Positions 1 through 64,000 are shown, counted from the stretch's first letter. The stretch is DNA of 64,000 bases from Macrostomum hystrix (GCA_950097015.1 CATNEN010000033.1:1798001-1862000); one strand, 5' to 3'. Program-made: numbers and translations. Notes: generated by a model from the letters alone, not told the origin.

Positions 1-436
1 CCAATCTTTTATAGCGAATCTGTCAATCTTCTGCAGCTCAGCTGTTCTCTAGATGGCGACAGAAGGACTGGGGTGAGACGGTACCTCATCTTGATCGGGC
101 TTTAAATTATCGAATTCCTCAGCTATAGAATGCTGGTCAAAAAGTACAAATTTTATTCAAATTCAATATGATCTTAACAATGTTCACTGCAGACATACTG
201 CATTAGATGAGGCAAGTTGATCGAACTGTCTTAGTTATATATATATTTAGCCCGACACAACCTAATTTATGACAATCAAGAGTAATGTCCAAAACGAACA
301 TCTATCGTTACGTTTTCGTTAAGAACATGGAGGTTCTCAAGCAAGACTGCCTCTGTCGGTGAGGTTTCAACACTTGCTTTATTCTTAAGCTCTAAATCAT
401 AGAACCAGTTTGCCTCGTCTGTTGCTCTGCCTACAG

Positions 437-830
437 ATCGTGCCCAGGTCCATTTAGGCGAGGCGCTGGAGGCGCCTTGTGTTGAGCTCGTCCTCACGTC
501 CAGCCCTGACCTTTGCACCGGCATGGACGAGTTCTGCGACCGGCGGCAAGTCGCTGAACCGGAGCGGCGACCTGGAGACCACGCTGCTGCGCCTGCTGAA
601 GGGCTTCCTGGTCAACGCCAAGCACCAGGCACACGTCTACCTGGACTGGGGCCAGGCACCAGAGTCTGGTGGTCATTGCTGGCCACGCCTCACCGGGCGA
701 CTTCCCGGCTGATGTTCAGCGGCGCCTGCGCAACGAAGGCAAGGAGTGCGTGGAGATGGACCACGACATACCAGGGAGGAATACCAGGGAGAGTGCTGCC
801 ATCTTGTCTGCCACTCTGTTTTATAACAAA
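437..830 (+). pseudogene. GC-rich coding-like relic of unknown identity
   Basis: GC-rich, codon-like stretch after a ctacag acceptor-like site; reads ...LETTLLRLLKGFLVNAKHQAHVYLDWG then, after a frameshift, HQSLVVIAGHASPGDFPADVQRRLRNEGKECVEMD; family not recognised. Confidence 0.25.
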
Positions 831-1242
831 TAATATTCGCCCTTTGCCACTCGTACCCATCCTTTGTCAACTCCACCTCAAAGCGGGTTAGCTAATGAGC
901 AGCGGGTAGACAGGCAGTCAGGCAGGAATCTGCCCTACTGACAATAAGTTATCCAGTTATTTAAGCTGAAAAATGGTTTCATGGCTTTTGGGTTCGGTTT
1001 TTAACAGCATAAACAATCGACCCACCCACGCATAAATGCAATGTATTCAATGTATTTTAATGTATGTTGCAGGTTGTTGACAATTTAAATTGTCCCCATT
1101 TTATTCTTTGCCGCAGCAGCACAATCCTTACTAAAATAATCCTTAGGTTTCTATGAGCCTATTTTTGTTTATGTCCAAAGTTTATCATATTCCTTTTTAA
1201 TGATAGGTTTATATGAAGCACAAATTCAAGTTAATAGTATAT

Positions 1243-1287
1243 TATTACCCAGGCTTTAAGGGCGATAATGTGAAAGCCTGGGTAATA
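1243..1287. repeat. Perfect 15-bp inverted repeat with 15-bp spacer
   Basis: tattacccaggcttt (1243-1257) / aaagcctgggtaata (1273-1287). Confidence 0.9.
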
Positions 1288-2207
1288 CTGTGATTGTACC
1301 ATAGACTATGTGGCTGAGTAACAAGACAAACCATATCAACCATAGACAAAATGATTTAATGATAAACTATACAGTTCAATTATAAGAGAAAGAATAATGA
1401 AGCAAAGAGAAGCTAACAACTAGAGAAGGATCACAGATCCCAGATAATCACAGATAGTCTACATGCCTCTACCGTCGAGCGTGGTCAGTCATCAGCACAA
1501 GCACTCTGCGAAAAGTCATCCAGCGTTCCAACTGCCGTCACAACTATTTGCCAGCCTGATAAATCCGGCCCGACGATCGTCTTGGAGTAGAACGGGGCTA
1601 AATGTTACGTTTATATGTAAGTGCAAAAAGCTCGCTTTGCGAAATTAGACTTTGGCTCTGGACTCTAACTGCTTTGTTTGATGTTTTGCTTATTTTGTTG
1701 AAATACGTTGAAATACACAAAAATAATCCATTATCGGCCCAACTTCTCGGGCCAAAATGACATCGTCTATGGCAATAATCGAATATCAGCCCGCCCGATA
1801 GCCACGTAGTCATGGTACAATGGCCAAGGGCACGAGTGGGTGGGGGTCGGTGGGAGAGCGGTTATCGCGTTTACGTCTCGTACCACGGTCCCTAAGTTCG
1901 ATTCCACGGCGAGGCCACATTTATTTGGGGCGCAGCCGCTTAGAAAAGGCTTGGGGCTTGTCGTACAATTTACGCCCTTGAGGGCCAACCTCCAAGGTAC
2001 AGTTAAATGTACACTGCCTGACGATAAAAAAGTCAGGGCAGATGTACAAACCTGTGTGAGCGTATTCCTGCGTACAGTATCTGTGTGCGTGTGTGCTCAG
2101 GAGTCAGCGAAATGGGCAGAATTGCCTCCTCGCTGGCTGCGGGTCTAATGTCACCGAATGGTGTGCCATTGCCCGCAGCCCTCCTGCAATTATTATTATT
2201 ATTAAGG

Positions 2208-2466
2208 GTGAGTACATCGGTGGAGAGGTACACCTGACAAGGAAGAAAGAGAGAGCATCCTGGCCAAAATGAGCAACCAGCTGACAGAGACTCCCACCGG
2301 TCGTGATCCAGCACTGGATAAAGAGGACAAGACATCAAATGAAATTAAGGGACCAACTGAACAACCCTCAGGTGACTTCTCTGCCCTGCGAATTCCTGCA
2401 CCCTCAAAGAATTTGAGGATACTTGCCAACGGTTCGAGAAACACAATTGAAATAGTTTTCGAGTAA
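2208..2466 (+). pseudogene. YR0: relic of the last exon of a Crypton-type tyrosine recombinase
   Basis: Translates VSTSVERY(T*) then, after a frameshift, EERESILAKMSNQLTE...KNLRILANGSRNTIEIVFE*; colinear with exon 2 of YR1 (VSTSVERYIRRGKKRESKMAQISTCLTE...KTMKIVAHGDTNVVEVHFN*). Confidence 0.75.
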
Positions 2467-2771
2467 GGCGTTACATATCTTAATGAGGCTTTAAAGGTAA
2501 CCCTATTGTGTTGAGCATTGTGTTTCTACTTTTGTTGTGAACTATTCATGAATTTACTATATCCTGTTACACTACCTTATACCAAGCATCGTTTAGACTG
2601 AAATAAATACACAGATTTCCGCTAGAGCTGATTGTTATTGCGCAGGAATGAAACTTTCATTACATATATACGTACATATACGAGCGTTAAACTCTCAAAC
2701 AGTGTGCTCAAACATTGTCGACTGACTATTAAGTTGCATCATAAATTTGAGTGAGTAGACAGAGAGGGGTC

Positions 2772-2817
2772 AAGGGGGCGAAGCCCCCTTGTGGGGGTGT
2801 GGGGGCAGAGCCCCCAC
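2772..2817. other. Tandem pair of GC-rich 8-bp hairpins (GCGAAGC and GCAGAGC cores)
   Basis: aagggggc-gaa-gccccctt and gtgggggc-aga-gcccccac, followed by gtaCTAA. Confidence 0.8.
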
Positions 2818-3344
2818 GTACTAACATTAGGAAGTTTTAACAAAATGCTGCGCTTATCAAAATAATTGACTATGTAAGAGGGCCCCCTCTCTCTGGCATG
2901 AATCTGACCAGAGCTGCAGCAGGCGATCGGATAAGGTCTAGGTAGACAAATTAACTTAATTTTATGGCTGGCTGTGCACGGAAGGGGGGTGTCAGCAGAG
3001 GCGCGGCTAAGGGTAAAAAATATTTTATAGTAGACTCAGCGAGGGCTTGGGGGTGGGTCTAGGTGGGTCTAGGGAACGATCGATAATTGATGGCTGTAAA
3101 ATGTACAGTAAGCGAGACGGCCTGAAGAAGTTCATTAAATTCCACGATAATATACTGTCTACTTTATCTATCGGTCCTCAGTTCTTACCTCACAATCAGT
3201 TCTCTTATCTCGCAATGCCAGTTTTACGAGCGTAAAAGTAGCCCCCGCATCTCTAACTTGGAATTTAAATATACTGCGCATCGTCTTTGAGCTTCTATTT
3301 TTTACCTGTCGCTTCAACTGTCTAATCTTTGTCATCCAAGATAA

Positions 3345-4806
3345 ATGGCTGCCCTCGTGAACCATGATCTTTTGCCGCCACTGATTGACATGCAGTTCGC
3401 AGAAATAGCTGGTATGTCCCGTGACGAGATGCACATCGCTTCTGTAGTGAGCAATCTGGATAGAGAAATGGAAAGATTAGAAATCGAGAGTCCCATTTCG
3501 GATGCGGCTGATAGCAACGGCTTGCAAGAACTGATGGACGCGGACCCGGAGAAGCTGTGCAACTTAGACGAGCTAGAAAGTGTAGCTATACAACTGGAGA
3601 AGGACAACCAGTGCAAGTCCAGCATTGCGAAGGAGACGGCTGCTATCCAGCGCTTCAATGCTTGGCTGCTGGAGAAGAATCTCCAAATGAATTTCAAGAC
3701 GGCACCTGTGCAGGAGATCGCAAAATTCCTTCGCTTTTTCTACGCATCGCTGAAGAAGCCAGATGGAAGCTACTATTCGCCGAACACGCTGGTGGGTCTA
3801 CGCGCCGGGCTGTTTCGTCATTTTATGAAGCTTCGAGGGCTGAATATCATTACTGAGCCTCAATTCCACAATGCTAATTTGACCTTGAAGCACGCCTGCA
3901 GCGCCTTTATTCGTGACGGGGGTCGAATTCAGCACTCTAGTGCTTTAGAAGCTGAAGATCTACGTAGACTCACTGACTACTTTAAGAGGCGAGATCCTAT
4001 TCGGCTTCAGGATGAGGTGTACTTTAATACGCTTTACTACTTTGGGAATCGTGGTCGTGAGTGGATTAGAGGCCTAACCATGGACTCATTCGAAGCAGAA
4101 GACGACAACAAGGAGGCTCTAATGGTGGCAATTCCAGGTTCTTCATGCTGTCCTGTCGAGGCATTCCGACTGTATTGCGCCAAGATTCGCGAGGTTCCCG
4201 GGTGGAATGGTAAAGTTTTTTTTCTGAGACCAAAAGCTGTCATCGGACGGGATGGACTCTGGTACACCAAGCAGCCGGTCGGTGTGAACAGCCTCGGTCC
4301 GATGCTGAAGCGAATTTCGACCAGTGCTGGACTTTCCAAGACTTACACTGCTCATTGTGTCCGTGCGACTGTGGTCACCGAGCTGCACGAAGCCGGTGTT
4401 GCTGTCGAGACAATCGCAAAGGTAACAGGGCACAAGGTAAGTGAAACAAGATAAAATGATTTTATGCATATTCTTTGTAAATGAAAATCATATGCAGCAT
4501 ATGTACATGTACATGCTGCTTCACTATTTCTCTAAAAAATGCTTCTTTTTGCAGGTCAGCACTTCAGTTGAGCGCTACATCCGTCGGGGGAAAAAGAGAG
4601 AGAGCAAAATGGCGCAGATCAGCACCTGCCTGACGGAGTCACTCGCCGGTCACATCGCTGGCTCCTCAAGCACTTCATCTGTGCTATCGGTGGCTGCCGG
4701 AGAAGCTGGTGACACGGAGAAGATTCGAATCCAAGCCGATGGTCCCAAGACCATGAAAATAGTCGCTCACGGGGACACCAATGTAGTTGAGGTTCACTTT
4801 AACTAG
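3345..4806 (+). CDS. YR1: Crypton-type (DUF3504, KCTD1-like) tyrosine recombinase, two exons (3345-4436, 4555-4806), about 447 aa
   Basis: FLRFFYASLKKPDGSYYSPNTL core-binding motif; FGNRGRE (R), HCVRAT (HxxR) and TGHK|VSTSVERY (H...Y) joined by a phase-0 GT-AG intron 4437-4554 (aag/gtaagt ... ttttgcag/g). Confidence 0.85.
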
Positions 4807-5560
4807 CAGGACTGCACCAGTGTTGTTGGATTCATTCTTGCACACAGTAATAGTCACAGATTCTATATTACCTAGATTGGTTACGGTCACACGGTCCGCC
4901 GGTCTATCAGTCATCTAGTTCCCCTGGAGGCCGATGTCGACGCTTGCCGGCTCGGCGAATCGTCCTCCAACCCGGCCGCTGGTTCCCCCACCGGCTCAGT
5001 TGCCTGCCCGCCCGGGAGTCCGGACGCTGACCCAGTTGCCGACCAGCCTCTCCGCTCGTCCACCGGTTCGAACGACAACCTGCTTAACGACCCATCTGCC
5101 GACTCGTCGATTGGACAGTCCGACCGCGACTGCCGGGCCCTCTGTGGTCAAAAAATCCGTGGTGGCATCTTTGATTACTAACGTGATGTTCTCCAGACGT
5201 TCAAAAAAAATTACTAAAATTACTGAAATCCACTAAATGCTTCGAATGTTGCACTTTTATCTGTTATGACGCCCCCGAGATTTTCCGAGATTCACCCCGG
5301 ATTTCATCCTCCATATATTGCACTTCTTTTCTGGTCTTTTAATTTCTCAGTTCAGCCAGCTCTTTAATCCATCTGTGTCATTTTCTTCTTTCGTTATTTA
5401 CTCTGCTATTTGTTTGGTCTTTGGCCCTCGTTGCAGCCCGCTAAAACAGGTCCCGCGCAGCCAAGAGCGGATCTCTCTCTCTTTTTACTCAAAGTCAAAT
5501 ACATAACTTACATATTCTGGTTTAAATTAGTTTATTGTCTAAATCGACACAAGCAATTAG

Positions 5561-5688
5561 TGTAAAAATGGGATACAATGGTAGATTATATAGTATGATA
5601 CGGAGTTAAATAATGGCCATAATAAAGTCTATGGACATTATTTACCGCCGAAACATACTATCTAATTGCATTGTATCCCATTTTTACA
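5561..5688. repeat. About 128-bp imperfect palindrome upstream of YR2
   Basis: tgtaaaaatgggatacaatg / cattgtatcccatttttaca outer arms; inner arms atagtatg/catactat and taaataatggccata/tatggacattattta. Confidence 0.85.
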
Positions 5689-5769
5689 AGCATTACTAGT
5701 AGCCAATCATAAAAAATTATTTAAGTCAAGCAGTGAGTTAAGCAGTGAAAACTTTTGTTGTTGTCATGA

Positions 5770-6640
5770 CAACTTTTGTCATGGCCTACTCTGGAACTTG
5801 CAACTCTGCCTACTAGATCGGTCACTACTTAATGCTACTTAAATTAGGCAACCAGTCGACCATAGACAACCTTCCTGAATTACCTGAACTAACATCTGGT
5901 TTCGGCGACGTTGATTTAGATGCCGTTTAATTGTCGTCTCTTCCTCGAAGCTCAAGAGAACAAATGAGCAAGGCTGGCAAAGCATTTATGAAATTTTTGA
6001 GACGCGATCCATTCAAAGCCCCCAAGAGATGCCAGTGGCAATGCTAAACGAATTTCTGCGCTTTTTCTACTATACACTTAAGAAGACTGATGATAGTTTG
6101 TATGCTCCCTCTAGCTTGGTATGCTGGAGGGCTGGGATCCAAAGGTACTTCAGCATGATCCTAAAGCGTCCGCTTAATATCGTGTCTGGAGAAGACTTCG
6201 TTAGCTCAAATCGGATGTTGCATGTTAAGGTACACTAATTTCATAATGCAGGTGAAACAACTAAGCAGTTTCTATTAATCGAGGAAGCAGATCTGGAATA
6301 AGTCAAGGCATACTTTGATGGAACCACAGCCGAACGCCTACAGGACGAGGACAGGACGCCTACATTATCTATATTCTTGGCGAAAGAGGACAAGAACACC
6401 TTATGCATTTGAAACAGCAGGGAGCATTTTATCGACTCCGACGGAGTCAGGTACGCGGAGTCAACTGGCTGGCGAATTTTATGCGGAGGGTGAGTCGTCT
6501 ATGCAACTTGAGCAAATTGTATAGTAACAACTGCATTTGCGTTACAAGGATAGCTGACGTCCGCGATAATGGTCATTCTTTGAACGATAGTATGACTATT
6601 ACTGGCCAAAAGTCTGACAGGACTGTACGCCGCTAATTGT
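5770..6640 (+). pseudogene. YR2: degenerate Crypton-type tyrosine recombinase
   Basis: FLRFFYYTLKKTDDSLYAPSSL, ERLQDE, LGERGQE, LSKLYSNNCI, ITGQKSDRTVRR*; stops and frameshifts; a TAA lies at the catalytic Tyr position. Confidence 0.85.
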
Positions 6641-7028
6641 CTAAGCAGCGTGAACTGTACTGTACTCTGACAGTATCTGTTGTCTCTGACAGTTGCCTCT
6701 GGCGCCGCCGACCGCGCTCCCGCTCGCCTCGCTGTCCGTCTTCGAGTACGAGTACTCGCACGTATTTGCACGTGTTCCATATCGACAAAGTGGGCTTTGT
6801 CGGTGAGCGTCCGGAATATGCCCATGACAGTCAGCAGGGCTCTTAAGCGGAAGGGCGAAGCGGAGACTGCAATCTCTACATCAACGAGTGTGTCAGCGAT
6901 GCTGTTTGTGCACATTGAACCCAAACCAACTCTGCACCAATAAAAGAATGGTTTAGTATCAATAAATTTGGCAGATCTTACTCGAAATCGGGAAGTTTAT
7001 TTTTGGATAACCTAAAAATAGACAACAG

Positions 7029-7291
7029 AGTACAGTTCGTAGTGCACCCACAATCCTAAAGATATATATATATATATATTGACAAAAATTATTGTCACTG
7101 CCATTGTACATCATTCAAATGAATTCCTTTTTTAAAACAAAAAGCAAATCTTTTGATATATATATATATATCTCTTTAGGATTGTGTCTTATATATATAT
7201 ATATATAAGACGATTCGAGCCGCTTGTCTACCTACAAATAGCCGGCAAGTCCTTATATAATAGTAATGTGCGCGCACTGTGAACTGTACTT
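7029..7291. repeat. Foldback/MITE-like segment with nested inverted repeats and (TA)n tracts
   Basis: agtacagttcgtagtgc / gcactgtgaactgtact outer arms; cacaatcctaaaga / tctttaggattgtg inner arms; perfect palindrome gtctta(ta)n..taagac near 7187-7212. Confidence 0.6.
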
Positions 7292-7413
7292 CTAGCTAAT
7301 AGTATACTATTGACTTAACCGGGATCCAATTTAAACTAATTAAGTACCTATTAATAGAATCAGAATCGATAAATAAAAAAAGTATATGATCATAAGCACA
7401 TGTGCGCGCATAT

Positions 7414-7523
7414 TAATCTACTAGAAGTAATATAGCTTTTTGCAGCCTAGTTAATCCTGCAAGCATTTAATTTAATCATATGTAGGCGCAGCAATGGAAA
7501 GATAGTGCACGGCTTGCAAGTGC
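7414..7523 (+). repeat. 110-bp direct repeat, copy 1 (copy 2 at 11328-11437)
   Basis: taatctactagaagtaatatagc...cacggcttgcaagtgc; two mismatches between copies. Confidence 0.95.
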
Positions 7524-9570
7524 TTGCAAGCTAAAACCCGTACTTCTTAAGCTATTTAACGCAAGCGTAAGACTCGGCCAGACTCCTGCACAGTGGTCAA
7601 ATGCCCTAATCACACCGATTTATAAAAAGGGATCCCGTAGTGACCCCAAAAACTACAGACCCATAAGCGTGCTGCCTGCCCTGGCTCGTCTGTTTGCCTC
7701 ACTTATCTATGAAAAGCTAGAAACTCATATTCGCACCCTCGACTTGCTTTCAGCCAGTCAAATAGGAAATAAAAAGGGCTACCGAACTTCAGACCACATT
7801 GCCACTCTCTTGTCGTTGATCCACAACAAAAGGCGTCGCAAAAGACCATTTCACTTAGTATTCTTTTACTTAAAAAGCGCATTTGACATGGTCCACCATC
7901 CAACACTTTTCCAACGACTTAGGGAGTTAAAGGTCAGCCCAGAAATAATCGAAGCAATACAAAGCACGTACTCAGGAGCTAAATTTCAACTGAAGATCTC
8001 AGATGGCCAAGCAACTAAGGCAAGGAGCATAACAAATGGAGTAAGACAAGGCTGTGCCCCATCCCCTCTACTTTTCTCACTCTATATAGATCCTTTGAGC
8101 ACAATGCTAAGGGATTCATTTCGCAGCGACACCTTCATTAAAGATGAACAAATCAACAACTTGCTATACTGCGATGATTTAGTGATCTTTGGAGAGAATC
8201 CTCGAGGGCCTCGATAAAGTGTCTGAATTTTGTCAGAGCCACAAGCTAGAAATCAATATGCAAAAAACTAAGGTTATTAGCTGCTGCCCTGACCCATCAA
8301 AGACGGCTAACAAACTATTTCTGCAGGGACAACTGTTAGATAAAGTCAAAGAATGGAAATATCTAGGCTTTCACATCAATGCTAAAGGAACCGTGGATTC
8401 CCATGCCACAGAGATTTAAAAAAATGTGGATACCCTATTCTTCTCTTAAGGAAATTAGCTAGCCATGGGGCGGTCAGATACAATCAGCTCATGCTGTACT
8501 GCACAGCAATGATAGAAAGCATAGCTCTGTACGCCTCCGAGGCCTGGGGGGCTTTTGTCTCGTGGAACCTGGGTCCTTGGGACCGCTGTCTTGTGGAAAG
8601 GGTATACATCAGGTGCTGTAAAGCCATACTACAAGTCAGCCAAAATACGGATGGCAACGGGGCCCGCTCGGAGTTAGGCAGATTGCCTTTATTATACAAC
8701 ATCCAGAAAAGAAGCATTTCGTACTGGGCCTCCATAACAAGCCGGCCGGACTCCATAATTTTCAAGTTATTGGCGGAGCAAACATACAGTGATGTTGGAA
8801 TCAAAACAAAGATCAACAATGACGTTATGCTGAACTGCAGAGGCATTAGTCCCGCAAAAGCAATTAAAAACCACAGGAAAAATTTCGTTTCTCAGTTTGA
8901 TACCCATTGGAGACAAAGGACACAGAACTCAAGCAAGCTAAGACACTTCTATTACTCCTTCAAGCAATATTATTCAGCCGAAAAATATTTACAGCAAATA
9001 TACAACCCGGAGTTGAGACGTACCATATCCTCGTTTAGACTAGGAAACCATAAGCTAGCTTGCGAAACATTGCGAACTGCAAGACCGAAAATTCCGAATG
9101 AGAACAGATTATGTAGTAAGTGCAAAACAGAAGTTGAAAACGAGGTCCACTTCCTTTTTAAGTGCAGTTGGAATATGTATAGCGCAGCACGTTCGAATTT
9201 TGAGACGGAAATTTCTGGGAAAACTCCCAATTTCATATCCTTAACAGCAGAAGAGAAATCTAACTACATAATGGCTCAAGACGATAGGGAAACCATTGAA
9301 GCTTTAGCAAAATACATCATAGATATCTCTAAAATAAGGGAACAGCTGCCCTGAGACTACAAGCTCGTATTAACATTTAACAATACATATATTGTTTTAT
9401 TCGTGGCGTCCCTTGTGTTTTTACTGCTCTTATTTTTAATACCTTTGCTTTTGCTTTTCCCTTCCCAGCTCGATAGTGGAATCCTACAAAACTTTGCTTT
9501 TTATGTTAGGTTTTTCGTTGTCCATTAAAATATTTTTTTACAAAAAATATATAAAGGAAAAAAAATCAGC
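7524..9570 (+). mobile_element. 5'-truncated non-LTR retrotransposon (RT plus C-terminal CCHC; L2/Crack/Daphne-like tail)
   Basis: KNYRPISVL, GVRQGCAPSPLLF, LLYCDDLV, WKYLGF; tail FRLGNHKLACE..RLCSKC..ENEVHFLFKC; frameshifts near 8200 and 8420; A-rich 3' end near 9540-9565. Confidence 0.9.
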
Positions 9571-9598
9571 ACCTATAGATGGCGTGCGCGTTTTAATA

Positions 9599-11327
9599 TA
9601 GCATTTTGCGTCCGACTTAAGTTTATGGGCATTTCGCTTGAATTCCACACTCAAGGGCAACTGCTTTCCCAGTCTATGGCTCAAACGGGTGGCTGGCAGG
9701 CGATTGACTTAATCTTCGGGGCATGAACTTAGTCCATTTTTGCTCTCTAGTAGACCGAAAGCTGCGCTTCGCGCTCTAGCCTAAAGAGCAAAGGCAACAG
9801 TATGAGCTCGGAAGATGAAGGCAGCAACGCAAGCTATGAAACTGCCCCTGATGAGCAGGGTGACGGCCCACAACCTCGGACGTGGTCAATGATGAGCGAT
9901 GAGAAGCACAGCCTTGTCGTAGACGCACTGGACAGAGGTGAGCGGCCGGTCGATATCGCGCGATGGATGAAGGTTAACGTCAAGACAGTCATGTCAATTA
10001 AAAGGCGGTACGAAGTCCCTGGACGTCGCAATCGTCTCCCTCATGGCGGTGGCAGAGAACCGAAGCTCGGAGCGGTCCATGTTCAGTACCTGGTGGACAA
10101 AATAGTCGAAAATCCACTTCTGACACTGGCGGAGATGAGGAACCAGCTGCAGGAGCGATTTAATCTACAAGTAAGTGAATCCACCATCAGTAGGGCGCTG
10201 GACAAGCAGCTGATCACGCTGAAAAGTCTGGGGCGAGAAGCCGATGTTCCGGCAGCGCGCAACTCGCCAGAGAACGTGGCTCGGAAGCAAGAATTTGCTC
10301 ACTGGTTGATCGGCATTCCTCCCGAGCAGCGCTTGCTATTCGTCGATGAGACGGGTTTCAACATGTGGACACGCCGATCCCAAGGACGCAGTAGACGAGG
10401 CCAGCGAGTTCGGCGCGTGGTTGTTACACAGCGCGGAGCTCAACTGAAAATCGTGCAGGCCATCTCCCCAAGCCTTGGCCTCGTGTATCACAAGATGGTT
10501 TCCGAGACGATGACGGCGGCCAGGTTTCAGACGTTCGTCGAGGAGCTGATGCATGCTGTCAATAATCGCGATGATGTGGGCGACGCTGAACGGTTTTGCA
10601 TTGTGATGGACGGCGCTCGATTTCACAACGGAGTCACACTGCCGGAGCAGTTTGGAGCCAACTGGAGCCTTAAGGTCCTGCCGCCATATTCGCCGTTTCT
10701 GAACCCCGTCGAGGAGGCGCACTCATGCGTGAAGGCGTCAAGCGCGCACTGGCGCAGCATGAGGTGCAGCGTGAGCTGGACAGCCCGCCCCCACAGACGC
10801 CGCTGTACCAGTGGCGAATTCTGGTCATGCAAAGGATTGCTGAGGAGGCGACAGTGGAGGTCACGGCTGCGAAGTGCGGCGGATGGTACCGTCACTCACT
10901 GCGCCACCTTCCAGCCTGCATTGCCGGCCAGCCTATTTTGTGACCTTCAGTCGCTGAGTTGGATGAAGTTTTCCCGCTTGTATTTAAATTTTGTTAATTA
11001 TTGCCGCCTGTGTTCCCGTTGCTGAACCTTTCTTGCCTACGTTCCCGATTCTTTTCTCGTTTGCATTCATTTTTGGTAAGCCTCGTGGCATCACATCAAT
11101 AAATCACTTGGTCCTTGTCGCAACGCTGCCCACTAGGGCCTGCTTAAAAGCTTTCGGTCTACTAGAGAGCAAAAATGGACTAAGTTCATGCCCCGAAGAT
11201 TAAGTCAATCGCCTGCCAGCCACCCGTTTGAGCCATAGACTGGGAAAGCAGTTGCCCTTGAGTGTGGAATTCTGCCACTGTGGATCAAGTGAAATGCCCA
11301 TAAACATAAGTCGGACGCAAAATGATA
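9599..11327 (+). mobile_element. IS630/Tc1/mariner-superfamily DNA transposon with long TIRs and TA target duplication
   Basis: TIRs 9599-9763 and 11149-11327 (right copy carries a ~13-bp insert), TA on both flanks; transposase 9802-~10945 with HTH, FVDETGF, VMDGARFH, PPYSPFLNPVEE; frameshift near 10740. Confidence 0.9.
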
Positions 11328-11437
11328 TAATCTACTAGAAGTAATATAGCATTTTGCAGCCTAGTTAATCCTGCAAGCATTTAATTTAATCATAAGTAGG
11401 CGCAGCAATGGAAAGATAGTGCACGGCTTGCAAGTGC
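11328..11437 (+). repeat. 110-bp direct repeat, copy 2
   Basis: Near-identical to 7414-7523. Confidence 0.95.
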
Positions 11438-11476
11438 AACAACGCCTAGGACCACGAGTGCGCGTAGCGCACGAGT

Positions 11477-11655
11477 GTCTATGGCTTTTATGCACGTGCA
11501 AGCCGTGCTTCTATCACATTGTCATATTGACTAGCCAACTGATTGTTCTGACTATGGATTTGAGGGCAGGAATGAGCGAATCCTCGGAGGATTCCACTCA
11601 TTCCTGCCTGAAAATCCATAGGCAGAACTATGTTGTTTCACGATTGGCCATAGAC
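11477..11655. repeat. Nested imperfect palindrome upstream of YR3
   Basis: Outer gtctatggc/gccatagac; inner 84-bp hairpin 11545-11628 (gttctgactatggattt/aaatccataggcagaac, ggcaggaatgag/ctcattcctgcc, gaatcctc/gaggattc). Confidence 0.85.
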
Positions 11656-11817
11656 TAAAACAGCGGGCACGGAATGTCGTTGTGTGCCCGCTGCCCTGAG
11701 AATTTGTCAATGTCCAAAGCCCCTAAAGCCTGTTCATACAGCTGCAGTGAAGAGAGACGTGGAGGCATCGGACTAGAGCTGAGATTAGCTGCCCTGATAG
11801 CTTATTCTGACGGCAAC

Positions 11818-12763
11818 ATGCTCAATTTAAGTAAGATAGCAACAGGCGATATTAGTGGCCTGGCTAATTCTGAGCTGCAGTTTATATCTCGAGTGTCCAT
11901 ACATGTAGAATCAACGGTAGATCATTTCACTGGGCTGCCGGTCCTGGACCACGCGGAGGTAGAAGAATTCCTGAATTCCGCTATTGATCCGGAGTGTTCG
12001 CTACGCGACTTGGATGCGAAAGAACTTCAAAACATTAAGGACACCGAGGCATCCTCAAAGTCGCCTTCGACATTGGCTACTACTCGGAACCACATTGAAC
12101 GACTTAAGAAGTTCCTCCACGAGAAGAAACTGCCTGAGGACATTGAGCGCATGCCACTGCGTTATGTCGACAGCTATTTGCGCCTCTGGTATGTAAGTTT
12201 GAAAGGAAATCCTGCCGTGGGGACAAAGACATATGCACCGGATACGATCCGGGGCTTCAGAGCCAGCGTGCACAGGTACATGATTGAGACACATGCGACT
12301 GACGTCATTGGGAATGAGCAATGAAACCTACTCGTGCGTCCTGCGTTTGAGTTGCCAGTTGAGGGAGCGTACCGTTGGAGACCAACGAGGATTCAAGGCC
12401 ATCACGGATTCCGACTTGTCCCTGCTGAGTGCGTACTTCAACCGAAGGGACCCGGAGCGACTGCAAGACGAAGTGTTTTTTAACATTGTCTACCACTTTG
12501 GCTTCCGAGGTCGAGAATGGATAAGGGACCTGAAGGTATCCTCACTGCGGTTCTGCGAGCACGAAGGCGTAGAGTGCATCGACATGGTTCAAACGGGTCC
12601 TGAGAAGACTTTGACTGCGACAAGTATTGAGCAATGTTCAACCGGAAAGCAAACGAGGATGTTCAGTACCGGTGGCTTAAAGTGTCCAGTTGAGGCAGTG
12701 CAACTGTATCTCGCCAAATTCCCACCTGGTGTGGAGGCACTTTTTCCAAAGCCCATAAGGCAC
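11818..12763 (+). pseudogene. YR3: 3'-truncated, frameshifted Crypton-type tyrosine recombinase (same subfamily as YR1)
   Basis: YLRLWYVSLK..YAPDTIRGFRASVHRY; YFNRRDPERLQDEVFFNIVYHFGFRGREWIRDL; KCPVEAVQLY; frameshift near 12320; cut off before HxxR. Confidence 0.9.
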
Positions 12764-13365
12764 TGAAGCAAGCTTCGAAGCAGGGAATGAAGAAGGGCCC
12801 CCTCCGCCGCGACGTCGCGGAAAGTATGACAAAATAACTGATGAGAAGTATGACATGATCTTAAACGCTTTGGATCGTGGAGAAAGTGCGGCTGCCATCG
12901 CGCAGTGGCTCCAGGTGAAGCTGCGCACCGTATACTCGATACGAAGACGTTACGAAGTCGCAGGTCACCGAAATCGAGGTGCTCGCGGGGGCGCTCGAAC
13001 AGTGAAGATTACCGATGATCACGTGCAGCAGCTGGTAAGCTGGGTGGAAGATAATCCGCTTCTCACACTGAAGCAAATGAAGCATAAGCTTCAGGCCGAA
13101 GATCCTCAGTTGCATGTCAGCGAGTGCACAGTAAGCAGAGCACTAGCCAAGCAGCTCTTTACGCTAAAATGCCTCAGTCGTGACGCCGACATTCCAGCAG
13201 CGAGAAACTCTGACGAGAACATTGCGCGCCGCCAGGTCTTCGCTCAGTGGCTGATCGAGCTAGAACCAGAATGTCATCTCATAACATTGATGAGACAGGC
13301 TTCAATATGGACACGTCGGTCGCAGGGTCGCAGCATCAGAGGGCAGAGAGTTCGGCGCAAAGTAC
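12764..13365 (+). pseudogene. Second IS630/Tc1-like transposase fragment (paralogue of the 9802 ORF)
   Basis: ILNALDRGESAAAIAQWLQVKLRTVYSIRRRY; LSRDADIPAARNS; WTRRSQGRS..GQRVRR; no TIRs seen. Confidence 0.9.
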
Positions 13366-15060
13366 GGCCGGACGGCCGGCTTGCTGAGAATCCTGGCGAA
13401 TCGCTGGACATCATGCTCGCCAGCGCTTTCCCCCGGACCGCGCCGCTTCAGGACCCGCTGGACCACACTCCGGGTGGACACATCCTTGCGACCACCATTA
13501 TCACTAGAGAAAGGACAGCTCGCGCTGCTAAATTCTTCTCACCTTTTAAGTCTGACAGCATTTACCCCGCCTTTCTACATGAAGCGGTGAAAAATGACAG
13601 GTTCCTCGGCCTCCTCTGCAACCTGTTCAAGGCCTGTATCACCCTCGGGTACGTATCCAGGTCTTGGCAGGAAGCCACCATCGTCTTCATCCCCAAGCCT
13701 GGGAAGGGAGACTACCATTCCGCCAAGCCTTCCGCCCCATCAGCTTAACATCTTTCTTTCTTAAGCTGCTTGAAAGGCTAGTTCTTTGGCGCCTCCTTCA
13801 CGTTGAGCTGAGGAACTCCCCGCTCTCCGCCAACCAGCACGCCTTTCGATCCGGACGCTCCATCGAAAGTGCTCTGCATGCCATTGTCGACAAGCTGGAG
13901 CGCGCCGTGCTTGGCACCGGTTTTGCTCTCTCGCTTTTCCTCGACATTGATGGTGCCTTCGACAATGTGCTCTTCGGAGCCTTTAGGCGAGCCATGGAAC
14001 GCCGGGCTGCGCACGAGCACCTCACCAGCTGGATCATGTATATGATCACTCACCGAACTGCCACCTCGCACCTGCTTGGCCACTCCCGTTCTGTGAAAGT
14101 CCAGAAGGGAGGCCCGCAGGGTGGCGTTCTCAGTCCGATCCTTTGGAACCTTGTCATGGACGAGCTGCTCTGCAGCCCTGGCCCGGACCCGGTCCAAAAA
14201 AATCGGCTATCGGCTATGCTGAAAAAATCGGCACCGCCACCGTGGCCGGACCGTCTCCCCCGGTCCTTAGAGACTTTTTGCAAGCTTTCATCCACCGTGC
14301 CGAGCGCTGGGCTCATAGCTGCGGCCTCAAACTCTCTGAGACCAAGACCGTCGCCATTATGTTCACCAGCAAACGAAACTGGAGGATTGAGCCTCTTCTT
14401 CTCTATGACAAACCCATCGCCATGGAGAAGCAAACTAGATGCTTAGGTGTCATCCTCGACCACAGGTTGAGCTGGACACCTCACGTCAAATTCAAAACTC
14501 GCAAAGCTCTTGCGACGCGCAGATCCGCAGAGCCTTCAGTGCTACCTGGGGCCTCACCCCCTGCCGTCTCTGGTGGATTTACACTACCATTGTAAGACCG
14601 GCCATTTCTTTTGCCGGCTTCATCTGGAATAGCACCCTAGAGACCAAAGAGGTCTTGGAGGCCCTAAACAAGGTGCAGGGCTGTGCTTGTCGAGCCATCA
14701 TGAGTGCGGCACCCTCCACTCCCTTCGCTGGCATGAATGCCTTCTCGGACCTTCCCCCTATAGATCTTTTTATCAAAGGGGAAGCCATGAAGACGGCTCG
14801 TCGTCTTCTGGACGCGGGCGTCTCCATCCGGAAGCAACTTGCCTTCAGCAAGCGGAACCTCCAGCCCCATGGCGACCTCAGCCTACAGGACCTGAACGCA
14901 GCAGGTCTCAAAATTCTCTCAGACGGAATTCCGTCGACGCTGTGCCCACCGCTCAAATTTAAAACCAGCATTCCGCCTCGCCAGGAAGTACGTGACCACG
15001 GCCAACCCCGTGAAATTCAATGCTTCACCAACGGTTCGCAAATCAACTCGGTCTCTTCCA
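13366..15060 (+). mobile_element. Internal fragment of a non-LTR retrotransposon with RT and start of RNase H (LOA/R1/I-group-like)
   Basis: FIPKPGK, FRPISLTSFFLKLLER, LFLDIDGAFD, GGPQGGVLSPILWNLVMD, CLGVILD, EIQCFTNGS (TDGS-like); several frameshifts. Confidence 0.85.
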
Positions 15061-15065
15061 GTCTT

Positions 15066-15400
15066 GGCATCAAGAGAAGAAGGCGATGTGGGCGACAGGT
15101 GGAGGCCCATCGTTGATGGTCATCAAGGACTTGCCTGAGATGGAGAAGGGGGACCTCAACTACCTGCTAAAATTCTTTGTTATGCAGGTCCGCACGAAGA
15201 ACAGAGAGAAGTACAGTGCCTCGTCATTGAAGGACTTCGTGTCCATAATTCAATGGTACAATCAAAACGATTCAAACCATTCAAAACGACATTCAAAGCT
15301 CAAGAAGAATTGGTCGATCTGAAAGGACGATGCCTTCCGCGAGACGTGGGTCGCGCTGGACGCTGAAGGACGCTGACGCTCGAGGACTTTCGACCATAGA
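15066..15400 (+). pseudogene. YR4a: N-terminal fragment of a Crypton-type recombinase (ZMYM/QRICH1-like subfamily)
   Basis: DLNYLLKFFVMQVRTKNREKYSASSLKDFVSIIQWY, homologous to YLLRIFFEIRKQNGEKYGATSLKDVFTMLQQY of YR4b. Confidence 0.75.
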
Positions 15401-15554
15401 ACCGGAATTTGGCGGGTGCTATAAAATTTAACCTTTTGAAACAGCAATGCAAAAACAGCAGACTCGGTTGGGCGGGTTGGGGGTGTGGTACCATAGACAA
15501 AATTTCATTACGAAGCGAAGAAAAAATTAAGAAGAGGCTATACTGATAGTATCT

Positions 15555-16995
15555 GTGAGCAGAGCAGAAGGACGCTTTGTGGCAAAGATTGGCAAATACT
15601 ATAAAACAATGGAAGAACTAACCGACGAAAATTTAATTTGGCTCGATTCTTTAATCGTTAATCAAGAACAAGACGCCCCGATGGCTGCTGCAGCCACTAG
15701 GCAAGATACTGCGATGGCTGCTGCTGCAGCAATTCAAGAGTCCACCTCGGCAGTAAAGCAACGATTCGTAACATTTACCGACGAACAAATAACTGGAAAA
15801 ATTGATGCTGCAATGCCAATTAGCACTAAGAGAAAGGAGCAGTGGGCTGTTCAATTATTTACGCAATGGTTTCAGGCCAGGCATGATGCAATCCTACGCT
15901 CCGAACGTCACGGCTTACTCGTGAACAAACAAATCCATGAATGGAACAGAGCCGACTGGAAGTTATTTGTTGCGCATCTTCTTTGAGATTAGGAAACAAA
16001 ATGGCGAGAAGTATGGTGCAACGTCGTTGAAGGATGTGTTCACTATGCTGCAACAATATGTTAATAGCACACTAAAAATGAACTTTAACTTCTGGAAGGA
16101 CCCCGAGCTCTCCGAAGCTAGGAAAGCGCTAGATGCAGCGATGAAAGAAACAGTGCTCGATGGCAACATACCTGGTCAGAAGGCAAGTCAACCTATCAGC
16201 CATGAAGTTGAAGACGAACTGTGGCGGAGCGGCGTTCTCGGGCAAGAGACACCTAAGCAGTTACTATTTACCGTCATTTTCTACATCGGAAAGCATTTTG
16301 CACTCCGTGGCGGGTCCGAACTGCATGCTCTGGAACACAACAAGGACATTGTTGTATGTTCCGATGTGCAAGGCGAGTGTCTATTGTTTAGCGAACAAAG
16401 GGCCAACAAAACGAATAATCGCGGCCTGAAGCTGAAGCGTGGACCTCCTCGCGAGATACGTGTGTACCACGCGCTTGATCACTTACGTTGTTTGCCCTGT
16501 CTATACAAAGCCTACGATGCTAAAAGACCTGGAGCATGCAGCGTGTCAAATCTGTTTCTGGGCTACTATCGGGGTGATACGAGAATCGAAGTTGGCAAGT
16601 GGTACCAAAATGTTCCGCTAGGTCGTCACACACTGGATGGAGTTGTCAAATCACTAACGGCTGCACATGAGAACTCTGGCAGGTTCACAAACCAGTCGCT
16701 CCGAAAAACATGTGCCACCACCCTGCATCAGGCCGGCCTTCAACGCGCTGATATAGCGCGTATCACAGGGCATTCTAGTAGTGCCGTCGAGAGGTACATA
16801 TCACTTGACACGCGTGATCATCTGCTGATTTCTGGGACAGTTCAGCGCACAGTGGCTATTCGTACTAATGATGTAGAGCCGGAAGGTTCGTCCATTGTTT
16901 CAGCGAGCGAGGAAACTTATAAGGAGGCGACAAACTCTTCTAAGAAAATGAAGATCGTCGCCAATGGTGAGACTGTCACTATTACATGGGAGTGA
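15555..16995 (+). pseudogene. YR4b: near-complete CryptonA-like (DUF3504, ZMYM/QRICH1-like) tyrosine recombinase with one frameshift
   Basis: LGQETPKQLLFTVIFYIGKHFALRGGSEL (R), NKTNN (K), TNQSLRKT (H>Q in HxxR), TGHSSSAVERY (H,Y); single frame change near 15960 joins ORFs 15555-15986 and 15937-16995. Confidence 0.85.
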
Positions 16996-17684
16996 TTTTT
17001 AAACCGTCTCGTTACCAACTACGCTACGTTACCAACTATGACTACATTCGTTGACTAGTTCACTTATTCCTACCTACTCTTCGTTTTCATAGTTAAACTA
17101 CGAACCATGAAAATGGTTCATAGTTGGCCTCGTTTGGCCTCGTTTTCAGGCCAGTTATATCATATAATTGGCTTCCTTTGCAGTCCCGTTATATGAGATG
17201 AGACCATTGACAATAAAAAATTTAGACTTCCTACGGAAAAGAAAAGCCACGATATACTCAACATTATCGAGTTTCAGAAGGTAATTTCAGACCAAAGAAA
17301 TAAATAAACGGAAATAAAATATTTATACCCCGTTCAGAAGATTGCTCACTTGTTGTCGGTTGCCAGAGGAGCATTTGACAAGTGATCCAGAACAGCTTGA
17401 ACTTCAGCAAGACTAATACATTCAAAACCGAAGCTTATGTCTTCATTGTCACTCATGTTGAAAATAGCTCGGAATTTCGCAGTTTTTTATAAATAAGAGT
17501 TGAGATTTCTCCCTCTGCAAGCTTCGCTTCTCTTTTTAGTAACTGTACCAAGCTTTTTAAATTTTACTTCGTTTACTTACTTTTTAATTTTAACTTTAAG
17601 CCGAAACAGGAAGAGGCTTGTGGTGTAGGCTTAAACTTTTGTCGATTATCGCGACAGTCCACCGCGCGTTGCCGATATTCCGTC

Positions 17685-18363
17685 GTGCGCCCCGACCACA
17701 GCGACAGACTGGAGCAGTGCCTCCGCCACGGCATCGGAAGTTTCCGCTGGCACCTTGCTGCGTCTTGGCACGGGGCTGTGCGCAGTGCAATGACAAATCT
17801 GTGCGGCCATGAAGCATGGCACCTAAACTCCACCAGTCATCTATTTGTGGGCCCGAGCGGCGTTGGCAAGATGGCGATGGTGCAGCTGCACTACGGCAGG
17901 CAAACAGTTTTTACGCCGGACATCCGAGCTGCCTTCCAATTCGATGGGCTGCGCTTCACTGTGCACAGATGCATATTTTTTTATGAGTTTGATGCCAGCC
18001 GAAATGTCAACGGCCAGATATTGATGCTCATGAACAGGGACATGTTCACCATGAATGAAAAGATTAAGAATCACGTCCGGGCCGTCCGGCCATAATAATT
18101 GCCGGGCATGCCGAGCCGAGAAGTTGCAGAGGACTTTCTGAGGCGGCTGACTGCGCTTATTAGCGTACAGCATTACATCTTTGAGTGCACCGGTTGCAGC
18201 ATCATCCCGTCCAACCAGCCAGCCCACAGGGGCAGCTGCGGCGGCGGCGGCTGCGTCTGCTTCGTCCGACATTACTGCTGATGACGCCGGGGAGGAAAAT
18301 GGCAGGTGCGCTGCAGGCGCTGCTGAAGACGAAGAGAAAGATGTCGTCTACTTTAATAACTGA
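17685..18363 (+). pseudogene. Superfamily-3 helicase relic (CRESS-DNA virus Rep / parvoviral NS1-like)
   Basis: Walker A FVGPSGVGK; FQFDGL; Walker B-like CIFFYEFD; B'-like LMNRDMFTMNEK; motif C-like IIIAG after a frameshift at ~18095; arginine-finger-like FLRRL. Confidence 0.65.
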
Positions 18364-19108
18364 CACTGAAACAACATGCAGCAGCAGAAAACTTATGCTC
18401 AATACTGAATATTTGCGCTATATTTCGATTAGTTGGTCGGTTGCGTGCGACACTGTAACGGAATCCTCTCGATGTCTCCCACTATCTCTCTTTCTCTTTC
18501 TCCATACATCTTGACAGCTGACAGGTACAACAAAAAGTTAAATTTATTATTGATAAAAAATGACTATTTAGTCCCAGTCTAGCGAGGTAAGCATGCAACC
18601 GTTGGAGCTGCTTGTTCCACTCACAGTTTCTTGTTGTTCTGCTAAATTATTATGAGCTTAGGCTCGATTAGCAACGCACTGTTTACTAGTTAAAGTCTGA
18701 TGATTCAAAGTCTACTACTCTAGGCCGTATTGGCATGGTCTTCATTTAGCAATTAAGTGGAAATAGTTAATATTGGCCCCAAGTGCCGGATTTGCACTGT
18801 TCAATTAAGAGAGGAGCTTGTTTTTGTTAAAGGATCGGAATCGATCTGCGTTTTTTATTAAACCGGAGGGTCCTAGAAGGTGTGATTTTTTGACGGAGGC
18901 TTGTTTTCGAGGCAGGCACGCGGCTCGAGTCATGTTTGCACTTTCGACAGTAAAGAATTGAGCAGCATGGTGAAAATGACTTCTACTGGGCTATTTGCAA
19001 CGCACCGAATTGGATGCAGTAAAAACCAAATAGGAAGCAAAAAGGTATACTTGCTATAGCAGCCCATGGAGATGCATTCTTTACCATTTCTCCCGCATCC
19101 TCTATTTG

Positions 19109-19146
19109 CGTGTGTGTGTGTGCGTGTGTGTGTGTGTGTGTGTGTG
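19109..19146. repeat. (GT)n microsatellite
   Basis: Direct reading. Confidence 0.9.
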
Positions 19147-21459
19147 CACTGGGCAATTATTAGGACATGCGCTTACAACTGGACCCGTGCTCTTGGGACA
19201 AAATAAGTGTTGGGACAGTCCCAATAAATGCGTCCAACACTCCTGTGAATTTTGTCATATTGGAACAAAAATGGTGATTCGAACCAGCTTGGTATGATGA
19301 TTCAGAAAAGCATAATATGTCAATAGAATCAGTGACTGCTTGCTAAATTGAGAGAATACGATGTCCTAAAAGTGAAAGAAAATCATGCTCGTCTTAGTAG
19401 AACTGTTGGGACACAGTTTGAGGCTTCCTCTCCCGCATTTTTTTCTGGTCATTTTTCAAATGCTCTACTCAAAGTAGGGAAAGCGCAAACGATGATTTTC
19501 CTAATCATTCGCAATGTCCCAACAGCTCACTCACACAGGACCGAATGTGAAGTACGTTAGCTTTTAGGTACCTATAAAGTTCTTTGAGCCTGAGTCTGAG
19601 CTGAGTGGCCATGAGTGAGGTTGCAAATGAGATGCGAAAATTATAATAAAGCCTTTTTGCAGATATTCTACAAGACTGCAACCCCAACTTCAGTTGGTCA
19701 AAATGTATTAATAATTACAATTCTACAAACCCCTAATTCTGCATGCAGATCAAGCAGATTTCCATCGGCTACGTGCTGTTTTCATGGGCAATCGAAACGT
19801 ACCTGTAAAATTTATATGGATTTTAAAAATATATAGAGGTAAACTTTTAACCTTAAGCAATGCATTGATACTGGTAAACACAGGTAAAAGAGCCATCGAT
19901 GGAAAGAACATGTACAGAGAATCCGCTTAAGGTTCGTCCTAACAAGTGCCCGATACTCTGCTACACACTGGAGTAGGATATAAGAGAGGTAGTCTCTCCG
20001 TTTATTTGAACCTCTCTCCTCCGTTTAATCCAACCAATGAAAAATCTTAGCATGTACATTAAAGCAGACGTGTAGGACCACTTGACTTAAGTCACACTTA
20101 TGTTATACGCCTTTCGGCCCTCTCCGCGCATCCACCCTCTCCGCCTTTTGACCCTTATTTTAACCTCTTTAACTTCAACGTCCACCACTTTCTCCTATTA
20201 TAGATTCCAGATTTTCATTTTGTTTTTTTTCGTTGACTTAATTGATTTGAGGGAAGACGCGCATAAGCGTGGGGCCTACCAGTAAGGGCTCTAATGTTCT
20301 CGATCGAAGGGTTGAGGTCCGTTTCGATAAAAGGCACACAGCATATGGGCAAACCAACATAGTTCAGTTAAGTGAACTGAAATACACGGGACAAATGTGC
20401 CATGGTACGCGCGTCTCCATGGAATGGCGTGGCAAGATATGGCTCGGAACAGTAACAAACATGTAAGTTGGTTTTAGTTTTGCTTCAGAAAAGATATTTT
20501 TAATTTACCTTTTAAATCCGACAATTAACATGACTTGCTTTGCCTTTAGATGACTTTATGAAATACGACTTTCCTTTATTAGATACATCGACTTCGATCA
20601 GCCGCCATTTTCTGCCGTAACAAAAGGATTTTCTGCCTACATTAACAAGTAAGCTCTTCTGTACATGAATGTAGCTTGTGTAATTTGTTGATTTCAAATT
20701 TCTCTCATAATGAGTACAAAGCTTGAAAGTTAAAGTTAAAAATTGAATTGTAACTAATATAAGACTCCAGAAGGAGACTTTGTTCATAATAAGGTGGTGC
20801 TTGCAAAGAATAAAGGAGAGCTAATAGTTGCTAGAAGACAAAAGGATGACGAAAGTTATCCATCCGAATTTCTTCCTTGTCACAAATGCTATCAATTCTT
20901 GAAAGGGATTTGCTTTATCGTCATAAGGAGACATGTTCCGGTGGTCCGGTGGTCGACCTAAAGGAAAATGAACTGGACTGGCTGGCTCGGCATCTGGGCC
21001 ACGACATTGCTGTTCATAGCCAGTTTTATAGAATGCATCAAAATACACTTGAGCTCACGGTGTCAAAAATTCTTGACCTAATTAATAATGGCAAGCTCAC
21101 AAAGTTTCAAGGTTGAAGTCTCGAAGACATTACCCTTAAAGAGCTAGAGGAAAAGTATTCAATGTCTGGCGATGATGTGACCTCAGCTGAGGCAACCGAA
21201 GGCATGGCAACCGAAGGCATGTCAACCGAAGACATGGCAACCGAAGGCATGACAAACTCTGTCCCAGCCTCAAGAAAAGCTACTTCTGGCCGTCCAAAGG
21301 CCTCAATTAAGATACTATCAACAGCGAAGGAAGAGTCTGCGTCTAAAAGTGAGTTATATATATATGCTCGTATATGCTCGTATTGTATTTTATAAAATTT
21401 TAGAAGGAAAATATTTGACCAAGATGCTTTGCAGCGTAATTGAAAATTAACAAAGCACT

Positions 21460-24400
21460 TGTTACGTTTGAAGATCACGAAGGCACTTGGGTTTGTGAAT
21501 TGCAGAAGAGCGTTATTAGAGCAGCTCCAAGTTGGCATGAGCCTAAAGCTCGCTGTTATATTTCTTTACCCTTAAGGGGCATTGAAGCTTCTAGCAAACA
21601 AGATGTACAGTAGCATTTTGCCTCAATGGCACATAGACTACTTTTAGACGAGAATAAGTCTATAAATAAATCAGCATAGCATGCAGCATATGCAACACCC
21701 CCCACCGATGCTGAAAAACGTCAGTAACCCAAACGATCAGGGGGTCGACGTTGGCGAGAACTCCGCCTCAGTTCTTGCGCCGTTTCCGTAGCTTGATTAG
21801 CCGTGACGTCGGTAGTTTTTTCCTCCGAGACGGGTTTTTGATTCTGGTCGGAATCAGATCCGTCAGTCACGTCATGAAGCTTTGGTATAATATCCGATTG
21901 ATGTACCAGCCGACCCTTGTCGTCACGAAAGGTATTGGTTCCGACGGAAGTAGTAATCATTGACGGAACCCTCTCTTCCTTGTGTTCCACACGAATGAAG
22001 ACTGGTTCGGCTTGTAGTCGAGGTTGAATCCAGTCAGTGCACACTCTTGACAAGCGAGTTCTTGGCAGTTGAAGAAACACCAAACCAGCAGGAATAGAAC
22101 CATTGCATTGCGGTGTAGTATTGTGAAACAGACAGAACGCGATTGCAATTCGCTCTAGTTCAGCCGCGTCAGAAGTAGCGTTTGACTTCTTTAGATGAAA
22201 TTTAAACTCTTCTATTATCCGCTCCACTTGCCCATTCGACTGATGGTGACCTGGAGGAGTCAGAAGGTGCTGAACGAAGTTCTCCTTTAGGAACGTGGCG
22301 AATTCGGCGGACGTGAAATTTGTACCGTTGTCTGTCACCAAGGTTTGTGGGAGACCCATGTAATTAAATGTTTGTCGAAATGCCCGAATTACAGATTGCG
22401 ATTTCATTGAATCGATATGCCGAACATCCGCCCACTTCGAGAATGCGTCTACTAGCACTAGGAATCGGTGTCCTTTGAATATCGCGACGTCTGCGTGTAC
22501 TCTCTCGAAGAACGTCTGCGCATCTTCCCAAGAGGATAAATTGGAGTTAGTTCGCTTTCTTGCGTGAAGCTGACACTGTGCACACCTTCGAACGAAGCAG
22601 TTTATCTGCGTGTCGATTCCTGGCCACCAGAAATACTGTCGTGCCAAACGAATCATGCGCACAACTCCGGGATGATTTTCATGGAGCAGGTGTAAAATTT
22701 CCGTTCGTAATTCACTGGGTGGAACGATCCGCAATCCTTTAAACACAACACCGTTCTGAATAGTATACTCAAGCTTCCCTTTTGAGTAAGGCAACATGAC
22801 TTTCGGTAAGTACTCCGGCCATCCACCCTGAATGTAATGCTTCAGTGTCTGCAGATGGCAGTCATTCGTCTTAGCAATTCGACGCAGTAGATCTTCGGAA
22901 TTCGCAAAAGTGTCCAGGGCATTTATTGACAGTAGGTTGACGGATTCCTTCGTTATGCAATTGCCATTTGGAAGTCGCGACAGAGTATCAGCGGCGTACA
23001 TCGAATCGCCTTTGGAATATTCGATCTTGTAGTCATACGCTCGTAGAATGAGCGACCAGCGTTGAAGCCTGGCGGAAACACGTTCAGAAGATTTATGGTG
23101 ATCGAAAATGAACTGAAGCGGTCTGTGGTCTGATAGAATTGTAAATCTTCTTCCGGCGAGAAACTGGTGGAAATACTTAACTCCTTCGACGATAGCCAGC
23201 GCCTCTCGTTCGATATTTGCATAATTACCCTCTGCGGGTGTGAGCACTCTGCTTCCGAGCCAAACAATCTGTCTCTGCTCTCTGTCATGAGAGAGCACGA
23301 ACCCCAATCCATCCTTTGACGCATCACAAGTCAGAAACAGACGCTTTGACGAGTCGTAAGCAGTTATCGCTCCTTGTCGGATACTTTGCTTCAATCTCTT
23401 GAAGGCCTGTGAATGCTCTTTGTTCCAGAACCAGTGCTGTCCTTTCTTCAATAATGAATACAACGGTCGAGCGATGATAGAAAAATTCTTGCAGAACAGA
23501 CCGTAGTGTCGAAGAGTACACAAGGCGCTTTTTAATTGGTCTTTATCAGTGGGATCTGGCATATTTTCCCATGCTTCTATTCTCGCTGGATCAGGCTCGA
23601 GCTTGCCGTTGTGGATAATGAACCCGAGAAACTTGACGCTTTGTAGGCATTCCTGTGACTTGCGGGCGTTAATCTTGAACCCATTGTCAGCCAAACGCTG
23701 CTTTACCTTGTTTAGCACCAGGATGTGTTGTTGTCGGTCTCCGGGAGTTCCAATTATTATATCGTCTTGATACGAAGCAGTGCATTCTACGTTTCTGAGC
23801 ACATCATCCATGACTTCTTGGAAGATTAATGGTGCTGCGGAAATTCCAAACTGAAGACTTTTGAAAGCGAAGTAGCCCAGGTGCGTAGATATGCAGGTAA
23901 GTTTCTGGCTCTCAGGAGAAAGCGCAACTTGAAGAAACGCGTCTTCTAAATCCAAGACTGAATAGTACTTGGCATTAGGAATTTTAGAAAGGATTTCTTC
24001 TAGCTTTGGAAGCTTGTAGCGATCGGCATCGATTATGCGATTAAGCGTGACTGAGTAGTCGCCACATAGACGTATTGGTCTCGCTGAGCCTTGCTGCTTT
24101 AAAACTGGAACAATTGGCGCAGAAACGGTTGGTTCTTCCACTGGATATATAATGCCTGCATTTAGCAGTCGCTTGAGCTCGGTCTCAACCATGGACTTCA
24201 TAGAAAAGGGCAAAGATCTGGCTGGATATCGCATGCCGTCCGTTCTAGCATCTGAGCGGAGGCGGAAACTCGCGAGAAATCTCGAATTTGCATCACGCAC
24301 CACTGGCATGCAAAGAAGATCTTCTGAAATACTTCCGTCGATGTGTAGTATGTGCAGGCGCGATAGGAAATCCATTCCCAGTATAGCCAATAAATCGCTG

Positions 24401-25814
24401 CCTACATACACTTTTCCCGTGGCAGATCTTCCATCGGACAGAGTAATCGTTGCATCCTGAATGACTGAGTATATTTCTGGCTGGAATCCGCCGTACGACT
24501 TAAGCGTTTTAGTAACTGGTTTGAATTTCAGATTGGAACCGTCAGCAACGTGCTTGGGTATGATGGTAACTTGACTGCCTGTATCTACCAACATCTTAGC
24601 ACTCGCGTCTCCAATCTTGCATGTAACAAACCACTGATCCGTTGAATGACGATCTCCGATGTCGGTTGTCGCGTAGATTGCTCCTACATGCCCATGGCTA
24701 GAATCCTCTGATCGGCACACGTTCTGCAGAGTATTAACGGTCTTGGAGCGACAAACTGCTGCCAGGTGTCCAACCTTCCCACACTTTCGGCACTGCGCAT
24801 CCCTAAATCGGCACTTTGACCTGACGTGTCCTGCTTTTCCACATGTGTGGCAGTGACCAGTTTCACGAGGCTTTGTCGGTCCTTTGCGGTTGTCCAAACT
24901 GTGCTGCTGCTTGTGGGCAGGCGTCTTTTCTGGTCTTACCCATCCGGAATGACTCTTCTTCTGCACCGCCGCGATTGTATCCGGCTTGCTTGTTGCCATC
25001 CTAATCGACTCAGACAGCAAACCTTCTTGTATCGCGCCTTCCAAAGTGACATCCTCTCTTGAAAGAAGCTTTTGCTTTAGCACTTGATTCCGCAAGCCAA
25101 ATATGTACTGCGACAGAATTAGTTCGTCTCGGAGATCACCGAATCTGCATTTGTTGGCTTGGCGCTTCAGACATTCGATGTAGGTAGCAATCGATTCACC
25201 CTCCTTTTGCACCATGGAGTGAAGCACGTGTCTCTCATAGTGAAGCAATGTTTTGGGCTTAAAATGTGCGGTTAGCGAATTCTGGATATCATCGAACGTT
25301 ACTTCCTCCTTCGTGATGTCTTTTGGCTTTGCAAGCTCTTCTATCAGTGTGAAGGCTGCGTCTCCGCATGTCGCTAGAAGTACTGCTTTGGAGTGAGCTT
25401 GCTTCCCTGAAGCCACCAGGTAAAACTGCAGTCTTTTGAAATACTGCTCGATCTCGGGATAAGAAAGAGGCAGTTCTCCAAGTCTAAAATCCAACGGCTG
25501 AGTCATCACTCCTGCGAACGTAAGGTAGTCAGTACACAGCTTCTTCAGTGAATCCAGTGGTTTTTCCTCGTCGCCATGTTACGTTTGAAGATCACGAAGG
25601 CACTTGGGTTTGTGAATTGCAGAAGAGCGTTATGAGAGCAGCTCCAAGTTGGCATGAGCCTAAAGCTCGCTGTTATATTTCTTTACCCTTAAGGGGCATT
25701 GAAGCTTCTAGCAAACAAGATGTACAGTAGCATTTTGCCTCAATGGCACATAGACTACTTTTAGACGAGAATAAGTCTATAAATAAATCAGCATAGCATG
25801 CAGCATATGCAACA
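21460..25814 (-). mobile_element. Full-length Ty3/gypsy LTR retrotransposon A
   Basis: 238-bp TG..CA LTRs 21460-21697 and 25577-25814 (1 mismatch seen), 5-bp TSD GCACT, PBS tggcgacgagg, G-rich PPT. Confidence 0.97.
21721..25509 (-). CDS. Intact gag-pol polyprotein (1262 aa) of Ty3/gypsy element A
   Basis: Two CCHC knuckles, protease LVDTGS, RT YQDD, RNase H CDASKDG/DHRPL, integrase HHCC and D,D35E (VHAD, VTDNG, VER). Confidence 0.95.
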   Translation of the reverse strand: MMTQPLDFRLGELPLSYPEIEQYFKRLQFYLVASGKQAHSKAVLLATCGDAAFTLIEELAKPKDITKEEVTFDDIQNSLTAHFKPKTLLHYERHVLHSMVQKEGESIATYIECLKRQANKCRFGDLRDELILSQYIFGLRNQVLKQKLLSREDVTLEGAIQEGLLSESIRMATSKPDTIAAVQKKSHSGWVRPEKTPAHKQQHSLDNRKGPTKPRETGHCHTCGKAGHVRSKCRFRDAQCRKCGKVGHLAAVCRSKTVNTLQNVCRSEDSSHGHVGAIYATTDIGDRHSTDQWFVTCKIGDASAKMLVDTGSQVTIIPKHVADGSNLKFKPVTKTLKSYGGFQPEIYSVIQDATITLSDGRSATGKVYVGSDLLAILGMDFLSRLHILHIDGSISEDLLCMPVVRDANSRFLASFRLRSDARTDGMRYPARSLPFSMKSMVETELKRLLNAGIIYPVEEPTVSAPIVPVLKQQGSARPIRLCGDYSVTLNRIIDADRYKLPKLEEILSKIPNAKYYSVLDLEDAFLQVALSPESQKLTCISTHLGYFAFKSLQFGISAAPLIFQEVMDDVLRNVECTASYQDDIIIGTPGDRQQHILVLNKVKQRLADNGFKINARKSQECLQSVKFLGFIIHNGKLEPDPARIEAWENMPDPTDKDQLKSALCTLRHYGLFCKNFSIIARPLYSLLKKGQHWFWNKEHSQAFKRLKQSIRQGAITAYDSSKRLFLTCDASKDGLGFVLSHDREQRQIVWLGSRVLTPAEGNYANIEREALAIVEGVKYFHQFLAGRRFTILSDHRPLQFIFDHHKSSERVSARLQRWSLILRAYDYKIEYSKGDSMYAADTLSRLPNGNCITKESVNLLSINALDTFANSEDLLRRIAKTNDCHLQTLKHYIQGGWPEYLPKVMLPYSKGKLEYTIQNGVVFKGLRIVPPSELRTEILHLLHENHPGVVRMIRLARQYFWWPGIDTQINCFVRRCAQCQLHARKRTNSNLSSWEDAQTFFERVHADVAIFKGHRFLVLVDAFSKWADVRHIDSMKSQSVIRAFRQTFNYMGLPQTLVTDNGTNFTSAEFATFLKENFVQHLLTPPGHHQSNGQVERIIEEFKFHLKKSNATSDAAELERIAIAFCLFHNTTPQCNGSIPAGLVFLQLPRTRLSRVCTDWIQPRLQAEPVFIRVEHKEERVPSMITTSVGTNTFRDDKGRLVHQSDIIPKLHDVTDGSDSDQNQKPVSEEKTTDVTANQATETAQELRRSSRQRRPPDRLGY

Positions 25815-26772
25815 GCACTAATTAATGCAGAATAAGTTTTTCATTTTTTAATTTTATGACTTTATAATTATTTACTCGTATAATTAGTTATGCTCAAAAT
25901 GCTCAATTAATTGCAGCTAAAAATTGCTTTTTTTTCATTTATATTTTTTTCTCCTAAATCAATCCAAAGAATTGCGTTTGTACTTTTTCGTGCTAGGTGT
26001 TCAAATTAAGAGGCAGAAAAACAAAACACCTAAACCAACTTCCAAATGAAAGGATTTAGTACATCGATCTTTTTTTTGTATTACAACTCTGCTTTCAGAA
26101 AAGCCGCTCACATCTGGAAAGAAGGCTCAAATGCTCGAAGCTTACGCCTGTTTCATAAAGCGAAAGGTCCTGCCTGGAAAGAAGGACATCGTGTCACTTC
26201 GGCCTGAGAGCCTGGCGAACGTGGACTGGAAACAAATTAAAGACAATCTTGGGGTGGCGATTGGTAAAACTTAAACCGACCGTCATCATACCGTTATTAC
26301 TATTTTGGATAGAAGAGACCCAAATAAAAATGTAATTAACAAAATTTGATAAAAAACTACAGTACTTATAGTAATGATATTAAAATACACTTTATGCATT
26401 AAAATTGTTTCAGGGGAGTTCTAGTTGCCTTTTATCTATGTTTCAACGCTTAGTGTTTACCTTAACTTGCTATTAGCAGACGGAAAGCACGAGACATCCT
26501 AGTAATAGATCGCTGCGTTGGGACACAAGTTCTTGGAATTGTTGAGCCACATTCCTTCAAATTGTTTGGACAAAGTCTTTTGAATTTATGGGGCAGTCCT
26601 TGGAATCGCGTAAAATCAGAAATATTTTCATATCATATCTTCCCAATTATACTCCTTCAATACAGACGTGGAATTCTTTAAAATCTGAAGATATGGTTTG
26701 CCTTTCCATTCTTTGGATTTTAAATTGATTTACCATTTCATGTTTGCCTACGATTGCTAATTGCCCCAAAAA

Positions 26773-27980
26773 ACGATTTTTAAACTGTTGTGTGAACATT
26801 TATTCCATGCTTTTCATTTTACCAACTTTTCATGGTCCAACTTAAGTAAACATTGTTTGTACGTGCTGTGAGCTGCGTCTCACAATGCCCTTGCCCCGAC
26901 CCCTGCGTTCTCTAACCCTTCCACCCCCAGCCACCTGCTCAATCCAATTCTACCCGGCCCCGTCTTAGCCCACTCTCCTTTTCGTTGTTTTTCGCTCGCC
27001 CATTGGCTGCCCCCTGCGCCGTCTTCGCTTTGGGGGGCTAGCCCAATCAGGTCTCTCGACGCCAAAGAGACTTCTGATTGGCTAGCCTTCCTCCTTTGCT
27101 CTCTCTCTCGGCTTTCGACCCTGTGAGTTTTGCCCCCCACCCCCAGCCCTGCGTGGCTTAGCCTCCCCCAGCCCTGCGTGGCTTAGCCTCCCCCAGCCCT
27201 GCGTGGCTTAACCCCACCCCCAGCCCTGCGTGGCTCCGCTCTGCCCCGTCCAGCCCTATGCTCTCGCCCCCACCCCACGCTGTTATTTATTCGCGCGCGC
27301 TGCCCGTGGCCAGCTCGCCCGCGCCGCTCCTCCCGAGTACTATTGTGAGAACGCTGCCCTGAGTTAGAGCGATAACTTAATTAGGAAGTTAGAAGCGAGC
27401 AATCAATACAATAATAAATTACGCAGCCTGAGACACTTCGATTGATATGAGTGCAGCGTTCGATCCCTCCCGGTAAGAAAAGCTTTAACGAGTTATTTAT
27501 TTGTCCGTGCTCCAAACTTGTTCATCTGCCCGACATCTGCTACTTCCCAAGCTCATCATCATCATCTTTCTCCTCCAGAGTCTTCTCTTGAGTCTGCGAA
27601 GCGTCGGTACGCCTCCAGACCGTCATCCACCTCTCTCTGGGGCTGTCGAGTGGCTACCTGCTCGTAGTCAAATCACTCGCGCATCCTTCTGTGCCTGGCT
27701 TAGCGAGTGTCTATACGCTCCAAGCCCATTCCGTTTCCGCTCGGAGTGTCTGAACGCCTCGAGGGTCGCCGCTTCCCATCCCTCATCCCCGGCAAGCTTT
27801 GGGCAGTCTGTACCCGAACCCCGGCCTGCGAGCCGCCGACGGTAGCGGCAACTACAACATTGCTAGCAACATTCTACAACATACGATTTTTAAACTGTTG
27901 TTTGTGTGTGAAACATTTATTCCATGTTTTTCATTTGACCAAATTTTCATGGTCCAACTTAAGTAAACACAGTTTGTACG
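26773..27980. repeat. About 95-bp direct repeats (26773-26863, 27883-27980) flanking a GC-rich 1-kb insert with a 4-copy tandem repeat
   Basis: acgatttttaaactgttg...catggtccaacttaagtaaac..gtttgtacg twice; cccccagccctgcgtggct x4 at ~27140-27235. Confidence 0.8.
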
Positions 27981-28840
27981 ATTTTTTAACTGTTGCTTTT
28001 GTGTGAAACATTTACAACATTCCTTGTTTATTATTTCAGTCTCGCAATTTATAGCTGTGACGAATTCATGCCATTGGGTTGATTACGTCGTCTAAAAGTA
28101 GACGACGCATTTTGCAACCATTAAATAAAAAATCTAGTGTTAGGACGTCTGTGTTGGGACGTGTGTGTGTTCAAGTGTCTGTGTGTGGGAGCAACGATTA
28201 TATTGAAATGCTCAAATGGTATTTCAGAGTTTTCTAGTCGCACAGTTTCGAACAGGTGCCAAGCACAATTCCCTTAAAATACATAGAGTTTGTATAACGA
28301 CCCAAAAATGCATCATGTCAATTGATGTAGATTCTGTCATTAATCTATATATATTAGGGGAATTGTGCTTGGAATACTTGCCAGATTGTGCTATTAGAGT
28401 TGTGCTAGGCACAATTCCCTTAATATATTAGCTTTAAAGCTTTAGAGCTTAAAAGCATGAAACGAATCATCAAATTTATTATCAAATCGTAAATAACAGT
28501 GCTTCATATATGGCTTTTTGTTATGCAAGGGAAAATACTGCTGCTGCTGTTTCTTCTTCTTCTTGCCAGCGCCCTCAACGCTGCTGTTGCAGCTGGGGGC
28601 AGGCGCCTAAAGGCGCCCCAGGGTACGCAGGATCTTGACGACCGCAGACGGGTGGGTGAGCACATCGGCCATCACGTCCGTGGACAGATTCGAGTGTGCT
28701 TCAGTGTCGTCACTGGTCGGAGGTTGATCTGCGTGTCCTGGCTGGAAGGGGAGACTCTTGGTTACTCCCAGCGGTGGCCGGTGTCGTGGCATGACCGCTG
28801 GGTCCAGGGGCACGACGTGGACGTGGTCTCCTAACCCCCG

Positions 28841-31800
28841 TGTAATAACTAAGGCCGAGGCTATTTTTAGTGAGCAGACAAAACTCTCAATCTTTACTGC
28901 CACGCTGAGCGCGCGTCCATATATTATTTGCTAGAACTGGGGTGGCGACACCCACCCCGCTCCGCAACCAATCAAACGACCCAGGTGTACACCTGGGCCT
29001 GGCTCACGTGCGTACGCACACTACATCTCTCCCCCTTCGAACAGAAACTGTGGGGAGACAAAAAAAGAACGAATTCGAGAAGCAAGGATGTCGAAAAGAA
29101 CGAAAAAGAACTCGACCGAAAAAAATATGCAGCTATTGGAGGAAATAAAACACTCGAATTGATAGTCGCATCGGACTTGCAAAGAAAAGCGTGCATGTGA
29201 TTGTTAATGTCAGTAGAAAAGTCAGTTCGTTTTCAGTCCTTGGTTTAGTCCTTGTAGATCTTCACGCCACCCCGTGCAGCGCGGGGGTGCGGGCGCAGCG
29301 CCACCGGGGATTCGGCCGGGTTCCGCGCCGCCTCGCCTGGAGTTTCTGGCGCGGCAGCCTGCGGCCTGGCACCAGCGTCGTCTGATTCTGGGGTGACGAC
29401 CTTGACCGCCGTGCAATGCCGCCAGCAGGCCGCGCCGTCACGACGCAGCATCAGCGAGTTGCCGGCCACCCGCTGGACTGTCCAGGCGCCGCTCTCGAAT
29501 GGCGTTTGCGTCTTGCTGGCACCGACTCGCCGTCGCAGCACCGAATCGCCGACCTGGATTTCGTGCCGCCGTGGCCGCCTCCTGGCGTCCGCTCGCTGCT
29601 TCATCGCGGCCTTGGCGCTCGCATCCATCTCTCGCAGCCGCTGCTCGTTGATGCGGACGCGCTGGGATGGCCGGGCGGCGGGGATGACATCATTTGGTCG
29701 CCGGCCCATCAGCAGCTCGGCTGGCGCGCGGCCCGTGGCTGTGTGCGGCGTGTTCCTGTAGGCCAGCAGCCACTCGTCCAGAGCAGCCCTCCAGTCGCGC
29801 CGCTCCTCGATTGCCGCCCGCACGACCTTGTTGATTGAGCGGTTCAGCCGCTCTGTCATGCCGTTGGCGGCTGGGTAGTAAGGCGTGATGAGGCGGTGCT
29901 TGATGCCGTAGCTTTCTAGGAAACGGCCAAACTCCTTGGATGAAAATGGCGGCCCGTTGTCAGTTACGAGCTCCTGCGGGATGCCAAATCGCGCGAACAT
30001 TTCTCGCAGGCGCGGGACCAGTGCCTCGGCCGTCGTTGTCTGCATGAGCTGCACCTCTGGGAATCTCGAGTATCTGTCCACGCACACCAGCAGCATGTTG
30101 TTTTTGATCGGGCCTACAAAGTCAGCCCCAATCGACAACCAGGCGCCCTTAGGGATAGGCGTCGGCTGTAGAGGCGTAGCCCGGACGGCTGGCGTGTGAG
30201 ACGTGATGGCACAGCTGCGGCACCGACTGACGAACTCCTCCGCTTGTGTTGCCATTCTCGGCCACCAGACCTTGCTGCTGAGCCTTGCGGTCGTCTTCTG
30301 CGAGCACTGGTGTCCTTGGTGCGCCAGCTCGAGCATCTGCTGCCGTAGAGCTGCTGGCACGACAATCCGCTGATGCCGAAGGAGAACTCCGTCTACCGCC
30401 GACAGCTCCTCTCGCAGCGCGTGGAGTGACCGCATCTCAGCGCTAGAGCGGTCCCATTGGCCGCCTTGCATCGCTGCTATCGCTGCCCGGATAACTGGGT
30501 CGCTGGCTGAGCTCTTGCGGATGTCTTCGAGCGTGAGCGCCTTCGGGCCGGCCGCCTGTGCTACCTCGTTTATGTAGGCCTCTCTCAGCTGCTCGCTGGT
30601 CCTACGTCCTTCAGCGCTTAGAGGCTGCCTGCTGAGTATGTCTGCAGCATTGGACGCTCCTGGCTGGTATTCGACCTTGAATACCAGGTGCTGGATACGC
30701 AGCGCCATACGCTCGACTCGTGGAGGCGGCCGTGACCCTGGCGCATACATGGCTGTCAGCGGCTTGTGGTCGGAGATCACCGTGAATTCGGGCGATCCAT
30801 ACAAGTAGTACTCAAACTTCAGGCAGCCGAACTTCACGGCGAGCGCCTCTTTTTCGGTCTGCGAATATCGCCGCTCTACGTCGGAGAGGGTCCGGCTCGC
30901 GTATGCGACTGGTCGCGAACTGCCGTCGTGCTGTACTTGCGCCAGGATTGCGCCGAGTCCGGTTGGTCCCGCGTCCACAATCAGCTGTGTCCGTAGCCGC
31001 TTGTCGTAGAATGCCAGCGTTGTCGGCTACGCAATGCTGCGCTTTAGCTGCGCAAAGGCGCTGGCCTGGTCGGCGCCCCACTGCCAGTCGGTGTTCTTCC
31101 GGGTCAGGCGTCGCAGCGGCTCCGCCACCTTGGCCAGCTGTGGCGTGAATACTGCGAGATAATTCACGAGGCCCAAGAACGATCGAAGTTGGCTTATCGT
31201 CTCTGGCTCCTTGAATTCTTGAACGGCGGCGACCTTGCTTTCTGTGGCTTGGACTCCTTCGGCCGTCAGTCGCATTCCCATAAACTCAATGCTGCTGCGT
31301 GCCAACCTGCATTTTCGAGCATTTAGCGTGATGCCGTGTTGCGCCAGGCGGGCCAGGCAGGCCTCGAGGCTGCTGTTGTGCTCCGCCATCGTGCGGCCGA
31401 ACACGACCACGTCGTCGTGGATCCATTTTACGTTGGGCAGGCCTGCCAGCACTCTGCACATCACGCTCTGTAGGATCTCCTGTGAGGTGGACAGGCCCAT
31501 GCACAGCCGAGTGAGACGCCGAAGTCCTCGGGGTGTCGAGAATGTCAGCAGATTGCGGCATTCTTCTGCTACAGGCACCTGGTAGAACGCCTTCGCGATG
31601 TCCAGTTCCGAGAAGACGGTGCTGCCGGCCATGTCTCCCGTCACCTCTTCAAAAGTCGGAATCTGGTGACGCTCGCGGATGACATAGCGATTGACATCGC
31701 GGAGGTCCTGTGTGATCCGCACTTCGCCTGGCTCCTTCTTGGGCACAACGACCATCCGCGCGACCCACGGAACTGGACCGTCGACGGGCTCGATGATTCC

Positions 31801-33445
31801 GAGCTGCTCCAGTAGCTGCAGCTCCTTGTCCACTGCCTCGGCCAGGTGAATCGGTACCTTAGACGGTGCGTGACAAACCGGTCGGGCGTTGTCGGTCAGG
31901 TGGATGCTGACTGGCGGCCCGGTGAAACAGCCGATGCCGCTGAGCACGCTGGAGTACTTGCGCAGTATCCTGCCAAGGGCATCTTGGGGCATTCCACTAG
32001 ATCTCGTGTTGCCGAGGAGGCTGTCGACAGCCGCCTCCGCTTCCGCGACCTGCAGCACCTGATGATCGACCGTCGGTGGTGGTCCGATCCGCAGGATTTC
32101 CATTTGAGTGGCCGTCTGCCTGCCGATGATGGTGATGCCTCTGCCTTCGACAACGTGAAATGTGGCGACCGCCCGTCGGCCGAATAAGCGGATGGACATC
32201 GCCGCCTTGCCGATGAGTTGCATCGGCCGGTCCGAGCCGTACGCGAACAACCTGTCAGAGGCTGCTTGCAGACGCGGCCGCTGTTTAAGGCTCTCAAACG
32301 TTGCGCGGTTGATCACATTGCGAGCCGCCCCGCTGTCGATCAGCACTGACAGTCTGGTGCCGTTGATCTCAGCTACTGTGTGGGCGGATTGCTCCTCCTG
32401 GTCGACCTTGAATATGCCGGTGTCCGAGTCGTCCACCCTCTCGTAGCTGGTCTCACCTTGCAGCATCGCGACAGCATTCGAATTGCTTTGGGGCGCCTCC
32501 TGCCTGGACCTGCAAGCTCGGGCGAAGTGGCCTGGCTTTCCGCACTTTCTGCAGCTCTTGCCTTGCGCCGCGGCGCACGTGGAGTGCCCTGGCCTGCCGC
32601 ACCGATTGCAGCGCACCTGCGGCCCTGGTGGCTGCTCGGCTCTCCGGATGGCTGCGAGTTGCTGCTGCGGCTCACCTGGCCTGCCGTTCTCCATCGCGCT
32701 GGCCTGCTGCTCCGCCGCTTCTTTGGCTCTCGCCTTCCTCAGCACATCTGTCAGGGAGATGTCGTTGCTCTGTAGGAAGTCTCTCCTCAGCCTCTCGGAG
32801 TCACAGTAGGCGACGATTTTGTCTCGGATCAGCGAGTCCTTGATCGCTCCAAACTCGCACGGCTCCGCCGCCTTGCGCAGGCGCTGGTACCACTGGTCGA
32901 TTGTCTCGCCTTGCTGTTGTCTGCAGGTCTCGAACTTGAAGCGGAGGAACACGATGCTGTTCTTGCCGTCCCAGAATTCCTGGATATTCTTTGCGAGGCT
33001 GCTGTAGTCTTCCCCAGCGTCAATTTCATTCTCTTCGACGATGGTCTGCAGCTCCTCTCCCGCGGCGTACAACAGCAGGTGCTGCCCTCGCTTTGCGTCA
33101 TGATCCCAGCTGCGTTAATGTATGTGGCGAACTGGCGAGCCCATGCAGTCCAGCGCTGTGCAGTTGAGTGGCAATCGCTATCGATAACAAACTGGCCGGG
33201 AGGCGCGAGAGAAATTTGCTCAGTCATGGTGCACTAGGGGTTCGGTGCTTGCGATGCCATTGTAATAACTAAGGCCGAGGCTATTTTTAGTGAGCAGACA
33301 AAACTCTCAATCTTTACTGCCACGCTGAGCGCGCGTCCATATATTATTTGCTAGAACTGGGGTGGCGACACCCACCCCGCTCCGCAACCAATCAAACGAC
33401 CCAGGTGTACACCTGGGCCTGGCTCACGTGCGTACGCACACTACA
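28841..33445 (-). mobile_element. Full-length Ty3/gypsy LTR retrotransposon B with disrupted gag-pol
   Basis: Identical 185-bp LTRs 28841-29025 and 33261-33445, TSD CCCCG, PBS tggcatcgc, PPT gaagggggagaga; gag-pol 33227-29245 with a frameshift near 33095 and an in-frame TAG at 31029-31027. Confidence 0.97.
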
Positions 33446-34142
33446 CCCCGCTGCTGCTGTTTCTGCTGCTGCTGCTGTTCAAGCTTTTTGGGGCCATAAA
33501 TTTACTACTTACCATTTTACCCAGTTTTTCGTCCTTTGTCCCTACAAACAAACGCATCATTTACATGCGTACAGCAGGTCCTTATCCCTATATTTTTCCA
33601 TCTTTATGCTCATCGCTTTTATATTTACAAATAAAAGTTCAAATGCGCCGTATTTACACCCTTATGCTCCGTTTTTATAGCTGAAAAGGCCGCATTGACA
33701 ATAGTTATATTTCACTCGATTTAAAGCCGTATTTACATCTGGCCGATTTTACTCTGTCGAGCTAAGGTTGGAGACTATTTAAATATCTGATTTACTAAAT
33801 GTTGAGCAAAAAACTCACTTACAAAATGCAATTATCCTTTTGTAGAACTTGACGACTACAAGTCCGCTTGAGATGACACAAAATCTACATTTCTGAATTT
33901 TCAAGTTCTGTGAGTTCTGTGCAAGCAGCCAATGGGGCCAATGGAAAAACGTCTGCATTAACTGGAACTAAAAAACGCCCCTTTATACTTCTTAAAAATT
34001 GAAATAACTAAAAACTAAACAGGTAAACTTATTAAGCGAAGTCCGCTCTCGGCAGCATGGTCCGAGAACCATGTACTAGAAAATATAGTAGATAGTCCTG
34101 TTTTTAATGTTCTAGTGATAGAGACAAAATTAACAGTAGAAC

Positions 34143-34689
34143 TACCAAGGGGGGGATTTTTCCCTTTTTGCTGCACCCGAAAGGAACAATGCAAGCACAC
34201 GAAACTCAAGAACACAGGCCAACTTTTTGTTGCGCATCTTCTGAAACAAGAAACAAGTCGCTAGCTCTTCAGACCGTCGAGATATTCAATGTTTCTGGCC
34301 GAAAGTCCGATTTTTTCCTATAAGAGCTAGTGTATTTCATACACCCCTATACACGAATTTGCACTGCGCCTCAGTGCGGCCTTTCCAGACCTTCAAACTT
34401 TATCAGCATGTCACCCGAATGTGCCTGCATCATCTCTGACTTCGGCGGTCACCGAACCTTATCTAGATCTATCTCTCTTATCTATCTAGACGTTCAAGAG
34501 CAACAACAGGTGGAACTAGGCCACTATGGACACCCTGACGCGAACTCCTTCAATTTCACTCTTCAAGCCTAACTATTAGGCGCAGCTCAACCACAGGACA
34601 CCCTCGACTAGTCTGTCAACCAATCAGTCGCCCCCAAAGCGCTGGCAAAAACATTTTCAGGGGGGAGGGAAATTCCCCCCCCCTTGGTA
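34143..34689. mobile_element. Putative MITE with ~23-bp imperfect TIRs
   Basis: taccaagggggggatttttccct / agggaaattcccccccccttggta; outermost TA may be the target duplication; no coding capacity. Confidence 0.45.
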
Positions 34690-35933
34690 TAAAAACGGGC
34701 GGCAAAATGGCTTGGTAGTCCTACTGTTAAACACTAATTTAGTTGCCCTGGTGAACACGACAGTAGCGGATGCAAATTCTAATCATTCAAACCATGCCCA
34801 AACAAGAAATACAAACAATGGCAACTCTTACTTACCACTGTCCGGAAAATTAACAAAAATAAATAATTGCTTACGATGCAGACTTCCAGGATTTCTTAGA
34901 GAAGATGCGACTGGGGCAGAGAGTTTCGCGCCACTTCATATACGAGACGCCAAATTTTTTTAGACTGGATCAAATTTCGTCCCTTCCCAGTTCCCACCAA
35001 CCAATACGAGAAGCGGGGGCGAAAGCGAAAGCGAGTTCCACTCTAGCCGATCGATAAAATTCAGCCACCACCCCACACGCATCACCCCAAACGGGACAGA
35101 CGACAAGATAAAAAATGAAAGCAACCCCCAGGCTCTCATTGGCCAAGGCGGGCAGACGCTCTCAACACAGCAGCACTCAGAAGCTGAGGAATAACGAAAA
35201 TTGAAAGCTGTAAACAGCGCGGCTGTTCAGAACTGACTTATTTACGAGACTGAAAGTATTTACTTTATTAGATAGACTTATCTACATTTTCTTAGACTGG
35301 CCATAGGAGAAGCATTGCAACTTGCATTACAGGACGAAACAAAACTTAACTAACTTTTCAATTATGAAGCATTTTTATTATACTTAAATAAGTTTTGTCA
35401 CTAACAAAATTATTAAAACATATGAATGTAACACCCAGTGCACACGAGCAGGCACAGTATATTAGAAGAAGATTAAAATCTTAAAATCTAAATTTATTGA
35501 TCGACACACCACTAACAAAACGAATGCAATATGCAACTTCAAGGAGCAGAACTGAAGAGCAAAGCTATTCAGATATAGAAAGATGTAAACCATTGTGTAC
35601 TAGTACGAGTACATTATAAGGTACATATGCTGATGCTGACCAGAGAATACGGACTGCTTAAAAAGATGCGTCACAAAATTAGTCAGCCTTCAAAATTTCA
35701 TGGACTGTTCTTTAACATTGTCATTTTAAGGACTTCAGCTAAACTTAAAATGTTGCGGCTACTTCAGCTACTAAGAGTAGTAAGTGAAGGTCAGAATCGA
35801 AACTTACCGAGTTCTCAACTAGTTTAATGCTCACATTTAAAGGTACCGGTCATTGAGCGTTCGTTTTTAGGATAAATTGAGTCGGGATTCGGTGCGAATT
35901 TCGGTCGAATCCTTGGCACAGAGCGCCAAGCCC

Positions 35934-38900
35934 CTAGGACTCTGTGCCCGACTGCGCCAGGCCGACTGCGCGACAGAAGCCGGACAGGTCGCGCGCTTCA
36001 ATAAGCGACTTCAGAGCCGACACTCGCTGGCTGACATCGACCTCGCCGCTGCCAACAGCCGCTGAGCCGGTTGTAGTCGTCGCCGAGGTCTCAAAGGCCA
36101 TTCGGGCTGCTGTCTGTCTGGCCAGGCTCCAGACCGGACTGTCCGACTGACGTCCCGGCTGCAGCAGGCGCAGAGCCATGGCATAGTTTGACAGTGCCTG
36201 CAAGCAATTTGTTCGTGGTTGATTGGAAACTGATCCTGTCACTATAAGGCAACTAATACTATAGGGGAAGGCAGTGGGTAGCAGAGCGGTTAACAAGCTC
36301 GCTTCTCCTCGCACCAAGTTGCCTGGCTGGCTTGTTGTTGTTTCCTCGGCGACGACATATTGATTTGGGGCCAGCCTCCAAGGCCCACTGAGAGTGTACA
36401 AAATTTAATGCAGTTGTACACACCTGTGTAGTACCTGCGCACATTATTTGTGTGCTTTCGTTTTCAGGAGTCAGTGCAGAATGGCCTACCGCTGGCTGCG
36501 GGTCTACTGTTAAAATATATTGTGTCACAGTACCCGCAGCCACCGCAGCCAACCAATAGCTGATAAGCAACTCAAATCCCACCCACAGCTGATAAGCAAG
36601 TCAAATCCCACCCACAGCTAATAAGCAACTCAAATCCCACCCACAGCTGATAAGCAACTCAAATCCCACCCACAGCTAATGAGCAACTCAAATCCCACCC
36701 ACAGCTAATAAGCAACTCAAATCCCACCCACAGCTGATAAGCAACTCAAATCCCACCCACAGCTAATAAGCAACTCAAATCCCACCCACAGCTAATAAGC
36801 AACTCAAATCCCACCTGATCGTAAGCCCGGAGGCTGTGACAGGCAATGCCGAGGTTGGCGCGGGCGCGTACAAACCCTGGCGCCAGGCTCAGGGCGCGCC
36901 TGTAGGCCTGCACCGCTTCTTCGTGTCCGCCGCTGTTGGCCAGGGTGGCGCCCAGTTTGTTCCAGGCCAGGTAATCGTCCGGATGCACCTTGGAACAATA
37001 GGACAGGTGGCGAGTACGATATTTTGCGAAGGGACATTTTAATAAATGTCTGGCTTAGTTAAACAAGTCATTTGGGAATGAATTTGCTCAGCACGGGATG
37101 TGCACAGCAGGGAATTTGGGATCCGTGGCATGGGAACGAGTGTAGGCCTGTTGCTGAATCCAATAGTGCGCATGCATCGCTGTCGGGTCGCACCTGCAGG
37201 GCGGCTCTGAACGAGTCCGCAGCGCGCTGGAAGTCGCCGTGCAGATTGTATAGCGTCCCAAGAGCCAGCTGCAGCTCCGGATCCGGCGAGCCGGCGGTCT
37301 GCCGGGCCTGCCGCGGCCAGCAGGAGCCGTTCGCAGCGCGAGAACTCGGCGTAGGTGGCGAAGCCGCCGACAGTTGGCGCGGCAGCCTCGGCGACATCGT
37401 CGGAGGCCAGATCGGCGTAAACCGGATTGGCGCTCAGCCAGCCGACTAGGGCCTGCACGGCCTCCGAGTTGCGCAGCTCGTTTGTGTAGCTGCGGGCCAG
37501 AGACAGAAGGGCCGCCCGATCGTCCGGCGCTAACGACAGACAGCGCTGGCAGGCCAGGATGGCGTCGGATTCGCGCTCGGATTCAGCCAGCGCGATGCCC
37601 AGGTGGCGCCAGGCCGCCGCGCTGTCTGGATTCCTGGCCGCGGCAGCTTCGAATAGAAGGACGGCTTCCGGGACGCGGCCCTGACGCATTGCGGCCAGTC
37701 CGGCGCCAAGGGGATCCGCCTCTTCCGCATGCGGATTGTCCGCCTGTTGCAATTGTGGTAGATTGGGATTCCCAGGTGCCTTCACTACTTTAAGGATCTG
37801 GTGAGACAGGATGTGGATTATGGGTTTATTGTTATAATGAATGGGATTATCGGGAGAATGAATGGGATTATCGGGAGAATGAATGGGATTATCAGGAGAA
37901 TGAATGGGATTATCAGGAGAATGAATGGGATTATCGGGAGAATGAATGGGATTGTAGGGAGAATGAATGGGATTATCAGGAGAATGAATGGGATTGTAGG
38001 GAGAATGAATGGGATTATCGGGAGAACGAATGAGATTATCGGGAGTATGAATGAGATTATCGGGAGAACGAATGGGTTTATCGGGAGAGGGAATTGGATT
38101 AACGTGGGAAAGAATGAGATTATCGGGAGAATGAATGGGATTATCGGGAGAATGAATGGAATTATCGGGAGTATGAATGGGATTATCGGGAGAATGAATG
38201 GGATTATCGTGGGATTCACTGTTTAGACTCACTTGGAAGTTGTATTCCCGCTTCGCTTCGCTAGCCGATGCAGCTGCTGCCGACGCTGCCGCCGAGTCAA
38301 CGCCAGCCGCCATATCGTCATCCAGGTAGCGCGACCAGGTGCGCGACAAGTCTTCCCAGAAGCGATCCTTCTCGGCGTCTGACTCCGAGTAGGTGCCGGC
38401 GCGTAGCCGCTCTAGCGCGGTAGCCAGGCGCTCCTCCGGCTGGTGATAATCCGTGTCCATGTCGTCGAAGTGCGCCGCCTGCGGTTGCAGCAGCAGATGG
38501 TCTCGCTCGGCCAGGAAGTTTGCGCCCCAGCTGGGCTGCTCAACCGAGGCGGCGGCGGCGGTGGACTGCGGCGGCAGAAGCATCGGATTCGAGGCTCCAC
38601 GCATCATGAGCATCGGAAGGCTGCTCAAGGATTGCGGCCCTAAAGCGGCTGATGGCAGCGCTCGGATTGAGTAAATTCTACTCAGTATGGCCCCACTGCA
38701 TACCTCTAACCCTGCGATCATTTCAATCTTTGTCCCGCCTACGCTGTGAACCCTGAGTTACATGAGATACCTGACATTTATTGAAATACTCATTTAAATC
38801 CTTGTAATCCCCATAGTTCCTGTGATCCTTATGATTCCTTTAATCCCCATGATTCCTGTGATCCTCATGATTACTGTGATCCCCATGATTCCTGTGATCC

Positions 38901-40250
38901 TCATGATTACTGTGATCCCCATGATTCCTGTGATCCTCATGATTCCTGTGATCCCCATGATTCCTGTGATCCTCATGATTACTGTGATCCCCATGATTCC
39001 TGTGATCCTCATGATTCCTGTGATCCCCATGATTCCTGTGATCCCCATGATTCCTGTGATCCTCATGATTCCTGTGATCCCCATGATTCCTGTGATCCTC
39101 ATGATTACTGTGATCCCCATGATTCCTGTGATCCTCATGATTCCTGTGATCCCCATGATTCCTGTGATCCTCATGATTACTGTGATCCTCATGATTCCTG
39201 TGATCCCCATGATTCCTGTGATCCTCATGATTCCTGTGATCCCCATGATTCCTGTGATCCTCATGATTCCTGTGATCCCAGTAATCGTTGAGATTATGAA
39301 AATCTCCGTGACCACAATTCTCCCTGCAATACTCTGTGTTTCACCCCAACCATAGGAGGCCGGGCAGCAGACTCACCAGCAGCCATTGAGGATACGGCGG
39401 GTGTCGAAGCGGAGGCGTGAAAGCCAGAGCTGACTGACGCAGCCGCAGCGGAGGCGGAAGCTGCGTCTGGAACAGGCCGAGGCTGCGGAGAACGCCAGGG
39501 CCTCAGCCAGCAGCGCCTGCATGCTGAACGTCTGGGGCGCCAGAACTGTCCCGGCACCCTAGGACGTGGCAGGATGGGACAAAATTCAGGATTCGTGAGC
39601 ACCATATTTATAGTCTCAAAAATGTTTATCCAGCAGACATTTTTATGAGCAATGTCCTGACAGACCGGATTTGACACTTGCGTATTCACTTCACTTTTAT
39701 TCCAAAGTATCAAAGTATCACTTATCAGATAATCCCAATCCTGAACTTCCCCTACCAAGCTGATCCCATTCCCCTGTGCCCTCCCTACCAAGCTGATCCC
39801 ATTCCCCTGTGCCTTCCCTACCAAGCTGATCCCATTCCACTGTGCCCTCCATACCAAGCTGATCCCATTCCACTGTGCCCTCCCTAACAAGCTGATCCCA
39901 TTCCACTGTGCCCTCCCTACCAAGCTGATCCCATTCCCCTGTGCCCTCCCTAACAAGCTGATCCCATTCTACTGTGCCCTCCCTACTAAGCTGATCCCAT
40001 TCACGTGTTACTAAGGAGCCTCAGCAACAATGGAACTATGGAACATTTCCCTAGTTCCTTTTTGGTTAAAGTGCGGCAACGTGAGGCCCACCTGCTGCTG
40101 CTGCTGCTGCTGAGCTCGGATAACGGCCGCGTGCCCCAACTCCTGCCTGTGCGCCTGATCCGGCCTGGTCACGTGCTGGCTCAAGCTGACCAGCGCGTTC
40201 TGCCCGGCGCAGCCCGGCTCAGCCAATCGGCGGGCAAGCGACTCGGCCAT
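35934..40250 (-). CDS. PEX5: Peroxisomal targeting signal 1 receptor (TPR), 6 exons, with apparent frameshifts
   Basis: Exons ~40250-40092, 39558-39377, ~38640-38233, 37743-37194, 36988-36815, 36197-35934; N-terminal Cys motif ([10 protein letters not shown]), [13 protein letters not shown], WxxxF-type motifs, TPRs AWRHLG..., [12 protein letters not shown]. Confidence 0.9.
36558..36812. repeat. 31-bp tandem repeat in a PEX5 intron
   Basis: aagcaactcaaatcccacccacagct(g/a)at units. Confidence 0.95.
37838..38210. repeat. 21-bp tandem repeat in a PEX5 intron
   Basis: aatgaatgggattatcgggag units. Confidence 0.95.
38810..39280. repeat. 18-bp tandem repeat in a PEX5 intron
   Basis: attcctgtgatcc(c/t)catg units. 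Confidence 0.95.
39750..40005. repeat. 33-bp tandem repeat in a PEX5 intron
   Basis: ccctaccaagctgatcccattcccctgtgccct units. Confidence 0.9.
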
Positions 40251-40409
40251 CCGCAGTTTTCTAGCAGCTATTTTAGTCCAAACAATGTCCGGCAGCGAGA
40301 AATTTACACTGCAATGAGTGCAATCATTTTTACTCTATTTACTTAAATGGGAATTTAATTTAATCTTACAGTAATGGATTGAAGCATACTGTGTTTAGTG
40401 GTAGTGTAG

Positions 40410-40780
40410 CGGGAATGTGTATACTGTAAGTGGGAATGTGTACACTGAAAATCTGAATGTGTATACCGTTAGTGGGAATGTGTACACTGAAAATCTGAAT
40501 GTGTATACTGTAAGTGGGAATGTGTACACTGAAAGTGGTAATGTGTACACTGAAAGTGGGAATGTTCATACAGAAAATGGGAATGTGTACACTGAAAGTA
40601 GGAATGTGTATACAGATTGTCGTAATGTGTACACTGAAAGTGGGAATGTGCACACTGAAAGTGGGAATGTGTACACTGAAAGTGGGAATGGGTACACTGA
40701 AAGTGGGAATGGGTACACTGAAAGCGGGAATGTGTACACTGAAAGCGGGAATGTGTACACTAAAAGTGGGAATGTGTACA
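40410..40780. repeat. 21-bp tandem repeat between WASHC1 and PEX5
   Basis: gtgggaatgtgtacactgaaa units. Confidence 0.95.
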
Positions 40781-41339
40781 TTTGTTGGAATGCTTGGATT
40801 GGCCAGTCAATTTGCTGCTTTCTAGTCTAGCAACTAAAAGAGAAACTGAAAGCATTTTGCTTTGAAGCACAGTTTAATTTTAATGGTATCATCAATTGAA
40901 ATGTATTTGATTGCAGAGCAGTACAATGAAGTGTTTAGAAAAGGAAAATTATTATGCTTTTGTAAGAATATAGCTCGTAAGAAATCATTCACTCAAACTC
41001 AATAAAAATTCCTGTAAAAATCGGCGCCAGCATGTGTATATTAGCATAGAAAAATCATTAATTGAACTCGTAAATAATAAAAAAGTGGCCTCATTTTTTC
41101 AAAAAGACAATTTAGCACGTGTGAAAAGGAAAACATGATATATAACTAGAACAATAGCGAGTTGTTTGCAAAAAACAATCAAGATTTTATCCAGAAAATT
41201 GTGCGGAAAAAACCTGTTGGTTCCGGAACCTGAACCTGTGACTTCACTGAACTCAAGACATTCGATACGAATTTTAAACTGCATAAAAATCTTCTTCTAA
41301 AAAATCCAAGAATTAGTTCTGGTCTCTTGCGCCATTGCG

Positions 41340-43312
41340 TCAGTCCAGCCAGTCGCGATCATCGCCGCCGCTGTCGCTGCCACCGGCTGCTGTCTCGGCC
41401 GCGTTCTGAGCGATCATTGCGCTGACTGTGTCGAACATTGTGCTACCAGTGCCGCTGCCGCTGCCGCTACCGTTGCCGCCGCCGCCGCCGCCACCGCTAC
41501 CTCCGCCGGCGATGCCTTGACGTCGTTTGCTCAGCCGCATCTTCAACTGCGACATCATGTCCATGCCACCAATGTCTCCACCGGCGGCTCGAGCACCGCC
41601 GACTCCGGCCTCGGCGCCGCCGTCCGCCGTCTCACGATCGTCTCTTAGCCGACGCTTTCTCTCAAGCTTTCTCTCCTTGACGGACTTCAGCTTGGCTTTG
41701 CCGGCTCCACCCGCTTGCCGGATGGCGTCCAACAGGCTGGCCCGTGAAGAGTTGGGCGCTGCCACCGCGCCGGGCAGATCGCCGGGCGGAGGCGGCGGTG
41801 GAGGCGGCGGTGGCGGTGGTGGCGGCGGTGGAGGCGGAGGAGGAGGTGGCGGCGCACCAGACGGCGGAGGTGGTGGTGGAGGTGGGGGCGGAGGCGGAGG
41901 TGGCGGAGGCGGTGGTACAGACGCCGACATTGGAGACGCAACCGGCGCAGTAGAAGCCGCAAAGGCGCCGGCAGACGTCGGCAGCGGCGGCGGTGGCAAG
42001 TCGCCGAGACTGCTGAGAATGTTGGTGGCAGCAGAAGGCGCAATGCCGGGGCCCAAGTCACCGCTGTATTCTACATTCTCGGCGATGCCGGCCAGCTGTG
42101 GGAGGCGACTCGGCAGGCTCTCCATGTCGGGCACGGCGCCCAGAGTTGGCACGTAGAGCAGCGAATCGGCGCCAGGAGCTTCCAGCCTGTCGCCAAGTAG
42201 GATGCTGTCCGGAGCCTGGCCGGGTGTCGGCCCTCCAGATCCGGCCGAGTCGTCAGGCGCTGTGGCGCGCACCTTATGGACCACACCCAGTGTATCCAGC
42301 AGGCTGTACTTTCTGTAAGGATTCTCGGCTGTGTTAAATAGCAGGAGGCTGCTCAGCGACCGAAGACCAGGTGGTGGTCGCCCCAAACCTTCAGCTGCGG
42401 CGGCGGCGTTGGCAAGTCGGCCAGTTGGCGGACGCAGCATCAAAAACATGTAATGCCGCTTCTCATGCAGCATGGCATCCGTCAGGGCCTCGTGCTGAGC
42501 GACCACCCGGCGGATTGCAGTTTGGACAATCGCCGCGGTCTCCGCAGCCGCATCGTTGATATTTGCAGCTGGAGGAGGCGCGTAGGGCGACAGAAAGGAT
42601 GGAGCGGAGTCGCCGCCGGCGGGAAATTTGGGCACGGCAAATACCTGCGCGAGTGTTTGAGTAGTGTGTGTGCTCTCATCCCTGAGCTGGTGTTTGAGTA
42701 GTGTGGGTGTGTGCTGGCATCCCTGAGCTGTTGTTTGAGTAGTGTGGGTGTGTGCTGGCATCCCTGAGCTGGTGTTTGAGTAGTGTGGGTGTGTGCTGGC
42801 ATCCCTGAGCTGGTGTTTGAGTAGTGTGGGTGTGTGCTGGCATCCTTGAGCTGGATGTTTGAGTAGTGTGGGTGTGTGCTGGCATCCTTGAGCTGTTGTT
42901 TGAGTAGTGTGGGTGTGTGCTGGCATCCTTGAGCTGTTGTTTGAGTAGTGTGTGTGCTCTCATCCCTGAGCTGGTGATTGAGTAGTGTGTGTGTGTGTGT
43001 GCTCTCATCCCGGAGCTGGTGTTTGAGAAGTGTTTGAGCAGCATTTCAGCATACCTGCACAGCCCTGGTGGTGCTCTTCAGAGCGTCGATCCGGGCCTGG
43101 CAGTCGGCCGCCCGTCGCTGGACTCGCTCGCACTCAGCCCGCTGCTCGCCCAGCCGCTTGGCCAGCCGGTCGAACACAAGCTCGGCGGCGCGAGCCACTT
43201 CGCCCAGCGCGTCGGCAGTCTGCACCAGCAGCTCCTCGTGGCGCAGGTCCGATGACGGCGGCCTGATGGACAGCCGCCAGGTCTGCTGCTGCTGCTGCTG
43301 CAACAGGCCCAT
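41340..43312 (-). CDS. WASHC1: WASH complex subunit 1 (WAHD, polyproline, VCA), exons 43312-43055 and 42644-41340, about 520 aa
   Basis: DLRHEELLVQTADAL..., VFAVPKFPA, FNTAENPYRKY, polyPro, WH2 SLLDAIRQAGGAGKAKLKSV, C helix MSQLKMRLSKRR, acidic DDRDWLD. Confidence 0.92.
42655..43030. repeat. About 41-bp tandem repeat in the WASHC1 intron
   Basis: gagtagtgtgggtgtgtgctggcatccctgagctggtgttt units. Confidence 0.9.
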
Positions 43313-43344
43313 AATACCTGACATTGCAGTGAGAGCTCTCAATT

Positions 43345-44965
43345 TTACTGAAGCTGCGCTCAGTCCAGTCATTGCTGACTGCAGCCACCTCAGTCCAGTC
43401 ACTAATGACCGCAGCCACCTCAGTCCAGCCACTACTGACTGCAGCCACCTCAGTCCAGTCACTACTGACTGCAGCCACCTCAGTCCAGTCACTAATGACC
43501 GCAGCCATCCTCAGTCCAGTCACTACTGACCGCAGACATCCTCAGTCCAGCCACTACTGACCGCAGCCATCCACAGTCCAGTCACTACTGACTGCAGCCA
43601 CCTCAGTCCAGTCACTACTGACTGCAGCCACCTCAGTCCAGTCACTAATGACCGCAGCCACCTCAGTCCAGCCACTACTGACTGCAGCCACCCTCAGTCC
43701 AGTCACTACTGACCGCAGCCATCCACAGTCCAGTCACTAATGACCGCAGCCACCCTCAGTCCAGTCACTACTGACCGCAGACATCCTCAGTCCAGCCACT
43801 ACTGACCGCAGCCATCCACAGTCCAGTCACTAATGACCGCAGCCATCGTCAGTCCAGTCACTAATGACCGCAGCCACCTCAGTCCAGTCACTACTGACCG
43901 CAGCCATCCACAGTCCAGTCACTACTGACCGCAGCCACCTCAGTCCAGCCACTACTGACTGCAGCCACCTCAGTCCAGCCACTACTGACTGCAGCCACCT
44001 CAGTCCAGCCACTACTGACTGCAGCCACCTCAGTCCAGTCACTAATGACCGCAGCCACCTCAGTCCAGTCACTACCGACTGCAGCCACCTCAGTCCAGTC
44101 ACTAATGACCGCAGCCACCCTCAGTCCAGTCACTACTGACCGCAGCCATCCACAGTCCAGTCACTAATGACCGCAGCCACCCTCAGTCCAGTCACTACTG
44201 ACCGCAGACATCCTCAGTCCAGCCACTACTGACCGCAGCCATCCACAGTCCAGTCACTAATGACCGCAGCCATCCTCAGTCCAGTCACTAATGACCGCAG
44301 CCACCTCAGTCCAGTCACTACTGACCGCAGCCACCTCAGTCCAGCCACTACTGACCGCAGCCACCTCAGTCCAGCCACTACTGACTGCAGCCACCTCAGT
44401 CCAGCCACTACTGACTGCAGCCACCTCAGTCCAGTCACTAATGACCGCAGCCACCTCAGTCCAGTCACTACCGACTGCAGCCACCTCAGTCCAGTCACTA
44501 ATGACCGCAGCCACCCTCAGTCCAGTCACTACTGACCGCAGCCATCCACAGTCCAGTCACTAATGACCGCAGCCACCCTCAGTCCAGTCACTACTTACCG
44601 CAGACATCATCAGTCCAGCCACTACTGACCGCAGCCATCCACAGTCCAGTCACTAATGACCGCAGCCACCTCAGTCCAGTCACTAATGACCGCAGCCACC
44701 TCAGTCCAGTCACTACTGACCGCAGCCACCTCAGTCCAGTCACTACTGACTGCAGCCACCTCAGTCCAGTCACTACTGACCGCAGCCACCTCAGTCCAGT
44801 CACTACTGACCGCAGCCACCTCAGTCCAGTCACTACTGACCGCAGCCACCCTCAGTCCAATCACTACTGACCGCAGCCACCTCAGTCCAGTCACTAATGA
44901 CCGCAGCCACCTCAGTCCAGTCACTAATGACCGCAGCCATCCTCAGTCCAATCACTACTGACCGC
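43345..44965. repeat. 30-bp tandem repeat (1.6 kb) directly upstream of the WASHC1 start
   Basis: gcagccacctcagtccagtcactactgacc units. Confidence 0.97.
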
Positions 44966-46746
44966 AGCACGTCAGGCTCTAATAAAGTGTAAAAATGAAA
45001 AACCAGTTGCTACTGAGAAAACACAGCACAGTGACTGGACAAGCACTGCTGGTATATTTACAAAAATAGACAGAACCTGAAAAAGCTCACACAGGAATTC
45101 CAGCTAAGACAAGCAAGTGCAGCAAAAGCGCACAGAATGCTATTCAATATTCTGCTATCATTTGCTACAGAAAAATACACGGACAGACACTTCAGCGCCA
45201 TCTAGAGCACATTATTTAATTTGAAAAAAATATAATGAACACAGTCACGTGACTTTACGTAATGAAAGAGACTGATGATAAAACAAAATCAAAATACTAA
45301 ATAACTAAATAATGAGGATCTGAAAACTGAATTTATGCCGGGTGTGACATGAGGAGAGGAGGGAGCAAACGTGCGAAAGTATTGTGATAGAAATGCACAG
45401 CTCCGTCTGCAGAGAGTCGCCATGAGCACAGTGTGAGACTGATCGGATGGTATGCATGAACTATTGGGTTTAGAGGATAGAAATATGTAACAATGTATGA
45501 ATTTAGATGATCCTATATGTGTCGAAAAATTGTTTTGTTTGTTAACAACTTTGGAGCTTCGATCGTAATATAAAAAATATGCTATGACATTAGACCCATC
45601 CGATATGTGTTGAAAAAAATAACGGTAAATACCCTGTGGTCGTCGGCGACAAAGTCAACGGTTATGATTTTTAGTTTAACGTATTTGCATTGAAAATGTT
45701 GCTCATGCTTTCAAAAACCCCAAGATCCGTAAAGCAACTAAGTAAAGATTACTTCTGTCGTAACAGAAGATTTCAGACGATTTTTCGGAACCGATATGCT
45801 TTGAAAAACTCTAATTCATCACCCCTAAGTTACCTATCTGTATCTAGAAAAGAAGTAATTTGAGAAGGAGTGACATCACTGACAAGCAAGAGCTTAGAAG
45901 ACAGACAAACGGCTGGCACTTCAAATTCAGATAGAAAATAAGTATCGAAAATAGCAAAAATTCCAACAGTGAAGCGAAAAACATGATTATTCTTAAAACA
46001 GACCTGCTGGAGAGAAGGCAGTGGCTGCTGATATTGGCTATTTATGTAACACAATAACTGAGCTGGGCATGACGAGAATTGCTGTGTCTAGTGTTGGAAC
46101 TCCTGTTATTGGAATTCTGAAAAACAATTATTAAGAAAAAACTAATTAAAGCCAACAAAAATGGGTCCTCCAAAACGTTTAAAATACAAATGGCAAGCAG
46201 ATTGCTCATAAAAATTTGTGACAGTTGAAATTTACCAAATTTACCAAATAAAAGTATTGCAGTCTAGATGGAGTTTTCCTCGTTCGTTCCCCTACAATTA
46301 GAATCTACACAGCATTGCACAACAGATCCCTCCGAATCTTAAGCCACAACGCCAGTCAAATCTTTAGTCACGCTGGGACTGCGACGGAGCTGTCGCATGA
46401 AGACCCGGAATCTACCAGAGTCGGCGTCGTCTGGGACCACGTGCAGGGTGAACTTCGACTCGCTCTCCATCTGAGCCACAAGCTGCGGGATTGGCGGAGA
46501 CGCCAGCCAATCAGCAACGAATAGTGAAAGGGGAAATCCAAAGCTTCATGTTTCAGATATAGGAGTTTATTCTATTTTTAGCGTACAGAAAATCCTAATC
46601 ATGTGACCCATTTCAGCTAATGAGAGCTTTCGACCTTGAAACACGCGTGGAGAGGATGATAGGAAAGACTGAACGAAAAGATAACGCTAACGCCAGGCCC
46701 TAAATAGGCAAGAAAACCTCAAGGTACAAAGCATCATCAGCCTCAC

Positions 46747-48483
46747 CTCATCCGTGATGCAAACGGCAATTCCAGTCGGACCGTAAATAAAAATCTGGGT
46801 AATCTTGTCGCCGTCGGAGTGAAACAAGCTGGTGACCCGCGAGAACAGCTCAGCGTATGTCAGCTTCGCCAGGTAGACTGGGTGAAAAACTGGAATGGAA
46901 TGGCAGGTCGCAGTCTCTAATTTGGTGTCGAAATGGAAGCTCAAGGGAGACAATCTATGCTCTTGAGTTAGGGACTTAATTTCCCTGTGACTCAGTTCAG
47001 CCAGCTGTAAAATGGGTACCAGCATCAGCTGGGATAGAAACTCAGCTAGAGTAGGTGTCATTTCAATTCTATCATTTTTTTGAAAGGACGGTCACTTGCC
47101 GACAGGAAATGACTCAGGGTGAATATAGCCAACTGAGCAGGTCAGGCCACCATCGCCCTGGGCAGTCTCAGTGGTGCCAGTCACAGATAAGAAAGGCCGG
47201 TCAGCATGCAGGGCCACTGGCAAACGGCCTGCAGAGCCTCACCTGGCACAATCTTAGCTGGCCTTAGCAAGCAGCCACTAGCTAAGCCGGCATGAACTGC
47301 TGATTACTATCAATAGCAGAGCTTATCTAGCAGTCCTGTGCATGACGGCTCATACACGGCCACTCACTGTAGCTAGCGAAAAGAAACCCTATTAGCAAGA
47401 GGACTGAAGAAAAATAATGCTTTGAAAACTGGAGTGCAAGCGTACTTAACTTTAACCGACTCAATCTCAACCGACTTTACCGACTTAATCTAACTTTCAA
47501 ATAAAAAATCTACCAACCTGGATACATTCTACCAACCTGGATACATTCTACCAACCTGGATACATTCTACCAACCAGGATACAATCTACCAACCAGGATA
47601 CAATCTACCAACCAGGATACATTCTACCAACCTGGATACATTCTACCAACCTGGATACATTCTACCAACCTGGATACATTCTACCAACCTGGATACATTC
47701 TACCAACCAGGATACAATCTACCAACCAGGATACAATCTACCAACCAGGATACATTCTACCAACCTGGATACATTCTACCAACCTGGATACATTCTACCA
47801 ACCTGGATACATTCTACCAACCAGGATACATTCTACCCGAAGGCTCACCGCTGTCGATCTCCTGGCCGACGAAGAATACCAGGCGTGAGCGGCAGGGCCG
47901 GCGCAGGATGGCGTTTGCGAGCCGGATGCCCTCACCGACGCCGCAGATCTCAGTGAGGTCATTGCGCGACAGTCTCAATAGGTCGGCACCGGCGAAGTTT
48001 TGAAAGACGCCGCTAAGAGCGGCAAAGCGGTGCTTTCGGAGCCAGTCTGCCACCTGGCTTGGCGAGCTTTCCGACGTCAGCTCAACTGAGGCTGGCGACG
48101 GCAGCGGCGGTGGAGTAGGCGCCGACTGGGGACTCTTAGGCGAGGCTGCTGAGCCGGCAGACAGAGGCGGGCTGGCCTCAACGAAGCAGCCGAGGCCCGC
48201 TGGACTGTCGCTGCTGACAATGATGCAACTAGACGGCCGAGCGGCGCCAGGAATGCGGCTGCGGGGTGTGAGGGCCAGGGAGACTTTGGCGTGTCAGACC
48301 TGATCAATCCCCTACAGACCTAATCAATCCCCTACAGACCTAATCAATCCCCTACAGACCTGATCAATCCCCTACAGACCTGATCAATCCCCTACAGACC
48401 TAATCAATCCCCTACAGACCTGATCAATCCTCCACAAAATCAAGTGTACTCACATAGGCTGCTGTCGGTTCTGTTTCGAGGTG

Positions 48484-48540
<57 letters not shown>

Positions 48541-51500
48541 GCAGTGTCGGGCAGCACAGCCAGGAACGGTGTGTAGGGCAAGGCAGGCTGGTACTTGCTT
48601 ATGTGATCGACCCTCTTCTCGAGTTTCTCCCGGTCGGTCTTGTGTTTCCGGTCGGCGCCCTTCGGTTTGAACACCTTGACCTGGGCGGCGGAGCTGGCCA
48701 GGTGCTCGCCGGTCAGCTGGTCCAGCGTGTCCGCTTGCAGCCGGAACGGGACGCCCTTCTCGCCGCCGTGCTTCCTGGCTGTGAACTCGGTGCTGACGCA
48801 GTGCAGGCGGAGGAAAATGCCGCAGTCGGAGCCGGAGACGGAGCTGTAGGCGACATAATGAGCTGTATGAGCACTTTAGTACAACAGAATCCACAAAATC
48901 CCACAGAATCCACGATAATCCGAAATAATCCAACAGAATCCACAATATAATCCAACAGAATCCACAATAATCCAACAGAATCCACAGCAATCCAACAGGA
49001 AGAGGAAGACTTTCTGCAATTTTTCAACACAATAAACGCCACCCATCCTAACATTAAATTCACCGTGGAATATGGTGGAAAGAAACTACCGTTCCTTGAC
49101 ATCGAGATCCATCTGAAGGACTGCGCTATTGAGACCGAAGTGTATCGCAAGCCCACATTCACTAACTTGATGCTTAATTTCCAGGCGATGTGCCCCAGGG
49201 AATGGAAGACGGGAGTCATTCGTTGTCTGCTTCATCGTGCCTATACAGTATGTTGCTCTTGGTCGTTGCTGCACAACGAGTTTACCAACATTATCAATAT
49301 TCTCACTGCCAATGGATACCCTATCAACTACATCATGAAGGTTATTGGTAATTTCTTAGATGAAAAAATTGAAAAAAAGCTTAAACCTAAGCGGCCAGAT
49401 AGAGAACCAGGAGAACCAATCTTGACTCTTCCTTTTTTGGGCAACTCTTCGATTGTGTTTAAGAGGCAAATTCGCAAAACTTGCCAAAAATTCTTTAAGA
49501 CTAAGATTCATGTAGTGTTCCGTACTCATAAAGTCAGTCAATTTGTTGGGAGTTTAAAGTCTCGTGTTCCATGTGCTCTCAAGGCAGGTGTCATCTATCG
49601 TTTTCGTTGCTCTGTTGACCAGAGCATTACCTACATTGGTAAAACCAAGCGACACCTACTCACGAGAGCCAAGGAACATAGGCAACGAAACTCTCCGATT
49701 CATGAACATTTGCTGCAATGCCATGGTTGTTGTGATGAGCCAGACATAACCTCTCATTTCAAGGTCATAGACAACAGCAAAAACGAGCATAAACTTAACA
49801 TTCTTGAAGCTCTGCACATTAAGTTACACAAACCCACTCTCAATGTCCAACTATCTGGAGGAGGTGCGAGTGAACAGCTGTTGGTGTTCTAAGCTAGAGT
49901 ACATTTGGGGCGCATACGCCTCATTCTCTCTCTCTCTCTTTTTCTCTGTCCTGTCATTCCACAAAAAATATTATGAACATTGCTATACTGTACATTGATC
50001 CTTTAGTCCTTTTATATCTTTTCAATACCTGATTTTGTCGTCTACACAGTATTTAATAGGTTGAAATAAATTCTGTTCGATAGTGCCTGAAGATGGCTAG
50101 TTTTAGCCGAAACGCGTCGCAAATAATATTGAGTTTTGTCTTACTATTATCTGTTAAGAGTGCTTCTCTACCAGAATCCACAATAATCTAACATAATCCA
50201 CAACAATCCAACAGAATCCACAGCAATCCAACAGAATCCACAGCAATCCAACAGAATCCACAGCAATCCAACAGAATCCACAGCAATCCAACAGAATCCA
50301 CAACAATCCAACAGAATCCGCAACAATCCAACAGAATCCACAACAATCCAACAAAATCCACAATAATCCAACAGAATCCACAACAATCCAACAGAATCCG
50401 CAACAATCCAACAGAATCCACAACAATCCATCAGAATCCACAGCAATTCAACAGAATCCGCAACAATCCAACAGAATCCACAACAATCCAACAGAATCCA
50501 CAACAATCCAACAGAATCCACAGCAATTCAACAGAATCCACAACAATCCAACAGAATCCACAGCAATTCAACAGAATCCGCAACAATCCAACAGAATCCA
50601 CAACAATCCAACAGAATCCACAGCAATTCAACAGAATCCGCAACAATCCAACAGAATCCACATCAATTCAACAGAATCCACAGCAATTCAACAGAATCCA
50701 CAATAATCCAACAGAATCCACAATAATCCAACAGAATCCACAACAATCCAACAGAATCCACAAAAATCCAACAGAATCCACAACAATCCAACAGAATCCG
50801 CAACAATCCAACAGAATCCACAACAATCCAACAGAATCCGCAACAATCCAACAGAATCCGCAACAATCCAACATTATCCACAGCAATCCAACAGAATCCA
50901 CAGCAATTCAACAGAATCCACAACAATCCAACAGAATCCACAGCAATTCAACAGAATCCGCAACAATCCAACAGAATCCACAACAATCCAACAGAATCCA
51001 CAGCAATTCAACAGAATCCGCAACAATCCAACAGAATCCACATCAATTCAACAGAATCCACAGCAATTCAACAGAATCCACAATAATCCAACAGAATCCA
51101 CAATAATCCAACAGAATCCACAACAATCCAACAGAATCCACAAAAATCCAACAGAATCCACAACAATCCAACAGAATCCGCAACAATCCAACAGAATCCA
51201 CAACAATCCAACAGAATCCGCAACAATCCAACAGAATCCACAACAATCCAACAGAATCCACAACAATCCAACAGAATCCACAATAATACGACGCAATTCT
51301 CAACATTTCTTCCTCCAACGCACCCTTCGCCGCCGCCCTCCCAGACGACCTCGACCGCGTTGATGTCGGTCTGGGGCGCTTTCAAATCGCGCAAATTGTA
51401 GGACAGGGCCCCGTCAGCGTCCAGGATGCGCTCGCCGGGCCGGCTCTGCCGCCAGTAATCCAGGTGCTCCTTCTCCATGAACTGCATGCGGCGCTCGTGG

Positions 51501-53254
51501 AAACTCACTCGGAACACGCTCTGTGCAAATGGAGTGAAGGCATCGGGATATAGTCCGTTTAGTCTGTGCACTCAGCCTTCCTATTCCCCCACCTGAGTGC
51601 TCAGCCAGTCCATCTCCCCACCTGGGTGCTCAGCCAGTCCATCTCCCCACCTGGGTGCTCAGCCATTCCATCTCCCCACCTGAGTGCTCAGCCAGTCCAT
51701 CTCCCCACCTGGGTGCTCAGCCAGTCCATCTCCCCACCTGGGTGCTCAGCCAGTCCATCTCCCCACCTGACTGCTCAGCCATTCCATCTCCCCACCTGGG
51801 TGCTCAGCCAGTCCATCTCCCCACCTGGGTGCTCAGCCAGTCCATCTCCCCACCTGAGTGCTCAGCCAGTCCATCTCCCCACCTGGGTGCCCAGCCAGTC
51901 TATTCCACAGTTCGCAGAGCCTTACAGTACAGAGCTTGAATCCCCCAGTTCGCATAGCCTTACAGTACAGAGCTTGAATCCCCCAGTTCGCAGAGCCTTA
52001 CAATACAGAACTTGAATCCCCCAGTTCGCAGAGCCTTACAGTACAGAGCTTGAATCCCCCAGTTCGCAGAGCCTTACAGTACAGAGCTTGAATCCCCCAG
52101 TTCGCAGAGCCTTACAGTACAGAGCTTGAATCCCCCAGTTCGCAGAGCCTTACAGTACAGAGCTTGAATCCCCCAGTTCGCAGAGCCTTACAGTACAGAG
52201 CTTGAATCCCCCAGTTCGCAGAGCCTTACAGTACAGAGCTTGAATCCCCCAGTTCGCAGAGCCTTACAGTACAGAGCTTGAATCCCCCAGTTCGCAGCTG
52301 CTCACCCGAAGTAGACGGGGCTTCTCACCCGGAAGCGGGCAGTAGGTCAGCTTCACTTCGTAGGCCTGGCCTGCGGATTTTATGATATAGATAAAAGTGT
52401 AATATAGGATCATCAACAGGGATAATTCCCACTGACTGTGTAGAACGCTTACAGGCTTTTCGTGGGTTGTCAACTTTTTTAAATAACAAACTAAAATTAA
52501 GTTTGAGGGATAAACTAAAAACGGCAATAGCAGGTCCTAATCGTTCTGATATCGCTCAGAGAACTATTTTCTAAGAAAGTCTACTTTTTTATAAACATCA
52601 TCGACAGGCCTTTGAAATCATTTTATCCTTTTAAAATTCCAATAAAATGGAACATATCTAGTCAAATTCTTAAGCAAGGGATTGCATTTCCTTAAAAACC
52701 AGTGAGAGACAATTCTGTCTAATCTGCTGACTCCTGAGCGAATTGGACAGAATGTGCTGAATTTCTCATCGTCATGCAGTGAAGACTCTCACTGTGCCTT
52801 GGGGGTTCGCCCTCAGGGTTGTAAATTAGGGAGTTAACCGGCAAGTCACTCAGCACCTCGCAGCAATTCAGCAGGCAGTCATTCAGCCGGCGGGCTCACC
52901 CTGGTTCAGGTAGGTCAGCGGCTCCTCATTCAGCCGCACAGCAGGCGAGGTGCCGGCCGTGAGGGAGAATTGAAACCTGTCGGCTATCGGCTGATCCCTG
53001 ATCCCAACCGAGCTGCCGCAGGCGAGTTCGTTTGGACCCAGCGAGGCCAAATCCAGTTGCCGCTCGAATATGGAGAAATTTGACGACTCGCTGCCATCGG
53101 ATGAAAGGAATTTGCCACCGCCGCCGCTGTTGTTGTTGCTAGGAGACACTGATGCGGCAAAGTTGAAGCCGGCGAGACCAGACAGAGAGCCTTCGAAGTG
53201 GGCGGCGAAGCCCTGGTCCAGGCTGTCGTCCATTTGCCAGCCGCTGATGTTCAT
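46747..53254 (-). CDS. TFCP2: LSF/TFCP2-family (CP2/Grainyhead superfamily) transcription factor with SAM domain; last exon uncertain (possibly ~45900-46010)
   Basis: Exons 53254-52900, 52370-52306, 51520-51324, 48843-48454, 48258-47849, 46889-46747 splice in consistent phase; LTYLNQG|[71 protein letters not shown]. Confidence 0.92.
47510..47835. repeat. 19-bp tandem repeat in a TFCP2 intron
   Basis: taccaacctggatacattc units. Confidence 0.95.
48295..48430. repeat. 20-bp tandem repeat in a TFCP2 intron
   Basis: cctgatcaatcccctacaga units. Confidence 0.95.
48486..48536 (-). repeat. Pure (CAG)~17 tract encoding polyQ in TFCP2
   Basis: Uninterrupted ctg run on the + strand inside exon 4. Confidence 0.9.
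48999..50172 (+). mobile_element. 5'-truncated Penelope-like retroelement (RT thumb plus GIY-YIG endonuclease)
   Basis: [66 protein letters not shown]; ORF ends 49892. Confidence 0.93.
50084..50121 (+). ncRNA. Minimal type I hammerhead ribozyme in the Penelope 3' region
   Basis: tgc-CTGAAGA-t-ggcta(gttt)tagcc-GAAA-cgcg-TC^gca; 5-bp stem II, palindromic ACGCGT stem III, 3-bp stem I; predicted cleavage after 50118. Confidence 0.8.
51585..52295. repeat. Two abutting tandem arrays (29-bp then 38-bp units) in TFCP2 intron 2
   Basis: ctcagccagtccatctccccacctgggtg; acagagcttgaatcccccagttcgcagagccttacagt. Confidence 0.95.
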
Positions 53255-55813
53255 GATTCAGGTTGAATCTATTCTTAGGGTTTGGGCCCTGCCAGTGTCT
53301 GCGACTGCTGATTTTAGCTGAGATCTGAAATAGCGATTTCAATGTATTTTTACAGATAATTTGAAAGCAATTCAAGCCAAATCGAAGGGTTGAGTTAAAC
53401 AAAATAGTATAATATTTATACTATTTTTATTAAAAATAGTGGCCACATTTAAACTAAGCTTTATTAATACTGTTAAAATAAAAATTGATTCATTTTAACA
53501 AAAGTCCTAATTATATCAAGGTATTATTTTTACCATATGTTTTCTAAAAAATGCAACTTTTGAAAATGACATATTACAAATAGAATTCTATATATAATGT
53601 ATCTTCAAAACCAAACAAGAATTTCGACTCCTTCCTCTGTCTTGTGCAAGACAGAAACAAGCTGTGTTTCACAGAACAATTAATTTGAAAGTCGAAGACT
53701 TTACAAGCTGAGGCATGACATGCAATGAAGCATTAAGAGAAAAGAAAGATATTGATGTTTCAGTAGAAATTTTTATTGCAAAAGCATACCTTTTAACAAC
53801 ATTTTTTCTGTATGTACTTTAGATGAAGATTGTATATGGTTGCTTGCCAATTAAATGACCATAAATGAAGTTATTTATAGAGCACGAAAAATGCTTTCAA
53901 ATGACATAATTCATGATAGTTCACTCCTTAAAATAAGATTAAACCACTCACTCAAATTGTAAAACCGAACATCAAATTCTCCATTTGGTTTGAAGATACA
54001 TGAAAATGATTGTTCGGTTTTAGATGAAAAGCAGGAATAACTTGTTTTCTATTTGACAAAATAGCAAAAGCATATACTTTTTAGAAAGATGTAACTGTTT
54101 TCTATATCTTGACTTTTGATTTATCATCATATCTTAAATAGAAAATCTGTAGCTTAGGTTTGAAGTTAAAAAAATACACATTCTTGTTTGGTTGATGATA
54201 CATTATACACTAGCTAGTTGCTAAGAAAAAAACTAAAATTAGAAGATTGATTAAAGCTATTAACCTTGTCTTAATTCTATTTTTTTCATATTTTTTGTAA
54301 ATCAATGATAAAATTTATTGTCTTTTGAGATAATTATAATTTATTAGTAAATCTAAAAATGCCATAGTCAGGAAGGTGGCCTCTGAGGGGGAAAGGTCTC
54401 GGCACACATTGGTGCACAAGCATGTTGCACACAAAGGGTCTTGGCACACATTGGTGCATAAGCGCGGCGCACACAAAGGGTCTTGGTGCACATTGGTGCA
54501 TAAGCATGGCGCACACAAAGAGTAACATAGGGTCATATACCCTTATCATATACCCTTAGGGTTAACATAGTGTGCTTTTCTGTGTAGGGTCAGGGTTAGG
54601 GGACAGAAACAGCGTATAGACAGCACATAGATAGCACACAGACTGCACACAGATGGCACACAGACGGCGCATAGACGGCACACAGATTGTGCACAGATGG
54701 CGCACAGATTGTCCCTCCAAAATTTATTCCAGCGCATGCTGTGCCATTTTCCTGACTATGGAAAAAATAATATGTTGATTTTCAAATTTAAATGCACAGA
54801 TGAAATAGATTCATAGATAACAAAATCTCAGGACCAGTATATTTGTTTAGCTGCATAACCTGCATTCATCACAATTTAAATTTCAAATGCTTATAATATT
54901 TTAATAATTGAACAGACCTGACCTTGGCTTAAAGCACATTACAAAAGGTTGGCCCTATATAAAAATCATATATAAATAGGTCTTTATATATTATATAAAA
55001 ATAGGTGAAACTAGCAAGGCCTATAGCTACATCCTTTATTATATCTTTATTAGCTACTAAAAATTGTTCCCTGGCCAGACTTGACCCTATTGAACAATTG
55101 CTTTTTTAAATTAATAATAAAAAACTTAAAAAAATTTAATGTAACTTTGTGAACTGTCATTAACAGTGCAACAATTTGAAATAAAACTTGCTACAATGAC
55201 TATGAATGCTATTGCTTTAACTTTTTAGTTCTAGAAAGCAAAATCATTTTGATTGACTGTATGTCTTTAAAAAATACATTAGCTACACTACAGAGGATAG
55301 CCGAAGCCGAGTAACGAATTTATGTGATGTGACTCGTTTTTACTTATCGTTGGAACTCAGAAATCCAAATATAGTTTTACAATTTAAGCATCAGAAATAT
55401 AACATTAAATCACAATGATGCGCAGACCGTATTCCTTTCATTGCTTTCAACAGTTTACCTATAATACTCACTTTACTTTATGTATACCTTATCTTGCCAT
55501 TATCGAGCTGGCTTCCTAGAAGCGATCACGTTAAATTGGCTTTAAAAAATATTTTAGTAGGCAAAATATATGTAGAACGTTTTTATTTATAAGTTTTTTC
55601 TCTCGTTTACTGAAGAAAACATTATTTGTTACAAAAATGATATATAATATTTCTTTATTTTCATTGTGTTTTACTACAATGCAGCTTACTTAGCTACGTT
55701 GTTGATAAGGTCTCTCAATTTGATTTTATGTACGCCTCGATTTACTTCAAGTTGACTTGTAGGCGTAGCCTTGCAGAAAATTAAAAAAACCTATACGAAT
55801 CTTGCGTTGCACT

Positions 55814-57250
55814 ATGCCAGCTACAAATCTCAGCAGAGAAGTTGTTAAATGGCTTCAGAGCCTGGACTTGTCATGGCAAGTAAGGAGCCCAAAATGGTAC
55901 GTTTTTTTTCACTTGAGAGTCTTGACTGAATGAATTCGAACTAAATACATGCAACCAACTTTAACTAACAGTAGCTATAAATATAGAAAAAAGTTGATAC
56001 AATAGCGTTCTCGTATACTAATATTTTAAATTCACTAATTCACTTTCAAGGGACTTTACTAATGGATACCTGGTAGCTGAAATACTTTACTGGTATTTTT
56101 CGAGCGAAATTAACATGCACTCTTTCTACAATGGAAAGTCGATTGAAACAAAGCTAAAGAACTGGCATCTCTTGAAGGAATGTTTCAAAAAACACGAGTT
56201 TAACATTCCCGAAGAGATCATCGAAGGAACAATTCACTGCAAGGAGGATGCTGCTATAGCATTGGTGAATCAGCTGTATGAAATTCTGACTCGACGAAGG
56301 TAAACACAGGAATCGTTTTTCGCTTTCACAATTCAATATTAAGGTCATAATGAGAATTCGCCTTTTTAACAATTGCAGCCCTCAGGCGCCGATTAAGCCA
56401 ACTTTTGATGACTCGCGATACCAGCAAACGCTGGAACCAATCGCCAGATCGAATGCCGTCAAGGCACTGAAGAACAATCTCAGCATTACGGAGTTGAAGG
56501 TGGAGCAGGACATCCTGACTAACCAGCAGAAGGTAAAAACTGAATTCAAAATTTCACATTTTTATTTAGCTTTAGCTATCAGCCAATTACTAGAAAGTTA
56601 CTGCAAAACCAAATGCAACCCGCAGGCGCAGGCCATTCTGCACCAGCACGTGGACAATCGGGCCAACGAGCGGCTGGAGCAGCCGGCCAGATTCGGCATC
56701 AAGATGAGCGCCGGTGAGCGCTGCCTGCGCAAGCATCCGGGCCCGAACTATCGCGAGGAGCCGGCGTTAGCAGCCGACCTTGGCGGCTCCGCTGAAGGAG
56801 CCGAGTTCGACCCTAGACGGGGACGAGGTGAGAGAGCTGAGACAATCAGATCCTGTTGAATAGCTGTGAGTCCTGTTGAATAGCTGTGAGTCCTGTTGAA
56901 TAGCTGTGAGTCCTGTTGAATAGCTGTGAGTCCTGTTGAATAGCTGTGAGTCCTGTTGAATAGCTGTGAGGTGAGTCCTGTTGAATAGCTGTGAGTCCTG
57001 TTGAATAGCTGTGAGTCCAGTTGAATAGCTGTGAGTCCTGTTGAATAGCTGTGAGTCCTGTTGAATAGCTGTGAATCCTGTTGAATAGCTGTGAGTCCTG
57101 TTAGAGCCCGGTTCCCCTAAGAATGGTGACTGAGAGGCCGTTCAAATTGCAGCACCGGCAGCCCGGCAAGCTAAGCCAGACGCTGTGGCAGAGGTTCAGG
57201 AAATTCACGTCAAGCAGCAGCCGAAGTACGTCAATCCGGCGTCAGCCTGA
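55814..57250 (+). CDS. SPATA4: Spermatogenesis-associated protein 4 (CH-like domain), about 5 exons
   Basis: LSREVVKWLQSLDLSW..PKW|DFTNGYLVAEILYWY..F.NGKS..KLKNW; exons 55814-55896, 56051-56299, 56379-56532, 56626-~56827, ~57105-57250. Confidence 0.8.
56853..57100. repeat. 20-bp tandem repeat in a SPATA4 intron
   Basis: cctgttgaatagctgtgagt units. Confidence 0.95.
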
Positions 57251-57800
57251 GCTGGGGTAGCTCATACAGCCCTCACCGCAGCCATGGCTCAACACAGATA
57301 CTCGGCTCTGTCAGTTCTAATTTTTCCATATCGTGTAAATGACCCTTGCTTTAGTGTCCGTGGCAGTGCTCTTTGTGTCAAAACAAATAAACTAACATAC
57401 CAACAATTCAAATACAGATGTGCCTTGCGATAAAACTAACCCACGTACAATCTTACTGGTGTGCTTCTGTTGGTTAATTTGGTTTGAATAAACAATTTTA
57501 CCCAATTTTACTCTGTAGATTCCAGAACTTGTGACATACATAGACATCAGTGCATAGAAAAATGAATACAAAATACGAGCCATCGAGCAGTTTCTATGCA
57601 GACAATAAAATCTGACACCACTCACAAAAGCGTCGATAGCAGTGATTAATGGCTCATATTTATTCAACTAGCGGTAGGAATGTACATGCGCAGAGATATC
57701 AGCATGAGTTTGACACTGACGATGAAAGAATTCACGAAAGTCAAGAAAGGCTAACAGAGAACCAGAAGCCAAGGACATTCAACAGTGCCTGCGAGCTAGA

Positions 57801-60800
57801 CTAGAAGGCCGGCCTCAGCTTCTTGACCTCCACCATGATGTTGTGAATGTTGATGAGCTCATTGCGGCAGGCCATGGAGCGGAATGGCGGCTGGGTCATC
57901 ACCTTGCCAAGCCGGGTGTAGTACTGTATCAGCTGGCTTAGGGCCGTCTGGCGGTGGGCGGTGAGAAATCCACAGGTATTCAACATGGCAGTCACAGACA
58001 GGTAGACACAGACAGGTACAGACACAGACAGGTACAGACACATACAGGTACAGACACAGACAGGTACAGACACAGACAGGTACAGACACAGACAGGTACA
58101 GACACAGAAAGGTACAGACACAGACAGGTACAGACACATACAGGTACAGACACATACAGGTACAGACACAGACAGGTACAGACACATACAGGTACAGACA
58201 CAGACAGGTACAGACACAGACAGGTACAGACACAGACAGGTACAGACACAGAAAGGTACGAGCCGAAAGTCGCAGTCTCCTCTCACCTGAAAGACCTCAG
58301 TGAAGTTCCTGAGGTTGGTGAAGGAGGCCATGATCTGCTGGTTCATTCGCTCGCTGTTGGCCTTCCAGTTGGCGTTGAAATCGCGCACAACGTGTGCCAC
58401 CCTGGCCTCATCGGCCAGGTGCTCGGTGACGCCGCGCTCCAGGCCGCTCTCGGCGTCGCGAACGAAGTTGACCAACAGGCCGAACTCTTGGCAGAGCAGC
58501 TCCTCGACGAATTCGGCGACCCGGCGGGCCAGCGGCTCCCTGTAGCCCAGCCAGCCGGCCAGGGCCGCCTCGTCGGGCAGGGCCTCGGACAGCACGGTCA
58601 GGGGAATGTCGTAGTTGTTAATGAGGCAGATGAGGCGCTCCCTGGAGTGGGGAAATTCCCTGGCCAGACGCAGCAGGAAGGCGTCAACAGCGTCGCGCAG
58701 TTCGCCAAGCAGCGGCCGAAGTCGGGCGGCTTCGTCACCGCCGGCCGGGTTAGCAGGCGGAGCCGCGGCGTAGGCTGCCGCGGGGGCGGAGCCGGCGGCC
58801 GGACCGCCGTTGAGCTCGGTGACGGTGAGCAGGGCGCAGACGAACTCAGCGTAGCGGCGCAGCACGGGATGCGGCCGGGTGTCCAGATGGCTGAACTTGG
58901 ACGGGTCGCTGCGGGCCACGCTGAGGGTGTGCGCCTGCACCAGCTGGGTGAAGCGGGGCCACATCAGGTCGGACAGCAGCGTCCAGTAGCTGATTGAACG
59001 GTTAGTTTCGGGTTTGTAAATAAATGGGCGCGATGGGTACATTTAGAGGTGAATTGAACCACAGGCTTGGCGCCTCACCTGTCCAAAGCGGGCACCTGCC
59101 GACGGTGCATGATAGCCCTAAACTTGGCCACCACCTGGATGCACAGGTATAGCGCGATGGCGTCGTGACAGTCGGAGATGTAGGCCTCCAGCGCCTTGTG
59201 AAACAGGCTGAGAGTCTTGCCCATGACGGTGTTGAACATGTTCAGCGCCTGGTTCCCGGACAGCACAAAGAAGTCGCACAGGAAGAGGTACTCCCGGCAG
59301 CTGTTGTCCAGCAGGGCGTAGTGCAGCGAGCGAAACAGCGACTCGAATGTGAACTTCTGGTCCGAGGCCTGGCAGATTCGGTGATTGGTTTCAACAATGG
59401 GAATCCACAAGAAATAGACTGACAAACTAGTTCCGATGACCGACATTTTTATTCAAACCGAATGTCAGTTATTGATAACAGGAAAGCGACTGCTGACTAC
59501 GACGATTGACATTTTTGGTTCAATGATTGACAGCTACGTGTTTACAGATTTACAGAAGAATAACGATGACTGACAGGTGAATAACAGTGATTGACAGGTG
59601 AATAACAGTGTTTGACAGGTGAATAACAGTGTTTGACAGTTGAATAACAGTGATTGACAGGTTAATAACAATGATTGACAGGTGAATAACAGTGATTGAC
59701 AGGTGAAAAACGTTTACTGACAGGTGAATAACGATGACTGACAGGTGGATAATGACTATTGATAGGTGAATAACAAAGAATGACAGGTAAATAATTATGG
59801 TTGAAAAGTCAATAACGATGCTTGACAGGTGAATAGCGATGAATGACAGGTGAATAAAGATGATTGACAATCGACACAATCGACCCACCTGAGCAGCGTG
59901 GGGAATGATGATCGGCGCCTCTAGGTCCGGGCCAACTACAGCGCCCCGGCTGCCGAGCGAGAACACGGTGGCCTTGTTGCGCAGGGTCTGGCGTGAACTG
60001 AACAGGCTGCGCCGGGTGGGCTCCTCCATGCCCATGAGGTCCTCCCGGTCAGCCAGGATGTTGAACTGCAGCTTCATGAGGCGGTTCTGGTACTCTTTGA
60101 AATAGGAGTAGTACATCTTGCTGGTGGTGTCCAAGTATTCGTCGCTGACCTCCTTGGCCACGTGACGCTCATTGTTGATAAGGAATTCGTTAAAGAACCT
60201 TGGGATATAGAAGGGGTTCCACGTCATGATGGCAAATGATCAAATCGAACTATCGACAATGACCTTCAGGGAACCAACAACCTACGCTGGATAATAACCT
60301 CAGAAACTAGGCGAAATGACAACAAAAAGCAGAGATAATGACCTCAAGGAAACCAGGGATAATGACCTCAAAGGAAACCAGGGATAATGACCTCAAGGAA
60401 ACCAGGGATAATGACCTCAAGGAAACCAGGGATAATGACCTCAAGGAAACCAGGGATAATGACCTCAAGGAAACCAGGGATAATGACCTCAAGGAAACCA
60501 GGGATAATGACCTCAAGGAAACCAGGGATAATGTCCTCAAGGAAACCAGGGATAATGACCTCAAGGAAACCAGGGATAATGACCTCAAAGAAAACCAGGG
60601 ATAATGACCTCAAGGAAACCAGGGATAATGACCTCAAGGAAATCAGGGATAATGACCTCAAGGAAACCAGGGATAATGACCTCGAGGAAACCAGGGATAA
60701 TGACCTCAAGGAAAACAGGGATAATGACCTCAAGAAAACCAGGGGTAATGACCTCAAGGAAACCGAAAAATTACCAAGAATCGAATCTACATAGAAACGG

Positions 60801-61257
60801 GATTCGTGTTTGAGCAAGCATGATCTCACCTGTACTTTAGCATAGTGTTCTGCGCATTCTGGTAGTTGGTCATAGGCTTCCGGAAGCTGTAAATCTTCTG
60901 CATCAGGAAGTCCCTAATCTTGGAGATGGCCTTCAGTTTGAGCTTGTCCAGGATGTCTCCAACATCGCCGCATGACCGGACCTCCTTGTAGGACTGCTCC
61001 TTGACGAAATTTATCTTGTGGTTGAGCTCATGAAGTTGCTCCAAGAAATGGCGCTCGGTGACTGGCGTGTCCAGGATGTGACTGATCATCTGCTCCGGCA
61101 CCACCATTTCGTCCACGAACTGGCTGAGCTCGCCGCGAACTGCCTGGCGATTCTTCAGCTTCACATTCATGCGCACGGACTCGTGCTGGAGCTGCTGGAT
61201 CTCCTGGCTCATGTTGCCCAGGTCCGACTGAAACTCGCACAGCATCGCCTCCATGCG
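57801..61257 (-). CDS. VPS52: GARP/EARP complex subunit Vps52, 5' exons not found in this window
   Basis: [27 protein letters not shown]; FRKPMTNYQ; YFKEYQNRL; [22 protein letters not shown]; [13 protein letters not shown]; CLINNYD; LIQYYTRL; exons ~61257-60830, ~60200-59889, ~59370-59080, ~58990-58290, ~57945-57801. Confidence 0.93.
57990..58258. repeat. 18-bp tandem repeat in a VPS52 intron
   Basis: acagacacagacaggtac units. Confidence 0.95.
59570..59875. repeat. Degenerate 21-bp tandem repeat in a VPS52 intron
   Basis: tgacaggtgaataacagtgat units. Confidence 0.85.
60335..60765. repeat. 24-bp tandem repeat in a VPS52 intron
   Basis: ataatgacctcaaggaaaccaggg units. Confidence 0.95.
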
Positions 61258-61284
61258 CTGCGGGTGGGTGGCACTCAGCTGATG

Positions 61285-62580
61285 ACCTCAGGGAAACAGG
61301 GGACTGCTATGGAGAATGACCTCAGGGAAACAGGGGACTGCTATGGAGAATGACCTCAGGGAAACAGTGGACTGCTATGGAGAATGACCTCAGGGAAACA
61401 GGGGACTACTATGGAGAATGACCTCAGGGAAACAGTGGACTGCTATGGAGAATGACCTCAGGGAAACAGGGGACTGCTATGGAGAATGACCTCAGGGAAA
61501 CAGGGGACTACTATGGAGAATGACCTCAGGGAAACAGTGGACTGCTATGGAGAATGACCTCAGGGAAACAGGGGACTGCTATGGAGAATGACCTCAGGGA
61601 AACAGGGGACTACTATGGAGAATGACCTCAGGGAAACAGGGGACTGCTATGGAGAATGACCTCAGGGAAACAGGGGACTGCTATGGAGAATGACCTCAGG
61701 GAAACAGGGGACTGCTATGGAGAATGACTTCAGGGAAACAGTGGACTGCTATGGAGAATGACCTCAGGGAAACAGGGGACTACTATGGAGAATGACCTCA
61801 GGGAAACAGGGGACTGCTATGGAGAATGACCTCAGGGAAACAGTGGACTGCTATGGAGAATGACCTCAGGGAAACAGGGGACTGCTATGGAGAATGACCT
61901 CAGGGAAACAGGGGACTGCTATGGAGAATGACCTCAGGGAAACAGGGGACTGCTATGGAGAATGACCTCAGGGAAACAGTGGACTGCTATGGAGAATGAC
62001 CTCAGGGAAACAGTGGACTGCTATGGAGAATGACCTCAGGGAAACAGTGGACTGCTATGGAGAATGACCTCAGGGAAACAGGGGACTGCTATGGAGAATG
62101 ACCTCAGGGAAACAGGGGACTGCTATGGAGAATGACCTCAGGGAAACAGTGGACTGCTATGGAGAATGACCTCAGGGAAACAGTGGACTGCTATGGAGAA
62201 TGACCTCAGGGAAACAGTGGACTGCTATGGAGAATGACCTCAGGGAAACAGGGGACTGCTATGGAGAATGACCTCAGGGAAACAGGGGACTGCTATGGAG
62301 AATGACCTCAGGGAAACAGTGGACTGCTATGGAGAATAACCTCAGGGAAACAGGGGACTGCTATGGAGAATGACCTCAGGGAAACAGTGGACTGCTATGG
62401 AGAATGACCTCAGGGAAACAGGGGACTGCTATGGAGAATGACCTCAGGGAAACAGGGGACTGCTATGGAGAATGACCTCAGGGAAACAGGGGACTGCTAT
62501 GGAGAATGACCTCAGGGAAACAGGGGACTGCTATGGAGAATGACCTCAGGGAAACAGGGGACTGCTATGGAAAATGGGGC
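61285..62580. repeat. 34-bp tandem repeat (1.3 kb) in a VPS52 intron
   Basis: atgacctcagggaaacaggggactgctatggaga units. Confidence 0.97.
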
Positions 62581-63479
62581 TGCTACGGAGTATGACCTCA
62601 GGGAAACAGGCAAATCTCAGGGACAATGACCTGAAGGATGCGATTTGAGCTGATTTTAGAATTTTCTAGCTAGAATTTTTTTATTATTACTGACAGTAGC
62701 GCGGCTAGCTCTCAAATGCAGCCGTATTGTGGCAAAACGGAGTCACATGACACCCTAATGGTACAGAGATTGAGCTTGTCCAGCAACATTACAGCTTGAA
62801 GAATATTGCGGGATAGCGGAATAGGACATGCAGAATGTATTCAAATGCTTGCCCGCCTCTCTATCATTGTGTCCTGAGGGAAGCATAACTGATGTCCCGC
62901 CAATGTCTCCCATCTGGTCAGTCGGCGCTCAGCGTGTAAGTGGAGCCATGTCTGTGATATGCTGCAGTAGAATGAGGCTGAAAATTGCTAATTTAATTCT
63001 GCACCTATGCTAGCAGAGTAACTTAAGTGTGCTCTGCGAATTCGCGTTTTGGCACGATTCGGAATGCATCGATATACTCCTATGAGCTGCGTGAGAGAGA
63101 GCAAAGAGCATAGCAAATACAACTCCCTTCTCTGTCTCCCGCTTCCTGAGCAGATTTGGAGAAGCAATAGGACTGCTGCTCACGGCATGGGTGAGGCGGG
63201 CCAGGGAAGCCTCGAGCAGCCGCTGGGCACAGATGCATTGAGCCTACTTAGGATACACTCGCATGGCAGCAGGGCTCTACTGGCAAGGGAGAAGGTCAGC
63301 TCAGGCAAGGAAAGGCCAGACAGGCGAGCACACAAGCTGGATTGAGGTCTGGGGAAGCCAGGGAGCGACCCCACCCCCTGCAGAAGCAGAAAACTGCAGC
63401 GCGGAATACACAGCAGAACTTTTAGGCAAACCTTAAGGCCCGGCTGCGACATCCACCCGCTCTGCCTTCCCTCCCAGCC

Positions 63480-64000
63480 TGACATCACCCCCTGCCTCAC
63501 TCCCATCAGCCTCTGCCTCACACTCCCATCAGCCCTGCCTCACACTCACATCAGCCCCTGCCTCACACTCCCATCAGCCCCTGCCTCACACTCACATCAG
63601 CCCCTGGCTCACACTCACATCAGCCCCTGCCTCACACTCCCATCAGCCCCTGCCTCACACTCCCATCAGCCTGCCTCACACTCCCATCAGCCTGCCTCAC
63701 ACTCCCATCAGCCTGCCTCACACTCCCATCAGCCTGCCTCACACTCCCATCAGCCCCTGCCTCACACTCCCATCAGCCTGCCTCACACTCCCATCAGCCT
63801 GCCTCACACTCCCATCAGCCCCTGCCTCACACTCACATCAGCCCCTGCCTCACACTCCCATCAGCCCTGCCTCACACTTCCATCAGCCCCTGCCTCACAC
63901 TCACATCAGCCGCTGCCTCACACTCCCATCAGCCCCTGCCTCACACTCACATCAGCCCCTGCCTCACACTCACATCAGCCCCTGCCTCACACTCCTCTCC
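63480..64000. repeat. 22-24-bp tandem repeat running off the window end
   Basis: cctgcctcacactcccatcagccc units. Confidence 0.95.

Follow-up and report, generated by a model that had tools for sequence, protein, structure and literature searches.

The window (i.e. the whole 64-kb stretch of Macrostomum hystrix DNA that was analysed) contains seven pieces of coding similarity to tyrosine recombinases (YR), named YR0 to YR5 with YR4a and YR4b counted separately, all of which lie on the + strand in a span of ~19 kb. Similarity searches place the pieces where the original prediction had put them. In a six-frame hmmsearch of the 64 kb using profiles of both YR families all matches with E<0.1 fell within 2212-21113 on the + strand; no YR match was found on the − strand or past 21.4 kb. 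The division into three subfamilies also holds; there are two deep clades of DUF3504 recombinases (A and B), and the separate family to which YR5 belongs. Amino acid identity among the copies is 30-47% inside a clade and ~20% between clades A and B. The pieces had been described as seven genes, but only YR1 and YR4b come close to full length, each with damage; the other five (YR0, YR2, YR3, YR4a and YR5) are fragments. Most of the catalytic residues (Arg I, beta-hairpin Lys, His-x-x-Arg II, His/Trp III and Tyr) are missing in each of YR0, YR3, YR4a and YR5. The left 33 kb of the window is gene-poor and nearly all derived from transposons.

YR1 (3345-4803, +) is a near-full clade-A DUF3504 recombinase gene. 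Exon 1 (3345-4436) is separated from exon 2 (4555-4803) by a GT-AG phase-0 intron (4437-4554), and the gene for the Macrostomum lignano relative P0016 has an intron in the same position. YR1 and P0016 are 55% identical over residues 1-505. The gene matches both DUF3504 (32 bits, cut-off 29.7) and Phage_integrase (27.4 bits, cut-off 27.1) in Pfam. It retains Arg I, HxxR (as HCVR), GH(K) and the Tyr (ERY), and the alignment reveals the loss of 28 residues that include the beta-hairpin Lys. YR0 (2205-2463, +) is the tail of a clade-A protein that comprises the last exon only, matching exon 2 of YR1 as had been noted. It is aligned by tblastn with P0016 392-506 and P0018 416-501 (HMM E 0.011), and survives from VSTSVERY to the conserved C-terminal end, 5′-truncated and with one frameshift. 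Exon 1 of YR0 was sought upstream, and none was found. One double GC hairpin is present in the window, at 2766-2820; another locus (L002) has it too, upstream of another YR, and it is absent from the other loci examined.

YR2 (~5856-6672, +) is a degenerate clade-A relic, having frameshifts, an in-frame stop, and a deletion that has removed ~80 residues from the stretch separating the Arg I motif from G.WY. The His of GHK is replaced by Gln, and a stop (6634-6636) falls at the position of the Tyr. YR3 (11818-12763, +) is another clade-A relic, the sister of P0025 with 68% identity. A frameshift interrupts it near 12300; it is 3′-truncated at residue ~328 of ~500, and scores 19.1 bits with Pfam DUF3504, i.e. 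under the cut-off. The motif RLQDE..RGRE, which had been said to be common to YR1, YR2 and YR3, occurs in YR1 and YR3; the copy in YR2 is degenerate.

YR3 is preceded by a leader (11431-11533, +) that is homologous to the 5′ end of M. lignano elements of the P0016 and P0018 types. This was the sole significant match in the window to profiles of M. lignano element ends (nhmmer, E 2e-7). It is followed by a CCATAGAC...GCACG box (11648-11671), a pattern found once where none would be expected. The 5′ side of YR3 is the only place where a window element has a recognizable end. Using the M. lignano 5′ and 3′ end profiles in the window, nhmmer found no 3′ end and no clade-B end, and a search for a displaced 3′ end of YR3, as an inverted copy of the 5′ subterminal site, returned only the site itself. 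CCATAGAC was considered separately as a Crypton-end motif, occurring 10 times in the window compared with 1.2 expected, but it is ubiquitous in M. lignano loci, including two satellites, and was therefore rejected as Crypton-specific.

Two pieces belong to clade B. YR4a (15047-15373, +) is an N-terminal QRICH1-like fragment of ~100 residues (Pfam QRICH1 3.5e-6; tblastn to P0001 79-173) that has no catalytic domain, and its nearest relatives are P0006 and P0008. YR4b (15555/15630-16995, +) is a near-full DUF3504 recombinase (Pfam DUF3504 2e-20, 73.8 bits; Phage_integrase 27.4 bits) with a single frameshift, near 15960, and is 62% identical to P0001 over residues 9-462. It keeps Arg I (LRGG), the Lys of NKT, GH and the Tyr (ERY), and has QSLR, so that Gln replaces His, as is also the case in its relatives P0001 and P0002. 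The QRICH1-like N-terminal domain that had been attributed to YR4a and YR4b is present there but is not confined to them, with weak matches in YR1 and YR2 too. An ORF on the − strand between YR4b and YR5 (17841-18272) was rejected as a host gene, having no homologue and no Pfam match.

YR5 (20770-21392, +) had been singled out as unrelated to the other pieces, and it is indeed the relic of a separate family, for which there is no Pfam model. A zinc-finger-like piece (~365-434 in P0030, a relative of 971 residues) is joined directly to a C-terminal LGHD..H..FYR box (P0030 ~801-897), so that nearly the whole catalytic domain has gone. The sequence also carries a frameshift, as well as a stop codon in frame at 21114-21116. 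The family is large, with 947 relatives, and gave no match in Pfam. Sequence-profile evidence for its nature is weak (hhalign E 0.16; XerA E 0.39), and structure prediction was therefore used to assess the fold. The AF2 model of P0040:308-703, from 30 sequences, has a pLDDT of 88.6, and its top matches by Foldseek are XerH, XerA, XerD, lambda Int and Cre (probability 1.00, E 3e-4). Full-length members have invariant NKRR.GE, GKRGR, KLRKY and LGHD..H..FYR. The predicted fold, taken with these catalytic motifs, indicates that the family is probably one of tyrosine recombinases.

The YR pieces are interleaved with other transposons. A block extending to 26275 had been predicted, and the YR pieces are in it, but two non-LTR RT fragments, two Tc1/mariner copies and a Gypsy LTR element had gone unmentioned. 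LINE-A (7524-9566, +) is a 5′-truncated RT element that we have taken as non-LTR (Pfam RVT_1 6e-27, with weak zf-RVT). Its 3′ end is A-rich, and a 110-nt direct repeat, whose copies (7414-7523 and 11328-11437) are 98% identical, flanks the element. Tc1-A (9597-11329, +; Pfam DDE_3 and HTH) lies at the junction of LINE-A and the second copy of this repeat, and its terminal inverted repeats have 124-nt arms that are 100% complementary, with TA at the flanks. Tc1-B (12855-13370, +) is a Tc1/mariner transposase fragment truncated at both ends, corresponding to residues 38 to ~190 of the Tc1-A protein with 53% identity. It is fused in frame to the 5′ side of LINE-B (13400-15116, +), an RT fragment of a second family (Pfam RVT_1 2e-20) that is cut just past the start of its RNase H-like FTNGS motif. 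The Gypsy-type LTR retrotransposon (21460-25835, −; Pfam RVT_1, RNase H, rve, protease and gag) has an open gag-pol of 1262 codons and LTRs of ~240-260 nt with 96% identity. It starts 67 nt past the end of the YR5 ORF, outside the YR array, and fills the last 5 kb of the block. Both of the Gypsy elements that adjoin the YR array on its right lie on the − strand.

The closest named relatives of the window copies are young, dispersed, single-ORF elements of 1.75-2.0 kb in M. lignano. Three families are represented on different contigs, by at least 12, 9 and 4 copies that are nearly identical. The copies have 1.74-2.08 kb in common with 97.6-99.6% identity, their ends are sharp and their flanks unrelated, and these are therefore mobile elements. 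The YR is the sole ORF in all three families, and there is no RT. The elements have subterminal direct repeats of 27-31 nt and an inverted repeat of 17-19 nt, and no LTR-like repeats. A core of 4-6 bp was sought in three copies from each family, and none was identified. Seven of nine M. lignano loci are solitary, and the other two have a second YR piece within 5 kb, on the opposite strand.

It had been suggested that the block might be one large composite element with several recombinases. RT fragments adjoin both YR2 and YR4a on the same strand, and two M. lignano relatives of different clades have a common locus-tag stem (Mlig005367), either of which might suggest such an element, or the remains of DIRS- or Ngaro-type elements in which RT and YR occur together. 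However, the relatives are autonomous and their loci mostly solitary, and the window copies are separated by unrelated DNA, including LINE and Tc1 sequence. LINE-A has its own flanking repeat and A-rich end, LINE-B forms a fusion with Tc1-B, and both RT fragments are insertions distinct from the YR pieces. The window copies and their relatives differ from DIRS and Ngaro retrotransposons in these respects, and the YRs of the latter do not match DUF3504 (Kojima and Jurka, PMC3212892). We therefore regard a composite or DIRS-type origin as very improbable.

The predicted assignment to Crypton-type elements is supported, the pieces being DUF3504/CryptonA elements together with the one relic of the second recombinase family. 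As in CryptonA (Kojima and Jurka 2011, PMC3212892; PMC13465315), the sole gene is a DUF3504-type YR with an N-terminal QRICH1/SAM-like domain, there are neither RT nor long terminal repeats, and there are multiple dispersed copies with deleted derivatives common. There are also differences. Flatworms are absent from the six phyla listed in 2011 (PMC3212892). The present proteins share a conserved C-terminal tail (K-K/R-M-K/R-I-x-A-N-G...F/W-E), an intron separates GHK from S..ERY in one lineage, and in clade B the His of HxxR is replaced by Gln. The M. lignano relatives have structured ends, whereas animal Cryptons have been reported to lack terminal repeats, and a dense one-strand cluster like that in the window is not described for Cryptons in the literature searched. 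The domesticated DUF3504 genes (ZMYM2/3/4, QRICH1, KCTD1, KIAA1958 and WOC) similarly have DUF3504 and QRICH1-like domains, and the UniRef name of the M. lignano relatives is 'ZMYM2-like/QRICH1 C-terminal domain-containing'. By contrast with those genes, the intact relatives keep the catalytic Arg, Lys, Arg, His and Tyr and are multicopy, with 98-99% identity and sharp mobile-element ends, and the window copies are pseudogenes.

The copies had been considered too divergent to result from tandem duplication. This was borne out by a quick ML tree and AU tests on the window copies and their relatives, in which the window copies are not each other's closest relatives. YR3 pairs with P0025 (support 100), YR1 and YR0 with M. 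lignano P0016-19 (99), YR4a with P0006/P0008 (95) and YR4b with P0001 (99). The AU test rejects YR1, YR2 and YR3 as a single clade (p 2.5e-8), and rejects YR4a and YR4b as a single clade (p 1.5e-4). Local duplication is rejected by the phylogeny because every copy has nearer kin elsewhere. An old tandem duplication of one recombinase gene, with divergence in place, would explain why one strand is used throughout and why the clade-A copies are roughly evenly spaced (ORF-to-ORF spacers of 881 bp for YR0-YR1, ~868 bp for YR1-YR2, and ~1045 bp for YR2-YR3 with LINE-A and Tc1-A removed). But it is opposed not only by the tree. The position of the YR1 intron is empty in YR2 and YR4b, the spacers are unrelated in sequence, and neutral decay to 35-45% protein identity is incompatible with readable ORFs. 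We find this explanation scarcely credible. Independent insertion and decay of the copies is highly probable, and the cluster is a dense one-direction graveyard of Cryptons that arrived separately, rather than a working multi-recombinase system.

If the events were independent, seven of seven YR pieces would fall on one strand with a probability of 2 x (1/2)^7 = ~0.016, a post hoc value. Between 2 and 21.4 kb all 11 elements (seven YR pieces, two RT fragments and two Tc1 copies) are on the + strand, for which the probability is ~0.001; if the two Gypsy elements are counted this becomes 11 of 13 (p ~0.02, also post hoc). It might be that transposons of all kinds pile up in a gene-poor stretch, and that the + run is a coincidence picked out after the event. 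The high transposon content of the left 33 kb is in keeping with this, and the values of ~0.016 and ~0.02 were both chosen post hoc from many windows. On the other hand, chance accounts poorly for the 11 of 11, and for the packing of seven YR pieces into 19 kb, when the 180 kb that flank the nine M. lignano loci are far sparser, with two extra pieces. Chance is possible, but we doubt that it is the explanation.

The original prediction proposed that the elements integrate within one another, or else at a common recombination site. Cores of 4-6 bp have been reported for Cryptons (PMC3212892, PMC9977147), and active Cryptons recombine a 5-nt terminal motif with a near-identical target (PMC9977147), so that the flank of a resident copy regenerates a target. 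Circular Cryptons might recombine at a core beside resident Cryptons, with the asymmetry of the core fixing orientation and leading to a head-to-tail array of different lineages. Such homing is consistent with the common strand of all seven YR pieces and the lack of any other in the 64 kb, with the similar lengths of the clade-A spacers, and with the second YR piece close by at two of the nine M. lignano loci. However, no shared sequence was found by sensitive blastn of all the spacers, and the three clade-A spacers have no common 12-16-mer, although the reported cores are shorter than this. The Crypton 5′ leader is found before YR3 only. Most of the copies are truncated at their junctions, and they are not joined end to end, with ~0.4 kb of other DNA between YR2 and the 5′ end of YR3. 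Clades A and B and the unrelated YR5 family would all need a common site, and in M. lignano the strands differ within each of the two neighbour pairs. LINE and Tc1 fragments, which have another integration chemistry, have the same polarity. The idea is weakened by these observations, and we consider homing unlikely.

More generally, it is quite improbable that Cryptons of different lineages, and perhaps of different families, integrate beside residents in a fixed orientation to generate polar multi-recombinase arrays. If this were true it would be a eukaryotic counterpart of the way in which integrative elements accrete in tandem at the attachment (att) sites of bacteria. Accretion at att sites would yield co-oriented arrays of different integrase-bearing elements. 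The cluster differs from these in that no repeated att-like core was found and the copies are not end to end, and in the like polarity of other classes of element.

The + orientation is common to the four interleaved non-YR fragments, and we therefore take the polarity to be regional, rather than due to site choice by the recombinases. The region may keep insertions strand-selectively, as a one-strand piRNA-type cluster or by some other transcription-linked filter. One-strand piRNA clusters such as flamenco of Drosophila contain nested truncated fragments of many classes in nearly one orientation. The block, as read from its sequence only, is similar in its nested truncated fragments of many classes in nearly one orientation, but differs in that the two Gypsy elements beside the block are in the other orientation. 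Moreover, four of four non-YR fragments on the + strand is weak when taken alone (1 in 8, two-sided), and the density of YR pieces and the similar clade-A spacers would be more directly explained by recombinase-driven homing. A regional cause of the polarity is thus a tentative reading that falls a little short of an even chance.

At least five Crypton lineages, small elements having a DUF3504-type tyrosine recombinase as their only gene, very probably inserted independently within ~15 kb. By analogy with other Cryptons they would have been excised as a circle, and a short core would have served for their site-specific re-integration. An element of the second recombinase family is found 4 kb further on. 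All the copies then decayed by truncation, internal deletion and frameshifts, and LINE, Tc1/mariner and Gypsy insertions cut them up further. The order of insertion can be read in one case, with the YR3 Crypton followed by LINE-A and then by Tc1-A. As the cause of the clustering we infer, as most likely, independent accumulation and decay in a transposon-rich region whose polarity is either regional or a matter of chance; with the polarity taken as regional, we judge the case for the statement as a whole to be evenly balanced.

Crypton activity has been directly seen only in Chlamydomonas (PMC9977147), and little is known of the integration sites of animal Cryptons. The cluster provides a concrete locus at which to ask whether recombinases home to one another, or whether regions keep one orientation. 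In itself it is a case of ordinary transposon decay, with a polarity that is without explanation, and the by-products of the analysis may outweigh it. M. lignano, a transgenic laboratory flatworm, has young Crypton families with sharp, structured ends, and the YR5-type family, which is large and has no Pfam model, is now tied by prediction to the recombinase fold.

All seven tyrosine-recombinase (YR) stretches of the original prediction are real, and all lie on the + strand at the places proposed. In six-frame searches with hmmsearch and two profiles, one of DUF3504 type (A2) and one of YR5 type (A3), all matches with E < 0.1 fall between 2212 and 21113, on the + strand; neither profile gave a YR match on the − strand or in the remaining 43 kb of the window. 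They are not, however, seven genes as had been claimed. Only YR1 and YR4b are near full length, both are damaged, and the rest are fragments or relics. YR1 (3345-4803, +) contains a phase-0 GT-AG intron (4437-4554) between GHK and VSTSVERY, i.e. at the same position as the intron of the Macrostomum lignano P0016 gene, and lacks 28 residues at the place where the alignment puts the β-hairpin lysine of every relative. YR4b (15555-16995, +) corresponds to residues 9-462 of the related protein P0001 with 62% identity, and has one frameshift near 15960. YR0 is a tail exon only. YR2 is broken by frameshifts and an in-frame stop, has lost ~80 residues, carries Gln in place of the His of GHK and has a stop at the expected Tyr codon, while YR3 has a frameshift and is cut at about residue 328. 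YR4a is a ~100-residue piece of the N-terminal domain, and YR5 joins residues ~365-434 of its relative P0030 (971 residues) directly to ~801-897. At 12694-12834 (+), in another frame at the broken YR3 end, the N-terminal domain of the DUF3504-type profile gives one more, marginal hit (E 0.076), which may be an eighth small YR relic, or noise. In alignments and trees the broken copies were bridged by X at each break, and the YR1 exons were searched separately.

YR0 to YR4b belong to the DUF3504/Phage_integrase proteins and have a QRICH1-like N-terminal domain; they are of the CryptonA kind (PMC3212892, PMC13465315). The window elements are new members of this known kind; the flatworm phylum is absent from the 2011 list of Crypton phyla (PMC3212892). 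A maximum-likelihood tree of the window copies with 28 database relatives has two deep clades, each with support of 100, that share a conserved C-terminal tail. Clade A contains YR0-3, and clade B YR4a and YR4b. In clade-B recombinases (including multicopy M. lignano forms, P0001, P0002 and the window sequence at 16594-16640) the His of HxxR is replaced by Gln (QSLR); the Arg, Lys, GH and Tyr remain in place. On this tree each window copy has nearer relatives outside the array: P0025 is the partner of YR3 (68% identity, support 100) and P0001 that of YR4b (support 99), while YR1 and YR0 cluster with M. lignano P0016-19 (support 99) and YR4a with P0006 and P0008 (support 95). AU tests rejected a single clade of YR1, YR2 and YR3 (p 2.5e-8) and one of YR4a and YR4b (p 1.5e-4). 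These results rule out both local tandem duplication and the misassembly of one repeat, and bear out the view that the copies are too divergent for simple tandem duplication.

YR5 belongs to a separate family, in which family scans found no Pfam domain. An exhaustive search gave 947 relatives at E ≤ 1e-3 (P0029-P0178 among them), with proteins of 500 to 1000+ residues; full-length members have invariant NKRR.GE, GKRGR, KLRKY and LGHD..H..FYR motifs. The PDB structures matched by the AlphaFold model of a YR5-type protein (pLDDT 88.6) are all tyrosine recombinases or type IB topoisomerases, and XerH, XerA, XerD, lambda Int and Cre match with probability 1.00. The family is confidently predicted to have the tyrosine-recombinase fold, and on the strength of that prediction the proposed three recombinase groups stand, as clade A, clade B and the YR5 family. 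The last may be one of the Repbase Crypton groups. One YR5-type protein also has a fused SET domain.

The closest relatives in M. lignano form three families, of at least 12, 9 and 4 copies with >90% protein identity on different contigs, represented by loci L001/L006/L010, L002/L008/L009 and L003/L007/L011. Over 1.74-2.08 kb, copies at different loci are 97.6-99.6% identical in DNA; the elements end sharply, their flanks are unrelated, and their sole ORF is the recombinase. A direct repeat of 27-31 nt precedes the ATG and recurs near the 3′ end, and the terminal 17-19 nt repeat, in inverted orientation, a site that lies 40-125 nt in from the 5′ end. In some copies a leader of 84-110 nt is added at the 5′ end. 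These are young, Crypton-like mobile families.

The 5′ leader of two of the M. lignano families has a homologue in the window at 11431-11533, the only significant nhmmer match (E 2e-7), and the matching CCATAGAC...GCACG box occurs once, 147 nt upstream of the YR3 start. YR3 is thus a Crypton that has kept its 5′ end; nhmmer detected no comparable 5′ end before YR1, YR2 or YR4b in the window. A 110-nt direct repeat of 98% identity (7414-7523 and 11328-11437) brackets the reverse-transcriptase (RT) fragment LINE-A (7524-9566) and the Tc1/mariner copy Tc1-A, and overlaps the start of the YR3 leader. Weaker similarity reaches ~25 nt farther upstream. The repeat looks like an unusually long target duplication from the LINE insertion. 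Tc1-A (9597-11329), whose 124-nt repeat arms are perfectly complementary and which is flanked by TA, looks to have landed later, at a TA of the LINE-A junction. The nesting gives the order of insertion as YR3 Crypton, LINE-A, Tc1-A. A second copy, Tc1-B, truncated at both ends, is fused to the RT fragment LINE-B, the two spanning 12855-15116. Most YR copies stop at such junctions or at deletions rather than at element termini.

We note that the window has 10 occurrences of the 8-mer CCATAGAC, where 1.2 would be expected; all fall within 1.3-15.5 kb (1299-15498), and each terminal repeat of Tc1-A contains one of them. The 8-mer abounds in the M. lignano loci, frequently in the form GGCCATAGAC(A/T)AA, and is the core of two satellites there (L001 20854-21554; L009 4805-5406). 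The window has one copy, at 2766-2820, of a 57-nt element that contains two GC hairpins (GGGGGC-GAA-GCCCCC and GGGGGC-AGA-GCCCCC). It is 89% identical to L002 6566-6620 (−), and at both places a YR ORF of matching orientation lies downstream of it.

The window also contains Gypsy, Tc1/mariner and non-LTR RT sequences. One Gypsy-type LTR retrotransposon (21460-25835, −) starts 67 nt past YR5 and has an uninterrupted 1262-codon gag-pol and LTRs that are 96% identical; the other (29248-33114, −) is interrupted by one or more stops between RT and RNase H-integrase. The right half carries host genes on the − strand, i.e. TPR/PEX5-like, WASH, CP2/grainyhead-like with SAM_3, and VPS52. Among the exons of the CP2/grainyhead-like gene lies an ORF (48951-49889, +) with a GIY-YIG endonuclease domain, as is typical for Penelope-like elements. 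The host genes and the stretches between them contain long minisatellites (37.8-40.8, 50.2-51.3, 57.9-58.3, 60.4-60.8 and 63.3-64.0 kb) with periods of ~15-33 nt, which produce long spurious ORFs in several frames. The window recombinases are 49-56% identical to their best named relatives, which are M. lignano proteins, and M. lignano contigs match several non-coding interspersed repeats of the window at 71-89% identity (71-84% for those at 1948-2143, 34129-34730, 46988-47036 and 52768-52827). By its elements and host genes the window is animal-like and not human; the shared repeats give the chief hint of its origin, which is probably a macrostomid flatworm or something closely related.

The original prediction had the polar array built by Cryptons integrating into each other or into one shared site. 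Such homing is consistent with seven of seven YR pieces being on the + strand with none elsewhere in the window, with the similar ORF-to-ORF spacers of clade A (881, about 868 and about 1045 bp with LINE-A and Tc1-A removed), and with the short terminal core matching the target that Cryptons use (PMC9977147). However, the spacers share neither sequence nor any 12-16-mer, ~0.4 kb of other DNA separates YR2 from the YR3 5′ end, and one site would have to serve three very different recombinase groups. Of the copies at nine M. lignano loci, surveyed over 180 kb of flanks, seven are solitary, and the two neighbouring YR pieces found both lie on the opposite strand. Moreover, the + strand also carries the four non-YR fragments of the block, making 11 of 11 within 2-21.4 kb, yet these four integrate by unrelated chemistry. 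We therefore place first, at a little short of even confidence, a regional, strand-selective retention or accumulation of elements, in which independent insertion and decay are well supported and the cause is what we infer. Chance clustering and co-orientation is unlikely, homing slightly more doubtful still, and duplication or a composite element very improbable even taken together.

The cluster is of a familiar type, a polar transposon graveyard. No description of Crypton arrays was found in the literature searched, so its polarity is a lead rather than a result. The young M. lignano families are candidate active Cryptons in a laboratory flatworm.
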